From: a virus | Lineage: Duplodnaviria; Caudoviricetes | Length of the DNA stretch: 54,793 nucleotides | Virus record (IMG/VR): IMGVR_UViG_3300012920_000001 | Location: 1 to 54,793 of that record | Direction: 5' to 3' (one strand) | Shown: positions 1 through 54,793 of the stretch, piece by piece | How the letters are laid out: each line of letters opens with the position of its first letter | Position numbering within the stretch: position 1 is the first letter of the stretch | The notes under the pieces: generated by a model | Seen by the model: only the letters and a program-made list of their open reading frames with translations | What the model was told of the DNA's origin: nothing | The model's database searches: none | Program-made: the position numbers and the translations under genes

Positions 1-123
1 CTTTCCGCGCCTCAACTTGGTGCCGATAGACTGCTTGCTGTATCACTTCTACTCCACTTGGATAGAACCCGAAGTACGGCACAATGTTTTCGGACACTAA
101 TCCTCAAGTTCGTTCTTTGTCTC
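1..123. repeat. Exact direct repeat of the contig end (54671-54793); circular assembly overlap
   Basis: ctttccgcgc...ttctttgtctc is identical at both ends; ORFs continue across the junction. Confidence 0.95.
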
Positions 124-276
124 TCCGTTTGCATTCTCATCCAGTTCCTTTCGAAGATCTTCCCTCGCTCTTTTTCTGATTAGCTCACCAGGCGTAAGGT
201 TCTTATCCTTATCGTTCTCAATGATTGCTTCCCACTGTTTTCGTAATTGTTCTGTTATTGTTTCTCGTTCGTCCAT
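97..276 (-). CDS. Hypothetical protein (about 59 aa)
   Basis: ATG at 276 preceded by ACGGAGA RBS; directly follows the primase gene. Confidence 0.6.
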   Translation of the reverse strand: MDERETITEQLRKQWEAIIENDKDKNLTPGELIRKRAREDLRKELDENANGETKNELED

Positions 277-289
277 AATCTTTTCTCCG

Positions 290-2404
290 TTAGAACGGCA
301 GATCCTCATCGTCTAATCTATCGTTGGTAATTTTTTGTTCGTTGATAAACAATCCGTGAGTCTGTCTACCCTTCTGATCTGGCAGTGGCACGTTCTCTAC
401 AATCCCCTCACCGATCAGGTGATCTATGGCCTCTGTCTTTCGAGACTGCGATCCTGATACACCGCCTTTGGTTGATGACAGCCGTTCATAATAGGAGCGA
501 GACTGACCCGGTTCTTTTCTAATCAACCGGACCAATGCGTCACATAATTCTTGTAACTTCTCATTGGCCTTGTTCAGCTTTGCCCTATCCTTGCTCGACT
601 TGCGTTCACCATCTTTGAGTGGACGGGCATAGGCGTGAGTGAAGTACAATATATCATCGTAACCCAGAACGTCCTTATGGTGTTCGCTGTTGGACACCAG
701 TGTAAACGTTAGCTCTTGATAGTCTGTGGGGAAACGCACTTTAGTCGCTTGCAAAATACGATCTTCTGTCTCAGAATCCCGGAACATAGTGTAAACGCCC
801 TGCGCATCTCCGGTCCATGCACTGGCACCCCGTGGAGATAACATATCGGACTCACCAGAACCCAATGCTTTGGCAGTGTGGGCTATAATTATGATGGGGA
901 ACCCATCGAAGTTTTCCTTCAAAGATGCCATGACTTTGCCAACTTCGCTGTTGTCATTTTCTGATTCGATATCAAACACACTGTTAGCCGTATCAAACAT
1001 AACCAATGGCAATGCGTGATAAGTTCCTCCGTCAGCCATTTCGTTTGGATAGGTCCACTCTCGATATTCGTCTGCTACTTGTGCTACGATGTCAGCTTTA
1101 AGCCTACGGGCTGGGATCACCTTCACTGAATCAAAGTCTTCCTGTCGTGCTCCGGTGTTACCAAACGTGGCTACACTGTAAATGATGCGCTGTACCTGAA
1201 CCACTGACTCAGTGATGATTATTACATTGCGACGAATGCTCGGTATTAACTCGTAGTCCACCGGATAAATATGAGCAACGCTTAACGCAAGTGGTATCGC
1301 CAAGGTTGTTTTACCTACACCCGGAGCACCTGCTAAGACATTTATGCCAGTAGACATAAAGTCGTTAAAGATGTATTCAAAAGTTGTGACGGAATGACTT
1401 CCTGATCCTTGGTCATTCTGAAGCGATAGCGGGTGGACTTCTTCCACCACTCCACGGCCTGTTGCCGACGAAGTCCATCCGTTGTCGATTGCTGAACGAA
1501 ATATAGATTTGAACGTGATACTATGAGGATGGTCCAGTACATCCCATTTTTTACGCGACGAACTGGCATCAAATTTGGGGGAGCGTGAACTCCAATCCAT
1601 CCAGACTGAATATCCGTTTTCGCCATATGGTTTTAACGCCATACCGACTTGGACCCATGTGTCATAGGGGTCTGAATCAATATAAGTTAGAGCTTCTCGG
1701 AGATCATCAAAGGTTTGTGCGGTCGCTACAGGCACCCCAGACTTCTCGACCATTTCATATGCTTCAGTCTTGGCTCGTGCTCTGTCGGATATAAACTTTG
1801 GCAACTCCGATGGTGTAACCGGATTGACACTAGCTATCGGTGACTGATTGTCTTTCCACTTGTACGGACCCAACTCACCCATGCTTGGGGCAACGACAAT
1901 GTATCCGTGGTGCTTCAAGTCTAGGCCCGGTCCAATGCTACTCGGATACGATGTGTTTTCCTCAGCCCTAAACAAACGATGCTCACCGCCTGATTGGGTG
2001 ACTGCTACACAGGTTGAATATAAAACTCCGTGCTCTTGCTCAATCTTTTCGAGCGTTGTGTCTCCACCGTTTCTAGGATCAATGTCTAAAGCAATGAGAC
2101 CGGAGTCTGCCAAGCTAATTCCAATATTTGCCGTTGGGTCAGTGCTGAACCAATCTCTAATCATATCTGGATTAGTTGTTGCGTCGAGATGACCCCGTGG
2201 AGTTAAATTACTTTGCGGGTGTTTACCCGGTTTATGACCCGGAGCATCGTTTGGCAATCCACACCGACACGTTCCGTCCTCGTGATTAATTCCCCACACT
2301 GGTAGAACCGCCCAACCTAAGTCGGCATACTGCAAAGCACAATCAAGCGTTGTTACTGGTTTATCTACGATCTTAAAGATATGTTTCTTTGGCGGTCTAC
2401 TCAT
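290..2404 (-). CDS. Bifunctional primase-polymerase with PriCT-2-like domain and C-terminal AAA/RecA-like helicase
   Basis: Prim-Pol motifs GWAVLP, CRC..GKHP, ANIG, LDIDPRNGG, TQSGGEH, GYIVVAPS; YDTWVQVGMAL..W..WS (PriCT-2); Walker A GAPGVGKT; HTAK..PRGASAW. Confidence 0.9.
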   Translation of the reverse strand: MSRPPKKHIFKIVDKPVTTLDCALQYADLGWAVLPVWGINHEDGTCRCGLPNDAPGHKPGKHPQSNLTPRGHLDATTNPDMIRDWFSTDPTANIGISLADSGLIALDIDPRNGGDTTLEKIEQEHGVLYSTCVAVTQSGGEHRLFRAEENTSYPSSIGPGLDLKHHGYIVVAPSMGELGPYKWKDNQSPIASVNPVTPSELPKFISDRARAKTEAYEMVEKSGVPVATAQTFDDLREALTYIDSDPYDTWVQVGMALKPYGENGYSVWMDWSSRSPKFDASSSRKKWDVLDHPHSITFKSIFRSAIDNGWTSSATGRGVVEEVHPLSLQNDQGSGSHSVTTFEYIFNDFMSTGINVLAGAPGVGKTTLAIPLALSVAHIYPVDYELIPSIRRNVIIITESVVQVQRIIYSVATFGNTGARQEDFDSVKVIPARRLKADIVAQVADEYREWTYPNEMADGGTYHALPLVMFDTANSVFDIESENDNSEVGKVMASLKENFDGFPIIIIAHTAKALGSGESDMLSPRGASAWTGDAQGVYTMFRDSETEDRILQATKVRFPTDYQELTFTLVSNSEHHKDVLGYDDILYFTHAYARPLKDGERKSSKDRAKLNKANEKLQELCDALVRLIRKEPGQSRSYYERLSSTKGGVSGSQSRKTEAIDHLIGEGIVENVPLPDQKGRQTHGLFINEQKITNDRLDDEDLPF

Positions 2405-4049
2405 CCCATATCTCCTTGATCACATTCCACCATGCTTTATTCCTCGGTGATCGTTTGAGTAAAACAAAATTAGGTCTTCGCGCATTCTTAATTTGGTAGG
2501 ATGCCGTGCGTGGGTTTGGCAACGGTAATCGAACTATCATTCTCCGTCTACGAAAAAATTCGTGCGCTCGATTATTTTGTCTAGAGTTACTCGTATCGAT
2601 AAATTGTGTAGCATCGATCCGAACTCCGTTTTCCGTCTCACACACATATTTCACTGTTATGTAGCTGACGTTTCCATTGACCCAACCTGAGCAGTCGTGA
2701 ACTTTGGCTTTGATGATTGACTCATCTGTAGCTAGTTCCCCCGTAAGGGGATCAATAATCTCCAACGTTTTGACACCGGGAAAAACTCGACGCTCTTTTT
2801 TGACGTGTGGCCTGACAGGAGTCTGAGCTTGCACAACATTTCCTGACTTTTCATCCTTATAGTTTGGCATCATCTGGACTCCACCCAGACGCATGAAATT
2901 CCCTACATAATCAAGCACCAGACAATCAGTCTTACCCTCAGCCAATCGTGTCCCACGGCCCATAATTTGAACCCAGAGACTTGAGGACAATGTCGGACGT
3001 AAACAAACGATGCAGTCGAGCCGTGGCAGATCAAACCCTGTAGTCAGCATATCCACCGACACGAGCGCATTTGATTTTCCTGATGTCACTCTTTCAAAAA
3101 TTTTATCGCGTTGGTCCTTTTTGTGATGACCGTAAACCTGACAACTCTTTCGGTTCGTATGTTCCCATAACAAATGTGCAAACCTCGTGGCTATCTTCAC
3201 CGAGGTGCAGTACACCGCAATAAACTTACGGTCCTCGAATTGATTGAGGGATTTTGCAACGGCAACCAACCAAGCATCATACTCTGCCCGATGCATGACC
3301 CTGTCTAATTCCATTTTATTGTAATCACCTTTTCCGGTGATAGTCACTTCATCGAGATTTAATTGAAGCTCCGAGTTGAGGCCCACCAGTGGTGCGAGGT
3401 AACCTTCCTCGACCCCTCGCTTTACATTATACTGAAAACTATTTCTATCAAACCAGTGACGATCACTGTTGCTGTCACTGCCAGTATCATCAGGGCTTCC
3501 ACTGCTACTATTTCCATCTGTTTTCTCCTTGCAAATTGGTCCGTTATCCATACGCCACGGAGTAGCTGTAAAGGCTACCCGTTGTGCTTCCGGATAAAGT
3601 TTAAAAATTTTTTCATATTGGCTTTTGCCTGACGGGGTCATCGGTACTCGATGGGCCTCATCAATAATGATAATGTCTGGTGAGGGGATGTCATATTGAT
3701 GGACGGTTTTGCGATAGGCATAATTCTCAACCGTCTGGATCGTCCCAAAAATAACTGATTCTTCGAAGTCCCAACGCCCTACTGGTCTCAACCCTGAGCA
3801 CACAACACCCGAACGGCACGCAAATTTGAAATGCTTTTCCCAAGTCGCGTGGTTTTGCTCTGTGAGTTTTAGATTGTGGGTCAGAACCCAAACTCTTTTC
3901 TTATATGTCGATACAAGTTTGGCAGCTAAATCACAAATGACAACTGACTTTCCAGTGCCAGTTGCCATCGTGATACACGGGTTATACCCTTGCTTGAGGT
4001 CTTCGATACAGGCTCGTGTCGCTTCAAGCTGATACTCTCGGAGCCTCAT
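2397..4049 (-). CDS. Superfamily 2 DNA helicase (YejH/RadD/UvsW-like)
   Basis: LREYQ, ATGTGKS, IIIDEAH, TATPWR, LTTGFDLP, QIMGRGTR, DYVGN motifs. Confidence 0.9.
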   Translation of the reverse strand: MRLREYQLEATRACIEDLKQGYNPCITMATGTGKSVVICDLAAKLVSTYKKRVWVLTHNLKLTEQNHATWEKHFKFACRSGVVCSGLRPVGRWDFEESVIFGTIQTVENYAYRKTVHQYDIPSPDIIIIDEAHRVPMTPSGKSQYEKIFKLYPEAQRVAFTATPWRMDNGPICKEKTDGNSSSGSPDDTGSDSNSDRHWFDRNSFQYNVKRGVEEGYLAPLVGLNSELQLNLDEVTITGKGDYNKMELDRVMHRAEYDAWLVAVAKSLNQFEDRKFIAVYCTSVKIATRFAHLLWEHTNRKSCQVYGHHKKDQRDKIFERVTSGKSNALVSVDMLTTGFDLPRLDCIVCLRPTLSSSLWVQIMGRGTRLAEGKTDCLVLDYVGNFMRLGGVQMMPNYKDEKSGNVVQAQTPVRPHVKKERRVFPGVKTLEIIDPLTGELATDESIIKAKVHDCSGWVNGNVSYITVKYVCETENGVRIDATQFIDTSNSRQNNRAHEFFRRRRMIVRLPLPNPRTASYQIKNARRPNFVLLKRSPRNKAWWNVIKEIWDE

Positions 4050-4240
4050 TCGGTTGAACCATCTCTAAGAGACGATATTGGTTTTACGGGTACTGGGTTT
4101 TTAAATTCCTCACGAAGTTGTCGGGCAAGCTCCAACACTTGCCCTCGTGAGCTAACAGGCACGACCACCTCTACCCTGACAAGACCCTTATCTTTTGAAG
4201 TAGCCCTATAATTTGAGTTGTAACCAGATTGCTTTTCCAT
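4046..4240 (-). CDS. Small putative DNA-binding protein (ribbon-helix-helix-like)
   Basis: GLVRVEVVVP strand followed by helix QVLELARQLRE; translationally coupled to the helicase. Confidence 0.5.
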   Translation of the reverse strand: MEKQSGYNSNYRATSKDKGLVRVEVVVPVSSRGQVLELARQLREEFKNPVPVKPISSLRDGSTE

Positions 4241-4241
4241 T

Positions 4242-4562
4242 TTAAAAATCCCTTTTTGCTAGTTGATACCAAAGTTCTCTACCGTAATCTTCACCCAATC
4301 GTCCTTCCAAAGCATCGTGAAAATTGTTGGAAGACTCATGCTTATTAAGTGCATGAAACGCACTCAATTCTTCAACGAGATTATAATCATCCTTGACAAA
4401 AAATCTCATGGCCTCAGTGATGAGCCAATCCATCACCTCGTGCCGAGGAATTTTATACGATGCACAAAAGTCATGGATGATTGGTAAAAGGTTGGGGCTG
4501 ATGTTGTTGAAAACATCAGCCTGAACAGTCACTGCCGAGGTAACTTTTGCAGACTTGCTCAT
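4242..4562 (-). CDS. Hypothetical protein
   Basis: Tightly packed ORF with GGAG RBS and TAATG coupling. Confidence 0.65.
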   Translation of the reverse strand: MSKSAKVTSAVTVQADVFNNISPNLLPIIHDFCASYKIPRHEVMDWLITEAMRFFVKDDYNLVEELSAFHALNKHESSNNFHDALEGRLGEDYGRELWYQLAKRDF

Positions 4563-4876
4563 TACGCAACTCCCTTCAAGTAATGAGTTGCCAACGCTGA
4601 CTCAGGTCTTACGACAATCGTCGTGACAGGCTTTTCAGTTGTGTGAGCCTGAAGAAACTGACGCGATACCTTTGCCTTGAGAGCTGCAATGTCAACGTTC
4701 TTACGATTGTGTGTGCGAACCTGAATGGTGCAACCGTGACCTGCGATGTCAATGTTGTCACCGCGAGACTTGAACTCTGCATGGAGTTCTTTCTTGCGTG
4801 CGTTAAGAGCTTTGAGTTGACCTTCGATGGCAAGTAACTCATCGGCGGCTGTGTAAAGATCAAATAAAGTTTCCAT
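4562..4876 (-). CDS. Hypothetical early protein
   Basis: ACGGAGA RBS; first gene after promoter P1. Confidence 0.75.
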   Translation of the reverse strand: METLFDLYTAADELLAIEGQLKALNARKKELHAEFKSRGDNIDIAGHGCTIQVRTHNRKNVDIAALKAKVSRQFLQAHTTEKPVTTIVVRPESALATHYLKGVA

Positions 4877-4913
4877 GTCGTTATCTCCGTTTTAAGTTAT
4901 AAGTTATACAAGT

Positions 4914-4942
4914 GTTATAGCACCTACTCCGGAAGTAGTCAA
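4914..4942 (-). promoter_or_regulatory. Sigma70-type promoter P1 with palindromic spacer element
   Basis: Minus strand TTGACT-17 nt (ACTTCCGGAGTAGGTGC)-TATAAC. Confidence 0.8.
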
Positions 4943-4946
4943 CACT

Positions 4947-4971
4947 AAAAAAGGGGCCGAAGCCCCTTTTT
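4947..4971 (-). terminator. Intrinsic terminator, potentially bidirectional
   Basis: Minus strand AAAAAGGGGC-TTCG-GCCCCTTTTTT: GC stem, UUCG tetraloop, U tract. Confidence 0.85.
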
Positions 4972-4990
4972 GTTAAATTGTTTCTCTCCC

Positions 4991-5434
4991 TCAATATTCT
5001 TTTTTGTGACCGAGCTTTTCATTTGCCATGTAGCCTTGATGATACTCGTTCAATTCAAAGTTGCTCATATCTTTTGGCAACACTGTCTCACGCTTATCAT
5101 CAATCCACTTATGGTAATGTGGACTGAATGGTCTTTGGTAGTAACTGTCTGCACCACCACGATCATAGGGTGACCCATGACCCCGAACCCATTCTTCAAG
5201 CCCCTCTCTTCTCGCGTCGTTGAATTTTTTCATACCTCGTTTTCCTTTTTTCTCGTGCCATTTTACAAGTGCTTCGCGTCTTCCAGTAGAATACTCTAGG
5301 TCGCAAATTTTCGAAGCGAAACCATCTGCCATTTCTATACACTGTTTTCGTTTTTCTTCGGTTGGTGCTGAGGCGCTAAGTTCTAACGCAAGAACAAAAG
5401 CCTCGTAATCATTCGTTGGTGCTTTGAATGTCAT
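4991..5434 (-). CDS. Hypothetical early protein, probably two fused domains
   Basis: Coupled to upstream ORF; C-terminal HGSPYDRGGADSYY..PH motif typical of small marine phage proteins. Confidence 0.7.
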   Translation of the reverse strand: MTFKAPTNDYEAFVLALELSASAPTEEKRKQCIEMADGFASKICDLEYSTGRREALVKWHEKKGKRGMKKFNDARREGLEEWVRGHGSPYDRGGADSYYQRPFSPHYHKWIDDKRETVLPKDMSNFELNEYHQGYMANEKLGHKKEY

Positions 5435-5661
5435 ATCGCAACCCTCTTAATTTGATTGAACTGTGTATTTAGCAACTTGTGTCTGTTACCCATTATGTCG
5501 CAAACGTGTGTCCACTTCCTTCCACTTTTGGCCCATATATTGCGATGCCCACAACCGATGCGTGGCAGTTCGTCTTTTAAATGCACCCCCATAAAAGTCG
5601 CGCCTTTTAAATTTTTGGGTGGTTTTTTTTCGAAAGGAAGTTTTGGCATTTTGAATTTCAT
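5431..5661 (-). CDS. Hypothetical early protein (start revised to ATG 5661)
   Basis: ACGGAGA RBS before ATG 5661; the longer track start lies inside promoter P2. Confidence 0.7.
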   Translation of the reverse strand: MKFKMPKLPFEKKPPKNLKGATFMGVHLKDELPRIGCGHRNIWAKSGRKWTHVCDIMGNRHKLLNTQFNQIKRVAI

Positions 5662-5689
5662 ATTCGTTCTCCGTTTTAAGTTATCCCTA

Positions 5690-5718
5690 ATCGTACCACT
5701 ACTCCGGAGTAGTGTCAA
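5690..5718 (-). promoter_or_regulatory. Sigma70-type promoter P2 with perfect 18-bp palindrome
   Basis: Minus strand TTGACA-17 nt-TACGAT; CACTACTCCGGAGTAGTG palindrome at 5697-5714. Confidence 0.8.
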
Positions 5719-6001
5719 ACAAATTTACAACTTTTAATTCAGCGACCTGACGATTCGATCCCAAATTTCTAATTGTTCGGATGCAACCGTCGATGGTGTA
5801 ATCACCGTTAAGAAAATTTTTGACGGTCTGAATCAGATCACCCTTCGTGCCGATCATCAACTCTTGGACGATGGAGTCAAGGGGCATCCCCAACTCCAAC
5901 GCCTCAGCCCGTGCCTCAGCAACCGTATCAAACCAACGGGTGTCGTTTGCCATGTCAAACCCACTCCGCATTTTGTTCTCAATTACCCTGTACATTCTCA
6001 T
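5699..6001 (-). CDS. Hypothetical early protein
   Basis: ATGA overlap with upstream gene; stop lies in the P2 palindrome. Confidence 0.65.
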   Translation of the reverse strand: MRMYRVIENKMRSGFDMANDTRWFDTVAEARAEALELGMPLDSIVQELMIGTKGDLIQTVKNFLNGDYTIDGCIRTIRNLGSNRQVAELKVVNLFDTTPE

Positions 6002-6495
6002 GCCGCTAACCTCGCTTTGTTTGTGTTGACCAATTCTCTTCGCAAAATCCGGTAGATCCTTTGCCAGTTCTGACCGTGAGGTGTGTTGTCACCATTACGC
6101 AACCACCGTGTAGTATCCCAATAGTTGTAGTGAATCATGTGAGCCACTTCATGCGCTACCGTCAGCATCAATGCATCCTCTGGCGTTGCAAACTCCATTT
6201 CTCCGATCACGGGATCATTTTTAATCCGAGCATACTCATGGACGAATGTGTCACCCTTGCGAAATCGAGCAACGTCGATGCATACATAATTTTCGCCGCC
6301 ATAAGATCGCTGACCTTTACATTTAATTTTGAGGTACAACTTATCCCAGACATCAGCCATTGTGAGACGCTTGGAATTTGGCCCCGTGATCTCCCACTTG
6401 GCTTTTACAATCTCCTTGATGCATTTTTTGGTAAGGCGTTTCACCAAGTCGCGTTCCGCAGTGGTGACGTTTTTAGACTTCTTGATCAATCCCAT
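5998..6495 (-). CDS. SprT-like zincin metallopeptidase-domain protein
   Basis: TVAHEVAH (HExxH) followed by HGQNWQ, matching SprT-like HExxH...HGxxW; ACGGAGA RBS. Confidence 0.7.
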   Translation of the reverse strand: MGLIKKSKNVTTAERDLVKRLTKKCIKEIVKAKWEITGPNSKRLTMADVWDKLYLKIKCKGQRSYGGENYVCIDVARFRKGDTFVHEYARIKNDPVIGEMEFATPEDALMLTVAHEVAHMIHYNYWDTTRWLRNGDNTPHGQNWQRIYRILRRELVNTNKARLAA

Positions 6496-6534
6496 ATCGG
6501 GTCTCCGTTACAGTTATAAGTTCTCGTTATTCTT

Positions 6535-6565
6535 ATAGTATTACATTTTCCGGAGTAGATGTCAA
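6535..6565 (-). promoter_or_regulatory. Sigma70-type promoter P3 with partial palindromic element
   Basis: Minus strand TTGACA-TCTACTCCGGAAAATG-TAATACTAT; -10 register ambiguous. Confidence 0.65.
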
Positions 6566-6619
6566 GTCCTGGGTTAACCTATTGATTTTAAACACTTTTT
6601 TTGGCCTAAAAAATAGGTG

Positions 6620-6649
6620 TTGACAAAAAATGCAAATTATTTCTATTTT
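6620..6649 (+). promoter_or_regulatory. Candidate rightward promoter for the replication operon
   Basis: TTGACA at 6620-6625, TATTTT 18 nt downstream; AT-rich divergent intergenic region. Confidence 0.5.
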
Positions 6650-6655
6650 TAGTCT

Positions 6656-6753
6656 CCATCTCAGTATCCCAGAGCTTGGTCCGACGAGTTCTGGGGTACA
6701 AGATGGGCTCATATTACTTCCAAATACTCCCCAGAGGCTGCAACTTCTGGGGA
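6656..6753 (+). other. Twin stem-loops (structured leader RNA or origin element)
   Basis: Hairpin 6656-6706 and hairpin 6728-6753 both contain CCCAGAG...TTCTGGGG with G-U pairs. Confidence 0.6.
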
Positions 6754-6776
6754 ACCTTTATAACTGAGAACTAATA

Positions 6777-6962
6777 ATGAATAATATGTACGGAACAATT
6801 TTTCTAGCGTTGGTGTTGGTACTCTTTTACCTAGCCGTGCATTCCTATTTTTTTACCGAAGATTTAGCCTTTAACTTTCAGGAGTTCGAGCATTATTGCT
6901 ATATGGTTAATCAAGGGGCATGGCCTGACTACAAACGGCTAGGCGCGGAGTGTACGCCATGA
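6777..6962 (+). CDS. Small membrane protein
   Basis: N-terminal hydrophobic helix; ATGA overlap with the polymerase start. Confidence 0.6.
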   Translation: MNNMYGTIFLALVLVLFYLAVHSYFFTEDLAFNFQEFEHYCYMVNQGAWPDYKRLGAECTP

Positions 6963-8779
6963 GCACTTGGGTATTTGATGTTGAGGTCTATCCTAACTGC
7001 ACGTTATTTCTAGCTAAGTGTATTGAGACAAATGAACGGCAGTCGATCTGGCACAGTGAGTCTGGGTCAGCTACTCGGTTGCGTGTATTCGTCGGTGACA
7101 AAGATAAAACGTTTGTAGGTTTCAATAGCTATCATTATGACAGTGTTATTGTTTCTGCTTGGTGTAAAGGCTTAGACACCGAGACAATCAAACGAATAAG
7201 TGACGCAATTATCGTTGAAGGTATTTCCTCGTTCCAAATCAAAACCGAATATAAACTGAACGATGTCTTAAACGATCACATTGATTTGATTGAAGTTGCA
7301 CCAAGTTTTGTCGGGCTTAAAGCCTATGGAGCACGAATGAATATGCCGATGCTCCAAGATCTACCCTATGATCCCAATGCAGATTTAGACGATGACCAAC
7401 AAAATATTTTGGAGTCATATTGCCTTAATGACATAGCAACGACCGAGCAATTATTCAAACGACTGGAACCGGAGCTAGAACTTCGACTGCAAATGTCGAA
7501 GCAATATGGCATCGACCTCCGAAGCAAGTCAGATAGTCAAATGGCTGAACAAGCATTTAAAAAAACGTTGAAATTGAAATCTTATGAAGTGCCAATTCCA
7601 AACTCGATCACCTACGATCCACCGGAATATCTCAAAATGGACTTTGCAGGCACGCAATCTGTTTTAGAAGATATTGCTGACATGAAATTTTATGTCGATA
7701 AAAAGTCCGGTCATGTTAAAATGCCTGACAGTTTGGATAAATTAGAAGTCTATACACGGACGGGAAGTTATAAGCTTGGCATCGGGGGATTGCATTCGAC
7801 CCATGATAAACGGGTTACTCACCTCGCACGCGACGAATTAATCTACGAGATCGATGCGGCCAGTTTTTATCCAACGATTATTCTTAACGGAAATCTATCA
7901 CCATCGCACATCGGGGATCGTTTCATTAACGAGTATCGTCGTATCTATGATGAACGTATCCAAGCAAAAAGCAAAGGTGATAAGGTTACGGCAGACACTT
8001 TAAAAATTAGTTTGAATGGCACCTTTGGTAAGTTAGCTAGTCCTCATAGCATCCTGTATGCTCCAGACCTTATGTTAGCTGTCACAATGACAGGACAATT
8101 TACTTTGTTGATGCTCATTGAAATGTTAGAGCGCGAAGGTGTTACCGTGCTATCTGCAAACACTGATGGTATCGTAATTCGTGTTGCAGACTATAATGAA
8201 CAAAGCGTCCGGTGGTGCGTGCAAGAATTTGAAGAGTTGAGTGGTTTTACTTTTGAATATACACCATACGAAAAAATTGCGTTTAAAGATGTTAACAACT
8301 ACATCGCAGTCAAAAAAGACAAAACAGTTAAGGCCAAAGGCATTTACGCTCCGGTGTCATTGCGAAAAAATCCCACTGCCCCAGTGTGTGCTTATGCTGT
8401 AGGTCAGTGGCTTGCCCGTGGCACGAGCTTTGAGCGAACCATAGAAAAGGCTTCATTTGATATGTTCATCACTGCCAGAAACGTAGCTGGTGGTGGGGTA
8501 CAAGGTGGTAAATATTTGGGCAAGGTTGTCCGGTGGTATCAGTCAAACAAAACAACAGACCCGATTCTGTACGCAAAAAATAATAATAAAGTTCCAAAGT
8601 CAGACGGAGCACAAGCTTGTATGCACGTTGTTCCGAGTGATTGGTCAGAAAAGCCTGACGATTTGGATACACAGTGGTACATCAACGAATGCATCGACAT
8701 AGCACATAATATCGGTGCCGAGCACTTTCTTGATGTGACAGAAATTTTCATGGCAAATTTTGGAGTTAGAAATGGCTAA
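6959..8779 (+). CDS. DNA polymerase, family B-like, with 3'-5' exonuclease
   Basis: Exo motifs FDVE, GFNSYHYD, YCLND; polymerase motifs DAASFYP, KISLNGTFGK, SANTDG. Confidence 0.85.
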   Translation: MSTWVFDVEVYPNCTLFLAKCIETNERQSIWHSESGSATRLRVFVGDKDKTFVGFNSYHYDSVIVSAWCKGLDTETIKRISDAIIVEGISSFQIKTEYKLNDVLNDHIDLIEVAPSFVGLKAYGARMNMPMLQDLPYDPNADLDDDQQNILESYCLNDIATTEQLFKRLEPELELRLQMSKQYGIDLRSKSDSQMAEQAFKKTLKLKSYEVPIPNSITYDPPEYLKMDFAGTQSVLEDIADMKFYVDKKSGHVKMPDSLDKLEVYTRTGSYKLGIGGLHSTHDKRVTHLARDELIYEIDAASFYPTIILNGNLSPSHIGDRFINEYRRIYDERIQAKSKGDKVTADTLKISLNGTFGKLASPHSILYAPDLMLAVTMTGQFTLLMLIEMLEREGVTVLSANTDGIVIRVADYNEQSVRWCVQEFEELSGFTFEYTPYEKIAFKDVNNYIAVKKDKTVKAKGIYAPVSLRKNPTAPVCAYAVGQWLARGTSFERTIEKASFDMFITARNVAGGGVQGGKYLGKVVRWYQSNKTTDPILYAKNNNKVPKSDGAQACMHVVPSDWSEKPDDLDTQWYINECIDIAHNIGAEHFLDVTEIFMANFGVRNG

Positions 8780-9086
8780 AGTTTATATTGTCCAAGCTCA
8801 CAATAATAAGGATATGTCGGATGCCAAACGACACGGAGAACTACACGTTTTATACCCCAACCACATACATCGACCATACGACACTGATTACCTGACAGGC
8901 GTTGCTCATACTCAATTGAGGGATTTTTGTGAGGATGATTTTTTACTGCTACTCGGTGATCCCGCTATTTGTGGGATGGTAACCAAAGTGGCATCTGAGT
9001 ATTCCCCAGTGGTACGGATGCTAAGTTGGAACCGGATCAAACAAGAGTATCACGAGGTAGCATGGGATTTTGCAGATGCGGATTGA
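8772..9086 (+). CDS. Conserved hypothetical phage protein
   Basis: GGAG RBS; KVYIVQ..D...A..HG...DFLLLLGDP pattern. Confidence 0.7.
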   Translation: MAKVYIVQAHNNKDMSDAKRHGELHVLYPNHIHRPYDTDYLTGVAHTQLRDFCEDDFLLLLGDPAICGMVTKVASEYSPVVRMLSWNRIKQEYHEVAWDFADAD

Positions 9087-9115
9087 CAACCGCTTATTTC
9101 ATAAAGGAGAAAAAA

Positions 9116-9868
9116 ATGTCAAAAAAGAAGGCTGACTTTGAAAGTCAATTAAGAAGAGGTAAACAAAAAAAACCGCCTCGCATTTGTATCTATGGAGATC
9201 ACGGGATTGGAAAGTCAACATTGGCTAGTCACTTCCCAGATCCAATCTTCATAAGCACTGAGGACGGTCTAGACACACTGGACGTTGTTTCATTTGAACG
9301 TGCGGAGTCTGCAACAACGGTTGCTGAAAACATTCAGACTTTATTGTCTGGGGAGCATACTTTCAAAACGTGTGTGATCGACTCCGTTGATTGGCTTGTC
9401 GAGCCTTTGATCGTTAAATCCGTTGAAGATACTTATGACGCAAAGGAGTTGTCATACGGTAGGGATAAGGTCAAAGTATGTGAGGAATTTCGTGAGATCC
9501 TTCAGGGTCTTGATTATCTTCGGGAGCACCGTGGGATGAATGTTGTGTTAATAGCTCACAGTGCAGTCATAAAATTCGAAGATCCTCGCACGGAACCGTT
9601 CGATAAATATGAACCTAAGTTGCCAAAGTATTGTAACTCTCTGTTGCAAGAGTGGGTTGATGCTTTGTGCTTTGCAGCATTCGACGTTGTAATCCGCAAG
9701 TCGGATACTGGGTTCAACACAACGAAAAACCGTGGGGTATCGAGTGGTGATCGTTTCTTACACTTCCAACCCAACCCAGCTTTCGCCGCCAAAAATCGTT
9801 TTGATTGTCCTGATAAGATCGAAATGAATTTTGACAATTTATCTGAAGTCATCCCAGTATTTAGCTAA
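9116..9868 (+). CDS. Sak4-like AAA ATPase / single-strand annealing recombinase
   Basis: IYGDHGIGKST, TEDG, VIDSVDWL, LIAH, AKNR; AAGGAG RBS before ATG 9116. Confidence 0.85.
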   Translation: MSKKKADFESQLRRGKQKKPPRICIYGDHGIGKSTLASHFPDPIFISTEDGLDTLDVVSFERAESATTVAENIQTLLSGEHTFKTCVIDSVDWLVEPLIVKSVEDTYDAKELSYGRDKVKVCEEFREILQGLDYLREHRGMNVVLIAHSAVIKFEDPRTEPFDKYEPKLPKYCNSLLQEWVDALCFAAFDVVIRKSDTGFNTTKNRGVSSGDRFLHFQPNPAFAAKNRFDCPDKIEMNFDNLSEVIPVFS

Positions 9869-9878
9869 GGAGATAGTT

Positions 9879-10355
9879 ATGCCTAAATTTGGATTTAACC
9901 CAAGTGAGGTTGCACCTCAAGAACCAATGAGCTTTGAATTGTTACCCAAAGGTGAATACACTCTTCGGGCTACAGATGCCGAAGAACGTCCAACTAAAAA
10001 CAATGGTGAATTGATTGCTGTTACGTTTGAGGTAGCATCCGGTTCGTATGAAGGACGCAAAATCTGGTTTCAATTTAATACTAAAAATGCATCAGAAACA
10101 GCCGAGCGCATTGGTCATCAACAATTAGTTGCGTGGGCTACAGCGTGCGGTAAACCGGAAGCAGATGACACAGATGATCTGTTAGAAAGACCGTTTCAAG
10201 CTAATATCGTTATTGAAAAAGGCACTAACGGTTATGCTGATAAAAACAAGATCGCCTCGTTTCTGTTTTCCAAATCTAAGGCCAAGGCTCCAGTAGCGAA
10301 GTCTGAACCACCAAAGAAAGAAACTAACGGTGGTAGTAAATGGAAAATTGATTAA
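9879..10355 (+). CDS. DUF669-like single-stranded DNA-binding protein
   Basis: LLPKGEY...FEV..G.YEGRKIW pattern; next to Sak4-like gene; AAGGAG RBS. Confidence 0.75.
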   Translation: MPKFGFNPSEVAPQEPMSFELLPKGEYTLRATDAEERPTKNNGELIAVTFEVASGSYEGRKIWFQFNTKNASETAERIGHQQLVAWATACGKPEADDTDDLLERPFQANIVIEKGTNGYADKNKIASFLFSKSKAKAPVAKSEPPKKETNGGSKWKID

Positions 10356-10361
10356 ACAAAC

Positions 10362-10391
10362 GCCCGTGGTGAAAGCCACGGGCATCTTTCT
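10362..10391 (+). terminator. Stem-loop after SSB gene (weak terminator or processing site)
   Basis: GCCCGTGG-TGAAAG-CCACGGGC followed by ATCTTTCT. Confidence 0.5.
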
Positions 10392-10401
10392 GGATTGAGT
10401 T

Positions 10402-11229
10402 ATGGTTGCTATACCACCATCAGTTGAAAAACAAATTATCAAAAATATTTATCAGTCCTATCAAAAAAATCAGCCACTGTATTTTACTCGGTTAGGTGCA
10501 TCAAGCATTGGCACCGAATGTATCCGAAAGATATATTTTCAATGGCGTAACTTTGCCAAAAAACAATTGGACGGACGCATACTCCGTCTGTTTGAAACCG
10601 GATATATACAAGAAGATCGTATTATAAAAGATCTGCATAACTCTGGCTTAGAAGTCTGGGCAGTTGATGAATATGGCAGTCAGTTTGAATTTACAGACTC
10701 GACGGGTCATTTTGTCTGTCGGGCTGATGGCGTTGTGCGTAACGTGCCTCGTAACTCTGAGGCTCACTTGCTTGAAGTAAAAACTCATAACAAAAAAAGT
10801 TTCAGTGCTTTGCAACGTCACGGTGTAAAAGAATCAAAACCGGAGCACTATGCCCAAGTTCAAATCAGTATGGCGTTGGGAAATTTTCAACGTGGTCTTT
10901 ACGTTGCAGTGTGTAAAGATGACGAACAATTCTACGTGGAGCGTATTAAACCAAGTGCAAGAGATCAAAAGAACTTACAGAAACGCATTACATCGCTGTT
11001 AAACGCCCATATGAGGCCGACAGGCATCAGTGATGACGGAAGTGCATTTCAGTGTAAATGGTGTGATATGCGTAGCGTTTGTATCAAAGAAGAAAAACCA
11101 CTGGTGCATTGTAGAACTTGCCAAAATTCTATACCAAGTCATAATGGGGAATGGCATTGCACTTTGCATGATGCGACTTTGACCCCACAGAATCAACTCG
11201 TTGGTTGCGAGGATTATACAGCGTTATGA
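10402..11229 (+). CDS. PD-(D/E)xK Cas4-like exonuclease
   Basis: LGASSIG..C.R, ADG...LLEVKT, HYAQVQ, C-terminal Cys clusters CKWC..C and CRTC. Confidence 0.8.
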   Translation: MVAIPPSVEKQIIKNIYQSYQKNQPLYFTRLGASSIGTECIRKIYFQWRNFAKKQLDGRILRLFETGYIQEDRIIKDLHNSGLEVWAVDEYGSQFEFTDSTGHFVCRADGVVRNVPRNSEAHLLEVKTHNKKSFSALQRHGVKESKPEHYAQVQISMALGNFQRGLYVAVCKDDEQFYVERIKPSARDQKNLQKRITSLLNAHMRPTGISDDGSAFQCKWCDMRSVCIKEEKPLVHCRTCQNSIPSHNGEWHCTLHDATLTPQNQLVGCEDYTAL

Positions 11230-11714
11230 TTACGATTGGCATAGATCCGGGTCTGAGAGGGGCCATTGGAATCCTAGATAATGGACAGTTTAAATCCGTA
11301 CACGACATGCCAGTGATGAATAAAGGTGGTGGTAAGGTCAAATGGGAAGTTGATGTGTCAGCTACGATCAACTTACTACGACAAAATAGTCGTAAGGAAG
11401 GTGAACCTGAAGATTTTATTTCGTGCGCTATTGAACGAGTTAACGCCCATCCGGGTCAGGGAGTTTCAAGCGTATTTAGCTTGGGTGATTCTTTCGGCAC
11501 TGCTCGTGCTTGCGTGGCTAGTTGCCGATTCGAGTTGCGTTATGTGATGCCCCAAGTGTGGAAAAAACATTTTGGATTATCGGCAGATAAAGAACAGGCC
11601 AGAGCAGTTGCCCTGACCTTGTTTCCCGATGCTCCAATTAATTTAAAAAAGCACGCAGACCGAGCCGAGTCCTTGTTGATGGCTAGGTGGTTGTGGGAGA
11701 CGGAGTTTGAATAG
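11226..11714 (+). CDS. RuvC-like (MOC1-like) Holliday junction resolvase
   Basis: IGIDPG, AIERV, PQVWKK, DRAESLL motifs. Confidence 0.8.
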   Translation: MITIGIDPGLRGAIGILDNGQFKSVHDMPVMNKGGGKVKWEVDVSATINLLRQNSRKEGEPEDFISCAIERVNAHPGQGVSSVFSLGDSFGTARACVASCRFELRYVMPQVWKKHFGLSADKEQARAVALTLFPDAPINLKKHADRAESLLMARWLWETEFE

Positions 11715-12351
11715 GTTGCTTTGGATAGCTATCCAAAATTTTATACCTCAACGCTTTTCTTAAATCCTTTTTCTCGCGTTTGCTTCCTAGAAAGTAAATG
11801 TATCGATGTTTTTGAGATCGCTCTACAACCTCATATTTTTCTGGGTCAGCTATCCGTTCTTCTAACGTGCTCTGTGACACGATAGTCTTAGAGTGCAAAT
11901 TAGAGCCACGGACAACCCATTCAGTTCTTTTGGCACTTATACCAGTGTAAACAAAATTGAGTGCTTGATAGATCACTCCTGTATGGTCTTGAGCCGTATC
12001 AGCGTAGGAGACAACTACTTTTGGTCTTGGCAATAGTTTAAGAGCACGACTAACCAGAAAAGACGCTTCGTTTTTCAAATTGTCACGAAGCACAAGTCGG
12101 TTGAGTTCGATGACGTTTTCCTTGTGTTCCACGCCACAGACCCCCTCACACAACGAGGGTGATGGTGGTGTACCAAAAGAAACAATCCCCACAAGTGGCC
12201 CGATACGGAACAAGTCGTGAGGATTGTCACCCTTTTTAAATAACCCAAATGCCCAACTTATAGAGGGTACTCGCCTCGCATAGTGGATATCCAATATGAA
12301 AGGCAAGCAATCTCTATAGTTGATAGGCTCGACGTTATATTCGCTCTCCAT
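11683..12351 (-). CDS. Mom-like adenine-modification protein (GNAT fold)
   Basis: HY, ELNRL, EASFL, VSYAD, HTGVIYQALNF.YTG motifs of the Mu Mom family. Confidence 0.75.
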   Translation of the reverse strand: MESEYNVEPINYRDCLPFILDIHYARRVPSISWAFGLFKKGDNPHDLFRIGPLVGIVSFGTPPSPSLCEGVCGVEHKENVIELNRLVLRDNLKNEASFLVSRALKLLPRPKVVVSYADTAQDHTGVIYQALNFVYTGISAKRTEWVVRGSNLHSKTIVSQSTLEERIADPEKYEVVERSQKHRYIYFLGSKREKKDLRKALRYKILDSYPKQPIQTPSPTTT

Positions 12352-12353
12352 TC

Positions 12354-13148
12354 TTAATTGCTCACTTGAGAAATGACAGCTTTTCTTGGTCTTTTAAAAA
12401 ACCCAAACTTAGCATCTTTTTCAGACGGTGTTACAGATGCTGTAAAAGTAATATGATCACCTTTACCAACGGTTAGAAGTTTACCCTCTTCATTGAAAAT
12501 GGTTGGCACAGAACCCCAAACTACAAAACCGTTTCGATGATCTTTTACTGTCATTTTTGCGACTTGACCAAATCGAGTATCTTTCAAAGCAACTTTAAGC
12601 ACTTCACCAGAAACATTAACTGTTCCCGTTGGTACATCTTGAGCTTTGGCTTTTTCCTTAGCCCATTGCGCTTCACGCTCTGCTTGCTTTTCTGCAAATG
12701 TCAAACCACCAGTAATTTCACGCTGTCTTGCTAACCTTTTTTCTACACGAAGAGCATCTCTTTCCTCTCTCTTTCTACGGGCTGTCTCGCGTCTTTTTGC
12801 ACGAGTTTCAGGAGAGGTTTTGAAAGCACGTTTTCCAACACCGCCACAGTCCCAACATTTTTTGTCTAATACACCCCATGCGACAAAACCTATACCATCA
12901 CATTTGCCACAATTCTCCCACCAAACTTTTTTGACTTTTTCACCAAGGCCAGTACCGTTACATGGCTCACAAATTTTGCCAACAATAGGTCCAGCTTTGT
13001 TAGCTCTAGAAAATTCAATAAGGTGTTCTGATCCAACCCTTGCAAAAAGATCAATTTTCGTAAAACCCTTACCCTCACACTTCAAGCATGATTTGATGTC
13101 GAGTCCGTCTTGATTGTTATCTGGAATGTTATGTTTCGTGCAAGTCAT
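12354..13148 (-). CDS. DnaJ-type zinc-finger protein with C-terminal OB-fold-like domain (start revised to ATG 13148)
   Basis: Four CxxCxGxG repeats (CLKCEGKG, CEPCNGTG, CGKCDGIG, CWDCGGVG); ACGGAGA RBS. Confidence 0.7.
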   Translation of the reverse strand: MTCTKHNIPDNNQDGLDIKSCLKCEGKGFTKIDLFARVGSEHLIEFSRANKAGPIVGKICEPCNGTGLGEKVKKVWWENCGKCDGIGFVAWGVLDKKCWDCGGVGKRAFKTSPETRAKRRETARRKREERDALRVEKRLARQREITGGLTFAEKQAEREAQWAKEKAKAQDVPTGTVNVSGEVLKVALKDTRFGQVAKMTVKDHRNGFVVWGSVPTIFNEEGKLLTVGKGDHITFTASVTPSEKDAKFGFFKRPRKAVISQVSN

Positions 13149-13176
13149 CTCAGTTCTCCGTTTCAAGTTATTCTTA

Positions 13177-13205
13177 TTTATAACAACTTCCGGAGTAGAT
13201 TGCAA
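13177..13205 (-). promoter_or_regulatory. Sigma70-type promoter P4 with the shared spacer element
   Basis: Minus strand TTGCAA-17 nt (TCTACTCCGGAAGTTGT)-TATAAA, extended -10 TG. Confidence 0.75.
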
Positions 13206-13208
13206 GCA

Positions 13209-13673
13209 CTAACTAGACAAAAATAATTTTCTTTCTGCCATGCGTCTACGATGTAAACCACGGATAAATTTACCACTGGCATAAGACCACCGGGGAAATT
13301 CGTCAGGTGCCGTAGGGTCACCCCGTAGAACTTTTTTACGGAGTGTACTTGCACGGAGAGATCCGCTGCCAAGATTATATGCGAAACTAACCAGACTATC
13401 GAACTGGTTTTGCGTTAAATGACTACAAGGCACGAGCGTGAGCACTGCACGCTCATATGATACCAATTGTTGCCTTAATAGGCGTTCTGCTTCATCCTCG
13501 GACATCTCAGGGGTATTTTGAGTAACCCTACTACCATCAGCTAGGCGTGTACTACCCCAACCTATGGTCCACACTGCTGCGCTGCACTGGTATGGTTTCG
13601 AGCGAAAGCCCTCGAAAGCCTTTATGAGATCGATGCCACGGTCAGATGTCTTGGTTACTTTCTGGACATCCAT
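13209..13673 (-). CDS. Endolysin, GH24 lysozyme (start revised to ATG 13673)
   Basis: IKAFEG...Y.C..VWTIGWGST, NQFDSLVSFAYNLG, GLHRRRMAE..LF. Confidence 0.9.
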   Translation of the reverse strand: MDVQKVTKTSDRGIDLIKAFEGFRSKPYQCSAAVWTIGWGSTRLADGSRVTQNTPEMSEDEAERLLRQQLVSYERAVLTLVPCSHLTQNQFDSLVSFAYNLGSGSLRASTLRKKVLRGDPTAPDEFPRWSYASGKFIRGLHRRRMAERKLFLSS

Positions 13674-13939
13674 GCTTGCATACCGTAATAGGCACCAATA
13701 ATACCAGCCAGCGCCACAAACAGGGTTGATATCAACCCGGACAAGGCTGTAATGCGGCTGTCCGGAATTAACCCTGATAACAACACACAAGTTAGTAGAA
13801 CCATGACTACAAAACTAGCGATGGTAATCCTACTTTGTATCGTGTTTTTTTCGTGCAGGTCAGCAACCTGCACCTCTTCGGCAGTGATTATACCGTCACC
13901 ATCACGGTCCATTTCTTTTTCAAACTTGATAGCATTCAT
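13655..13939 (-). CDS. Holin-like membrane protein with EF-hand-like N-terminal loop
   Basis: DRDGDGIITAEE plus two hydrophobic helices; adjacent to endolysin. Confidence 0.55.
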   Translation of the reverse strand: MNAIKFEKEMDRDGDGIITAEEVQVADLHEKNTIQSRITIASFVVMVLLTCVLLSGLIPDSRITALSGLISTLFVALAGIIGAYYGMQAWMSRK

Positions 13940-14199
13940 GCTCTGGTCTTTCTATATTTTCTAGTTTTGCTTGCGATTTTAGTCGGTTGCTTAGAAAACT
14001 GTTTACCAGCTTTAGTTGCTTTACGTTTGGCAGCAGTCGTAGCCGCATATTCTTGGCTACTCAGACGCTTTATAGCTTTCTCCGGTAGGTAACGTTCACC
14101 AGTGGCCTTCGGCCCTTGTGTAGATGGTTTTCCTGATTTGGTTCGCCATTTTTGTTTACCCCAATCGGTTAGACTTTTTTGTCTAGGTGTTTTAGCCAT
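13936..14199 (-). CDS. Basic protein, DUF5872-like C-terminal half
   Basis: QKSL..W.KQKWRTKSGK...GERYLP.KA motif; Lys/Arg rich. Confidence 0.6.
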   Translation of the reverse strand: MAKTPRQKSLTDWGKQKWRTKSGKPSTQGPKATGERYLPEKAIKRLSSQEYAATTAAKRKATKAGKQFSKQPTKIASKTRKYRKTRA

Positions 14200-14384
14200 T
14201 AGGACTTATAACCCCCACCTGCTTCTTTATATTTCTTTGCAACCATTTGGGCTTTGCGTGCACTCCATTGACCGGGCCTACCACCTTTACCACTAGCCTT
14301 AACTGATTCAAATATCTTTTTTCTTAGTCCGGGTTTTGTGTAGTTGCCTGATTTATTTACGGTGCTTTTTTTTCTTGGAGCCAT
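14199..14384 (-). CDS. Basic protein, DUF5872-like N-terminal half
   Basis: YTKPGLR...KGG.PGQWSARKAQ..AK.YK..GGGY motif. Confidence 0.6.
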   Translation of the reverse strand: MAPRKKSTVNKSGNYTKPGLRKKIFESVKASGKGGRPGQWSARKAQMVAKKYKEAGGGYKS

Positions 14385-14569
14385 TACTTATCCCTTCCAT
14401 TGTTAATACGATCTCGTAAAGAATTGACCAATTCGAACAACACCTCTATTTTTTTCTGAGCTTCCGCTAATAAGACATGATTCCTCACGAGGGCGTATAC
14501 GATCCCGCCAAGTACCGCAAATGCACCGAGGAAAACGTTTATCCATTCTGTTATGCTTATACCTTCCAT
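14384..14569 (-). CDS. Small membrane protein
   Basis: One hydrophobic helix followed by short coiled coil; lysis region. Confidence 0.6.
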   Translation of the reverse strand: MEGISITEWINVFLGAFAVLGGIVYALVRNHVLLAEAQKKIEVLFELVNSLRDRINNGRDK

Positions 14570-14571
14570 AA

Positions 14572-15036
14572 CTATTTCCTACTGAATGCTCTACTACCAA
14601 AATAGAAACTTATGATAGCAGCCAAGGTTGGGCTATCTACTTCATTTGACCAAATCAATGGTAATGCATCCTTAATCATCATTCCTTCAAACTGAATCAT
14701 GCCATAGAGAGCAAACATTTTGACCGATATGTAAAACAACAAAAAAATATAAGCAATGCTTGGTCTGACACTAGCTCGGTATGCAGATATCCACGATCCC
14801 TTTTCTAGTGACGCAGCCTCGGCCGCATCGGCTTGATATAGGGCCACTGTCTCAGCCGATAGAGCTTGCACCTGAGCCTTATCACGCTCAAACTCAGCCG
14901 TGATGCGTGTTAGTTCGGCTTGCTTTTCCATAAGCCGAATCTCTTGCTTATTCTGTTCCCGTGTTTCGATGAACGAGAGTATCTTGGGAAGAAAACTCGA
15001 TCCGAAACCAATTAGAGAACCGAGAAGTGTCAACAT
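14572..15036 (-). CDS. Holin, 3TM (GTA-type holin-like)
   Basis: SVRP..AY and IISFYFGSR motifs, hydrophobic segments. Confidence 0.7.
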   Translation of the reverse strand: MLTLLGSLIGFGSSFLPKILSFIETREQNKQEIRLMEKQAELTRITAEFERDKAQVQALSAETVALYQADAAEAASLEKGSWISAYRASVRPSIAYIFLLFYISVKMFALYGMIQFEGMMIKDALPLIWSNEVDSPTLAAIISFYFGSRAFSRK

Positions 15037-15038
15037 TT

Positions 15039-15161
15039 TTAGCTTCCCAACGCCATAAGAATTGCTACGACAAAAAAAGTAACAAAAAGAATAATACCTA
15101 TTTGTGTGATTATATTTTGTTCTCCGAAAAATTTTTGTAATTTGTCAAAAAATTTACCCAT
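15039..15161 (-). CDS. 40-aa membrane peptide missing from the ORF track
   Basis: MGKFFDKLQKFFGEQNIITQIGIILFVTFFVVAILMALGS; GAGG RBS; fills the gap between neighbours. Confidence 0.65.
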   Translation of the reverse strand: MGKFFDKLQKFFGEQNIITQIGIILFVTFFVVAILMALGS

Positions 15162-15165
15162 CGCT

Positions 15166-17190
15166 TTATTCCTCATACTGTAGATATCTGTTTTGTGGGG
15201 CTTCACTCAGATTAGCAACTTCGGCCCCTACCCCAAACGGTTGAACTACATCTTGTATCATTTTTGCATCTGCTCTCTGGGAAGCCTTATCAACTAATTT
15301 AACTACCGTGCTGAGACTTTCTGGTGAACCGTCAGATAATAATTCTGAAATTTTCAACGATACTTGGTCTTGAAATTCGTCGCTCCCCTCATCGCCTGAA
15401 AAAAATCGGGCCATCTTTCTAACTAAACCATCATCGCCAAAAATAATTCCAGCCGCTTTTGGGTTAGACGAAGTCAACTTGTCGTAGGCTTTAACGGCTT
15501 CCCCTCTTCCTGCTGTTTGAGACCCCCCACCGATTGCATTCATTCTACGGTAAAGTTCCGTTTCAATCATCATGGCTTTCTCAAAATTGTCAGCCTTGAT
15601 AACATCGCCATCAAACAGTTGACGAATTTTTGCCCTGAGAGCTTCACCACCTTTTACATTTCCCCCTAACATTTGAGCAAAATTTCTACCACCTTTGACG
15701 TTTAAAACAGAATTTTGTAATACGTCTACAGCAGCCATAATTGCTGTTTCTTTTTCTGCTTTACTATTGAGGGAGTTTAGGAATTTTTCCAATTCTTCCG
15801 GAGTCATTTTATTGAATTGCTTTTTCATTTCTCGTCCGGCTTCTAGCATTGCTGATTTATCACTATAAACTTTTCTTGCGTTCGCATATTCAGGAAATAG
15901 TTCATCTAGCTTTTTCAAAAATCCATCTTTTGCTTCTAGAAGTGCTCCTGTAAGTTCTGTAGGTTCGAAATCTTTATAACTGTCTCTGATTTCGTCATCT
16001 ACACCCTGTTTGATTCTGTCAAAAAGTCTTAGGGATATGGGAGGACGTTCGCCTTTTTGTAATCTATTTAACAACGATGCCAAATCCCTAGCTTCATCAT
16101 CCAATCCACGTTCCTGCGCTAACCGGATAGACCTTTGTAAACCGTTGCGAAAAGCAGGTCTTTGTAAATAAGATGTAATGTCATCGAAACCTTCGTCTGC
16201 TTCCGTAATCATAATTTCTTTTTTACGGTTACCCACTATCATTGGGTTACCCTCTACATCCAGTTCGTAAAATGCTTTTTCATATAACGGACCAGCTTGT
16301 GCTTTGCGGGATTCAGCAATCGCGTCTATTGTTTGGACATAACTTTGTCCTGAATATGGTGACACACTATTGAGTCTCTGAGATATTCTACCTTGTGCAT
16401 CAGTTGTTATTTCGTCGGCTGTATCGCGGATTACTGTCTTGGGTTCGCCACCTTTTGTTACAATGGTATCAGCAAGAGTTTCTAACTCTCTGTTGACTCC
16501 CATCGGCACCATAGGAATATCCAATTCTTGCGCAGCTATAACATCATCCATTGTATTTCTTGCAGCTTGCGAACCACCTGTCGTAGAGAGTAAAACATCG
16601 CCAACTGCTTGATCCCTAGTTCTCCCTGATCCAAATTTACGTTTCAGAAATTTTCCTACTCCTTGGAGCGCGGGTTCAAGAATAGGAGTTGTCAGAGCAC
16701 CAAAAAATGCTCCACTTTCTCTCGCTTCTTCTCTATCTTTTTCATATTGTGGACTTCTATAAGGTGCTTCTGAATAGCCACCACCAGCAATATCGCCACC
16801 GATGTAACCACCTGTACCACCTAACGCCCCTCGTTTTGCGGTTCGCATTACCTTACCACCAACACCCCCCGGTCCTCGTAGTATTCGTTCTAGCGTACCC
16901 ATTTTTCGAATCAGTGGGTCTACACCTACTCTGCCACGACTTATTAGAGCCGCTGCAAGTAAAGGTGTTATAGCCCCAGTAAATTCCCCCACGGCAGCTG
17001 TACCCGGAAATTTTTTTTGATAATCAGCATACGATCTTCTTAAAGCGGCCAAATTTTCTTCATATGATTTATTGTTTACTTTTGACTTCAAATAAGCCTC
17101 GGCCTCATCACCCTGACCCATGAGAAGACCTTGACCGAGAACAGAATCCAAAAATCCCCTGTCAAGAAATTGTGAACGTTCTTCAGCCAT
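15166..17190 (-). CDS. Putative internal virion / DNA ejection protein
   Basis: Large helical protein at the end of the tail module, podovirus synteny. Confidence 0.6.
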   Translation of the reverse strand: MAEERSQFLDRGFLDSVLGQGLLMGQGDEAEAYLKSKVNNKSYEENLAALRRSYADYQKKFPGTAAVGEFTGAITPLLAAALISRGRVGVDPLIRKMGTLERILRGPGGVGGKVMRTAKRGALGGTGGYIGGDIAGGGYSEAPYRSPQYEKDREEARESGAFFGALTTPILEPALQGVGKFLKRKFGSGRTRDQAVGDVLLSTTGGSQAARNTMDDVIAAQELDIPMVPMGVNRELETLADTIVTKGGEPKTVIRDTADEITTDAQGRISQRLNSVSPYSGQSYVQTIDAIAESRKAQAGPLYEKAFYELDVEGNPMIVGNRKKEIMITEADEGFDDITSYLQRPAFRNGLQRSIRLAQERGLDDEARDLASLLNRLQKGERPPISLRLFDRIKQGVDDEIRDSYKDFEPTELTGALLEAKDGFLKKLDELFPEYANARKVYSDKSAMLEAGREMKKQFNKMTPEELEKFLNSLNSKAEKETAIMAAVDVLQNSVLNVKGGRNFAQMLGGNVKGGEALRAKIRQLFDGDVIKADNFEKAMMIETELYRRMNAIGGGSQTAGRGEAVKAYDKLTSSNPKAAGIIFGDDGLVRKMARFFSGDEGSDEFQDQVSLKISELLSDGSPESLSTVVKLVDKASQRADAKMIQDVVQPFGVGAEVANLSEAPQNRYLQYEE

Positions 17191-19316
17191 CAGTTTTCCC
17201 CTAACAGTGTTTTTTCTTCTTCAGTCAACTCAGCTTTCCGTCCCAGTGTTAGATCATCTGCCGTAGCTCTGTATTTTCCTTGATTTATTCTACTCAAACG
17301 ATCTCGCTTTTGATTGATGGTCTTGACCGTTTGGTTAATTAATTTTGCAATAATATCCCTTCGGAACCTAGCGTCTGGATACTCACCAGCACCCATCAAA
17401 TCAAAAAACGCTTGACGTTCACCATCCGACAATTGCGCTCCAAATGTATTTTTCAACTGTTTAACTGCAAATGATCCAATAATGTTCATGACCAATTTTG
17501 TATTTCTTTGTTCTTCGGTTAATCCTCTACCAGCTGCTTCTCTAGCCGCGATGGCAAACATAGCAGCTTTTGTTGACGGTCCAGCTGATTTGTTTACACT
17601 TAATGCTTTCCTTAATTGTTTAAGACCTTCTTGCAAATCTTTAATTCCGTCTTCGTCGGCCACCTTAATTTTCAAAATTTCTGGCGGTAAAGTTTGTTTA
17701 TCGAATTGAAATTTTGATTGTTTTAACAATAACTCTGCTGCTTTTTGATCTTTTTCTGAGATTGTTTTATACAATTCCAACATATAATTGCGGTAATCTT
17801 CCGCTTGTTTTGTCCTCTTATCTTGCAACGTGTCGTACTTATTTTTAGCTTGGGCTAATTTTGCCTTTGCTAACGTTATCTCCATATCTTGCGCTTTAGT
17901 TCTTGCCTCACGAGTATCTTTAGCAAAATCAGCTAGAACCGTTGGAACGTTTTCTAGAAATCCAAAACTTCTGGATTTGGTTGGCTGTGCAAATGCCGCA
18001 GCTAATTTAAAGTACAATTCAGCTTTATCTGGACCTGTTTGTCTTGCAGTAATAATGTCTTGAACCGTTTCGTTAAATTGCGTTTGTGCATCAGCAAAAC
18101 CACTTGCCGCTTGAACAGATTGATCGTATAAATTTTCTACCGTTGGAGCGGCTCGAACTAGCGTCTGTATCATTTCATCTGTGGTTGCTACTGGCGTTGG
18201 ATTTGAAACAGAAGTGGCATCGCCAACCATACCGACCCCTGATGTTTGTCCGAGTGCTTGCTCCGCAGTTAGAGGGCCACCCCCTTGTTGTTGCATTATG
18301 CTGTTTAAACCACCAAGTTGATAACCTTTAACTGGACCACCCGTTTTGTAGAATTGTCTTCCCTCTTGGAATCCGAAGTTTACAAAATGATCTTTGGCTG
18401 CTTGGGCAACGTAATCATCAACGGCTTGTGAACCGGGGCCAGAGGCACTTAAAACCGCTTGATATTCTGGTCTTGCCATGATGTTATCAAAAACATCCAG
18501 ATTTTTGGCAAGGTAAGCACCATATGCGGGTACATTAGCAATACTGCTTTCAGCAAATGGATCTACAGTTCTTGCCTGTTCTAAAGTATTTATACTGTCA
18601 TCTGGCAAGGGGTTTGCTATATTCGCGAGAACTTGCTCTTGTTGATTTGCAAAATCCTGAAAGGTTTGCGAAATATTACCTTGTGCGTCTACTGGATTAG
18701 TGTACGCATCTTCTGTCGTAGTTATAGGTCCAGTATACGGTGGATTAGGGTTAGGTCTATTTGGGAATCGCTCTGCAAAAGGTAAGGATCGATCAATGGG
18801 TGTGGGCGAGTAGTCTGGATTGCGTAAGATATTACCGTAGTAATTTCCTATTGTATCCATCACTGCCTGATTACCCGTATTTCTAATTCCTAAATTTTTA
18901 AACTCATCTTCAAATCGTCTGAGGAATTGTTGACGTTGAGCAAGGCTGAGTGGGTTATCCTCAGTAATCTTTGCATCAAGTCCGATGGCTTCAGTGCGTT
19001 CTTGGTCTGTCGGATCTCTGCCAAGGTATTGTTGATACATCTGCATATAACTCATTGGCTGAGGTGTCGTTTGTGTTTGAAATTGTGACCCAGCATACAT
19101 GGGTGCATTGCGTAGTCTTGATTGATATTGCGCTTGATATTGATCAAAGGCCCGTTGCTTTGCAGGGTCGAAAGTTATCTCTCCCGGTGTGGTTGTCACC
19201 TCTCCGGTTTCTTCGTCTATTACCTCAACATCTGGACCACGTTCACCCTCATAGGAAAGCATTGTAGGTGTAGCCAAACCATACTGTCTCATTAATTTGT
19301 TTAGTTCGAAGCCCAT
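17190..19316 (-). CDS. Putative internal virion / ejection protein with tandem YxxGG motifs
   Basis: Gln/Ala-rich helical protein; YKTGG and YQLGG at 18309-18350. Confidence 0.6.
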   Translation of the reverse strand: MGFELNKLMRQYGLATPTMLSYEGERGPDVEVIDEETGEVTTTPGEITFDPAKQRAFDQYQAQYQSRLRNAPMYAGSQFQTQTTPQPMSYMQMYQQYLGRDPTDQERTEAIGLDAKITEDNPLSLAQRQQFLRRFEDEFKNLGIRNTGNQAVMDTIGNYYGNILRNPDYSPTPIDRSLPFAERFPNRPNPNPPYTGPITTTEDAYTNPVDAQGNISQTFQDFANQQEQVLANIANPLPDDSINTLEQARTVDPFAESSIANVPAYGAYLAKNLDVFDNIMARPEYQAVLSASGPGSQAVDDYVAQAAKDHFVNFGFQEGRQFYKTGGPVKGYQLGGLNSIMQQQGGGPLTAEQALGQTSGVGMVGDATSVSNPTPVATTDEMIQTLVRAAPTVENLYDQSVQAASGFADAQTQFNETVQDIITARQTGPDKAELYFKLAAAFAQPTKSRSFGFLENVPTVLADFAKDTREARTKAQDMEITLAKAKLAQAKNKYDTLQDKRTKQAEDYRNYMLELYKTISEKDQKAAELLLKQSKFQFDKQTLPPEILKIKVADEDGIKDLQEGLKQLRKALSVNKSAGPSTKAAMFAIAAREAAGRGLTEEQRNTKLVMNIIGSFAVKQLKNTFGAQLSDGERQAFFDLMGAGEYPDARFRRDIIAKLINQTVKTINQKRDRLSRINQGKYRATADDLTLGRKAELTEEEKTLLGEN

Positions 19317-19332
19317 TATTTATTCCTTACGA

Positions 19333-20376
19333 TCAATTGCCTGCTAACTTTTGTAGACCTTTGTAAGTAGCCAAACCAGCCGCTATTTGTGACAATGGCG
19401 ATGGTGAGTAAGTCGCGCCCACTGATTGCCCTTGAGTTGTTGTTCGCTTCGGTGCAACCGGAGCTAATCCCCTGATTTGACTAGATAGAAAATCAGCTTG
19501 CTCTCGTGCGTAATTTTGTTGATCCAAAAATTGTTTTTCAGCTGCTGTAAGTTCTCGTTGTAATTGTTGTTGTTGACCAGCACCTGCTGCTTCAAGTGCT
19601 GCTGTGTCGGTGTATCCAAGTGCTTGCCTTTGTGCTCCAAGATTAGCCAAATCGGACAAGGCACCCATTTGCCGTGTTATGTCAGCTTGTTGTATGCCTG
19701 CTACCGTTTGACCGAGGTTAGCTTGTCTATTTAAATCTGCTGCTCGATTAGCCATTGCTTGAGCATATCCCGTGTTAGCTAATTCTGCTTGTTGAGCTAA
19801 AACTGCCTCTTGCGTGTCTCTTAACGCCCTAGCTCCAAAATCACCCATACGACTTGATCCAAATTGACCTGCTCTAATAAAAGCATCGCTTACTGCTGGC
19901 AATAAGTTTTCTTGTAAGTTACGAGCACCTTGTCTTGCAAGTTCGTCCATAACTTGTTGTTGATACGGATTATAATAATTGGAAACGTTTGTAGGTGTGT
20001 CTTCCGCTGCTTTCGTAAAATATGTTTGAGCGGCACCCAACCCAGTTTGGGTGTTAGTGGGTATAATCTCGCTTGGTGTTCCGGGTAATGGAGCTAAACC
20101 AGCTAGAGCACGGATACCCGCTGCCGATGCATCGAGGTCCGGTTGATACGCTCCTTGGGCTTCTTGTACTTGTCTGTAAGCTTGTTGTTGTAATGGTGAT
20201 AGTTCTGCTACCGTTGGTAAATCGTAACTCTCGAAAGGACGATTGGCTAAGTTTTGCGATATTTGTATTTGATTAAATATTGCATCTTGCATCCACCGTG
20301 GTGTTTCGGTAGTGGATGTTGTGTAAGACGTTGCGGTTTGTGGTGCTCCCTGAAATAAACTACCCATGTTAAGCAC
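19333..20376 (-). CDS. Putative DNA ejection/pilot protein
   Basis: Gln/Ala-rich; NPYQQQV, GQFGSSR, C-terminal glycine-rich helix. Confidence 0.6.
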   Translation of the reverse strand: MLNMGSLFQGAPQTATSYTTSTTETPRWMQDAIFNQIQISQNLANRPFESYDLPTVAELSPLQQQAYRQVQEAQGAYQPDLDASAAGIRALAGLAPLPGTPSEIIPTNTQTGLGAAQTYFTKAAEDTPTNVSNYYNPYQQQVMDELARQGARNLQENLLPAVSDAFIRAGQFGSSRMGDFGARALRDTQEAVLAQQAELANTGYAQAMANRAADLNRQANLGQTVAGIQQADITRQMGALSDLANLGAQRQALGYTDTAALEAAGAGQQQQLQRELTAAEKQFLDQQNYAREQADFLSSQIRGLAPVAPKRTTTQGQSVGATYSPSPLSQIAAGLATYKGLQKLAGN

Positions 20377-22198
20377 TCCTTCTCATGTACTCAAGAGGTG
20401 ATTTTGCGTCTGGGCTAAATCTACCTTTTGCTAAAACTTTACCTTTATGCATTCTAAGTTTTTTACGCATATCGTCTAACATTTTGGCCCCTGCGGCGTT
20501 ACTTCCGTCTCCTAACATTGATACTGACTCTGCATCTATAACATATTCTCCATCAGACAACCTAGCGTTTATGACATCATCCCTACCATTACCCGGACCA
20601 CTGACGTAACCGGGAGCGTCCATTATTCCACCTTCGGCAGCGTACATTGTGTCGTTATTCATATAATATTTACTTTGATCATTCATAAAAAATGGACTGC
20701 TTAAAAACTGCCCCAGTGTCATGCCACGTTGATTAGCCTCACCTCTGATTTTTACAAAATCATATTGATTTGTAGTTTTATCGAATATCCCATTTGTTTC
20801 TGCCATAGAAATATCCATTTGGTCTTGTTCACTCAGCCCACTAAGTGCAGCTAAACCTAACGCTCCTATCCCTAATTCCGTCATAGATAAATCATCTGGT
20901 AGTAAATTAGCTACTGGTTCAGGTAGCAAATTCCTTAATGCGGCAAATCCTTCCCCTTGTTGGGGTTGTGACACCTGACCTAATTCTTTTATATCCTCTG
21001 AGAAATCCATTCCACGACCATCGTCTGGAACAAAACGTTCTTCAGTTTGTAAAGAAGGTATATTAGCATACTCATCAGCAATTGTTCCTTCTGGAAATGT
21101 ATTCCTAGCTCCTAATGCTTGACTCAATGACCCTTCAACAAATCGGTTTGAAAAAATAGTTTCATCGTTAGCCAGTGGCATAGTTTCATATGCAAATACT
21201 GGCTCAGGAACGGCTGATACAAAAGGTGTTTCAGCCGAACTTAAATCGCTAGAAGCTACCGGACTTAAAGACGGTTTCATGTTACCACTCATCGCTGCAT
21301 TAGCTTGCATCTGATTGTTGACAAAGGTGCTGGCTCGTTGTGTCATATCTTGAACGAAAGGTTTCGCAAGCGACCCTATGGCCCCATATGCAGCACCACG
21401 GACAGGATCAGAACCCGTCAATGCTGACCCTAACGCTCCAGTGGCACCACCGCCTATCGCTCTTATAGCCGATTCGCTTAAATTCGGAAATTGTTGAGCT
21501 AAACTCTCGGAAATTCCCGGAGCAAATCCACCTAAACCACCAGATACAGCACCGACCAGAGGATCACCACCAGTGAGAAGAGATGTACCGCCACCTAGTA
21601 TTGCACCGCCAACTACACCTTGAGCTAACGCACTAGCACCACTCCCAAGAACGGCAGCACCGATAGTAGGTGCTAAGACGGGTGCCACAAAACTTAAAGC
21701 AATTGGAAGGGCAACTTTGAGAACATTTTTGAGACCTTTGTATTCTCGTAGTCCGGTGTTTGGGTTGACTGTTCCTTGACCACCCATCCTACGGAGCACC
21801 TCAGCCTCACGGTCATTGATGTGAGCTAATTGTCGGTCACCACCTTGGCCCATACGAGCCAACTGTTTACCGGATACTGCAAGTCCACCTCGTGCATAAC
21901 CTTGTTGTGCTAATCTTTCTTGCATTCCATACAAGACCACTAGAAGGCTTATAATGAGCACTTCATCAAATTGTGGGGGAAACATACCCTCATCTATTAA
22001 ACCGTCTTTTATAGCCGCCATACGGACTTCTGGGTACACTTCTGGGTTCTGCAATACATACTCAAGCATTTGTATAGCTTCAGTGAGATCCTCAGCCACC
22101 ATGTTGGTTCCGGATAATTGTTGTTCGATGACTGTAATCGTTTCTTGAAAACGTGGATCTTGCATTGCAATTGATAGGATTTGTTCTTTCATACTCAT
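20369..22198 (-). CDS. Putative internal virion protein with glycine-zipper segment
   Basis: YARGG..LAHIN..EA.VL..MGG.GT.NP.TGL.EY and YAAEGG..GPGNGRDD.I.ARLSDGEYV modules. Confidence 0.65.
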   Translation of the reverse strand: MSMKEQILSIAMQDPRFQETITVIEQQLSGTNMVAEDLTEAIQMLEYVLQNPEVYPEVRMAAIKDGLIDEGMFPPQFDEVLIISLLVVLYGMQERLAQQGYARGGLAVSGKQLARMGQGGDRQLAHINDREAEVLRRMGGQGTVNPNTGLREYKGLKNVLKVALPIALSFVAPVLAPTIGAAVLGSGASALAQGVVGGAILGGGTSLLTGGDPLVGAVSGGLGGFAPGISESLAQQFPNLSESAIRAIGGGATGALGSALTGSDPVRGAAYGAIGSLAKPFVQDMTQRASTFVNNQMQANAAMSGNMKPSLSPVASSDLSSAETPFVSAVPEPVFAYETMPLANDETIFSNRFVEGSLSQALGARNTFPEGTIADEYANIPSLQTEERFVPDDGRGMDFSEDIKELGQVSQPQQGEGFAALRNLLPEPVANLLPDDLSMTELGIGALGLAALSGLSEQDQMDISMAETNGIFDKTTNQYDFVKIRGEANQRGMTLGQFLSSPFFMNDQSKYYMNNDTMYAAEGGIMDAPGYVSGPGNGRDDVINARLSDGEYVIDAESVSMLGDGSNAAGAKMLDDMRKKLRMHKGKVLAKGRFSPDAKSPLEYMRRSA

Positions 22199-22647
22199 CG
22201 CGCAGTCCTCACATTACACCATCTGTGCGTATTATATTCATTCCGCAAAAACCCAAAGACCTCTAAATCTTCGTTATCGTCGTAGGCTTGTCTCATTGTA
22301 CCTTCGTGTTTAAACCCTAACCGTTCAACAAATCGTATAGACTTTTCGTTGTTATGACCAATCAAAGCTGTAGCCCGTGAGGCTTCGTGTATCTTGAATA
22401 TGTAAGTAAAAATAGCGTTGAACATCCGTAAAGTTTCTTTTGGAGATGCCCAATTACCGCCACGAGATGCAAACGATACATCTATGTTTCGAGGTGTAAA
22501 GTTGTTGAAAATTGCAGTGCATACGAATTTATCATTGTCATCAACTGCCGACATCGCACGAAAAAACTCAGGCTCATTTTTTAAACCTAGTAACGGTCTA
22601 GCCCACTTTTCCGCTAGTATTTCTTTTTCAAAGCCAATAAATCTCAT
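22195..22647 (-). CDS. GNAT-family acetyltransferase-like virion morphogenesis protein (start revised to ATG 22647)
   Basis: N.KSIRFVERLGFKHEG.MR motif; position between tail and ejection genes. Confidence 0.7.
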   Translation of the reverse strand: MRFIGFEKEILAEKWARPLLGLKNEPEFFRAMSAVDDNDKFVCTAIFNNFTPRNIDVSFASRGGNWASPKETLRMFNAIFTYIFKIHEASRATALIGHNNEKSIRFVERLGFKHEGTMRQAYDDNEDLEVFGFLRNEYNTHRWCNVRTAR

Positions 22648-22877
22648 AGCGTTGTCTGGACAAATCGTTCTGCCCACTCTCTCCAATCGTCATACATATA
22701 CGGGTCTGGAAAATCTTCAATCAAATTGGTTGCGTTCAGAAACTGTGTAGCCCAATCTTGCCACTTTGTTTCATCATCTAATGGGTCAAATGCGCCAAAG
22801 GCAATGAAGTCTGTAATTAGACAGTTTGCCCAATCTTTTAGACCGATACCCACTGGCAATGTAACACTTAACGCCAT
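22644..22877 (-). CDS. Hypothetical Trp-rich protein
   Basis: WQDWA...PDPY.YDDWREWA; coupled to neighbours. Confidence 0.7.
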   Translation of the reverse strand: MALSVTLPVGIGLKDWANCLITDFIAFGAFDPLDDETKWQDWATQFLNATNLIEDFPDPYMYDDWREWAERFVQTTL

Positions 22878-24721
22878 TATCCTAAATCCGTTCCGTCACC
22901 AACACCAAGGTGAGCTATTATCTGTCCCATTTGATAATCACCATATAAAGCGTTGGATTCAAATTTAACTCTCAATTCTCTACGTTGTTCTTTCAACATT
23001 ACTATTTGTTCAAAAGGTTGTGTGGCTTGATCAGGAAACGTGAACGTTGTACCCACAACTTCAGGTGCTCTCGCATTGGCTCTTCCGGTGACGGTTACTG
23101 TCATATCTCCTACTTGTACGAAGTCTGGTTCAATAGTCGTTATACGAAGATATCTGTCACCACCTTGTGTAAGTGTAGACAAATCTGCCGTTTCAAAGAA
23201 TGATCTTATCGGTGCAATGTCAGGACCGTCGATCTCATCCATACCAAACTCGTGTTGCCAAACTTTGTATCCAGTTCCAGATGCTGTCGTGGCTTGCACA
23301 ATACCTGTAAGTATTGGAGCTGCAAACGAGTTATTGAATTGACCCGCTGAACGTCCACCGTTCGGCAATTCTGTGTCGTACCATGTGTCTTCTCTAACGT
23401 TGTACACTACAGCGTGAGTGCATTCTGTAGCTGTACCCCGTGGATATGCCCACCAAATCTCACCGTACCGTGGCACCTTGTAGGCAAAACATTTACTTGC
23501 ATGGTCACGGTTCAAACCATCGAAAAAGTAATTGAGATTGAGGTTGTTTGGCACTTCTCGGACAACACCGTTGAACAAGTAAAAACGATCAGTTCCGATC
23601 CAGTAGAAAACTCCATCATAGTCAATTGGGCAAAATGGGCTGAGAATAGATGTTCCGGTAGCTACGATATCAAATTGAAATACGGCTGACCCACCAACAA
23701 ACGTGCTCCGTATAACAGCATCAAATGCCCAGAATATACCAGCTGGTGCCGTTCCAGAACCCGCACGTAACGGTAGACCTTTTATTATCTTCTGACCCCA
23801 TACTCTGGCGTTTCCGCTACCTGTTCCGGTCAAGTCTGTAGGCTCTCCGGGTACTGACCACCCAATAATACCGTCAGTGCCGTAGTAAAATAAATATGGA
23901 TGTAAACTAACAATCCCACCTGTAGCATTGGTATTTGCTGGCAGTGATATACTTTGCAGTGGGCCAGTACCAAGCACATCACCAAAAAATATTTGTCCGT
24001 CCTGATCGTTACAAATGCAATCCATATTTGGAGACACAGATGCTAGGATAAAATTTTGATTACTGCTTGATTCGAATTGAAAATCAAACATCCAAAAATT
24101 GTTTGCGTTTGCTATGACTGCATTTGATCCACCTTGCATATTTACAATTGTAGAAGTCAAAGTGGTGAGGGTAGTAGTAATTATAAATCCGTTAAACTCA
24201 TCGCCAGTTGTGGCTGACGTAATCGTAATTGTTGGTCCATTGGCACTGGCTGTATAATTTGGTGTGCTTGTAAACGCTGTAATGTTAGAAGCAACGTCTG
24301 TGGCTGTCTGATTTATATCAGTGTTGAAAGGTACAGAACCCGACATGATGTCCACACCATTTACAGCTATCATATCCACACTACCACCAGAACCAGCTAA
24401 GGTTACCGATCCTTGTGCTGCTACTGCTACGGGTGTTCTTGTGCTTACAATAGAGCTATTTCCGTTTTCATCTAGCGTGAATCTTTCAAGAGTATTAGCA
24501 CCGCCAGAATGACAATAGACGAGTAGTTGTTGACTAAAAGTAATAAATCCACGGCTAATCTCTGCTAATGTTTTGAGCGTTGTTTTGTATCCAGCAATCT
24601 TTCTAGGCAATCCACGCTGCCAACGAACCCACTGACCATCAACGTAGTTGTTACCTTCGAACTTTGTACCGTCACGTTTGATCCCCGGTTCAGAAACAAG
24701 TATCGTGGTTTGCTCTGCCAT
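22877..24721 (-). CDS. Tail tube/nozzle protein (P22 gp10 / tubular protein B-like)
   Basis: Beta-rich; GEIWWAYP, VVYNVREDTWY; podovirus synteny. Confidence 0.65.
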   Translation of the reverse strand: MAEQTTILVSEPGIKRDGTKFEGNNYVDGQWVRWQRGLPRKIAGYKTTLKTLAEISRGFITFSQQLLVYCHSGGANTLERFTLDENGNSSIVSTRTPVAVAAQGSVTLAGSGGSVDMIAVNGVDIMSGSVPFNTDINQTATDVASNITAFTSTPNYTASANGPTITITSATTGDEFNGFIITTTLTTLTSTIVNMQGGSNAVIANANNFWMFDFQFESSSNQNFILASVSPNMDCICNDQDGQIFFGDVLGTGPLQSISLPANTNATGGIVSLHPYLFYYGTDGIIGWSVPGEPTDLTGTGSGNARVWGQKIIKGLPLRAGSGTAPAGIFWAFDAVIRSTFVGGSAVFQFDIVATGTSILSPFCPIDYDGVFYWIGTDRFYLFNGVVREVPNNLNLNYFFDGLNRDHASKCFAYKVPRYGEIWWAYPRGTATECTHAVVYNVREDTWYDTELPNGGRSAGQFNNSFAAPILTGIVQATTASGTGYKVWQHEFGMDEIDGPDIAPIRSFFETADLSTLTQGGDRYLRITTIEPDFVQVGDMTVTVTGRANARAPEVVGTTFTFPDQATQPFEQIVMLKEQRRELRVKFESNALYGDYQMGQIIAHLGVGDGTDLG

Positions 24722-24723
24722 TC

Positions 24724-25917
24724 CTAGAATGTTCCACCGTTAAATTGATTTGGATATCCGATTGCGGTCCACGCATCTGTTTGCGTGCTTGATTGAAAAA
24801 CACTGATTCCTGTAGACCCACCACCTAGATTAATTAAAGCACCGCCAGCCGTGTTGGCTCCCGTTCCACCTTGTGCTATTGAAATTGGGAACGAAACTGT
24901 ACTGGTATCTGCATCTACTAAATCGGTGCCGTCACAATAAAATATGCCTCTCGTATTTTGTCCAATGGTGACACCCGTTTGACCAGAAACTTTTACGGTT
25001 AAAACGTAAGATCCTGTCGTGCTGTTATCAATCCAGTATTGTTGCACTGTCGCAGGTATTATTACGTTTCGAGCACCCGTAAGTGCTCCGGTAAATTTAT
25101 AAGCAACTCGATTAAGTTCAGTACCACTAAGTGTAAAATCACCAGAACCAGCAATGTTTATTGTGGTGTAATCAAATGCAAAAGTAGCACTTTGTCCGAA
25201 ACCAATGGTGAAAAAGTTAGCTCCATCTGTTACGATGATAGCTGACTCACCCGGTTGAAACGGTAAGTTAGCTGCACCATCAATTGTAACTGCTCCCGGA
25301 GGTGTTGCCGTTATTGCACCTGATCCAGAGTTTCTGAGGTAAACAAACCAGTTATCACCACCCGTTATTGGATCAGGCAATGTGTAAGTACCACCAGCCC
25401 CCGTGTAGTTAAACATTTTGGCTCGATCATCCACGCCACTTGTAAAGTTAGTATTGAACGTGGTAACTGGTACGGACTGCGATAATACCGTTCCGATAGC
25501 GACTATACCTGTACCAGCTAATGACGCTGCGTTGGCAGTTGATGTAGTGGCTCCGTATTGCAGAAATACCCATGTTCCATTTGTGGTGCTATTATCAGTC
25601 AGATATAATTGATAAACCTCACCTGCCGCAATTGATCCGAGTTGAACACCGCCAGCATTTTTTACAAGAAACGTGTGTGAGCCTATATTGTTAAATAATA
25701 TTGTATTACCAGTTCCGCTTTTTTGGGCATCCGGAACAATAATGCTAAAACCTGCACCCGTTTGTGTTACATCAATTATTCGCGTAGCTAAATTGGTGTT
25801 CGTTGAAGTCTCTTCAGGCCAACTCAGCGTGACATCAGCCGATAAGTTTTGAGTGCTATAACTAATTTCACTAGGATAAATGTTAGCACCGCCAAAAACG
25901 TCTTGATAAATAGGCAT
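24724..25917 (-). CDS. Tail structural protein
   Basis: Gly/Thr-rich beta repeats, IAQGGTGA fiber motif. Confidence 0.6.
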   Translation of the reverse strand: MPIYQDVFGGANIYPSEISYSTQNLSADVTLSWPEETSTNTNLATRIIDVTQTGAGFSIIVPDAQKSGTGNTILFNNIGSHTFLVKNAGGVQLGSIAAGEVYQLYLTDNSTTNGTWVFLQYGATTSTANAASLAGTGIVAIGTVLSQSVPVTTFNTNFTSGVDDRAKMFNYTGAGGTYTLPDPITGGDNWFVYLRNSGSGAITATPPGAVTIDGAANLPFQPGESAIIVTDGANFFTIGFGQSATFAFDYTTINIAGSGDFTLSGTELNRVAYKFTGALTGARNVIIPATVQQYWIDNSTTGSYVLTVKVSGQTGVTIGQNTRGIFYCDGTDLVDADTSTVSFPISIAQGGTGANTAGGALINLGGGSTGISVFQSSTQTDAWTAIGYPNQFNGGTF

Positions 25918-26549
25918 TATGCTTCACTCCTTTGTGCCGCACGATCAAGTATTCTTCCTAAGTCTTGACCGCTAAATGCTTGAGCACATCGGTCATATAG
26001 ACTTTGCCATAGCTGTACTCTCTCATCGTTTTTCAAAAATGGGGTTGCCTCAAGTAACGAAGCGTACAACACCAACTCCGGTGCGTAGTCCGTCAGCCAA
26101 TTACTTTGCAAGTTTGGACCTAGCAATGCAGGTTGTTCATAGTAAAGAATTTCCAATGTACTAGCTGCATTTGGTGTTGGAGCAATCAACCAATTAGCGT
26201 AATCGTAATCAGCATAGAATTGAGGTGATGCTGTTTGAGCTTCATTAGGCCAGTAATTACGAAGGTATTCATATGATCTTGTTTGTATTGGCGTTCCGTC
26301 TACCGTCATAGAAATCGTGTCACGCCATCTGTCTGGCTTGAGATAAGTGCTAACACCGATAGACAGGGGCGTTGTTATCGCTCGGATGAAACCTTCAATT
26401 TTGAGTTCACGAGCTATACGTCTCTCTGCTAACGTCACTAAACGTGGCAATTGATCAAAAACAATTTGATCACTAGCTTGTGTAAACCCACGCTCAAGAT
26501 ACCTGCGTATGTCCACTAACAAGCTATCATATGTCATTGTATAGCTCAT
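25917..26549 (-). CDS. Head-tail adaptor-like protein
   Basis: TY..L...I..YL.R, AERRI, APTP, NWL..AP...LYASL.EA pattern. Confidence 0.65.
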   Translation of the reverse strand: MSYTMTYDSLLVDIRRYLERGFTQASDQIVFDQLPRLVTLAERRIARELKIEGFIRAITTPLSIGVSTYLKPDRWRDTISMTVDGTPIQTRSYEYLRNYWPNEAQTASPQFYADYDYANWLIAPTPNAASTLEILYYEQPALLGPNLQSNWLTDYAPELVLYASLLEATPFLKNDERVQLWQSLYDRCAQAFSGQDLGRILDRAAQRSEA

Positions 26550-26559
26550 GGCTTAGTCC

Positions 26560-26925
26560 TTACTCTGAACTCTCTTCCGAGCTTTCCTCAGAACTTTCTG
26601 CCGCCGCTGCATTAGCCGCTTCAATTTCAGCTAATTGTGCTTCTCTCTCTGCATCAAGTTCTGCTTGAAGTACAGCGGGATCTTTCCAATCTGGGTTAGC
26701 TGTCCAAGTTGTTCCGTCGAACATATATTTGTTACCAGCCCATGTTTCAGATGGCCCCTCGATATTTTCGTACAATGTACAGTCATGCTTGCTATGACAA
26801 CCGACATAAAGATCAGGGTTATTTACTGGACCTATTGTAATTCTATCTTCTTCCATAAGAATCTGTTTGTCATCTTCGTAAAGAAATTTACTTAATTTTG
26901 TAGAATTTTCCACGATGGTTTTCAT
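26560..26925 (-). CDS. Putative tail fiber assembly/chaperone protein
   Basis: W.GNKY.FDGTTWTANPDW; follows the fiber cluster. Confidence 0.45.
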   Translation of the reverse strand: MKTIVENSTKLSKFLYEDDKQILMEEDRITIGPVNNPDLYVGCHSKHDCTLYENIEGPSETWAGNKYMFDGTTWTANPDWKDPAVLQAELDAEREAQLAEIEAANAAAAESSEESSEESSE

Positions 26926-29555
26926 TATGGTGCTCCTTTTAATAATAATTGTGTTGTTGTTACAGCTTTTCCTATCTCTGTATTACCTGTAGCTGTTCTC
27001 GTTATATTGCCATTAAGTTGTAGGTAGTAAGTAGAATCTATTGTAAGTGGGCTTTGGGTTCCTGCGGTTACATAAACGGCACCGTAAGCTGCGCTTGCTG
27101 AATTGTCGTTGTAGCCTACCATCGTTTTATTTACATTTGAATCAAAGGCGATTGATACCGAAGATGGATTTACTGCTGTACTTGTTACTGCGATTGGCGT
27201 GTCAAAAGTGATAGAGGTACCTGATACCGTACCCGTGACAATTTTTAGATAAGAATCGCTTTGGTTGACATAAGTAATAATTACTTTGTTTAAATTAGAG
27301 TCAAATGTGGATTGTAGAGATTGACCATTTATTTCAACATCCGTGAATGCAACAGGCGTTCCCCCACTTAATGATGAACCACTTACAGTACAAACTACTA
27401 CGGTTCCAAATGTTGTTGCATTATCTTTGTAGGGGATTATTACCTTGTTGTTTTGGCTATCGAAACAAATTGTTCCCCCCTCTGACATAACAACGCCAAT
27501 GGCACCAATTGGATCAACTCTACTACCCCATGTGATAGAGGTGCCAGAAACTTGTCCAACCACACAAGCTAACCCTGATCCGGAACGTTGATATGCAACT
27601 ACTGTTCTATCCGCATTTGAATCATAAGTAGTGTTGACATAACTAATTGATGCACTCAGTTGTTGCCACTCCGTCATAGATCCAAAAGTAATTGCACCCC
27701 CTGATATAGTTCCTACAGCCGATTCTCCGTAAGTTGCTCTAGTCCAACAAATAACTACTTTTTGACTTGTAGAATCATAAGAAATGTCTTGACTTTGTAT
27801 TTGTGTTTGTCTGTATTCTACCCCACTAGCAAATGAAATACCCGTGCCACTTACAGTGCCTACATAGGCTACTCCATAATAGTTAGAAGAAGTTGGATCA
27901 GCCGTAACAGCTACTATTTTGTCGGCTGAGGCATCATAAGTGATACTGTTGTAACTGGAAGAGAGTGATTGGTAAGCTGCCGAAGCACCAAACGAAACAG
28001 TGTTGTTTGATGAGTTTATAGCTCCAACAATAGATGTTCCGTAACCTGTAGCTGGACTTTGAAATCCGAACACAACTTGATTGCTTCCACTGTCAAATAC
28101 AGCTTTCATATCAGCCGATCTAAGTCCACCTGTAAATGCCGTGGGTGTTCCTGTTTCGCCCGCACTTGGTTCCGTTGTCGTTGCTACTCCACCTTGTGGA
28201 TTGTATTTACCACTGTTACCGCTGGTGATTGACTCAGACGTTATGCCAATAAAATTATCTCTGTTATTAGTCGTTCCATCCATTGTATATGTACGGGCAT
28301 CGTAGGTTGTTCCTGAAGCACCAGATTTAAATGCAATGAACATATTAGTAGAGACGGAATCGTATAAAACGGGTCTTGGTTGAATGCTTGCAATATATGT
28401 ATTTTGTAGTTGTAAGTTTGTTCCGGTACTATAAGTAGATCCACTTGTATCTAGACTGACTATGTATTGGACACCTAAATTATCTGAATATATTAAACCT
28501 GTTTTTTTAACTGATGCGTTATATCCAATACCATTAGGATCTCTAACATTATTATTGCCGATTGTTGGCCCAAAATTTCCTGATGAAACAGTAGGTGTGG
28601 TGAAAGAGCTTTGAGAGTTTGATGGTAATGTAATAGGCACAACATCCATACCGGAAGACACTCGGTAAGCTAAAACGTGTTTGGCATCGTTTACATTGTA
28701 TGCGGCAAATGGAACATCACTATAGTAATTGTTTATCGGATTTTGGGCTAACGTGGCTGTAGCCGATCCACTACTTGGAACAGTTACAACCATATAACTC
28801 ATGTAATAAGGGCTATATCGATAAGTTTGACATATCAATACACACGCATTAACCGGATCATAAGTTAACGAAGCCCCCCAACCACCGTCATAAGCGTTGA
28901 AATTAGAACCGTTGAAGCTATTATAAACTCCAGTCCACGAAGTGCTTGTTCCACTTATCTGTCCAATGTTGTGTTGGAGTGTTCCTTGTGAGGAACTGTT
29001 CCAAACCACAAGAAATCTATTGACATCTGAACAAAAAGCTACGGCTATTGGCCTAGCACTGCTATGGGTACTGAAAGTTACAGATGTGCTTTCAAAACTT
29101 AAAGTGGTGCCACTAACATTTACTTGTTTTGCAATCCAATTTCCCGTGTTACCACTATCTTTGAAAAGCACTACGCCTTTGTTATTAGTGGTATCGTAAG
29201 ATGCGGCGTATCCTTCTGTAGAAAAAGTATACCCAGTGGTTACAGCACCGAATGTAATTGTCGAACCGCTTACCGTTCCTGCGACCCCTACCAGATAATC
29301 ATTAGTTCCTGAAAAAAATATAACACAAGCATTTTGGGCTTCATCGTAATAACCTGCTATTTGGATTCTTGTTCCGTAAGTGCCGAGAGACTGTACATTT
29401 CCTAAAGAGGCAGTCGCTGTCGTTTCACTCACCGCCTCTATCTGTCCGTTTGATAAAAGTGCTACTGTTTGCCCAGTGGATAGCGTTCCAGACGCTATGG
29501 CTGTAGCTTCTTTCGCACCGCCACCTGAAGGAAGAAGATCAGATAAATTTGTCAC
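26925..29555 (-). CDS. Putative receptor-binding/decoration protein, paralog 3 (two repeat inserts)
   Basis: N-terminus shared with 29552-31081 and 31081-32565; GTVSGTxIxFG and YD repeats. Confidence 0.65.
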   Translation of the reverse strand: MTNLSDLLPSGGGAKEATAIASGTLSTGQTVALLSNGQIEAVSETTATASLGNVQSLGTYGTRIQIAGYYDEAQNACVIFFSGTNDYLVGVAGTVSGSTITFGAVTTGYTFSTEGYAASYDTTNNKGVVLFKDSGNTGNWIAKQVNVSGTTLSFESTSVTFSTHSSARPIAVAFCSDVNRFLVVWNSSSQGTLQHNIGQISGTSTSWTGVYNSFNGSNFNAYDGGWGASLTYDPVNACVLICQTYRYSPYYMSYMVVTVPSSGSATATLAQNPINNYYSDVPFAAYNVNDAKHVLAYRVSSGMDVVPITLPSNSQSSFTTPTVSSGNFGPTIGNNNVRDPNGIGYNASVKKTGLIYSDNLGVQYIVSLDTSGSTYSTGTNLQLQNTYIASIQPRPVLYDSVSTNMFIAFKSGASGTTYDARTYTMDGTTNNRDNFIGITSESITSGNSGKYNPQGGVATTTEPSAGETGTPTAFTGGLRSADMKAVFDSGSNQVVFGFQSPATGYGTSIVGAINSSNNTVSFGASAAYQSLSSSYNSITYDASADKIVAVTADPTSSNYYGVAYVGTVSGTGISFASGVEYRQTQIQSQDISYDSTSQKVVICWTRATYGESAVGTISGGAITFGSMTEWQQLSASISYVNTTYDSNADRTVVAYQRSGSGLACVVGQVSGTSITWGSRVDPIGAIGVVMSEGGTICFDSQNNKVIIPYKDNATTFGTVVVCTVSGSSLSGGTPVAFTDVEINGQSLQSTFDSNLNKVIITYVNQSDSYLKIVTGTVSGTSITFDTPIAVTSTAVNPSSVSIAFDSNVNKTMVGYNDNSASAAYGAVYVTAGTQSPLTIDSTYYLQLNGNITRTATGNTEIGKAVTTTQLLLKGAP

Positions 29556-31081
29556 GTTTGAAACTCCAAGTTAATACTGGACGTACTCAATGCCTTACCA
29601 ATTCTCAACCCTGTCGAAGTTGTTGAGATAGTTCCATCGTCTGCAACGTAATACACACTGTTTGGTGTTAACCCCGAAAGTCCGTTACTTGCTATGCCAC
29701 CCTTAAGAGTAATATTTCCAGTGTTGCCGCTAGTGATTGCCTGCGAAGTTATTCCAATGAAATTAGCTACATTAGTGGTTGTTCCATCCATCGTGTAGAC
29801 AACCCCTTTACCATCTCCACCGGGATATTCTCTCCAACCAATAGCCATATTTTGTGAACTTGAATCGTAAATTATAGGTCTCGTTACAACGTATTGATTA
29901 GTGTTTTCAACATTCAAAATAGTTCCAGCTGTCCAATTACTTGATGTAGCGTTGCTTGTATCAACACTTACTACCTTTAAATAATTACTACCGTCCGCCC
30001 AAAGCACACCAACTTTTTTTAATTCTGGGTGATATGCAATCCCGTTGGGATATTGCGTGTTCACACTTAGCAAGGTTGTCATATTAACAGTGGTTGCCAC
30101 TGTAGCTGCGTTTGAACCCGTAATTTTTATAGTTGTCAAATTTGCATCTGTATTTGAAGCATCCCAAAGTAATAGATTGTGTTGTTTATTCTCGCTATCA
30201 TATGCCATGTGTGGGTCATAGCCTGTGTAACTGTTAGTGCCAGAGCCATTAGATATTACTTGTAAATTCCAAAATACTGTTGCACCACCTGAAGATGGAA
30301 CAGTTACCGCAAAAGCCTGCATGGGCTGTGAACCTGAATTTTGAGTTACTGCTACCACCATACACTCATGGACGGGATCATAAGAAAGAGCTGGAGGTGC
30401 TTGATAGTTATAACCATAATAGGTTGTACCACCAAAGGTGTAATATATTCCTGTCCACGATGTACTGGAGCCACTTATTTGTCCGATATTATGATAGAGT
30501 TGACCGGGGCTATTATTAAGAGGCCAAACTGTTAAAAAACGATCCGATGAAGGATCGTATTCTATACCCATCGCATAACCACCATGATTGCTTACAACTA
30601 CACCGCTTCCGGTTTCCCAAGTGACTGTTGTACCACTGACAGTTAACTGTCTGGCTAACCAACTACCCGTAACAGTATTGTCTTGGTATACTACAACCGC
30701 TTTATTATCGGTGGTGCTATACGCACCGTTTATATACGTTGCGTTAACACTAGATCCAACCGTCTCGGACCCAAATGTAATTGTGCTGCCGCTTATTGTG
30801 CCCGCGACTGCCGCAAGATAATTATTTGCATCTTGGTAAATAAAGACAACCGCATTTTGATCGGCATAATAGAATCCACTTATGTTGTAGTTTCCAGAAA
30901 TATCGGGTGAAAATTGTACCTCGCTACCTAATGAAGCAGTTGTTGTCGTCTCGCTCACCGCTTCTACCTGTCCGTTTGACAGGAGTGCTACCGTTTGACC
31001 ATTAGATAACGTTCCGGATGCTATAGCTGTAGCTTCCTTAGCAGCGGCACCAGCAGGAAGTAAATCAGATAAATTACTCAT
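29552..31081 (-). CDS. Putative receptor-binding/decoration protein, paralog 2
   Basis: MSNLSDLLP..IASGTLSNGQTVAL N-terminus; NFIGITSQAI C-terminal block. Confidence 0.65.
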   Translation of the reverse strand: MSNLSDLLPAGAAAKEATAIASGTLSNGQTVALLSNGQVEAVSETTTTASLGSEVQFSPDISGNYNISGFYYADQNAVVFIYQDANNYLAAVAGTISGSTITFGSETVGSSVNATYINGAYSTTDNKAVVVYQDNTVTGSWLARQLTVSGTTVTWETGSGVVVSNHGGYAMGIEYDPSSDRFLTVWPLNNSPGQLYHNIGQISGSSTSWTGIYYTFGGTTYYGYNYQAPPALSYDPVHECMVVAVTQNSGSQPMQAFAVTVPSSGGATVFWNLQVISNGSGTNSYTGYDPHMAYDSENKQHNLLLWDASNTDANLTTIKITGSNAATVATTVNMTTLLSVNTQYPNGIAYHPELKKVGVLWADGSNYLKVVSVDTSNATSSNWTAGTILNVENTNQYVVTRPIIYDSSSQNMAIGWREYPGGDGKGVVYTMDGTTTNVANFIGITSQAITSGNTGNITLKGGIASNGLSGLTPNSVYYVADDGTISTTSTGLRIGKALSTSSINLEFQT

Positions 31082-32565
31082 TACAGATCCTTAATGTTTA
31101 AAGTAGTAGCTGATATTGCCGTGCCAATAAATGTGGCATTAGTAGATGATGACGTTATTGTTCCGTTGTCTGTAACATACATGGTTGCACCCGGCGTCAT
31201 ACCACTTTGAGATTCATTTATTCCACCTAATAAACTGACATTACCACTAGCTCCGGATGAAATTGCCTGAGATGTAATACCAATTAGATTAGTCACATTA
31301 CTAGATACTGGTGCAAATACTACTGAAGCAGCTGTTGATGTATTCGTTTCAATATAACTAATTACAACCCTGTCGTTACTATCATCGTAAACGTTCGTTA
31401 GATAATTAGTCGAGAGAAATCTCCATGTGTTCGGTGATCCAAACGTTAGAGTAGTACCTACAAAGCTCGCTGCTACGACAGTTGCGTTGTTGTTGCTTAC
31501 ATAAGAAACAACTAGTTTACGAGCACCTTTATCAAATACTGCCGATACTGTAGTAGGAACCGTATTTCCCGCGAAAAAATTTTCTGTTCCAAAAGTAATT
31601 GTATTTCCAGAACTAGGAATAGTAAAGGCAGTGGCTGAAATATAACTGTTGTTTTGTGTATTTGCAGTAACAACAAAGGCTGTATTACTAGCGTTGTCAG
31701 ATACCAAATTAGTAAAATTTGATTGTGCTGTATTGGAACCATTCAATGGCACATAAGCAACTACACCCCCAAAAGTTACAGTTGTTCCACTCGTAGTGGG
31801 CAGTTGAACAGCAACATTTGTAGAGTTGTTATCATTGTAGATAAAAATATAACGATTTGTCGTGGTATTATAAGTAAGGGCCAAATAACTTGCAGTTGCA
31901 CTATCCGCTTGTGCCGCAGATCCGAAAGAAATAGTTGTTCCAGAAACCGTGCCTACTATCCCCGTTGGTCTACCACTATTGCCATTATTCTTATATACAA
32001 CTAAAAACCTACCTTGATCAGGGTTAAAAACAGCCGTTATATCTTCAGTGCTACTTCCGTTAAAAGTTGTCGGACTTGAGGGAAAACTTATCGAACTTCC
32101 ACTGACGGTTCCCACCCTAGCTTTACCATTAGATCCACTTGAGACATCTTGATAAAAAACAACTATTTTATCATTTGTAGTGTCATAATCGATCGAATGC
32201 GTAATAGCAAAAACAGAAGCAAATACTGATTCCGTTCCAAAAGTAATCGTATTATTTGATGGGTCTACTTCCCCAACGATACAATATCCATAGTTATTAT
32301 TATTGAGATCACGATAAGCAACAACAACTCTTTGTTGGTCAGGGTCATAAACTGATCCATATGGCCCTGTCGAAAGCGATGGGTTTGAACCTGCCGGTGA
32401 CCAACTGTTAGGAGTGCCTATTGCTTGGCTTGTTTGAGCGATTGCCTCTACTTTGCCATCGGATCTAAGAGCTACCGTTTGTCCGTTACTGAGCGTGCCT
32501 TGAGCTATAAATTCTACATTATTTTGTCCACCGCCAGAGGGCAGTAGCTCTGACAGATTGCTCAT
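31081..32565 (-). CDS. Putative receptor-binding/decoration protein, paralog 1
   Basis: MSNLSELLP..IAQGTLSNGQTVAL N-terminus; NLIGITSQAI C-terminal block. Confidence 0.65.
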   Translation of the reverse strand: MSNLSELLPSGGGQNNVEFIAQGTLSNGQTVALRSDGKVEAIAQTSQAIGTPNSWSPAGSNPSLSTGPYGSVYDPDQQRVVVAYRDLNNNNYGYCIVGEVDPSNNTITFGTESVFASVFAITHSIDYDTTNDKIVVFYQDVSSGSNGKARVGTVSGSSISFPSSPTTFNGSSTEDITAVFNPDQGRFLVVYKNNGNSGRPTGIVGTVSGTTISFGSAAQADSATASYLALTYNTTTNRYIFIYNDNNSTNVAVQLPTTSGTTVTFGGVVAYVPLNGSNTAQSNFTNLVSDNASNTAFVVTANTQNNSYISATAFTIPSSGNTITFGTENFFAGNTVPTTVSAVFDKGARKLVVSYVSNNNATVVAASFVGTTLTFGSPNTWRFLSTNYLTNVYDDSNDRVVISYIETNTSTAASVVFAPVSSNVTNLIGITSQAISSGASGNVSLLGGINESQSGMTPGATMYVTDNGTITSSSTNATFIGTAISATTLNIKDL

Positions 32566-32566
32566 T

Positions 32567-33235
32567 TTATACGCTCCATCCTATGGTTGCGTCGATGTAA
32601 GTCATCGTTATTTCGGCAAAGTTTTTATCAAAAACTAAATCACTTGCAGAACTTGCAATGTTACTTCCATTTCTTGCCACGGTAAAAGTCGTGGTTGCCG
32701 CTGCCCCTGTACCATCTTTGACAACAACAAAATCGCCCGCTGATGGACCCGCTGGTAATGTTATAGTGATAGACCCCGCACTAGCTACAAGAAACTGTCC
32801 AGATGTTGCATTTGTGTTACCACTTACAATCGTGGGTGCCTCTATACCAGCCGCCTCCGCAGCAGATGTCCACGTCGTGCCATTTGACTTTAAGACATTA
32901 CCACTTGTTCCCGGAGCAACGAAGTTAGGAGCACCCGTTCCGTTGCCAATTACGACATTATTTGCTGTAAGTGGTGCGCTTTTTACAAGTTTTCCGCTAG
33001 TTCCATCAAAGGCTACAATGGCACCGTCCGTTGCTGATGCTGGCCCCGCAACATCACCAGTATTTCCCGCAGATGATGCTATCTCTTTGACTACCCCTGA
33101 CGAGTTTTTAAAAAACAGTTTCTCATCGGCAGTGTTGATAGCTAATTCACCGTCTACTAAGTCACTAGCACTTGGTGTATTCGAAGATGTCGAACTTCGA
33201 TATAGCTGAATAGGTGTAAAACCAGATTGTGGCAT
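32567..33235 (-). CDS. Tail fiber protein
   Basis: GELAINTAD.KLF anchor motif; ITITLPA.PS.GD.V.VKD...TVARNGSNI fiber repeat. Confidence 0.65.
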   Translation of the reverse strand: MPQSGFTPIQLYRSSTSSNTPSASDLVDGELAINTADEKLFFKNSSGVVKEIASSAGNTGDVAGPASATDGAIVAFDGTSGKLVKSAPLTANNVVIGNGTGAPNFVAPGTSGNVLKSNGTTWTSAAEAAGIEAPTIVSGNTNATSGQFLVASAGSITITLPAGPSAGDFVVVKDGTGAAATTTFTVARNGSNIASSASDLVFDKNFAEITMTYIDATIGWSV

Positions 33236-33263
33236 TATAGTCTCCTATTAATTGTATTATACA

Positions 33264-33482
33264 TTAAAATGTTCCCCCTGAAATACCAGAAGTTGCAGTT
33301 AATGATGTGAACGTTCCAGCTGCTGGCGTAGATCCACCAATTACAGCATTGTCTATTGTTCCACCGGATATCGTAGGAGCAATGGGTGATGCCAACTTAG
33401 CAGTCGTTACTATGCCATCTGCTAGTTGTTGGGTTGTTAAAGGTATGTCGGTTGGTGCATTACCAATATAAGGGTTAGCCAT
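33264..33482 (-). CDS. Small tail fiber-associated protein
   Basis: YIGN.P, DGIVTTAKLA, IGGSTPAAGTFT motifs. Confidence 0.6.
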   Translation of the reverse strand: MANPYIGNAPTDIPLTTQQLADGIVTTAKLASPIAPTISGGTIDNAVIGGSTPAAGTFTSLTATSGISGGTF

Positions 33483-33814
33483 TAAGTTATCTCCAAGATT
33501 GATAAAACAGCATCTATGGATGTAGCTGTATCTGATTTAACTTTGATCGAGTCATTGGGTTCCATGACAATTTTTTGATTACCACCGATTGGTACGATTG
33601 CACCACCCGTAGGCACTGGAGCACTTTTTACAATGTAGGTATCGTTTGATCCATCGTTTAAAGTAACGTCAATGTTGACTGTCGCTCCAGTTGTATTGGC
33701 AACTGTCAAACCGATTACAGTTGTTTGTGTCGCTGCTGGAACGGTATACGACCCAACTGCCGTTAAAGACGTTCCTATATCCCTTGATAATTTTCTTTCA
33801 AAAGCATTTGCCAT
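33482..33814 (-). CDS. Small structural protein
   Basis: MANAF..YTVP..TTVIG..VAN..KIV....D.I.V...SILEIT pattern common in marine podoviruses. Confidence 0.65.
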   Translation of the reverse strand: MANAFERKLSRDIGTSLTAVGSYTVPAATQTTVIGLTVANTTGATVNIDVTLNDGSNDTYIVKSAPVPTGGAIVPIGGNQKIVMEPNDSIKVKSDTATSIDAVLSILEIT

Positions 33815-33823
33815 GTTTTCTCC

Positions 33824-35485
33824 TTACCCCAATGCAATTGCTAATGCAATAACATCGTCAGTTGTAACGCCTGCACCCGGTGCTGATGAAACCCAATTGG
33901 TTCCGTCAGATGTAAGCACATTTCCATTCGCTCCGGGTGATGTAAGTCCCGTACCGCCATGTGCTGGAACGAGTGTACCTGATAGCGTAATATCACCAGT
34001 GCTTAAACTGTTGGGTGTGAGTCCTGTCGTTCCTGCACTGAATGCACTTACAGCCGTTGTAATTGCACCTGCCCACGCGAAGGCACTCCCATCCCATTTT
34101 AAAAATCTGTTTGCAGTCGATGGAGCGGCTATAAAATCGGTTGTGTCAGCAGATGTGTTGTAGACAATTCTATTAGCTGAACCGCCTGCCACATTAGTTG
34201 CTTTGGTTGCTGTAGCTGCGTTACCAGTTATACTTATGGCCCATGTACCCGTGGCACCCGTTCCATTGAGTGGCACTGCCCCAACATCACTAGCAGTAAG
34301 TGTGACAACACCAACTTGTCCGTTTACGGAAGTAACAGTGTTGCTTTGGTCAATTTTTTGCCAAACCCCAGTGCTTGCGAATACGGCCCAATCGCCTACT
34401 TCCCAATCGGTAATTCCGTCAAGGTTTGTGTTACCCGCAACGCTGACGATGTAGTAATAACCGTTAACCCCTGAGCTTGATGTAAGTGTAGGCGTGTTAG
34501 TCGAGGCGTTCCATGTTCCTTGGAAATTTAAACCCGTTTGAAAAGATGCAGTTGATACTGAGGTAATTACACCCTTGTCGTTTATTGCAACGACAGGGAT
34601 AGCACTAGATGATCCATACGTTCCGGGTGTAACTCCAGAGGTAGGTAAGTCTCCATCGACCAATGCTCTAAATGCTGTTGGGGCTGCTGCACCGGAAGTT
34701 GGCCCTGCAAAGACTACGTTGGCTGGTTGATCAGATTGTAAGAGAGCCGATCCCCAAGTATACGATCCGGTTCCACCAGAAACGAGAACTTGTCCGTTGG
34801 CTCCCGCTGGACCAATAGCAAGATCACCGCTACCACCGTAAACTATACCTCCGGGCGTTGATGTTATACTCCGTCCTGTACCACCTTGATCAATTGGTAA
34901 AACACCGTCAATTTCGTCTGAATTAGATAAATCTACTGGTGGGTGTTGATGGTCACCTCTTGCTAACTCATTAGACGTTCCAGCTGAACCACCAGTTGTT
35001 CCTTTAAGTGGAACGTTATCTTCAAAGTCTGCCGTAAGTGTTACATTCGAACTTAAATTACCACCACCCTCTAATCCATTACCTGCAATGATCTGTGTAG
35101 ACGTTGGTACTCCACCTGTAGAGGCAGTCACCGTGCTCACGGCTGTAATACGACCAGTGGAATCAACGGTGACTACTGGAATTTGGGTTGTGCTTCCGTA
35201 TGTTCCGGGAGTTGCTCCACTAGCTGCAAGTTGCACCGTTCCAATACCGCCACTTGCAACGCTTAATGTTATGTCTTGATTGAGTTGTCCACCACCTGTC
35301 AAACCAGTTCCAGCTATGACTTGTCGTGAGGTTGGAACTCCTGCAACTTGTAGTAAGTCTCCCGCTCTGACTTGATAACTTACACCTTGGTAATTAAACA
35401 GTAACATACCATCGGCAGATGCTACTGGAGCCGTAGGCAATTGCGATATTCTGGTGGGTATTAAATTACTTGGAACGTTAGTCAT
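33824..35485 (-). CDS. Tail fiber protein
   Basis: RISQLP, AGTGLTGGG, TPGTYGS, GTWNASTNTP, VTSVNGQVG, GGTG repeats. Confidence 0.75.
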   Translation of the reverse strand: MTNVPSNLIPTRISQLPTAPVASADGMLLFNYQGVSYQVRAGDLLQVAGVPTSRQVIAGTGLTGGGQLNQDITLSVASGGIGTVQLAASGATPGTYGSTTQIPVVTVDSTGRITAVSTVTASTGGVPTSTQIIAGNGLEGGGNLSSNVTLTADFEDNVPLKGTTGGSAGTSNELARGDHQHPPVDLSNSDEIDGVLPIDQGGTGRSITSTPGGIVYGGSGDLAIGPAGANGQVLVSGGTGSYTWGSALLQSDQPANVVFAGPTSGAAAPTAFRALVDGDLPTSGVTPGTYGSSSAIPVVAINDKGVITSVSTASFQTGLNFQGTWNASTNTPTLTSSSGVNGYYYIVSVAGNTNLDGITDWEVGDWAVFASTGVWQKIDQSNTVTSVNGQVGVVTLTASDVGAVPLNGTGATGTWAISITGNAATATKATNVAGGSANRIVYNTSADTTDFIAAPSTANRFLKWDGSAFAWAGAITTAVSAFSAGTTGLTPNSLSTGDITLSGTLVPAHGGTGLTSPGANGNVLTSDGTNWVSSAPGAGVTTDDVIALAIALG

Positions 35486-35791
35486 CTAATTTATCTCCAG
35501 ATAATTATCACCGTCTTCCGTGACGATAAATTCATCCCCAGCTTCTTGAATTAGACCAGCGGGATGCGTGTCTATATTTCTATCTGGTCTAACAAATGGC
35601 AACACGATTTGATCTGGTCTTCGTGGTGGTAATCGGTAGGGATCAAATTGATCTCTATCTTCCTTACAAACTCGTAGACCCGGATCGTTAGGATCAGGAT
35701 ATAAGTCAGCCAGAAAAAATTTACGCGAACATCTAGCACATATTCCGATACCAAATGTAGGTTGTCCTGTCGGGTCTAAATACTTACTCAT
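35486..35791 (-). CDS. Small Cys-containing virion/assembly protein
   Basis: ICARCSRKF..L......GLRVC; conserved position after the adaptor. Confidence 0.6.
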   Translation of the reverse strand: MSKYLDPTGQPTFGIGICARCSRKFFLADLYPDPNDPGLRVCKEDRDQFDPYRLPPRRPDQIVLPFVRPDRNIDTHPAGLIQEAGDEFIVTEDGDNYLEIN

Positions 35792-36798
35792 CTTGTATAG
35801 GGTCCAATACCCGGATTGATTTGTGTTGGAGATCCATCACCGTCACCATCCCACGCACGTTGCATTGAAATAGCAGCTCGTTGTTCTAGTAGAGGTATTA
35901 TATTCGCATCGACGCTTGGTGTTTCCATCGCAACTTTAGATGCTAATCCGTTTACAATAGCCTCTAGCCATCGATTAGGGATCTCAACTTCTTGTTGTAG
36001 AGTATCGGTATCCATGACCGAGCGATGTCTCCATACGACCAACTGTGTTTTTTCTGTATCTTCATCAGGAGCAGGCCAGACATTCAGAACAGGTTGTGCA
36101 ACGTTTCGTTGAAAATAGTAAGTGCTAGGTTGACCCGCAAACACACTATTACTTTGATTTACATATTGATCACGATTTAACGTTCCTAGTGGTATAACAT
36201 ATGGCTCGTTACCCAACGTTATAGATGTATAATTGATTGTAGAAACACCATCCGTTGGAATTATCTTAAAGTATTGATATGACAGTGCTGGAACTATGTC
36301 TGTCCATACTATCTTTCCAGCTTGAGCCAATGCCCCAGTTGAAAGATCGAAGCTGTTTGTTGTTGCTACCGTAGTAAAGTTTACACCGTCAGAACTTACT
36401 TGAAATGTTAATGGTATAGCAGTTGCTGACCATTTCACACCTACTGTGTTGACGATTGTCGCGCTAGAAAAATTTACGAGATAACTGGTGTTGGTAGATG
36501 TGACGGTCCCAGTTGGAAACATAGGCTGACGGAAATTCACATTAAGAACGTCAACTGTACCCAGTGGCAATGTCACCACTGGTTGATTTTGATAAAATGG
36601 AAGGATTATCTTTTCGATGCACCAACTGGGAACTCGGATATTGGATAAATCATCCAACATAAAAGCCAGAGAGTCTAATGCATAATCTTGCATTTCAGAG
36701 GTGATCGCTTGTGCAGGCAATCTACAACGCCTAAAAGCGTGATCAACCACTTTCAATGAATTAAAGGTTTTTACACCAATATTATTAGAGTATGCCAT
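35788..36798 (-). CDS. Head-tail connector / tail tubular protein A-like
   Basis: AF.RC, G.PSTYYF.R, VWP.P, P.RWLEAIV.GLA pattern. Confidence 0.6.
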   Translation of the reverse strand: MAYSNNIGVKTFNSLKVVDHAFRRCRLPAQAITSEMQDYALDSLAFMLDDLSNIRVPSWCIEKIILPFYQNQPVVTLPLGTVDVLNVNFRQPMFPTGTVTSTNTSYLVNFSSATIVNTVGVKWSATAIPLTFQVSSDGVNFTTVATTNSFDLSTGALAQAGKIVWTDIVPALSYQYFKIIPTDGVSTINYTSITLGNEPYVIPLGTLNRDQYVNQSNSVFAGQPSTYYFQRNVAQPVLNVWPAPDEDTEKTQLVVWRHRSVMDTDTLQQEVEIPNRWLEAIVNGLASKVAMETPSVDANIIPLLEQRAAISMQRAWDGDGDGSPTQINPGIGPYTR

Positions 36799-36854
36799 AT
36801 CAATCCTAAATTAAATTACGGATGCTGATACAGCAAACCCCGTTCAGTTTTGAG

Positions 36855-37265
36855 TTACCAAGACTTTCTTTTAAATTGGGCATCACCGGGCATTGCCTTG
36901 AAACCACCTTTTGATTTCATGGAACCGCCTTTCATCATGCCTTTACTCTTCATGGAACCACCACGCATCATGCCTTTGGTTTTCATAGAACCACCACGCA
37001 TCATGCCTTTGGTTTTCATAGAACCACCACGTTTCATATCCATCGTTCCGACAGACTGATAAGCTCTACGGCCCATAGCTTTTTCCATACCCTTGCTTTC
37101 ATCTCTACGAGACTTCATGCTCTGGGATTTGGAAGACTCTTTGCCTCTTCTCATACCGAGAGATTCGTCAAGCCTTGCGTTGTAGCCTTGTTTCTTACCG
37201 CCCTTGGCATAGCCTTTGGACTTCATCATTCTTTTGCCGCCTTTGGCATAACCTTTAGATTTCAT
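36855..37265 (-). CDS. Very basic repeat protein made of xxxGG units
   Basis: KGYAKGG x2, MKRGG, MMRGG x2, MMKGG; underlying 30-nt and 39-nt DNA repeats. Confidence 0.7.
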   Translation of the reverse strand: MKSKGYAKGGKRMMKSKGYAKGGKKQGYNARLDESLGMRRGKESSKSQSMKSRRDESKGMEKAMGRRAYQSVGTMDMKRGGSMKTKGMMRGGSMKTKGMMRGGSMKSKGMMKGGSMKSKGGFKAMPGDAQFKRKSW

Positions 37266-37819
37266 CGTTTTCTCCGTTTAATATCATATTCAGCTTCGCC
37301 CCGAAGTCTACGCATTTCGTCACGAGCATTTCTTTCCCTAGATGCAACTCTTTTCAGTTGTTGACGCTTGTCGCGTCTTTCCTGAGCATCTTTGGGTCTT
37401 CGTGCTCTAACTCTACGCATTTCATCAGCGGCATCGTCCTGAACACCAATGACACGAGCTTCCTCATCACGAATATTACGGTTGACTCTACCGCCATCAG
37501 CTTTATTCATTTTTGAAAAAGTCTTGGCTAGGTTGGCTCTTTTCTGAGTGGTTGCAGATGGTTTACCAGCACCTTTTTTAGCTGGCTTCCCTTCGGCTAA
37601 TTTGTTGATTACGCCCTTGGGAATTTTTCCATCCTTCATTTTGACCCCTTCACTTTTAACGTAAGAAGTCAACGCACCCGGCTTTTTTACAGCCCCCTGA
37701 ATCCAATTTTTGTCAGATGTTGATCCACCTTTTTTCATCCCACGAGAACTTGATTTTGTGAAACCAAACGAAGAATCAAAATGCCAACCGTCTCGGAAGG
37801 GATAGCTCGATTTCATCAT
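37262..37819 (-). CDS. Basic modular protein (start revised to ATG 37819)
   Basis: ATGA overlap; NWIQGAVKKPGAL...KRANLAKT module flanked by MKKGG and KADGG. Confidence 0.7.
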   Translation of the reverse strand: MMKSSYPFRDGWHFDSSFGFTKSSSRGMKKGGSTSDKNWIQGAVKKPGALTSYVKSEGVKMKDGKIPKGVINKLAEGKPAKKGAGKPSATTQKRANLAKTFSKMNKADGGRVNRNIRDEEARVIGVQDDAADEMRRVRARRPKDAQERRDKRQQLKRVASRERNARDEMRRLRGEAEYDIKRRKR

Positions 37820-38589
37820 GCATCTCCCATACCGGAATGGTTTGAACAATAGTAATACAGTTCTGGTGTTGAGTCGGTGGTATCTATTTGAGTAAATGCA
37901 CCTGCCGTACCCGCTGTATTATTTATAGTCACCCCATCGGTGTATTCGACACCACCTGCGTGTGTTCCATTTGGCGTTGTGCTGAATCGCAATGGATGGT
38001 TGTTGTTGGTATTATCACTCTGTAAAAAGCGATAACTTCTGTTTGCTTCGAATGTGAAGTGTGGGCTTACCGCATCATCAACATAAAAAACATTACCAGT
38101 TCCATAGGAGTTTGTACCCGCTGCGACTCTTACGTTGTAAGACACTAGACCACTAACGTCCGCTGGTCTGTGATACTCCTTGATTGCATGAATTATTATT
38201 GTATAAGTATCACCGTTTGAAGCATTTCTAGTGCTCAAAGCGATATCACCAGCAGCATCGACACCTTTAATGCCACTTGCATTATAGGGTAGATACGGAA
38301 CGTATGGGATATCATATAGTTCACCTTGTGGGAAACTTGCTATGAGAGCATCACCAGCTGGACTTGGATCACCAACCCAAAAAAGATCAACACCCATGTC
38401 ATAAGTCTGACATACGACCTTTGTAATTTTTAGACCATTGCAAGCTAAACCGAACGAGTTTGGAGCAAGTGTAGAAACATCTATCTTGGTAACTTTACTT
38501 TCGCCAGTACCATCCGAGAGATTAGTAAACTTTGCAATGTACTGTCGCTCTCCATCTTGGAGAACTTGAGTTGTGACTGCATCAGCCAT
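37816..38589 (-). CDS. Virion protein with C-terminal cupredoxin-like domain
   Basis: MADAVT.Q...DG..ES.V.K.DVS.L N-terminus; HPLRFS...LYYYCSNHSGMG C-terminus; GGAGG RBS. Confidence 0.6.
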   Translation of the reverse strand: MADAVTTQVLQDGERQYIAKFTNLSDGTGESKVTKIDVSTLAPNSFGLACNGLKITKVVCQTYDMGVDLFWVGDPSPAGDALIASFPQGELYDIPYVPYLPYNASGIKGVDAAGDIALSTRNASNGDTYTIIIHAIKEYHRPADVSGLVSYNVRVAAGTNSYGTGNVFYVDDAVSPHFTFEANRSYRFLQSDNTNNNHPLRFSTTPNGTHAGGVEYTDGVTINNTAGTAGAFTQIDTTDSTPELYYYCSNHSGMGDA

Positions 38590-38602
38590 AGTTCACCTCC
38601 CT

Positions 38603-39058
38603 TTAAGAGAGATTATTGTTTTGGATATACATCACTGTCAGTGAAGCAACACCCGATGTACCGTCACCAGTAGCACCCGTAAAATCTGCAAGAACTTCCC
38701 TATCGGCTCCAGAAACATTCGTGGCCTCAGTATCTAGCGTTCCACGAGTTGTACCGACAGATTTAGTATCTACCGCATTCAAAAACGCATTTGGATCTGC
38801 CGCAGTTCCTACGGAAATAGTAGCCGCACCGCTATCGTCACCAGCCGTTGTAACGTTTAATATTACGTCAACAATCTGAGAGTTTGCGGGGAGCACTGCA
38901 ACTCTTTGATTGAGTTGGCTTGCACCAGTAATGTTTGGCATCATTGACTGTGCCATTACGACAGAACCAACATTGGCTACGTTAACGCCAAGGTCCGTTC
39001 CTGTAGTGGCTTGGATGGTTCCGGCTTTAATCGGACCAGAAAAAGTAGTTGTACCCAT
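38603..39058 (-). CDS. Putative minor capsid/decoration protein
   Basis: TTFSGP.KAG, LPANSQI; immediately downstream of capsid gene. Confidence 0.6.
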   Translation of the reverse strand: MGTTTFSGPIKAGTIQATTGTDLGVNVANVGSVVMAQSMMPNITGASQLNQRVAVLPANSQIVDVILNVTTAGDDSGAATISVGTAADPNAFLNAVDTKSVGTTRGTLDTEATNVSGADREVLADFTGATGDGTSGVASLTVMYIQNNNLS

Positions 39059-39066
39059 TTTTCCTC

Positions 39067-39123
39067 ACATACGAGTTGCGTGTATTTGTCGGTATGTCGT
39101 CAGTCGGGAACTGTCAAATACAC
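39067..39123 (-). ncRNA. Structured RNA element downstream of the capsid gene (candidate Mu-gpT-DE-like motif)
   Basis: GTGTATTTG/CAAATACAC stem, CAGT/ACTG hairpin, ACATAC/GTATGT pseudoknot pairing. Confidence 0.5.
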
Positions 39124-39137
39124 AAGGTTAAATCCCG

Positions 39138-39174
39138 AAAAACCCCTACCGCCACAGGGATAGGACGGTAGGGG
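39138..39174 (-). terminator. Intrinsic terminator after the major capsid gene
   Basis: Minus strand CCCCTACCGTC-loop-GGCGGTAGGGG-TTTTT. Confidence 0.75.
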
Positions 39175-39180
39175 ATTTCA

Positions 39181-40095
39181 TTAAACTCCGGGTGTTCCGA
39201 AGATTGCTCTCGGATCTGTCCAACCGAAGTTGTAGCGTTCAGTAGCTTTATAACGCATTGAGTCAGTTTCGAAATCGCCTTCCATTGATTTCTCAAGTCC
39301 TCTTCGCATCATCAGCTTCAGACCTTCAGGAGCATCTGTTTGTACCCACCAAGCAGTGCTTGAAGTGATACGCGAGATGTTTGCCTGACCGTCACCCAAT
39401 AGCCCCATTGACTTAACAGGGTTGATGTCGTTATCAGCCGTTCCCGGTCTCAAAGCAGACTTTAGTAGAGTTTCTGCTTGGAAAACGTTTGCTGGTCCGG
39501 TAACGATTTGGGTTGGTGTAAGTCTGATTCTCTTACCATTGTTGTCAACCGCATTACGGATTTGAATTAGCATTTGTTCCAGAGATGTCTGAGACAGTGC
39601 TGCCGCATTCGTTAGTATGTTGCTAAACGTGCCGTTAACAATTGGGTGGGAAGCACTGTTCAGTGCAACGCCATCACCGCCCGGAAAGGCCGCATTGAAT
39701 GCTCTGTTAAGAATATTCGCACCAAGAGTTTCTTTGGTTTCCACCAAAGATTGAGCGAGATGTTTAGCATACGTTGAACCAATACGAATATGGTCACCGT
39801 CCTCTACAAGCACTTTGGTAAGGGCAAATGCCAAACCGTATACTTTGTAGAGATATCTCTGAATGAACAACACACCACCGGATTGATATGTTACTGCCAT
39901 ACCGTCTGGTAATTCTGGTGCCGCACCAAAACCATAAAGAACTGGTTCTTCATGGTACTGTCGAGGAATGCCTTGATACTCTTCGAATACCTCGGCCCAC
40001 TCATCGGCACGTTGCTCATATATTCCATCGAAGACTTCGTTTAAGATAGGTTCAACTATCGAGCGAAAGTCGGTACTACGCATAGGAGTAGCCAT
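39181..40095 (-). CDS. Major capsid protein (HTVC010P-like / Mu gpT-like family)
   Basis: 304 aa; EEP..GFG.AP, LA.S...TKE...AN.LN.AF, GGDG..L.S..HP, GDFET..MRYKA.ERY.FGW.DPR; followed by terminator. Confidence 0.85.
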   Translation of the reverse strand: MATPMRSTDFRSIVEPILNEVFDGIYEQRADEWAEVFEEYQGIPRQYHEEPVLYGFGAAPELPDGMAVTYQSGGVLFIQRYLYKVYGLAFALTKVLVEDGDHIRIGSTYAKHLAQSLVETKETLGANILNRAFNAAFPGGDGVALNSASHPIVNGTFSNILTNAAALSQTSLEQMLIQIRNAVDNNGKRIRLTPTQIVTGPANVFQAETLLKSALRPGTADNDINPVKSMGLLGDGQANISRITSSTAWWVQTDAPEGLKLMMRRGLEKSMEGDFETDSMRYKATERYNFGWTDPRAIFGTPGV

Positions 40096-40110
40096 AGTTC
40101 AATACCCCCC

Positions 40111-40713
40111 TTAAACCGAGTTAACAGCTGCTTTGTATTGATGTTCGTTTATACGAACAGTAGCAACTACAAAGGCATCAGTTAGTGTACTATCAACGCC
40201 ACCTGTCGTTCCTTCAAATCCAGTGATTTGAAATTGTGCAGATGTTGTTTGAATAGCAGTAAGTTTGCAATCAGATAGACCAGTTCTTGTTGATCCACCC
40301 GGTGAAGCGACAGTCCAATCACATTGCTCACCAACGGCTGTTTGTACCGTTGTTCCGGGTGATGGATTGTCATATTGTACTGCAAACAGAATTTCTGGAT
40401 CATCATAGACCCAAGCTGTAATTTCTGTCGCCGCAATTCCACTAGGCCAGTATGGTGACACAGTTGGAACTCCAAGAGCATCAATATATTGGCAACCGGC
40501 GAAAATGCCTAAAAGTAAAATACCGTCAGTTGTACCGCTACGAGTGCCATCGCTTGTACCTAATTGTACGACACCTGTATCGACCAATTTAACGGGATCG
40601 CCTTGGAATACATTTTGAGCGTATCCCGAAGCAATAGTATAGGCTTTCGCTATGATCTGCCCACTGTTGTGATAAGACGCACGAAAGCCAAAAGGTGCAG
40701 AGACTGAAGACAT
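40111..40713 (-). CDS. Putative capsid cement/stabilising protein
   Basis: APFGF, Y.IASGY...FQGD.V, G.F.GC.Y, V.DDP; directly upstream of capsid gene. Confidence 0.6.
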   Translation of the reverse strand: MSSVSAPFGFRASYHNSGQIIAKAYTIASGYAQNVFQGDPVKLVDTGVVQLGTSDGTRSGTTDGILLLGIFAGCQYIDALGVPTVSPYWPSGIAATEITAWVYDDPEILFAVQYDNPSPGTTVQTAVGEQCDWTVASPGGSTRTGLSDCKLTAIQTTSAQFQITGFEGTTGGVDSTLTDAFVVATVRINEHQYKAAVNSV

Positions 40714-40746
40714 TCTGCATTCTCCCTATTGGTTGAAAGTTGAGGA

Positions 40747-41277
40747 TCACGAGAGGTCAAATTGTGCCTCCCGATACTGACCAATCTCAGCCGTGCCATC
40801 ACCCTTCTCAACTTTACCGCCAGATGCTTGTGCTTGTTCTTCAATCAACGCAGCTGTTTCCGCAAGTTTTAATTCTTCTCGCATGGGAGCATCGTGATGA
40901 GCTTCCATCATGTATTTTTCATACAGAGACATCGGAAGTTTGAATGCTAACATCTCATTGACACCTATGAAGCCATCCCACTCACCCCCTTTGATTGTTG
41001 CATACTCCCAACCAGCTATTTCTTCTGGTTTGACAGGCTCGTAGCCTAGTCGAATGCGATGCTGTACAGTGTCTCTGGGGTTTGTTGTAGTGATCCAACA
41101 AAGATGCCAACCCGGAATATCGGGAAGGTCTGGTAGACTAGATTGGAAAAATTGTTGCCTGAACATTTCTAACCTCTCATCTTCAGTAACTTCACGATTT
41201 TCTGTTACCGGACGATCTTGCATCGCCTTGCTTGTGCGGTTACTACCAGAGGTTTTCTTAATTCGTTCGTCTGACAT
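40747..41277 (-). CDS. Conserved hypothetical head-module protein
   Basis: LP..PGWH..W, R.GYEPV, IGV..MLA.K.P pattern; AAGGAG RBS. Confidence 0.7.
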   Translation of the reverse strand: MSDERIKKTSGSNRTSKAMQDRPVTENREVTEDERLEMFRQQFFQSSLPDLPDIPGWHLCWITTTNPRDTVQHRIRLGYEPVKPEEIAGWEYATIKGGEWDGFIGVNEMLAFKLPMSLYEKYMMEAHHDAPMREELKLAETAALIEEQAQASGGKVEKGDGTAEIGQYREAQFDLS

Positions 41278-41299
41278 TTAATGTCGCTCCTTTTTCAGC

Positions 41300-41337
41300 G
41301 ATTTTTGAAATATAAGTTGGATTTTTGAAAAACGCAA
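41300..41337 (-). promoter_or_regulatory. Candidate capsid-operon promoter with 11-bp direct repeats
   Basis: Minus strand TTGCGT-17 nt-TATATT; TTTCAAAAATC twice with 20-nt period. Confidence 0.55.
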
Positions 41338-41343
41338 GCCTGT

Positions 41344-42330
41344 TTAAGCCTTGTTCTCTCGATCCCACTCCATATACCGTTTGACATACTTCTGTCGAAG
41401 CACCGGATCATCCCAAACACCGTGGTCCATCATAGCTTGTTTACGCTCAGGACTGATGTAAACTTCCTTACGAGTAGACGCAGGTGCGTGCTCTTTTCCA
41501 GACCCGACAGCAGGGCCACCACGAGCAACCCGTTTCTTTTTAACTGGCGTTGGCTCTTCTTGTTCTCCAACTTCTTCAACGAAATCTTCAAACTTTTCAG
41601 GCAGTCTTCGCGCTGCTCGTTCCGTTAGCTCATCCCAGTATTCATCCGTTGCTGGATCAAAACCCTCTTTAGTTAACGAAGCGTCTATTGCATTCACAAT
41701 GCTTGATTCTTCGTTTCCACCGTTGATGTCATACCAAGGATTGTCATCCATAAACTCCTGAGCGTGAGCTAAAACTCTATCGTCTACTGGAGTTTGTGGT
41801 TGTTGTTGCTGCATTTGAACGTTTGCTTGTTGTTTTTGACGTTCAAGTTGAGCTATTTTTTTCTGAGCTTGGTCACGATACGCTAAAGCCTTTTGTACAT
41901 CCTCACCACTTTGGGTTTCTACGCCTTTAGCAATAACTTGATCAGCCAAATTTAATTCTTTTTGAGCCACTGCAAGATGTTGATCAAGATTACCCATTTC
42001 CAAATTTTGGGATTTCTGTTCTTGGGCTGAAATTCTACGCTCAAGATCTTCGTTTCTTTTCCTGAGAAAATTCAATTCGACCTTGTCTCGCTTAATCGCA
42101 GTATCTCGACGTTGCTTACGCTCCTGTTTTTCTTTGCGTCTTCGCTCACGAATGCTTTCTCGCTCATCCGGTTGTTCTGAAGCAGTTTCAACTTTTTTTG
42201 GTTCTTCGGGAGCCGTTTCTGTGATTTTTATGTCCTCGGTATTTTCTTCTTGTGGTGCTTCGTCTTCAACGATAACAACTTTGTTGTCATCCGGCATTTC
42301 GTCACCGTCTTCTTTTCCTAACTCTGCCAT
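41344..42330 (-). CDS. Putative capsid scaffolding protein
   Basis: Acidic N-terminus, long coiled coil, NPWY motif, position between portal and capsid. Confidence 0.65.
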   Translation of the reverse strand: MAELGKEDGDEMPDDNKVVIVEDEAPQEENTEDIKITETAPEEPKKVETASEQPDERESIRERRRKEKQERKQRRDTAIKRDKVELNFLRKRNEDLERRISAQEQKSQNLEMGNLDQHLAVAQKELNLADQVIAKGVETQSGEDVQKALAYRDQAQKKIAQLERQKQQANVQMQQQQPQTPVDDRVLAHAQEFMDDNPWYDINGGNEESSIVNAIDASLTKEGFDPATDEYWDELTERAARRLPEKFEDFVEEVGEQEEPTPVKKKRVARGGPAVGSGKEHAPASTRKEVYISPERKQAMMDHGVWDDPVLRQKYVKRYMEWDRENKA

Positions 42331-42344
42331 TTTCTATCTCCTTG

Positions 42345-42776
42345 TCAGATAAATGCTTTTATTTGAAGTGGGTCACCTGTCACTTTTCCAATGATGTCGA
42401 GATCATTAAAAATTACGAACAGTGCTTTTTCGCCATTGGGATCTTTATCCAAAGGCACTTCCCATCGGTCACCACCGTATTTTGGAACCCTTACAAAATC
42501 GCCATCGGTACACCAACTACCTTCAGGCCATAATTCCATTGTGTTTCTATTTTTGAAAGCCAAAGGTCCAACGTGCATAACTTTACCGATTTGTGTATTC
42601 CACTTTTCGGTATCTTTGGTATCTGTCGTTAAAATAATACCACCCGCTGTTTTCTTTTTAGCTGTTCTAATTTGAACCAGAACACGGCTACCAAAAGGCT
42701 GTATACCTGCGTCAATATCAGGGAATGCCTCTTTCAATGCGTTCTCATAAGTTTTTGTCACCGAATTTTTCCTCAT
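42345..42776 (-). CDS. groES: Co-chaperonin GroES-like protein (likely start GTG 42761)
   Basis: QPFGSRVLV, KTAGGIIL, GKVMHVGP, GDFV..PKYGG, NDLDIIG. Confidence 0.85.
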   Translation of the reverse strand: MRKNSVTKTYENALKEAFPDIDAGIQPFGSRVLVQIRTAKKKTAGGIILTTDTKDTEKWNTQIGKVMHVGPLAFKNRNTMELWPEGSWCTDGDFVRVPKYGGDRWEVPLDKDPNGEKALFVIFNDLDIIGKVTGDPLQIKAFI

Positions 42777-42942
42777 CTAAAAGTTGCAATAGTACGTTTA
42801 TTGATGACTCGTAACCTGCCATCATTCCGCAACGATGCCCGTACTCGAAAACATCGCGCTCTTGTGGATGTCTCAAAGCCTGTTCAGCAAACTCAAACTG
42901 TTTGGCTTTGAGAGCATTCAACAATTTTGTTTCTATGTTCAC
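42745..42942 (-). CDS. Hypothetical protein
   Basis: FEY...CG...G pattern typical of the gene upstream of phage GroES. Confidence 0.65.
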   Translation of the reverse strand: MNIETKLLNALKAKQFEFAEQALRHPQERDVFEYGHRCGMMAGYESSINVLLQLLDEEKFGDKNL

Positions 42943-43100
42943 GCTTTCATATAACCTTTTGCGTTACCTGATAGCTTGTACTCGTAACGGGCTGGCATAA
43001 TGCCATCAACTTTTCCCGTCGATTCTTTTCTTGGACCTTCGGATAGCTTTCTTGGATTTTGTGCTTCCTTCATGTTGTCCATGTTCCGTTTGTAACCCAT
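42939..43100 (-). CDS. Small basic protein (start revised to ATG 43100)
   Basis: AAGGAG RBS before ATG 43100; overlaps 3' end of the 256-aa ORF. Confidence 0.5.
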   Translation of the reverse strand: MGYKRNMDNMKEAQNPRKLSEGPRKESTGKVDGIMPARYEYKLSGNAKGYMKA

Positions 43101-43776
43101 CTGGATTCTCCTTATAAAGATTGTCAAAGACACGATTAACATCCAAAGTGTAGTCCAAATCAGATTTGCTGTAGTGTACCCACTGAGAAGGACGAAACTC
43201 CGGTGCTCCTTCCCCTGCCTCAAACCACGCAGGGTGCGTAACTCTCACACGATTATTTGGTAGAGCCACAATATTTCCTGTCCATTCGCCTGCATCCAGA
43301 AGTTCTAGAACATGAGACTGCTTGTGTTGAGCAGGGTCATCTCCTATTTCTGAATCTGTATAATCGACAGTGAAATAATATTTTGCAGGGAAAAACTCCC
43401 CATCAATTTTTGCTAACCACGGACACGGTGTACACCGATCCAAAACGTAAACACTATGAGTTCTAGAAGAACAATCCCACGGTTGGGCATCGTGGGTTGC
43501 CATTGGCTCAGGCCAATCGTCCAACGGTGTATCACCGACCAAAGCTGTAATCGGCATCCTCGCCCACATAGCACCACCATGAACGTTTGGTTCATCGGTA
43601 TCGTAGGTTTCTGCACCTGTAAAAATTAACTGAAAACTGAGGCTACGGCATGGAATTGTCGTTACTGCAATCGCCATAGCATGGATAAATTCACCGTGAA
43701 ATTGTTGATGGTTGTAAGTGTACTCTCTTCGCACCCAACATTTGAAGTGCGGAATATTACTCTGCAAAAATGCCAT
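43006..43776 (-). CDS. Conserved protein of unknown function after portal
   Basis: GAMWARMPI, QPWDC, YYFTVDY, QHKQSH, ALPNNR motifs. Confidence 0.75.
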   Translation of the reverse strand: MAFLQSNIPHFKCWVRREYTYNHQQFHGEFIHAMAIAVTTIPCRSLSFQLIFTGAETYDTDEPNVHGGAMWARMPITALVGDTPLDDWPEPMATHDAQPWDCSSRTHSVYVLDRCTPCPWLAKIDGEFFPAKYYFTVDYTDSEIGDDPAQHKQSHVLELLDAGEWTGNIVALPNNRVRVTHPAWFEAGEGAPEFRPSQWVHYSKSDLDYTLDVNRVFDNLYKENPDGLQTEHGQHEGSTKSKKAIRRSKKRIDGKS

Positions 43777-43800
43777 GTTTTAAGTTCTACTCTTTGTCAG

Positions 43801-46338
43801 TTATGGTTGCGGGTCTGGGTCAATTCCTGTTCCAGTTGATACTTGTACCTTCTCACCCGTAGCCATTTCAGCAGCTGCGAGTAATTTAGCTGTCTCGTTG
43901 TCTGACTCATTCATTCGTTCTCTAGCGGCTAGATCCTCAGCCTTTCTTCTGTTTTCGTTCTCTTGTTTGATAGCTTCAAGGTCAAATTTAGCCTGACGAT
44001 CTGCAATGTCATTCTCTATTTTAGCCGCTTCAAGCTGGTCTTCATTCATCATTTCAGTGGCTTTTAGCTCCATTTTATCCTTTTCAAGCTGCATTTTCGC
44101 CTGAAGTTCCATCTGATCTTGTTGAATCTTAGCTCGATCTGACTCAGCACGTTGTTGAAGCGTCATTTGTGCAATTTCGAGCGATTTATCCTGTGGCATA
44201 GGCGGTTGTGGGGCATATTTCTGCGCTTCGGCAGTCATTTGCGCTAAATCTTTGCCAAAATTGCCTAATTGTTGCTCAATAAATTGTTGAACTTGCATAA
44301 TTACGGTGACTTCGTCCGATGCTTCTTTTTGAACCAAATTTTGAGCTTGTGCTTGTTGCACTGCCGTGTGTGCTTCCACCAAATAGTAGTTCAAAAGATG
44401 ATCCCGCAAGTGAATAGCCATAGGATAGAGAAAATTTGGCATAATTGCAGGGTTTGCACCGAACAGTGGAGATTTCAGGAATGGCAAATGAGTCATCATA
44501 TGTGCCAAATGGTCCTGTTCTGGGAGAACGTATACGGGTCTGCCCAGTGCAGCCGCCACATTTTCACTCACGGGGTCAAGGTTTTCTGTTCCCGGTGGGT
44601 CAACTAACACCTCTGAGTCGGGAACTTTCATAACTCTCAGGAACATTTCCTCGACTTTGCGTGCATCATACATCTGAGGCATCAATCGAGCACGTTCCAT
44701 GATAGCTTGGATCTGCGCGAAACGCTGTGTTTCACTGAAAATGGCTGGATCACTCACAGGTATAACGTCCATTGGACCGTCAAAGTCTGCTGGTTCGATC
44801 TCAAGACCAGCTTCATTGCCCTGTAGATCTTCATCTACCATGTAAGCACTATTGATTCTGTGTAGAATCTTAAAACATCGCTCCATAGATGAATGTAAAC
44901 GTGAGTGAATAGAACTGAATACCACCATACCCTGTTCAATTAGGGCCATTGTAGTACCAACTGGCATATTTGGATTTGTATCACTTAGCTTTTCAAATGA
45001 TGTTTGAACAACACCACGGCCCGCGTCTACTAAAAATCCAAGTAATTGAAACAATGTTGGGCTTGGTCCACTGAACGGAAGAGGCATTGCAATCTTGCGA
45101 ATGTCATCCACCATTGCACCACCTTCAATTTCTGCTATTTCGGTAGGTTGCAAGCTAATTGTTTGTCCACTTGGACCACCTTTGAGCTTCAACATCGTTG
45201 GTATGTTTTGAATGTGAGCACTATCCATCAATGCCCTCAATGCTCCGGTTGCAGCACCACTCAAACCACCAATCATCTGGGTCAAACCGATAGGATAAGC
45301 ACCACGCCACGGCACAAATGGAAACTCTACGATCCAATCCAACTCGTTTTTCATTTCATCGTCTGCTTCCCAGTTACGATACAATGACAATGCTTTGTTG
45401 GTGGTTTTGTCTATAGTCAGGATATATGGCTCTAGGCCATCATCGAAATCCATGAACGTATAAATTTCAAAGATGGTTCTCAAACCGTCTTCGTTGTAAC
45501 TACTTTCTTGCTTACCTTCGATCTTATCGTTCGCAGTTGTTGCCTTGCTATACTCTGGCTCGTTTGGATAACCAAGATCGACATCGATATACATACCGGA
45601 TTTTACCCGTCTTTCGTATTCCATCTTGGTGATATACTGAACGTGAGTCTTACGTTCTGCCGTATAAAAGTTTGTTGCAGCAAACGGTAAATACACATCG
45701 TCAATCGGGATAAACTCTGACTGAGGTTTACGATGCAAACTATCCCACATAAATTTCATGTACTGACCACCACCCAATGGGAGTTGGGTACTAAGTTGTT
45801 CAAGTTCAGCACGGAACTCAGGCATCTGTTCCGTAGTTTGCCAGTTCATAAAGTCTGTCTTCCGTCTGGCTTTTTCTAGCTTGTCTGGTGTTTGCTCACC
45901 TTGAACTTTACTTTTGACAGGTCCGTTTGACGGGAACGCTTCCTTCATAAATCGTGCGGAAAAGTCAACGCACGCTTGAATTAACATGGGATGTACGACA
46001 CGGTTAGCACCTTCAAATTGTGCTCCACCCGGTGCGTCATCACCAAGTCCAGTACGCTGCAAACCTAATTCGTATTGTTTGTCGCGTTTCTCTCTGGACT
46101 CTTTGTCTTTTGATATCTTGTCTACTAGATCAATGATTGCCGTGTTGAGTTTATTCTGGTCTACCTCTTCGACAATATTAGCAAAATGTGCAAGCCTTTG
46201 TTCTTGGCTCAACTCCATTTCTTCAAGACGAACAAAAGCACCACCGTCTTCTGTTTCTTCAACCTCTGCTAACTCATTTGGGATAGCGACAGTTTCGCCT
46301 TGCTGTTCTTCTTCCATCATTGTTTCGTCAGACATCAT
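43801..46338 (-). CDS. Portal protein
   Basis: 845 aa; HPML..A..DF.AR, YPIGL..MIGGL, PVGTTMAL.E.G, PVSDP, coiled-coil C-terminus. Confidence 0.85.
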   Translation of the reverse strand: MMSDETMMEEEQQGETVAIPNELAEVEETEDGGAFVRLEEMELSQEQRLAHFANIVEEVDQNKLNTAIIDLVDKISKDKESREKRDKQYELGLQRTGLGDDAPGGAQFEGANRVVHPMLIQACVDFSARFMKEAFPSNGPVKSKVQGEQTPDKLEKARRKTDFMNWQTTEQMPEFRAELEQLSTQLPLGGGQYMKFMWDSLHRKPQSEFIPIDDVYLPFAATNFYTAERKTHVQYITKMEYERRVKSGMYIDVDLGYPNEPEYSKATTANDKIEGKQESSYNEDGLRTIFEIYTFMDFDDGLEPYILTIDKTTNKALSLYRNWEADDEMKNELDWIVEFPFVPWRGAYPIGLTQMIGGLSGAATGALRALMDSAHIQNIPTMLKLKGGPSGQTISLQPTEIAEIEGGAMVDDIRKIAMPLPFSGPSPTLFQLLGFLVDAGRGVVQTSFEKLSDTNPNMPVGTTMALIEQGMVVFSSIHSRLHSSMERCFKILHRINSAYMVDEDLQGNEAGLEIEPADFDGPMDVIPVSDPAIFSETQRFAQIQAIMERARLMPQMYDARKVEEMFLRVMKVPDSEVLVDPPGTENLDPVSENVAAALGRPVYVLPEQDHLAHMMTHLPFLKSPLFGANPAIMPNFLYPMAIHLRDHLLNYYLVEAHTAVQQAQAQNLVQKEASDEVTVIMQVQQFIEQQLGNFGKDLAQMTAEAQKYAPQPPMPQDKSLEIAQMTLQQRAESDRAKIQQDQMELQAKMQLEKDKMELKATEMMNEDQLEAAKIENDIADRQAKFDLEAIKQENENRRKAEDLAARERMNESDNETAKLLAAAEMATGEKVQVSTGTGIDPDPQP

Positions 46339-49300
46339 ATGCCTCCAGTATCTGATCAGCCATCATGTCAACTTTTTTGGCGTTGTAAACCCCACCCTTG
46401 GCAAATCGTAACTTTCCTTGAACCCCAATGAACTTTTCATCCGTCTGTGGATCATATCTTCCACCAAGTCTAATACTTCCGTCATCGGTCTGATAAGTTA
46501 TGCCACCCTGAGCTGGACCTGCTTGTAATTGTCCATAACTAAACAAATCTTGCAAGTTTTCCATTCCACCTTGGACACTCGCTGATGCATCTATCACTAA
46601 ATTATCGTTAATGTTTTTGACAATACCCAACTCGGCAAATCCTTGAATTTGGTCAAGTGGTAAAGTTTTCTGTGAAACTTTTTCACCGTCGAAAAACAAA
46701 ATGTCCCGATAGCTACGACCACCACTGACATCAATTCCACCCGTGGCTTGTGCTCCGAGAAAATGTTCGAACAAGTTATCAAAAAAACTTTGACCAACTG
46801 ATCCACCCTCTTGATAGCCACGTTTTTTCATCTCTTCTATCGAGGCTGAAATTGTATCTACGATTTCCGGTGTTATTTCTTGTCCCGGTACTTTGGTGCG
46901 TATCGTTTGAGATTTAGCTGATTCTGATTCAGGTTTGCCTCTAACCATTTTTCCTTCACGCTCTTTGTACAAATCCTGAAATAATTGACTTTGTGGCACA
47001 TCACGCTCAAGAGCACCCAAATATTTCCCAGCCATTTGTGTGTCGTATGTAGAGTGTGGTATTAGAGGATCGGTAATAATATCAGCTTCTAAATCTATTT
47101 CACCAATTGCTCCACCAAACATTCCGGGTGGTGAATCAAGTTGAGATCTGTCCGTTGTAGCAACCCTAGCTTTACCCGGAGACGGAAATCCGGCCTTCTG
47201 TGCTGGTTGTTTCTCCATCATTCTCATAAATTTTTTCCGCACTCTAGACGGTGCCTTAGCAATATAATCACGAAGATCCGGTGAATCTATTCCGGGCCAA
47301 TCCTTTACAGGTCTGAAATCTTTATCTTCACCAACTTGTTTTTTCATTAGAGCGTCAAAGGCTTTCATATCTTTTTTCTTCATGCCACCGCGAGTAATAG
47401 TCACGGCTGTCATTTCTGCAAGCAGCTCCGGTGTAAAATTGTTAAAGTCTAAAGCTCGGGGTGCCATTGTTCCCGTAATACCCACAACTTCTTTACCTGT
47501 TTCTCTCGCTTCTTCTAGAGCACGGTTTTTTAAACGAGCGATTATACTTTGACCCGATGCCCAAATGTTTGTTTCGGGATTATTTGGAAGACGCTTATTC
47601 TCCCCTATTTTTCCTGCATCGCCACGCATATAGTCTCTGCCGCCTTCTGTGAGAACAGGTGTTTCTAATTTGATGTTGTCTACGGCAGTAATTTTTTCAC
47701 CAAGGCTTGAACGATCTCCGTAAAAAGGGATTGCTATTTTCCCTTCCAAATCTTCTATACTGATTGTTTTCTTCGGTGCTAACTCAACTACTGATTCTGA
47801 TTCGACCTCAACCTCAGATGGTGGCTTGTCCATTTTGGTTGCCTGATATTTCAAAGGATCTAACTCTTCTTTGGTCAATCGAGAGTAATCGTCTTTGCCA
47901 GTGTCACCTACATCCCTTGGACCTTTACCGCCTCTACTCTCTGCACCCCTAACAATTTCTTCGGCACGGCTTTCGACAATGTTTGGATCGTATTGTTTCA
48001 GGGCTTTGCGTAAAGGTCTCGTTACACCTTTCAACACTTGACCCGCAACGGGTGCATACTCGGATGTTCCTAGAAGTGCAGCAGTTCCTGCCGCAAGGGC
48101 TGGCATATATTGACCAGCTTGAATATTCTTCAAAGCATCTATTGCGTCACTTCCAATATCTCGTGGATCAGTAGGAACAACAATGTCATATCCCAACAAC
48201 AAGGCATCTAAACTATCAATACGACCATCGTTATTATAGTCAGCAAGATTAGATCTCTGTTTGGTTACTTCTCTTTGGAAATCTCTTTCGTCCATGCCCA
48301 AGTCAAGCTCGACTGAACCACCCTCGGCATAAGTTACATCGGTCAGAAAGTCTTTACGCATCTTGTCCGTAATGTCCATTCGCCAATCACCGTTCGGTGT
48401 CTGGTATGGTTCTACGCCATACTTCTTACCGATCTTCTTGGCTTCCTTGACCATCACAGTGTCGTATAACTGTCTCGCACCTTTCGTTAGATTTCTTCCT
48501 TGATCGTCTATCGAATCTTTAACGACAGGTTTATCAAATGCAAAACCGAACTCTGCATCCGTGCCATAATTTGGATTATTATTGTAAGCGTCAGCTACTT
48601 CATCTCCATAATTCTCACGCAACCATTTGACTTCCCCGTGTTGCAAAGCAAATGCATCCACATAATCTTCTATTTCTTCTTCTTTTACCGGATCATAATA
48701 TTCAATTTTTCCCTCAGCAGGAGAATATCTGAACGACTCAATGTGCTTCACTTGATCACGGACACTTGCCGATTGATTGCCACTTATCCAACCAATGGCA
48801 TCGTCGGCATTATCAACACCCTCGTTGATTAATCGTTGCATTGCTAACTTGGGCCACTCTTTCAAAAATGGGAAGTCTTTAGGCACACCCGGTGGGGTAA
48901 CTATTCGGGCTAACAGCCTTCGTTTTGCTATCAGCCGATCTTTCTCAAATCGCAATTTTCCAACTTTGTTCTGGGCATCTCTGAGGGCAGGAAAATTTCC
49001 TTCCATTCGGTATTTAGGTGTAAACTGATTAGCTAGGTCTATAAGTTCTGTGACTTCTTGTATCTCTTCCCGTATTTCTTCTTCTACTTTTGCTTTATTT
49101 GCGAGGGTTATTTTTTGTTCGCCTAATTCATCGAAGGCACGCTGAATGTTTTCGGCTATCTCAGATGCATTACCCTTATAGGCTTCGTTTCTAGCAGGAT
49201 CACGGACGATTTCATTGTGCAAAACTATTTTAAGATTGTTTCTGTCTTCCAAAAGTCTTCGCGCATTTGTATCTATCGGAGTGTTGAGATCAAACTCGCC

Positions 49301-50560
49301 ATATTGAGCTTTTGCTATTGCAGTATCCGATTGCATCTCTTCCGCAAACGTCACGTTCTTCGGCTCTTCCATCCCTTTCTGGCCCGGAATAGCATTGTCT
49401 TGAAATCTATCGCTCCGTATATGAAATATTGTGTTTTCATACCCCCTGTAGTGTGGATTAGGCAAACTAAAGTAATTGCCACCTTGTGTGCGTATATTTT
49501 CTTTTTGATATTGGACTGCCATCTCCGGAGTTAGTCCCACGAGTAACTCTTGATACTCATCTGAGTCGATAGGATCATAATCAGGAGAAATCGACCTTGG
49601 TCTTCTCATGACTGTCGCATACTCTGGAACAACACCCGTGTCATCAAATTTTAATAGTTCTTCTCGGATAGCACCTGACTTTGGCGTTCTTCTCTGCAAC
49701 GCTTTTTGTAGGTACTCTGTCGTCACAGTATCGTCAGGTTTCTCGCCAGCCATCTCCTGTAACTTCGCTTGGTATCTTACATCTTCAAGTTCCGGTTCGA
49801 TAAATTGCTTCTCAGTTGGGCTGATGTCCTCAGTAAGTTTTCTTACTTGACCCACCGTCATTTTTTGTTGTGGACTGCTACCGAGTCTTTCTCCAAGTCG
49901 GCCCTTATAACTCGCAGCTTCTAACACGGAAGTATCCGGTAGTTTCTGTCCAACTTCCTGTAAGAAACTCTTGATCGGTCTGCCTATCGTGCTCGTAGCA
50001 AACTTCGCCCCCGGAATGTAATCCGCAGCCATCAACGTACCCAAGCCAGCCATTGCCATGCCCTTTGCAATGTCACCCTGTTTGATGTTACTGCCAGCTT
50101 GCTTTAATGCCCCAGCAATCTCGGTTGGGTAAGACGGACGTAAAAACTCATAGGCATCAATGATATCAATTCGTCCATCGTCGTTTAAATCAGCTAAGGC
50201 TCCACGTTGTTGTGTTACTAAACGATCACCCATTGCCTCGGATAGTGGGTCATCTCCGGTGACACCCAACACACGACCACCCTCGTTCCACTTTACCTTG
50301 TTAGCCCAGTACGCTGCCGAAGTCTTACCCTTAGCAATATTCTTTGCGTGTCTAGCCTTGAATGACTTACGTCTGGCCTTTTGTTTTTTGGATTCGCCCT
50401 TCTTAGGCTTGCCCGCCGTGCTCACACCTTGTTGACCAAACCGGATTAGTCTCTCGGTGCCATTGTCGTTGATCTTGACAACGTGAGATTTGGTTGGGTG
50501 GTTAGGCGTGCGTCTCGGTTTGTTTAATTGCAAACTATCTTTGAGAGACTTCTTGCTCAT
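46328..50560 (-). CDS. Large modular protein (1410 aa), candidate polyprotein/internal virion protein
   Basis: Basic DUF6321-like N-terminus; four aromatic-x-x-GG motifs; duplicated D.N.DGRID..D loop. Confidence 0.75.
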   Translation of the reverse strand: MSKKSLKDSLQLNKPRRTPNHPTKSHVVKINDNGTERLIRFGQQGVSTAGKPKKGESKKQKARRKSFKARHAKNIAKGKTSAAYWANKVKWNEGGRVLGVTGDDPLSEAMGDRLVTQQRGALADLNDDGRIDIIDAYEFLRPSYPTEIAGALKQAGSNIKQGDIAKGMAMAGLGTLMAADYIPGAKFATSTIGRPIKSFLQEVGQKLPDTSVLEAASYKGRLGERLGSSPQQKMTVGQVRKLTEDISPTEKQFIEPELEDVRYQAKLQEMAGEKPDDTVTTEYLQKALQRRTPKSGAIREELLKFDDTGVVPEYATVMRRPRSISPDYDPIDSDEYQELLVGLTPEMAVQYQKENIRTQGGNYFSLPNPHYRGYENTIFHIRSDRFQDNAIPGQKGMEEPKNVTFAEEMQSDTAIAKAQYGEFDLNTPIDTNARRLLEDRNNLKIVLHNEIVRDPARNEAYKGNASEIAENIQRAFDELGEQKITLANKAKVEEEIREEIQEVTELIDLANQFTPKYRMEGNFPALRDAQNKVGKLRFEKDRLIAKRRLLARIVTPPGVPKDFPFLKEWPKLAMQRLINEGVDNADDAIGWISGNQSASVRDQVKHIESFRYSPAEGKIEYYDPVKEEEIEDYVDAFALQHGEVKWLRENYGDEVADAYNNNPNYGTDAEFGFAFDKPVVKDSIDDQGRNLTKGARQLYDTVMVKEAKKIGKKYGVEPYQTPNGDWRMDITDKMRKDFLTDVTYAEGGSVELDLGMDERDFQREVTKQRSNLADYNNDGRIDSLDALLLGYDIVVPTDPRDIGSDAIDALKNIQAGQYMPALAAGTAALLGTSEYAPVAGQVLKGVTRPLRKALKQYDPNIVESRAEEIVRGAESRGGKGPRDVGDTGKDDYSRLTKEELDPLKYQATKMDKPPSEVEVESESVVELAPKKTISIEDLEGKIAIPFYGDRSSLGEKITAVDNIKLETPVLTEGGRDYMRGDAGKIGENKRLPNNPETNIWASGQSIIARLKNRALEEARETGKEVVGITGTMAPRALDFNNFTPELLAEMTAVTITRGGMKKKDMKAFDALMKKQVGEDKDFRPVKDWPGIDSPDLRDYIAKAPSRVRKKFMRMMEKQPAQKAGFPSPGKARVATTDRSQLDSPPGMFGGAIGEIDLEADIITDPLIPHSTYDTQMAGKYLGALERDVPQSQLFQDLYKEREGKMVRGKPESESAKSQTIRTKVPGQEITPEIVDTISASIEEMKKRGYQEGGSVGQSFFDNLFEHFLGAQATGGIDVSGGRSYRDILFFDGEKVSQKTLPLDQIQGFAELGIVKNINDNLVIDASASVQGGMENLQDLFSYGQLQAGPAQGGITYQTDDGSIRLGGRYDPQTDEKFIGVQGKLRFAKGGVYNAKKVDMMADQILEAYDV

Positions 50561-50562
50561 AA

Positions 50563-51705
50563 TTATTCGCCACCACCGCCACTGCCAATTCCACCAAAAG
50601 GACCGTCATCGTCATTTCCACTGGTCAACCCCGGATAGCCGGGGGAATTGAACTGCAATTTATCCATTTGTTGAAAGAGTTGTTCTTGGGTGGGAGCGTT
50701 AAACTCCATTGGAGACGGTACACTTCTGTCTTTGCGAGTGCCAGTTTGATCGCTTGTATCATAGGGGTTTCTGTTAATGTCTCCTGTATACATGGCTCGA
50801 AATGTATTTAGAAGAGCGAGGGGATTGACTGTGGGAACAGCGGCAGCTTGCTGAAAGGCGTTTGGCATATCGGCAATCATCTGTTGAACACTGTCATAAC
50901 CTGTTCCAGTGGGTCCACCTAAACTGATTTCCTCTGAACCACCCGTACCATCGACGTTGATATCAGGTGACAAAGTCTCGATGTTGTACTTCTTGGCAAG
51001 TTCCAACAAATCTCTAGCTTGTTTGTCGGCATACGATTCACCCTCACCCGTAATACCCATCTGATCATACGCCTCAAACAACGCCTCGTTACCGCCAAAA
51101 ATTTCGAACCCAGTAACGCCTACCCTATTTGGAGTAAACATAAAGCGCATAACCTCATCCACCCGACCCGGAGCTTTATCTTCATTAGTGCTACCACCAT
51201 CAAAACGATCAATCAACCTATCGTAAAGATTCTGATTGATACCTGATGTATACTTTGCAAAATCTTCAATCGTGTTTACACCAGTATTGAACTCTGGCCT
51301 CATGTCACCTTCCGTTCCCGGATCATCCATATCGTAAGTGTTTGCCATAATGTTTGCAAAGTTCTTCATGCGAGGATCGATTATCCCAAACCCCTCACGC
51401 CCTTCTTGCTTACCAAAGTTCAGGTAATGTTGTCGGGCTACATTCTCAATAAACGATGTCGCGCCTATCGGGTTGGTCCGTAGTCGCTCGTTGTCTCGCG
51501 ATGCAATAGCTAGTTGTTCTTTAGCGTTTTGCATAACGTCAGGGTTAGCCGCAAGGTATTGCATCTCTCTACTAGCTGGTGGCTTGTTAGCTAGTATCTG
51601 TTCTTGTTGCGCCGCAAACTGTCGGAACTTTTCCATGTCGATTTCGCCCGTGACCGGATCTTGTCCGTAGGCATCTTCGACTGATATGAGGTCAGCTACC
51701 ACCAT
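50563..51705 (-). CDS. Hypothetical acidic protein with YLxxNPDV...HY..FG..EGR module
   Basis: AGGAG RBS; motif shared with 17190-19316. Confidence 0.65.
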   Translation of the reverse strand: MVVADLISVEDAYGQDPVTGEIDMEKFRQFAAQQEQILANKPPASREMQYLAANPDVMQNAKEQLAIASRDNERLRTNPIGATSFIENVARQHYLNFGKQEGREGFGIIDPRMKNFANIMANTYDMDDPGTEGDMRPEFNTGVNTIEDFAKYTSGINQNLYDRLIDRFDGGSTNEDKAPGRVDEVMRFMFTPNRVGVTGFEIFGGNEALFEAYDQMGITGEGESYADKQARDLLELAKKYNIETLSPDINVDGTGGSEEISLGGPTGTGYDSVQQMIADMPNAFQQAAAVPTVNPLALLNTFRAMYTGDINRNPYDTSDQTGTRKDRSVPSPMEFNAPTQEQLFQQMDKLQFNSPGYPGLTSGNDDDGPFGGIGSGGGGE

Positions 51706-51714
51706 GTCGTTCTC

Positions 51715-53304
51715 CTAGACCGCATAAGGATTGATCCTCGGCTTGTCGGGCTTAATAGGCTCATCGATATCCATAGCCTGCGGTAGCTCAAACCAGTGAT
51801 CATTTTTGAGATATATCATAGCTTGAGTAAATGTGTCTACATAATCATCATGTGCGGCCACTGGGAATTTAGTCAACTCGTTGTAAAAGTCGTTGGCCCA
51901 ACTAACCCGATGGCCCGGATTTTTTTTACTCTCCGGTATCCACACCATGCCCAGTTCCAAGATCGGTGCGGCCTGATGTGCTCGACTGACTTTGTCTGCG
52001 TTGTGTGGGTTGTACCCCACGGCAGGTACCTTAGCCAATCGCAAATCCTGTAGGAGTGATTGCCCACTGGCCTTGGCCTCGACCAATATCCGATCCGGTC
52101 TTCGTGCTCGGCTGTATGGGCTATCCTTACTCATCCCCCCATACTCCGTGTTCCAATCCTTGATCGCTCTGGCCCGAAGGTCTGGATAGGTCAGGTGCTC
52201 GGACCATGCGTCGATCAACATCACGCCCCTCTCGCCCTCGTGGGTAAACATTGCCCAGACCGTGCAGGCTGTCGGGTCACCCGTTGTCTTTTCCGTAAAG
52301 GCACAGTCATAACTTTGTAGGATATACTCAAACGGTGGTAGCCCCTGATCGTGAGGCCACAACTCAAAAAACTGGGTTCGTAGGATACCGCCCTCGCTCG
52401 GTGTCGGGTCTTGTTGCAACTGGCCTGCCGTGCCATACGTTCCCAACAACTGCTTGAGTTCGGTGATCTCCTTCTCGCCAAACCGTTCCGGACAAATCAG
52501 TTCACCCTCGACTTGCCGTGGGTCATATACTCCGAGGACCGACCGCCTCGGTACACCATCCCACTCGGCTGGGATCATCAAATGTTCCCAACCTCCGATG
52601 TCATCCAAGATGTGGCCTGAGATATCTCGGTCATGCAGTCGTTGCATGATGGTGACCATTGCGTCATTGCGCGGATCGTTCAGTCGGGTGGACCACACCA
52701 TGTCGAACCAATCCAGTGCGCTCTCTCGGATTGTATCTGACTGCGCTTCTTGTGCGGAGTGCGGATCGTCAAGGATCAGTCTCGATCCCCCTTCACCCGT
52801 TGCCGTACCACCAACCGATGTGGCGAGTCGGTATCCGGTCTTGTCGTTCTCGAATCTTTGCTTGGCGTTCTGATCGCCTGACAGCTTGAACATATGGCCC
52901 CAACGTTCCTGATACCACGGGGATTGGACAAGTCTCCGCGCCTTGAGGTTGTCTCGTATGCTGAGATTGCCTGAGTAACTCGCGCATAGGAACTTCTGGT
53001 CCGGTTGAGTCAGCCACTCCCACATGGGCCACATCACACTAACTATCGTGCTCTTACTATGTCGAGGTGGTATGTTGATAAGCAACTTTTGTATCTCGCC
53101 ATCACTGACTGCTTCCAAGTGTTCGCATATCTCTTCGATGTGCCACGACTCGATAAACTTTACGCCCGGTTCTACAACGTGCCAGCTTTGTTTGACGAAC
53201 TCGTAAAGCGAAGCACTCGCCGCCCGTCTCTCTTTCTCTATCCGGATGAGATCGCGCAGTACAGCAGGACTTGTTGTGTTTACATTCTCAGCTAGACTCA
53301 TCAC
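51715..53304 (-). CDS. terL: Terminase large subunit
   Basis: INIPPRHSKS, GTATGEGG, ILDDPH, IMQRLH, QSYDCA, VEAKASG, HDDYVD. Confidence 0.95.
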   Translation of the reverse strand: MMSLAENVNTTSPAVLRDLIRIEKERRAASASLYEFVKQSWHVVEPGVKFIESWHIEEICEHLEAVSDGEIQKLLINIPPRHSKSTIVSVMWPMWEWLTQPDQKFLCASYSGNLSIRDNLKARRLVQSPWYQERWGHMFKLSGDQNAKQRFENDKTGYRLATSVGGTATGEGGSRLILDDPHSAQEAQSDTIRESALDWFDMVWSTRLNDPRNDAMVTIMQRLHDRDISGHILDDIGGWEHLMIPAEWDGVPRRSVLGVYDPRQVEGELICPERFGEKEITELKQLLGTYGTAGQLQQDPTPSEGGILRTQFFELWPHDQGLPPFEYILQSYDCAFTEKTTGDPTACTVWAMFTHEGERGVMLIDAWSEHLTYPDLRARAIKDWNTEYGGMSKDSPYSRARRPDRILVEAKASGQSLLQDLRLAKVPAVGYNPHNADKVSRAHQAAPILELGMVWIPESKKNPGHRVSWANDFYNELTKFPVAAHDDYVDTFTQAMIYLKNDHWFELPQAMDIDEPIKPDKPRINPYAV

Positions 53305-53920
53305 CCCCTACCTTGTCGAGCAGTCGTTGCATATCATCAAGCTCGGAGTCTGACAAGTTCCGCAAGTCTACCGCTTGCAATTGGATCGGCCCCCCGTCCT
53401 TGCCTGTATGTTCCGTTTGGATTTTATCTCCATACACTTTGGGAAGCATCTTACTTAGCATCCACTTCCTTGTGTCAACACGGAGTCGGTTGCGTTGGAT
53501 CGCCTCGGAGCTTAGACGTTCCCTCACACCATGCTCATCGGTGGTGTAGTTCTCATCTGCTATCGCTACGATCTCATCAGCTAATAGCTCGTAGGCCATC
53601 TGCCTCGCGTGCGCGTATTGTTCCGCTAAAAAAGAGTCGGCCCCAATCCAATCGAGGAAAGTTGAAGCTGACGGAAGTTTGTCATCGGCATCAAGAATTG
53701 AGCGTAGAGATTTACCGAGAGCAAGTTCCGAGCATACTAATTTAGTGATAGCTTCCCTGTCATACTGTCTCGCATTAGGACGTTGTGAGTTCTTCTTATA
53801 TGTTCGGATTTTTTTGTCTGACATTTCAGATTCCGAACATATAGGAGTTTTAACCAATTTTAAGTCAGGTTTTTTTGATGACTTTTTGCTCTTGTTTTTA
53901 TCGTTATTTTTGTCTGCCAT
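53288..53920 (-). CDS. terS: Terminase small subunit
   Basis: GKSLRSI...LPS..TF..W, QYA.AR, ADEIV.IAD, RLRVDTRKW.LSK..PK.YGDK. Confidence 0.85.
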   Translation of the reverse strand: MADKNNDKNKSKKSSKKPDLKLVKTPICSESEMSDKKIRTYKKNSQRPNARQYDREAITKLVCSELALGKSLRSILDADDKLPSASTFLDWIGADSFLAEQYAHARQMAYELLADEIVAIADENYTTDEHGVRERLSSEAIQRNRLRVDTRKWMLSKMLPKVYGDKIQTEHTGKDGGPIQLQAVDLRNLSDSELDDMQRLLDKVGGDESS

Positions 53921-53945
53921 TTTTATGCTCCAAATAGCCGTTTGA

Positions 53946-54121
53946 TCGTTCTGTTTTGACTATAGTAAAAACGAACAGAACGAACGTATCTAATCATCGA
54001 CGTGAGAGGGCTACAAAATAGCCCCTCTCTCTGACGATTGATGACTTCAGAATTACCACCATTTATATATGTTCCAAAAAAACCGAACATTTAGAAAAAA
54101 AACCGAACATTTAGAACATTT
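53946..54121. repeat. Non-coding cluster of inverted and direct repeats upstream of terS
   Basis: TCGTTCTGTT/AACAGAACGA inverted repeat; GAGAGGGCTA/TAGCCCCTCTC hairpin; AAAAAAACCGAACATTTAG twice. Confidence 0.7.
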
Positions 54122-54125
54122 ACCA

Positions 54126-54572
54126 TTATTTATAGAACTTATGGTTGTTGATAGTCAGTATATATTTATAGGGCCATTTGGGGTCAATAGACGTAGCGTG
54201 GTAATACAGTGCCCCCTCGGTGATATCAACACTTAGGCCGTAGCTATACCACGCCTCCTCAGCAATTTTCATCGCTTGAGAAAATGCCCTCTGGTTCTTT
54301 GGTACATCACTTTTTCCGTCGCAATAATATGAAAACTGACATTTGTTTCTCAGTGGAGCGTTAGCGTCCCACTTTAAGGTTGGCCCTTGCGTCACGACCT
54401 CGCAGATGGTGTTAGGCCATCGCGGGTCATGTAGCCGATTAATCACAGTTAGTGCAACACCTAGCATTCCTGCGTGACCTTCACCTCTGGCCTCATGGTA
54501 CACTGTTACTGCCAAACAAGTCAGTTGCATCCCAATACTTAATACTGTTGCCTCTAACATTTCATTCTCCAT
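54126..54572 (-). CDS. SleB-like cell wall hydrolase (Hydrolase_2 family)
   Basis: CLA..VYHEARGE, VA..VINR, PNTICEVV, CQFS.YCDGKSD, GALYYHA, H.FY. Confidence 0.9.
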   Translation of the reverse strand: MENEMLEATVLSIGMQLTCLAVTVYHEARGEGHAGMLGVALTVINRLHDPRWPNTICEVVTQGPTLKWDANAPLRNKCQFSYYCDGKSDVPKNQRAFSQAMKIAEEAWYSYGLSVDITEGALYYHATSIDPKWPYKYILTINNHKFYK

Positions 54573-54578
54573 TCTCAG

Positions 54579-54767
54579 TTATACAATTATATCTACTATT
54601 AAACCCCTTCTGGATGCAATAGGTGGTGGTGGGAGCTTTAGGTTTAGCTCCGGTGCTGTTGTGGCTTGACCTTTCCGCGCCTCAACTTGGTGCCGATAGA
54701 CTGCTTGCTGTATCACTTCTACTCCACTTGGATAGAACCCGAAGTACGGCACAATGTTTTCGGACAC
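54579..54767 (-). CDS. Hypothetical protein
   Basis: Coupled across the circular junction to the 97-276 gene; ends RGLIVDIIV. Confidence 0.5.
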   Translation of the reverse strand: MSENIVPYFGFYPSGVEVIQQAVYRHQVEARKGQATTAPELNLKLPPPPIASRRGLIVDIIV

Positions 54768-54793
54768 TAATCCTCAAGTTCGTTCTTTGTCTC
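54671..54793. repeat. Exact direct repeat of bases 1-123
   Basis: Sequence identity with the window start. Confidence 0.95.

What the first reader, a model, noticed from the sequence alone, without database searches (positions are those of the whole stretch)
17190..50560. Recurring [YFWM]-x-x-G-G tag in five late proteins: candidate polyprotein-processing or capsid-loading system
Seen: the motif occurs in the 1410-aa protein (WNEGG 50276-50290, YAEGG 48317-48331, YQEGG 46802-46816, FAKGG 46391-46405), the 708-aa protein (YKTGG and YQLGG, 18309-18350), the 609-aa protein (YARGG 21884-21898, variant YAAEGG 20627-20644), the 37262-37819 protein (MKKGG, variant KADGG) and six times in the 136-aa protein. 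It is often preceded by a basic residue or Gly and followed by x-V/M. The proteins are otherwise unrelated, and the motif tends to sit where composition changes abruptly. Known: phages process head proteins at short motifs (T4 gp21, phiKZ gp175) and use capsid-targeting sequences (T4 internal proteins); di-Gly cleavage is typical of ubiquitin-like and adenovirus proteases. Inference: a shared signal for cleavage, for docking cargo in the prohead, or both. I am not aware of a characterisation for this phage group but cannot check the literature.
Basis: partly seen in the sequence, partly recalled or inferred. Interest (0 to 1): 0.85.

Follow-up and report, generated by a model that had tools for sequence, protein, structure and literature searches.

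The report
Gly-Gly junction motif in phage cargo
A short tag (Tyr/Phe/Trp-Ala-x-Gly-Gly-x-Val) really does recur at the joints and tails of the large modular proteins that this marine phage probably carries in its particle, and because it resembles the spot where phage T5 is known to cut its tape-measure protein it is more likely a conserved cutting or docking mark than chance.

Summary
As defined, [YFWM]xxGG is not enriched: without the 136-aa repeat protein, late proteins hold 12 against 10.7 expected. The signal is real once sharpened. All four sites of the 1410-aa protein, both sites of the 708-aa protein and YARGG of the 609-aa protein are conserved in relatives down to 30-56% identity. 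The true motif is [G/K]-[Y/F/W]-A-x-G-G-x-V. It sits at module ends in a hypervariable protein encoded between terminase and portal. It also begins a ~25-residue C-terminal tag, for which a profile finds 372 protein clusters. Relatives carry polyvalent-protein domains such as ART-PolyVal and PcfJ. The motif also occurs in tape-measure proteins. Phage T5 cuts its tape-measure protein immediately before AEGG. Lambda gpH has FATGG where its unmapped cut should lie. Best reading: a conserved maturation-cleavage and docking mark of proteins that leave the virion. It is inferred, not shown: no protease gene was found and no mass-spectrometry data exist. No paper found in string searches of the held library describes the motif.

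The parts
46328..50560 (-). 1410-aa modular 'slot' protein between large terminase (51715-53304) and portal (43801-46338). Its last codons overlap the portal start by 11 nt.
   Evidence: ORF list. Only Pfam hit is a dockerin-like loop; only PHROG hit is phrog_7595 at residues 7-91. In relatives with TerL ~77-95% and portal 60-94% identical, this slot holds proteins of 873-1748 aa with different middles.
50288..50560 (-). N-terminal small domain (phrog_7595, residues 1-91), ending in ...VKW, the W of WNEGG.
   Evidence: phrog_7595 E=2.4e-35. It is a stand-alone gene ending exactly at W in 68 of 80 fetched loci. In the other 12 it is fused, and all 12 junctions read W-x-[E/D]-G-G or W-K-A-A-E-G-G. 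In SIO1 the open frame, left unannotated in the record, stops right after W.
50276..50290 (-). Motif 1, WNEGG(RV): junction after the N-terminal domain.
   Evidence: Conserved in L003, L005, L006 and L015.
48317..48331 (-). Motif 2, YAEGG(SV): start of the second dockerin-like module. The short homologues L005 and L006 join VKW directly to this AEGG and lack the ~650 residues between motifs 1 and 2.
48194..48271 (-). Dockerin-like Ca-loop plus helix (ADYNNDGRIDSLDALLL). A weaker twin lies at 50141-50203 (ADLNDDGRIDIIDAYEFL). Each follows a motif by about 25 residues.
   Evidence: Pfam Dockerin_1: E=2.3e-6, 28.1 bits against a cut-off of 22.9, residues 764-789, second half of the profile only. 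The twin scores E=0.013.
46802..46816 (-). Motif 3, YQEGG(SV), at the end of the domain shared with phage C72C1, CRP-902 and L004. L004's separate 663-aa gene stops just before this point.
46331..46405 (-). C-terminal tag: motif 4 FAKGG plus VYNAKKVDMMADQILEAYDV (one unit of the motif-plus-helix tag).
   Evidence: Alignment A1 of 14 such C-termini. The A1 profile finds 372 cluster representatives at E<=1e-3 and 78 at E<=1e-10 among 1.84 billion. 143 of the top 150 have the motif 15-50 residues from the C-terminus.
18309..18350 (-). 708-aa protein (17190-19316): tandem YKTGGPVKGYQLGG between a conserved N-terminal part and a hypervariable, indel-rich stretch.
   Evidence: Conserved in 6 of 6 homologues down to 30% identity. 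The neighbouring gene 19333-20376 matches a PHROG 'DNA ejection protein'.
21884..21898 (-). 609-aa protein (20369-22198): YARGG(LAV), opening a module (GGDxxLAHINDREAEVLRRMGG...) that is also found inside the slot protein of L033.
   Evidence: Invariant in 10 of 10 homologues down to 39% identity. L033 module seen.
20372..20644 (-). 609-aa protein C-terminal block: YAAEGG plus GPGNGRDDVINARLSDGEYVIDAESV, shared with tape-measure proteins.
   Evidence: PHROG tape-measure families match residues 527-575. tblastn hits tape-measure genes of Gordonia, Rhodococcus, Nitrincola and Brevundimonas phages. In two of these the block is preceded by FATGGYV or YATGGYV.
36855..37265 (-). 136-aa basic Gly-rich protein: two KGYAKGG repeats, a central ~50-aa 'DESLG' domain (37038-37190), then four 11-residue KGMM[R/K]GGSMK[T/S] repeats.
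   Evidence: Sequence. 814 relatives at E<=1e-3, none with a Pfam family. Repeat number varies among homologues. 69 of 124 domain copies have the motif within 12 residues upstream; many of these are close relatives.
37262..37849 (-).
   Evidence: In the L005 homologue a DESLG module is inserted exactly between NMKRGG and FKKGG at the place of the window's single MKKGG.

Best explanation
WHAT IT IS. The recurring element is a short linear motif, [G/K]-[Y/F/W]-A-x-G-G-x-V. It belongs to proteins that this podovirus most likely carries in the particle and expels into the host:
- the hypervariable modular ('polyvalent') protein encoded between terminase and portal;
- the 609-aa and 708-aa ejection-type proteins;
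- in a basic variant (K-G-[Y/M]-x-[K/R]-G-G), two small internal proteins.

SHOWN. The motif is conserved, it sits at module ends, and it begins a ~25-residue C-terminal tag made of the motif plus an amphipathic helix.

INFERRED, step 1. The motif is a maturation-cleavage site, cut between the aromatic residue and the Ala. T5 cuts its tape-measure protein at R1127|AEGG. Such a cut would release the N-terminal domain with exactly the ...VKW end that the stand-alone gene has in other phages.

INFERRED, step 2. The terminal tag first docks the protein at its assembly site, as the C-termini of T5 and lambda tape-measure proteins dock in the hub. It is then separated from the cargo.

INFERRED, step 3. 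The enzyme is not phage-encoded in any obvious way. It is a host peptidase (P22 gp7 is trimmed by host OpdA) or an activity that depends on assembly.
For: REALITY OF THE MOTIF
- In 102 tag-bearing proteins, leaving out their last 100 residues: 279 motifs against 64.6 +/- 7.9 in shuffles, maximum 90 of 300.
- 289 of 322 x-A-x-G-G-x-[VIL] sites have Y/F/W at x, against a 7.2% background.
- In the window, [YFW]A.GG occurs 5 times in late proteins against 0.77 expected, and 0 times in early proteins.

MODULE ENDS
- The small domain is stand-alone and ends at W in 68 loci. In all 12 fused loci, and in the window, AEGG-like residues follow W.
- L005 and L006 lack exactly the stretch between motifs 1 and 2.
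- A DESLG module is inserted between two motifs in L005.
- Distinct ends of similarity blocks lie within 10 residues of a motif in 18.9% of cases against 6.2% null. Starts do so in 13.5% against 6.4%.

CLASS OF PROTEIN. Of 50 tag-bearing proteins of 450 aa or more that were scanned: 12 PcfJ, 6 ART-PolyVal, 3 DUF6973, 2 methyltransferase, 1 SLT, 1 phage lysozyme, 1 ParB_N. The gene always lies next to portal.

CLEAVAGE PRECEDENT
- T5 pb2 is cut after R1127 (PMC10038345, passage). The sequence reads ...SFVPR|AEGGMM, and this is the only GG in the last ~730 residues.
- R-A-x-G-G is kept in 4 of 4 Demerecviridae sequences, down to 37% identity.
- Lambda gpH loses about 14 kDa from its Gly-rich C-terminal region, and the exact site is unknown (PMC12617516, passages). 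FATGG lies at 733, and a cut after F733 gives 79.8 + 12.5 kDa.
- P22 gp7's first 20 residues are removed by host OpdA, according to the GenBank note. The junction reads SYPE|KGGKGG.

STRUCTURE. The AF2 model of a tandem tag has the motifs disordered (pLDDT <50) and short helices after them (pLDDT ~75). This fits an exposed linear motif.
Against: - No cleavage has been observed for any protein of this phage or its relatives. No virion or metaproteome data were examined.
- No protease gene was recognised. The only HExxH protein in the window is a weak SprT-like early ORF: 24.1 bits, below the 25.6 cut-off. 0 of 50 tag-bearing relatives matched a Pfam peptidase family.
- The precedents are imperfect. 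T5 has Arg, not an aromatic residue, at P1, and M, not V, after GG. P22 is cut one residue before GG, not two. Lambda's site is unmapped.
- If every copy were cut, the 136-aa protein would be chopped into ~11-residue pieces and the tandem C-terminal tags into ~25-residue peptides, which seems wasteful.
- Polyvalent proteins need not be processed. N4 virion RNA polymerase is packaged uncut (PMC5512222, passage).
- Conservation at module ends is equally expected for a docking or hinge element.
- The similarity-block statistics count related sequences, so they are not independent.
Confidence: 0.45

Rival explanations
1. Uncleaved docking or assembly tag. The motif plus the helix after it is a peptide that folds on binding. 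It holds cargo at a conserved virion part (portal, core, scaffold or capsid interior), or staples chains together in the channel. Internal copies are relics of fusions between once-separate tagged proteins. No proteolysis is involved.
For: - The tag sits at the extreme C-terminus in 143 of the top 150 profile hits, often as two tandem units.
- It ends the gene just upstream of portal in 13 of 15 related loci with a portal match. The misses are L007 and L033, where the unit is internal.
- Helices follow the disordered motif in the AF2 model.
- True dockerin-like Ca loops follow motifs 1 and 2.
- T5 and lambda tape-measure C-termini dock in the hub (PMC10038345 and PMC12617516, passages).
Against: - Only the 8-residue core, not the helix, is conserved at internal sites. 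A docking surface of 8 disordered residues is small.
- No partner has been identified.
- This reading does not explain why fused small domains are followed by AEGG exactly where stand-alone copies stop, nor the coincidence with the T5 cut.
Confidence: 0.3
2. Evolutionary joint only. The motif is a flexible aromatic-capped Gly-Gly linker that tolerates any neighbour. Shuffled modules therefore keep it, possibly helped by microhomology at the DNA level. It has no recognition function.
For: - Deletions and insertions end exactly in the motif.
- In P0180 the small domain is bracketed by two copies.
- The slot is hypervariable although the flanking genes are 60-95% identical.
- The motif is disordered in the model.
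Against: - A plain linker would not keep Ala at +1 (74%), Val at +6 (68%) and Y/F/W in 90% of sites across hundreds of protein clusters and in tape-measure proteins of actinobacterial and proteobacterial phages.
- The conserved DNA is at most ~12 bases, with varied codons.
Confidence: 0.12
3. For the two small basic proteins only. The K-G-[Y/M]-x-[K/R]-G-G repeats are an RGG/KGG-like low-complexity nucleic-acid-binding region of internal, DNA-associated proteins. They resemble the junction motif only by composition.
For: - The 136-aa protein is 19% Gly and rich in Lys, Arg and Met. It has 11-residue repeats of variable number.
- These copies lack the Val at +6.
- Small proteins made almost wholly of such repeats exist in L005, L061 and P0286.
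Against: - The same YAKGG/FAKGG words flank DESLG modules inside large non-basic proteins (P0007, P0076, P0101).
- They bound an inserted module in L005, as the junction motif does.
- No nucleic-acid binding was tested.
Confidence: 0.15
4. Chance. A loose 5-residue pattern chosen after looking, in Gly-rich late proteins.
For: - Without the 136-aa protein, late proteins have 12 against 10.7 expected.
- Given a GG, Y/F/W/M at -3 occurs 17 times against 15.7 expected.
- M of MGQGG and Y of YAAEGG are not conserved.
- KADGG is only a variant.
Against: Conservation in homologues, 13 of 13 fusion junctions, a four-fold internal excess in 102 proteins and 372 profile hits.
Confidence: 0.03

Closest known systems
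Maturation cleavage of the phage T5 tape-measure protein pb2 (pb2* + pb2C)
   Same: A protein that leaves the virion through the channel is cut directly before A-E-G-G (R1127|AEGG). The cut separates a C-terminal module whose end docks in the hub. R-A-x-G-G is kept across Demerecviridae.
   Different: P1 is Arg, with an aromatic residue at P4 or P3, and no Val follows GG. T5 is a siphovirus tail protein, and no generalised motif is described in the passages read. The catalyst is unknown. Fig. S5G and table S3 of PMC10038345 were not seen because supplements are closed.
Lambda gpH -> gpH* + gpHC
   Same: About 14 kDa is removed from the Gly-rich C-terminal region, and gpHC residues 818-849 dock on hub gpI (PMC12617516, passages). 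The sequence has FATGG at 733 and YATGG at 778, followed by the same G...GEFV block as the 609-aa protein.
   Different: That paper states that the site and the catalyst are unknown. The link to the motif is my inference from fragment sizes. The classical 79-kDa size of gpH* is recalled, not taken from a call.
P22 ejection protein gp7, N-terminal 20 residues removed by host oligopeptidase A
   Same: An ejection protein of a podovirus is trimmed by a host enzyme directly before K-G-G-K-G-G, with Tyr three residues upstream of Lys21 (two before the cut).
   Different: It is an N-terminal leader, not a module joint. The cut is one residue before GG, and there is no Ala or Val. Only the GenBank note was seen, not the original paper.
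Polyvalent proteins of phages and conjugative elements (Iyer et al. 2017, PMC5512222)
   Same: Large, highly variable multi-module proteins encoded among head genes and predicted to be injected. Relatives carry ART-PolyVal, ParB_N, methyltransferase and lysozyme/SLT domains. Processing into units is predicted in that paper (passages).
   Different: That paper assigns processing to in-cis zincin peptidase domains and packaging to MuF or portal fusions. Its main text has 0 occurrences of 'glycine', 'linker', 'packaging signal' or 'PcfJ'. The window protein has no recognised enzyme, peptidase or MuF domain.
T4 capsid-targeting sequence with gp21; phiKZ gp175 processing
   Different: Those sites have Glu at P1 and need a prohead protease. 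No such gene was found here, and the motif has an aromatic residue at the presumed P1.
Di-glycine proteases (adenovirus protease, ASFV pS273R, ubiquitin-like and papain-like proteases, bacteriocin double-glycine leaders)
   Same: Gly-Gly in the recognition site of viral polyprotein or leader processing (recalled knowledge).
   Different: These cut after GG, with a hydrophobic residue at P4. The only mapped relative here (T5) is cut two residues before GG. No clan-CE or C39 domain was found in the window ORFs scanned.
Type I dockerin; encapsulin cargo-loading peptides
   Same: Tandem ~22-25-residue C-terminal units, or short Gly-containing C-terminal peptides, that dock a cargo. Genuine dockerin-like loops follow motifs 1 and 2.
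   Different: The tag lacks the DxNxDG Ca loop, and no cohesin-like or shell partner is known. Likeness to encapsulin peptides is recalled only.

Membership tests
Phage polyvalent proteins (Iyer et al. 2017) | One polypeptide combining several unrelated modules, with architecture varying between close relatives | tested here: met
   The slot proteins of relatives (873-1748 aa) share only the small domain, the motifs and the tag, while TerL, portal and capsid genes are 60-95% identical.
Phage polyvalent proteins (Iyer et al. 2017) | Encoded among head or packaging genes (portal-terminase context) | tested here: met
   The gene lies between TerL and portal, and its end overlaps the portal start. 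The same position is seen in 15 related loci.
Phage polyvalent proteins (Iyer et al. 2017) | Carries conflict-type enzymatic or DNA-binding domains (ART, methylase, ParB, lysozyme, zincin peptidase, MuF...) | tested here: inconclusive
   Window protein: none found. Tag-bearing relatives: 6 of 50 ART-PolyVal, 12 of 50 PcfJ, 2 methyltransferase, 1 ParB_N, 2 lysozyme/SLT, 0 peptidase, 0 MuF. L007 has an HELQH motif.
Phage polyvalent proteins (Iyer et al. 2017) | Packaged in the virion and delivered to the host | not testable with these tools
   This needs virion proteomics.
Tape-measure/ejection-protein maturation cleavage (T5 pb2 type) | A-x-G-G immediately C-terminal to the scissile bond | tested here: met
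   T5 reads R1127|AEGG. The window has W|NEGG, Y|AEGG, Y|QEGG, F|AKGG, Y|ARGG and A|AEGG.
Tape-measure/ejection-protein maturation cleavage (T5 pb2 type) | The protein is actually cut there in the particle | not testable with these tools
   No proteomic data exist for this phage group.
Tape-measure/ejection-protein maturation cleavage (T5 pb2 type) | Sequence kinship with tape-measure C-terminal regions | tested here: met
   Met for the 609-aa protein only. PHROG tape-measure families match at E=2.6e-6 to 1.2e-4. tblastn matches tape-measure genes in 13 of the 21 listed hits by annotation. The motif precedes the shared block in 2 of 2 tape-measure proteins read and in lambda gpH.
Substrates of di-glycine (clan CE or C39) proteases | Cognate protease encoded by the virus | tested here: not met
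   No such Pfam or PHROG hit in the window ORFs scanned. About 37 of the 50 listed ORFs were scanned in at least one library.
Substrates of di-glycine (clan CE or C39) proteases | Hydrophobic residue at P4 with the cut after GG | tested here: not met
   The conserved aromatic residue is at P5 relative to a cut after GG. The mapped T5 cut is before A-E-G-G.
T4 gp21 / phiKZ gp175-type head processing | Prohead protease gene, with Glu at P1 | tested here: not met
   No protease family was found. The only related hits are the capsid halves of capsid-protease fusion families, on the 304-aa capsid protein. The residue before GG is E in 45%, K in 12% and D in 10% of sites.
Type I dockerin | Two tandem Ca-binding loop-helix repeats (DxNxDGxIxxxD) | tested here: inconclusive
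   Two single half-repeats lie 650 residues apart and match only the second half of the profile. The C-terminal tag has no such loop.

The most novel reading that the evidence does not exclude
[Aromatic or Arg]|A-x-G-G is a general maturation signal of proteins that leave tailed-phage particles through the channel: tape-measure proteins of siphoviruses, ejection proteins of podoviruses and head-borne polyvalent cargo.

It is cut by a conserved host peptidase or by an activity that depends on assembly, after a C-terminal helix has docked the protein.

This reading predicts the long-unknown lambda gpH cut at F733|A734. It also predicts that the marine phages use the signal to release interchangeable effector modules from one hypervariable precursor.
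Probability: 0.25. Interest if true: 0.8.

Novelty: new variant of a known kind. Interest (0 to 1): 0.62.

Why it matters
Proteolytic maturation of tape-measure proteins has been known since the 1970s. [quoted passage not shown]

A sequence rule shared by T5, lambda-like and actinophage tape-measure proteins, podovirus ejection proteins and marine polyvalent proteins would have three uses:
- It would make the lambda question directly testable by point mutants and mass spectrometry.
- It would give annotators a way to split giant phage proteins into their working units.
- It would flag which proteins of uncultured marine phages travel into the host.

The ~25-residue C-terminal tag has 372 clusters and no Pfam family. 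It is also a candidate handle for loading foreign cargo into capsids.

If the motif proves to be only a hinge, the result is still a useful domain-boundary marker.

Tried and rejected
1. IN-FRAME SHINE-DALGARNO FOSSILS. The idea was that K/E/R-G-G is encoded by AAGGAGG, followed by ATG or GTG. Rejected: the Gly codons at the motifs are mostly GGT GGT or GGC GGC.

2. COMPLEX PREDICTION of portal (alignment A3) with the C-terminal tag (A1): 'no answer', score 0.00, controls not run. This is reported here only and counts neither way. Portal was chosen solely because the genes are adjacent and overlap.

3. STRUCTURE OF THE 256-AA PROTEIN, to ask whether it is a protease. The AF2 model is unusable at mean pLDDT 34.1, so no fold search was run. 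The ESM Atlas gave no usable hit. Of 1078 relatives, the top 120 are all 70% identical or more and unnamed. The PHROG label 'ferredoxin' is unverified.

4. STRUCTURE OF A TANDEM TAG: low confidence, mean pLDDT 61.4 and pTM 0.21. Used only for order and disorder.

5. SEARCHES THAT FOUND NOTHING
- tblastn of the 136-aa protein and of a tag-only protein against 50,697 GenBank phage records. The low-complexity filter was on.
- megablast of 24 kb of the window.
- PDB sequence search with the 609-aa protein (one chance hit, E=0.59) and with the 1410-aa protein.
- Pfam on six sub-regions of the 1410-aa protein and on the tape-measure block.

6. LITERATURE STRING SEARCHES for the motif words returned only unrelated papers, judged from listings and abstract openings. 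The Iyer 2017 text does not mention such a motif. These searches cover only the held library. Subscription papers were not seen, including Tsui & Hendrix 1983, Zweig & Cummings 1973 and Conlin et al. 1992. Supplements were not seen.

7. SprT-LIKE HExxH ORF (5998-6495) as the processing enzyme. It lies in the early module and scores below Pfam's cut-off. Left as a weak candidate.

8. DOCKERIN KINSHIP OF THE TAG: eye-level likeness only. Not claimed.

Full report
SETTING. The window is a complete 54,793-bp IMG/VR virus record with direct terminal repeats. The late genes run on the minus strand:
- large terminase, 51715-53304;
- a 380-aa ORF;
- the 1410-aa protein, 46328-50560;
- portal, 43801-46338;
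- a very conserved 256-aa ORF;
- the capsid protein, 39181-40095;
- tail and fibre genes;
- an ejection-type block of 609 aa, 347 aa (PHROG 'DNA ejection protein'), 708 aa and 674 aa.

Early genes include a primase-helicase, an SNF2-type helicase, a weak family-B polymerase match and a lysozyme. No GenBank phage is close at the DNA level. By portal, the nearest are Caulobacter phages RW/RLK/KcrB/GB2A (50% identity), then Roseobacter CRP-901/902 and Pelagibacter HTVC023P/027P (30-34%).

THE OBSERVATION. The statistics for the motif as written are poor.
- 50 ORFs hold 23 [YFWM]xxGG against 13.5 expected from shuffles (P=0.016).
- Six of these come from the 136-aa repeat protein. Without it, the late proteins have 12 against 10.7 (P=0.37).
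- The early proteins have 5 against 1.9.
- Among 145 GG dipeptides outside the 136-aa protein, Y/F/W/M at -3 occurs 17 times against 15.7 expected.

On the window alone, then, the pattern could pass for chance plus one repeat protein. I also tested whether K/E/R-G-G might be translated Shine-Dalgarno sequences. The codons are mostly GGT GGT or GGC GGC, so it is not.

CONSERVATION CHANGES THE PICTURE.
- The 1410-aa protein has one full-length homologue, L003, at 56% identity. It keeps all four sites (WNEGG, YAEGG, YNEGG, FAEGG). Three shorter homologues keep the junction site and the two C-terminal sites.
- In the 708-aa family, FYKTGGPVKGYQLGG is kept in 6 of 6 homologues, down to 30% identity. 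It is followed at once by a hypervariable stretch full of indels.
- In the 609-aa family, QGYARGGLAV is invariant in 10 of 10 homologues, down to 39% identity.
- The M of MGQGG and the Y of YAAEGG are kept in only 3 of 10, although their GG is kept in all.

MODULE ENDS.
- Residues 1-91 of the 1410-aa protein are a small domain (phrog_7595, E=2.4e-35). In 68 of 80 fetched loci it is a stand-alone gene that stops right after its last residue, W.
- In the other 12 loci, and in the window, it is fused to something downstream. All 13 junctions read W-x-[E/D]-G-G (11 cases) or W-K-A-A-E-G-G (2 cases).
- The short homologues L005 and L006 join VKW directly to the AEGG of motif 2. They lack precisely the ~650 residues between motifs 1 and 2.
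- The L005 homologue of the 195-aa protein has a ~50-residue 'DESLG' module inserted exactly between two motifs (NMKRGG ... FKKGG), where the window has one.
- L004 and phage C72C1 encode the central domain as a separate gene that ends just before motif 3.

A HYPERVARIABLE SLOT. Loci L007, L012, L013, L014, L016, L022, L033, L036, L037, L046 and L047 come from the same phage group. Where present in the locus, TerL is ~77-81% identical, portal 60-72% and capsid 86-90%. Between terminase and portal they carry proteins of 279-1748 aa with different middles.
- Eight slot proteins each hold 2-6 motifs, with P of 0.001-0.031 against their own shuffles.
- Lining up all instances shows the real consensus and a larger unit: [Y/F]-A-x-G-G-[S/L]-V, then 1-8 residues, then [Y/F]-D-P-x-x-[I/V]-D-x-[I/M]-[A/V]-x-x-[F/I/L].
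- This unit is often tandem and lies at the extreme C-terminus.
- The window's C-terminus, RFAKGGVYNAKKVDMMADQILEAYDV, is one such unit.
- The gene just upstream of portal ends with this tag in 13 of 15 related loci. In L007 and L033 the unit is internal.

HOW WIDE.
- A profile of 14 C-terminal units (A1, 39 positions) was searched against 1.84 billion cluster representatives. It finds 372 proteins at E<=1e-3 and 78 at E<=1e-10, with lengths of 36-1907 residues and usually 2-7 matched stretches.
- 143 of the top 150 have the motif 15-50 residues from the C-terminus.
- In the 102 of these that are 300 aa or longer, I left out the last 100 residues so that the profile cannot bias the count. There are 279 motifs against 64.6 +/- 7.9 in shuffles, maximum 90.
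- The internal consensus is G/K (64%) - Y/F/W/M - A (74%) - E/K/D (67%) - G - G - x - V (68%), with nothing conserved beyond.
- Without asking for an aromatic residue, 289 of 322 x-A-x-G-G-x-[VIL] sites have Y, F or W at x, against a 7.2% background.
- Applied back to the window, [YFW]A.GG gives 5 in late proteins against 0.77 expected (0 of 500 shuffles) and none in early proteins.
- Among 100 such proteins, distinct ends of partial BLAST matches lie within 10 residues of a motif in 18.9% of cases against 6.2% null. Starts do so in 13.5% against 6.4% (the raw version is). These sequences are related, so the figures describe the data and are not probabilities.

WHAT THE PROTEINS ARE.
- Of 50 tag-bearing proteins of 450 aa or more (50 of the 150 listed, chosen by length and rank), Pfam finds PcfJ in 12, ART-PolyVal in 6, DUF6973 in 3 and a methyltransferase in 2. 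It finds SLT, phage tail lysozyme, DUF4214, ParB_N and SLT_4 in 1 each. No family covers the tag, and there is no peptidase.
- This is the 'polyvalent protein' class of Iyer et al. 2017: large variable proteins of phages and plasmids, predicted to be delivered with the DNA and cut into units. I read passages of that paper. Its main text has no occurrence of 'glycine', 'linker' or 'packaging signal', so the motif is not described there.
- The window's own protein has no recognised enzyme domain. It has two dockerin-like Ca loops, each about 25 residues after a motif and followed by a hydrophobic Gly/Ala-rich stretch.
- The 136-aa protein is a different object: a widespread ~50-residue charged domain (814 relatives, no Pfam family) flanked by variable numbers of K-G-[Y/M]-x-[K/R]-G-G repeats.
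- 69 of 124 copies of that domain have the motif within 12 residues upstream, though many are close kin. Of 117 domain ends, 63 stop within 4 residues, 19 run into xxGG and 35 continue otherwise.

LINK TO TAPE-MEASURE PROTEINS AND KNOWN CUTS. The C-terminal block of the 609-aa protein (YAAEGG...GPGNGRDDVINARLSDGEYVIDA) matches PHROG tape-measure families. It also matches tape-measure genes of Gordonia, Rhodococcus, Nitrincola and Brevundimonas phages. In the two I read, the block is preceded by FATGGYV or YATGGYV, and further copies (FSTGGYV, YADGGTV) follow.

- Lambda. gpH has FATGG at 733 and YATGG at 778, around the same block. [quoted passage not shown] It says the exact site and the catalyst are unknown, and that gpHC residues 818-849 sit on the hub protein gpI. 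A cut after F733 would give 79.8 and 12.5 kDa.
- T5. The cut was mapped by LC-MS 'after R1127' (PMC10038345, passage). The sequence there is ...NSFVPR|AEGGMMYPG, and this is the only GG in the last ~730 residues of pb2. R-A-x-G-G is kept in 4 of 4 Demerecviridae sequences, down to 37% identity.
- P22. The GenBank note says the first 20 residues of ejection protein gp7 are removed by host OpdA. The junction is SYPE|KGGKGG.

Three channel-transiting proteins known to be cut are thus cut at or beside an x-G-G element with an aromatic residue a few positions upstream. In the one precisely comparable case, the cut falls directly before A-E-G-G.

HOW IT MOST LIKELY WORKS.
- Shown: a conserved linear motif marks module ends and begins a C-terminal tag in a class of late, portal-adjacent, polyvalent-type and ejection-type proteins.
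- Inferred, step 1: the motif is a maturation site cut between the aromatic residue and Ala. This would give the fused small domain exactly the ...VKW end of the 68 stand-alone genes.
- Inferred, step 2: the tag's helix first docks the protein, as tape-measure C-termini dock in the hub, and is then parted from the cargo.
- Inferred, step 3: the catalyst is a host peptidase or depends on assembly, since no protease gene was recognised. Only a sub-threshold SprT-like early ORF was found.
- The AF2 model of a tandem tag is of low confidence overall (pLDDT 61). It places the motifs in disordered stretches and helices after them. This suits an exposed site but does not decide between cutting and docking.
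- I give the cleavage-plus-docking reading 0.45, docking or hinge without cleavage 0.30, a mere evolutionary joint 0.12, and chance 0.03 for the core sites.
- A separate reading applies to the two small basic proteins only and is not exclusive of the others: their repeats serve nucleic-acid binding (0.15).

AGAINST THE FAVOURED READING.
- No cut has been seen in this group.
- T5 has Arg rather than an aromatic residue at P1.
- P22's geometry differs by one residue.
- Lambda's site is unmapped.
- Cutting every copy would shred the 136-aa protein.
- N4's polyvalent RNA polymerase is packaged uncut.

NOVELTY. Maturation cuts of tape-measure proteins, polyvalent proteins and capsid-targeting peptides are all known kinds. 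The following were not found in the library searched (Pfam):
- this motif;
- its C-terminal tag family;
- its use as the joint of a hypervariable terminase-portal slot protein;
- its coincidence with the T5 cut.

I therefore rate it a new variant of a known kind, of moderate to high interest, chiefly because it turns an old open question (where and how lambda and other tape-measure proteins are cut) into a direct test.

LIMITS. Supplements were closed. The complex prediction gave no verdict, and the 256-aa model failed.

Noticed in passing
window 37038-37190 (-), inside the 136-aa ORF: A ~50-residue highly charged 'DESLG' domain (QGYNARLDESLG...RRDESKGMEK...VGTMD) that looks like an internal duplication of R-x-DES-x-G-M. 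It has 814 relatives at E<=1e-3 in the 5.8-billion-protein set, mostly 74-80-aa stand-alone marine proteins. None has a Pfam family.
   Followed up: partly
window 43006-43776 (-): A 256-aa ORF right after portal is unusually conserved: 85-98% identity in related loci, 1078 relatives, and the top 120 all 70% or more. It is rich in conserved Cys, His and Trp. The PHROG label 'ferredoxin' is unsupported by Pfam. The AF2 model failed (pLDDT 34). Some relatives are fused to DUF6321 or to KGYAKGG repeats.
   Followed up: partly
L002 4001-4261 (Roseobacter phage SIO1, between gp22 and the PhoH-like feature): The phrog_7595 small domain is an open, unannotated 70-odd-residue ORF in the SIO1 record, and it lies among early or metabolic genes. 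The domain is therefore not tied to structural modules everywhere.
   Followed up: no
window 22195-22686 (-): A GNAT-type acetyltransferase (phrog_4470 E=8e-21; Pfam Acetyltransf_4 and Acetyltransf_3, both weak) sits between the 609-aa ejection-type gene and a virion structural gene. It could modify virion or host proteins.
   Followed up: no
window 5998-6495 (-): An early 165-aa ORF with an HEVAH motif and a sub-threshold SprT-like match (24.1 bits against 25.6). It is the only zincin-type candidate peptidase in the window.
   Followed up: partly
window 50563-51705 (-) and 17190-19316 (-): The 380-aa ORF upstream of the slot protein and the 708-aa protein share an H-[F/Y]-x-N-F-G-x-Q-E-G-R segment. 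In the 708-aa protein it lies directly before the motif. The 380-aa ORF is only ~32% identical between relatives whose TerL is 89-95% identical. This was seen by eye only.
   Followed up: no
L110 (lambda gene H), residues 733-737 and 778-782: Lambda gpH carries FATGG and YATGG in the region where its unmapped maturation cut must lie. A cut after F733 gives 79.8 + 12.5 kDa. This is a testable prediction for a model phage.
   Followed up: partly
P0180 (metagenome protein, 174 aa): The phrog_7595 domain is bracketed by two copies of the motif inside a tag unit (YAKGGSV - domain - WNEGGSVEYNP...), like an insertion flanked by a duplicated joint.
   Followed up: no
L007 7289-12532 (1748-aa slot protein), residue 665: An HELQH zincin-like motif lies directly before a WGRGG motif. 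It is the only HExxH among the eight related slot proteins checked. It was not checked against peptidase families.
   Followed up: no

Follow-up and report, generated by a model that had tools for sequence, protein, structure and literature searches.

Organization of the terminase-portal slot

The window analyzed here, i.e., the whole stretch of 54,793 nucleotides, is the complete 54.8-kb genome, with terminal repeats, of an uncultured phage. On its minus strand, a variable slot flanked by the conserved large terminase and portal genes holds P0001, a real open reading frame of 1410 aa at the position proposed by an earlier sequence-only reading. The end of the gene, around its stop, shares 11 nt with the start of the portal gene, and a 380-aa gene lying upstream terminates 2 nt before P0001 begins. 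Four motifs divide the chain into segments of 91, 653, 505, 137 and 24 aa, in agreement with the same reading. The features considered are the following:

51715..53304, minus: large terminase gene, conserved, to the left of the variable slot
46328..50560, minus: P0001, whole gene, 1410 aa, ATG start
50288..50560, minus: module 1, aa 1-91, highly basic (net +22), matching PHROG 7595 to the profile end
50270..50290, minus: junction motif 1, W-N-E-G-G-R-V, aa 91-97
49916..50275, minus: leader copy 1, aa 96-215, with an EF-hand/dockerin-like loop, a Gly/Ala hydrophobic stretch and RPIK
48332..49915, minus: module 2 payload, aa 216-743, restricted to this lineage, in part a long helical hairpin
48311..48331, minus: junction motif 2, Y-A-E-G-G-S-V, aa 744-750
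47957..48316, minus: leader copy 2, aa 749-868, with a predicted half-dockerin Ca-binding loop at aa 764-789
46826..47893, minus: module-3 core, aa ~890-1245, a possible PUA-like barrel with a helical insert
46796..46816, minus: junction motif 3, Y-Q-E-G-G-S-V, aa 1249-1255
46406..46801, minus: module 4, aa 1254-1385, predicted to be beta-rich, dispensable
46385..46405, minus: junction motif 4, F-A-K-G-G-V-Y, aa 1386-1392
46331..46390, minus: C-terminal tail, aa 1391-1410, a predicted amphipathic helix (...KKVDMMADQILEAYDV)
43801..46338, minus: portal gene (PHROG 1216), conserved, to the right of the variable slot
36855..37265, minus: P0004, a separate, very basic 136-aa protein with six motif copies

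Junction motifs and modules of P0001

The junction motif is strongly enriched in P0001. Indeed, [FWY]x[EK]GG occurs four times (W91-NEGG, Y744-AEGG, Y1249-QEGG and F1386-AKGG), whereas 5000 shuffled versions of the protein had 0.12 on average and never as many as four. A six-frame scan of the window ORFs of 60 aa or more yielded six occurrences, the four of P0001 and two in P0004, whose copies read KGYAKGG (two) and M[KR/MR/MK]GGSMK (four). Motifs 1-3 have the 8-nt string GAGGGTGG in common, from which motif 4 differs by one base, and the motif codons of P0004 differ from those of P0001. The wider consensus is G-[YFW]-A-[KED]-G-G-S-V. In 79 non-redundant instances, the unconstrained positions showed G in 27 at -1, A in 43 at +1 and V in 53 at +6, while K, E and D were all accepted at +2; tandem copies are spaced by 8-11 aa. 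Copies of the motif cluster, in three genomes, in the slot protein and in a small number of further structural-region proteins. A final copy always stands before the conserved C-terminal tail. What is conserved, even between very distant proteins, is a short peptide of specific sequence. In the predicted structures, confident folds end at the motifs, none crosses one, and each motif falls in a low-confidence, coil-predicted stretch. This is illustrated by pLDDT values down to 23-31 from aa 91 onward, of 28 over aa 740-760, and declining from 93 through 67 to 44 across motif 3. According to these models, the conserved peptide would sit in unstructured linkers.

Module 1 (26 K+R vs 4 D+E; pLDDT 61-85) matches PHROG 7595 over aa 7-91, through the profile end, and is probably nucleic-acid-binding. 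With at least 8000 matches, it is a very abundant stand-alone protein of about 90 aa, present in many marine phages; CRP-1, HMO-2011 and C72C1 encode it alone, with the stop following ...KW. Among the matches listed, 115 of 120 end exactly at the motif Trp (...KVKW) with no GG. The same was observed at viral loci (n = 80), 75 of which stop after the Trp, whereas four continue as W-A-[ED]-G-G-x-V and one is undecided. At these four loci, module 1 is fused to other proteins, giving chains of 973-1734 aa, and the module-1 fusion proteins carry ART-PolyVal, PcfJ, DUF6973 or an HExxH motif. Besides, DUF5754 was noted as a weak lead for this module.

The leader was proposed to be duplicated, and the two copies indeed align (aa ~109-202 with ~759-852; 32/94 identities, pairwise E 2e-9), having in common VT.QR..LAD.N.DGRID..DA, a Gly/Ala-rich hydrophobic stretch and RP. 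Copy 2 exceeds the Pfam cut-off for Dockerin_1 (28.1 bits vs 22.9), though over positions 27-52 of the 57-position profile only; copy 1, predicted to be disordered or modeled with low confidence, scores below it (13.3 bits). The pattern D.N.DG.ID..D of leader 2 resembles dockerin type I, but each leader has one loop instead of a duplicated pair and there is no cohesin context. This half-dockerin loop was the only domain found in the Pfam search of P0001, with none from the polyvalent network, and HExxH is absent from its sequence. For module 2, no fold could be assigned by the fold search, which gave generic helical hairpins only, and the eight homologues recovered represent the same gene throughout, as orthologues or as fragments.

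The module-3 core, a widespread domain of about 350 aa, is predicted by AlphaFold2 with pLDDT >90. His1169 is invariant, and D949, W1000-A-S1002, R1108, R1132 and Y1172 are near-invariant. An exhaustive search with aa 92-1253 returned 1358 matches at E ≤ 1e-3; among the 150 listed, one is collinear, seven are fragments of close relatives and 142 match best over the core alone. The latter are proteins of 255-2831 aa with the core at any position, be it N-terminal, middle or C-terminal, its end lying at most 15 aa from the C-terminus in 91 of the 142 listed. Stand-alone core proteins finish a few residues short of the position of motif 3, and most have no motif outside the core. Over the 142 distant homologues together, the motif occurs 24 times outside the core versus 4.15 ± 2.0 in shuffles (maximum 12 in 500). 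Among 30 long matches, Pfam identified ART-PolyVal (5), PcfJ (5), LPD23 (3, one below cut-off) and InPase (2); in other long matches there are domains of cell-wall hydrolases (VanY scoring under its cut-off) or, in one case, DUF4214, and 11 are without a Pfam family. The core homologues of C72C1, MW202675 and CRP-902 lie in a head-module gene context.

The core itself had no Pfam match in any of 97 family members and no sequence match to solved structures. Its best structural matches are PUA-like modified-base readers (YTH, ASCH, EVE, McrB-N), with Z from 6.6 to 3.1 over ~105-145 aligned residues, scores below the trust level of the tool, and Foldseek E-values of 0.2-0.9 for the PUA-like rows. 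Unlike these readers, the core carries a predicted helical insert of about 100 aa and its own conserved D/S/R/R/H/Y set. The assignment of the core to a PUA-like fold is weak. A look-alike of the core in BFVD is named 'Structural protein'.

As for the C-terminal part, AlphaFold2 predicted, with a confidence that was low to moderate only, that the 137-aa segment is rich in beta structure and the 20-aa tail helical. The search for stand-alone homologues of module 4 found none, only fragments. The tail (...KKVDMMADQILEAYDV) is retained in close relatives and L009-type proteins, and the tails of L016-L019 are related to it but different.

Mosaicism of the slot

The slot is filled in every relative and its contents are variable. 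Relatives with another slot-gene architecture have large terminases 80-99% and portals 68-99.5% identical. Module 2 is missing from L009 and module 4 (aa ~1277-1390 of P0001) from L006 and L013, the core is swapped in L011, and the L014 gene, devoid of module 1, starts with MSRKPL+RVLGV, directly after the GG. One relative, 98% complete and with 68% identity in the portal, has no detectable core. The breakpoints coincide with the motifs at the DNA level: by blastn, the homology block between L009 and P0001 ends at aa 95 and resumes at aa 745, and homology with L006, L013 and L009 resumes at aa 1391-1392. Full-length collinearity is limited to close relatives, and independent records contain the ORF, 1410-1443 aa long and 59-96% identical, with its four motifs complete. 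Hence, the proposal that P0001 joins end to end modules that evolve independently was borne out by the stand-alone and reshuffled homologues, which start or end at the motifs, by these breakpoints, and by confident predicted folds that never cross a motif. The related idea of one leader carrying different payloads is illustrated by L009, composed of module 1, the motif, a single leader of the leader-2 type (73% identical to leader copy 2) and a divergent core, without module 2. L016, another protein of the same slot, has an unrelated leader of about 110 aa duplicated behind two junction motifs.

P0001 as a candidate polyvalent cargo protein

P0001 is likely to be a phage-type polyvalent cargo protein, a string of modules in the hypervariable terminase-portal slot joined by a junction peptide. 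Polyvalent proteins were defined by Iyer, Burroughs, Anand, de Souza and Aravind (2017, J Bacteriol; PMC5512222), and the part of that article considered here describes large chains of unrelated domains, each found independently, encoded among packaging and head genes with extensive mosaicism and predicted to be delivered with the DNA; P0001 resembles them in its single large chain, gene position and mosaicism, and its delivery would likewise be a prediction. Fusions to ART-PolyVal, LPD23, InPase, PcfJ and cell-wall hydrolases are seen among the relatives of its modules. Unlike these proteins, P0001 lacks the Pfam polyvalent domains and a zincin MPTase, and its core is not in Pfam, though the supplement of PMC5512222 might list it among the LPDs. 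The main text of PMC5512222 makes no mention of a GG junction peptide or of a terminase-portal slot ('linker' and 'glycine', 0 occurrences).

The role of the junction peptide can be accounted for in several ways. Tentatively, P0001 could be a true polyprotein, G-[YF]-A-x-G-G-S-V being the site of a so far unrecognised phage protease or of a host enzyme, and both P0001 and P0004 being divided into individual products, either within the head or once injected. Such a role would suit a short specific peptide conserved in very distant proteins, placed at the junctions of fused modules and mostly missing from their stand-alone versions, repeated six times in the basic P0004, and accompanied by HExxH in the related slot protein L016. 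It is also in line with the part of PMC5512222 considered here, where packaging and processing of polyvalent proteins were predicted, with the zincin MPTase as the proposed processing hub. However, P0001 has no HExxH, and Pfam/PHROG scans of the window ORFs revealed no protease except a small SprT-like zincin below the Pfam cut-off (24.1 bits vs 25.6). This zincin does not resemble the HExxH region of L016. It is present in two of four related records and escaped detection in two relatives, each 98% complete, that have 5 and 7 motifs in their slot proteins; zincin and motif do not co-occur. Because the profile match of the major capsid protein begins at aa 6, leaving no long propeptide, a classical prohead protease is not expected. 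Moreover, cleavage at tandem copies 8-11 aa apart would release tiny peptides, and position +2 admits K, E or D without distinction. In adenovirus and African swine fever virus, polyproteins and core proteins, including small basic DNA-associated ones, are processed at GG-X. The phage motif is reminiscent of these sites in its Gly-Gly with an upstream hydrophobic residue at boundaries of what would be virion-internal proteins, but this residue lies one position further from the GG, the phage has no recognised Ulp1/adenain-like cysteine protease, and cleavage at its motif is putative.

Equally tentatively, the chain could stay uncut and the motif could be a passive hinge, a favored flexible, insulating linker kept since recombinants there stay in frame and fold. 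The low-confidence, coil-predicted surroundings of the motifs, the DNA homology blocks breaking exactly there, the 8-nt string of motifs 1-3 with its one-base variant in motif 4, and the failure to find either protease or partner all agree with a hinge, which leaves unexplained the conserved aromatic, Ala and Val around GG in otherwise dissimilar proteins, the different motif codons of P0004 and the tandem repeats of this small basic protein.

It is unlikely that the motif, often with a small helix after it, is a docking handle, i.e., a cargo-loading peptide binding the capsid inner face, the scaffold or the portal. Encapsulin cargo-loading peptides offer a comparison for docking at the inner face of an HK97-fold capsid. 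Concentration of the motif in the slot protein and a few structural-region proteins of three genomes, multiple and tandem copies suggestive of avidity, and the constant order of final motif and conserved tail would fit docking. Against it, no binding partner was found, and stand-alone module 1 (115 of the 120 matches listed ending at Trp without GG) and most stand-alone cores lack the motif. Hence, the motif is no universal address tag of the modules, and it accompanies fusion rather than each cargo.

A structural role instead of cargo, as an internal core or ejection-channel protein similar to the T7 core or a MuF/gp7-like portal partner and required for assembly of the head or of the DNA conduit, appears quite improbable. 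The overlap with the portal gene, a slot always filled in relatives, the Gly/Ala-rich hydrophobic stretches of the leaders and the name of the BFVD look-alike speak for it; however, slot content is not conserved, to the point that the core is undetectable next to a 68%-identical portal in a 98%-complete relative, modules 2 and 4 come and go, and partner domains are enzymes (e.g., ART-PolyVal, InPase). Like MuF/SPP1 gp7 as presented in the part of PMC5512222 considered here, P0001 adjoins the portal and carries variable effector domains, but its gene is upstream of the portal, Phage_Mu_F was not matched in Pfam or PHROGs, and the slot has no universal module except, mostly, module 1. Finally, an artificial fusion of neighboring genes by assembly or frame error, which separate module genes in some phages (C72C1) might evoke, is extremely improbable given the recurrence of the collinear four-motif ORF in independent records and the completeness of the genome.

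Under the preferred reading of a polyvalent cargo protein, the basic module 1, the lineage-specific module 2, the leader and core, the beta-rich module 4 and the C-terminal helix would be added, deleted or swapped through in-frame recombination at the junctions. By analogy, we infer that P0001 is packed in the capsid and injected, a reading that draws on gene position as well. Loading into the procapsid would proceed perhaps through the C-terminal tail and coupling to the portal gene. P0001 would then exit with the DNA, and its modules, set apart by a junction peptide serving as cutting site or hinge, may act separately and early in the host.

The slot gene, its junction motifs and its variants

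The record is that of a complete virus, with 54,793 bases and direct terminal repeats, and the gene of the 1410-aa protein P0001 lies between those of the large terminase (TerL) and the portal, in a slot that is used likewise in seven related loci. Along the minus strand, the genes for endolysin, small terminase, large terminase and a 380-aa protein precede it, and those for the portal, a 256-aa protein, a GroES-like protein, proteins of 328, 176 and 200 aa and the major capsid protein follow. The portal start overlaps the end of the P0001 gene by 11 nt.

46328..50560, minus strand: P0001 gene, 1410 aa
50563..51705, minus strand: 380-aa protein between terminase and slot gene, without assigned family, with a Gly-rich C-terminal tail
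42345..42776, minus strand: GroES/Cpn10-like gene (Pfam E 8e-10), in the head module between the portal and capsid genes

The 380-aa protein is itself variable (31-71% identity across relatives); no homologue was detected in four of the related loci (L016-L019), and in the related genome G002 a 693-aa ORF takes its place. A GroES/Cpn10-like gene is likewise annotated in the head module of Roseobacter phage CRP-902 and of MW202675. The 16-kb head region, compared with phage records by Megablast, had no match.

P0001 consists of module 1, motif 1 (W91-NEGG), leader 1 with module 2, motif 2 (Y744-AEGG), leader 2 with the module-3 core, motif 3 (Y1249-QEGG), module 4, motif 4 (F1386-AKGG) and a tail. 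The sequence-only reading noticed four copies of the junction motif [FWY]x[EK]GG; when the protein was shuffled 5000 times, the mean was 0.12 and four was never reached. Across the window (six frames, ORFs of at least 60 aa), six matches were found, the other two lying in the ORF 36855..37265. The same reading was right in describing the first module as highly basic (26 K+R vs 4 D+E) and in seeing the same leader at the start of both large modules (32 of 94 residues common to both, pairwise E 2e-9). Leader 2 lies above the Pfam Dockerin_1 cut-off (28.1 vs 22.9 bits) at aa 764-789, covering half of the profile only, and leader 1 lies below it (13.3 bits). A type I dockerin identity was rejected because it needs two tandem Ca-binding loop-helix repeats, whereas each leader is a single half-profile match. 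Among the homologues collected, this dockerin-type leader is confined to close relatives. No P0001 segment matched NCBIfam. At the DNA level, motifs 1 to 4 read GAGGGTGGT, GAGGGTGGT, GAGGGTGGA and AAGGGTGGG, and an 8-nt G-rich string, GAGGGTGG, is common to the first three, motif 4 (AAGGGTGG) being one base off.

Viral contigs were scanned with the aligned leaders, yielding ten loci. Both sides of the slot are kept in the relatives, including L016-L019, which were found through module 1 (terminase 80-99%, portal 68-99.5% identical). Three loci (L008, L009 and L010) code for a protein of 978 aa without module 2 (measured as the open frame between stops, and truncated by the contig end in L010), in which module 1, a motif, one leader, a divergent core, the motif GMNKGG, a longer module 4, the motif FNRGG and a tail succeed one another, the single leader being 73% identical to leader 2. 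DNA homology between the window and L009 ends at aa 95, resumes at aa 745 and resumes again at aa 1392, and one 11-nt stretch of L009 aligns to both motif 1 and motif 2. L011 carries an L009-type core, with flanks about 80% identical to the window. L006 and L013 have kept the tail and lost most of module 4, their DNA homology to the window ending at aa 1276 and resuming at aa 1391. The 8-nt string common to the motifs could provide the microhomology for such in-frame exchanges. In the slot proteins of L016-L019 (973-1734 aa), module 1 occurs together with ART-PolyVal, PcfJ, DUF6973, an HExxH motif or the core, and two of these proteins have module 1 in an internal position, with a junction motif on either side.

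2649..7841 of L016, plus strand: slot protein of 1731 aa, with module 1 mid-protein, an HELQH motif and partial ART-PolyVal and PcfJ matches

L016 has its own leader of ~110 aa, which is unrelated to that of P0001 and is duplicated behind two junction motifs. Searched segment by segment, module 1 and the core occur alone and reshuffled, and relatives differ in whether they have module 2 and module 4. These comparisons show that the slot is hypervariable and its gene modular, and that the conserved junction peptide and the recombination breakpoints both lie at the module borders. The proposal of a cargo polyprotein injected into the host is supported in part, namely in that the modules are independent and have their breakpoints at the motifs.

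Folds and relatives of the single modules

In the AlphaFold2 prediction of aa 745-1410 (107 sequences), pLDDT exceeds 90 only in aa ~894-1244 and drops from 93 through 67 to 44 on crossing motif 3. For aa 1-760 (46 sequences), it is 61-85 in module 1, 23-31 in motif 1 and leader 1, 72-94 in parts of module 2 and 28 at motif 2. No confidently predicted fold crosses any motif, in agreement with the segmentation first proposed.

Module 1 corresponds to PHROG 7595 (96 positions, no function assigned), whose match to aa 7-91 runs through the last profile position. By tblastn, 48 of 50,697 phage records matched P0001, each over less than 80% of its length; among the 40 matches listed, 37 concern module 1 only, two only aa ~930-1255 and one, in phage C72C1, both regions in separate genes. 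The stand-alone module-1 proteins of CRP-1, HMO-2011 and C72C1 terminate in ...KW, exactly at the Trp opening motif 1. A search of a large protein collection returned at least 8000 relatives of module 1, and Trp is the last residue in 115 of 120 among the matches listed. Module 1 is held by at least 596 viral contigs; 75 of the best 80 likewise stop after this Trp, and in four the frame goes on with W-A-[ED]-G-G-x-V as part of a different large protein (one case unresolved). In L014, a locus without module 1, the gene after the 380-aa homologue opens with MSRKPL followed by RVLGVTGDD..., the residues that follow the GG of motif 1. Module 1 matched no sequence of a solved structure, and for a homologue the ESM Atlas yielded a DUF5754 lead and otherwise only viral clusters without names.

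With aa 92-1253 as the query, HMMER found 1358 representatives at E ≤ 1e-3 in an exhaustive search. The 150 matches listed comprise one collinear protein (the homologue P0006, 1443 aa, 82% identical), seven fragments from close relatives and 142 proteins whose best-matching stretch is confined to the ~350-aa core (P0001 aa ~890-1245). These 142 proteins are 255-2831 aa long, with the core N-terminal, in the middle or C-terminal, and in 91 of them the core ends at most 15 residues from the C-terminus, which equals the point just before motif 3. Partner domains in 30 long core-bearing proteins comprise ART-PolyVal (five), PcfJ (five), LPD23 (three, one below cut-off) and InPase (two), besides VanY (below cut-off), Amidase_2, Hydrolase_2, SLT and DUF4214; 11 of the 30 have no Pfam family. 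A hydrophobic 'GNY...PG' element that recurs N-terminally in distant core proteins (6 of 142 vs 0.57 in shuffles) is a post-hoc pattern and a lead only.

The core itself has no Pfam match in any of 97 family members, its profile matched no sequence of a solved structure, and Foldseek retrieved for its model no solved structure at E ≤ 1e-3 and 17 uncharacterised viral models. The top VIA-align rows are YTH, ASCH, EVE/THYN1 and McrB-N domains (Z 6.6 to 3.1; best row Z 6.6, rmsd 3.7, 133 aligned residues), so that a PUA-like fold, a pseudo-barrel with a ligand pocket, is, from the model, only a lead. Because this weak lead points to a modified-base reader, one other gene of the phage is noteworthy.

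11683..12351, minus strand: Mom-family protein (Pfam E 2.6e-34)

Its presence suggests DNA modification by this phage. The core is not detectable in G001, a 98%-complete relative, and is therefore a payload rather than an obligatory part of the head.

Module 2 has only eight relatives in a word-indexed search, all of them orthologues of this one gene or fragments of it. Its model found nothing in the PDB at E ≤ 1e-3 with Foldseek, generic helical hairpins only with VIA-align, and unnamed viral clusters only in the ESM Atlas (best 0.85). For module 4, fragments and no stand-alone relatives were found. The idea that the C-terminal tail copies the C-terminal helix of the core family was discarded, since an HMM built from the 91 C-termini of this kind recovered only aa 1219-1246, the end of the core itself, and missed the tail. 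A predicted complex of the portal with aa 1300-1410 scored 0.00, which carries no weight either way.

The junction peptide beyond P0001 and its possible processing

Outside the core, the 142 distant homologues contain 24 copies of [FWY]x[EK]GG, compared with 4.15 ± 2.0 in 500 shuffles (maximum 12), and seven of the 24 sit 4-18 residues past the core end. PVY.EGG.DFM, conserved inside the core, is a different element and was left out of this count. In 79 non-redundant instances, the free positions favour G (27) at -1, A (43) at +1, K, E or D (22, 21 and 18) at +2, S (23) at +5 and V (53) at +6, giving the consensus G-[YF]-A-[KED]-G-G-S-V, frequently in tandem. Both in the window and in two related genomes, the extended motif clusters in the slot protein and in a small number of others, which in the window are the following.

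36855..37265, minus strand: P0004, a very basic protein of 136 aa, with KGYAKGG twice and M[KR/MR/MK]GGSMK[ST]KG four times
37262..37849, minus strand: basic 195-aa protein of the structural region, with GMKKGGS and KADGGRV peptides
20369..22198, minus strand: 609-aa protein with GYARGGLAV and YAAEGGIM and Gly/Ala-rich hydrophobic stretches

The 609-aa protein likewise belongs to the structural region and adjoins the gene of a PHROG 'DNA ejection protein'. P0004, which matched nothing in Pfam, PHROG or NCBIfam, ends in ...KRKSW, like module 1, and may be a DNA-associated internal protein.

Cleavage at the motif would account for its being sequence-specific, restricted to fused forms and present in six copies in P0004; against cleavage, a consistent protease was not found and motif copies stand in tandem. 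Pfam and PHROG scans of the ORFs of the genome identified no protease, and the only peptidase-like ORF found lies below the family cut-off.

5998..6495, minus strand: SprT-like zincin (HEVAH), 24.1 bits vs a Pfam cut-off of 25.6

It was rejected as the processing enzyme, being present in only two of four related records and unlike the HExxH region of L016. Titles and abstract beginnings on Gly-Gly processing of bacteriophage virion polyproteins held nothing on phage processing, and the papers listed for the junction motif included none on phages. In the adenovirus/ASFV GG-X type, a virus-encoded protease cleaves after GG, whereas Pfam and PHROG revealed none in this phage. A broader proposal, which we consider rather doubtful, is that the junction peptide serves aquatic phages of a widespread group as a dedicated processing signal. 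A polyprotein packaged in the head and small basic proteins such as P0004 would then be cut by an unrecognised protease into separately acting effectors and DNA-associated peptides, as a bacteriophage counterpart of that core processing, and the same peptide would double as the in-frame joint for exchanging payload cassettes in the terminase-portal slot. A role of the motif as a docking handle is weakened by its absence from the stand-alone modules.

Relation to polyvalent proteins

In the main text of Iyer et al. (2017; PMC5512222), polyvalent proteins are predicted to be packaged in the virion and delivered with the DNA, and to be processed by embedded zincin peptidases; a zincin-like MPTase is embedded in about 36% of them and is thus common, not obligatory. 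Like them, P0001 is a single polypeptide of domains that are also found alone or recombined, and is encoded beside phage packaging and structural genes. Their hallmark domains ART-PolyVal, LPD23, InPase and PcfJ are fused to the core or module 1 in homologues but not in P0001, which has no Pfam domain of the published polyvalent network, no HExxH and no MPTase Pfam match. Its junction peptide is not mentioned in that main text ('linker' and 'glycine' have 0 occurrences each). The Phage_Mu_F domain of MuF/SPP1 gp7 minor head proteins gave no match to P0001 in Pfam or PHROG, also with separate segments and E up to 10; a remote homology may still exist. By architecture and context, P0001 is a predicted variant of the known polyvalent proteins.

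From gene position and analogy, we infer that P0001 is packaged in the virion and delivered with the DNA. It would be loaded into the procapsid and would leave the head together with the DNA, and the junction peptide would let the modules act separately. Polyvalent proteins are presumed to meet the defences of the host before any other phage protein does. In the present case, the joints can be searched for by a simple peptide, the hypervariable slot is clearly delimited by terminase and portal genes that are almost identical among relatives, and natural variants have gained, lost or swapped single modules exactly at the junctions. Hence, cleavage and the importance of each module towards the host are directly testable. 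Besides, two very abundant uncharacterised domains of marine phages, module 1 and the ~350-aa core, stand out as probable injected cargo.
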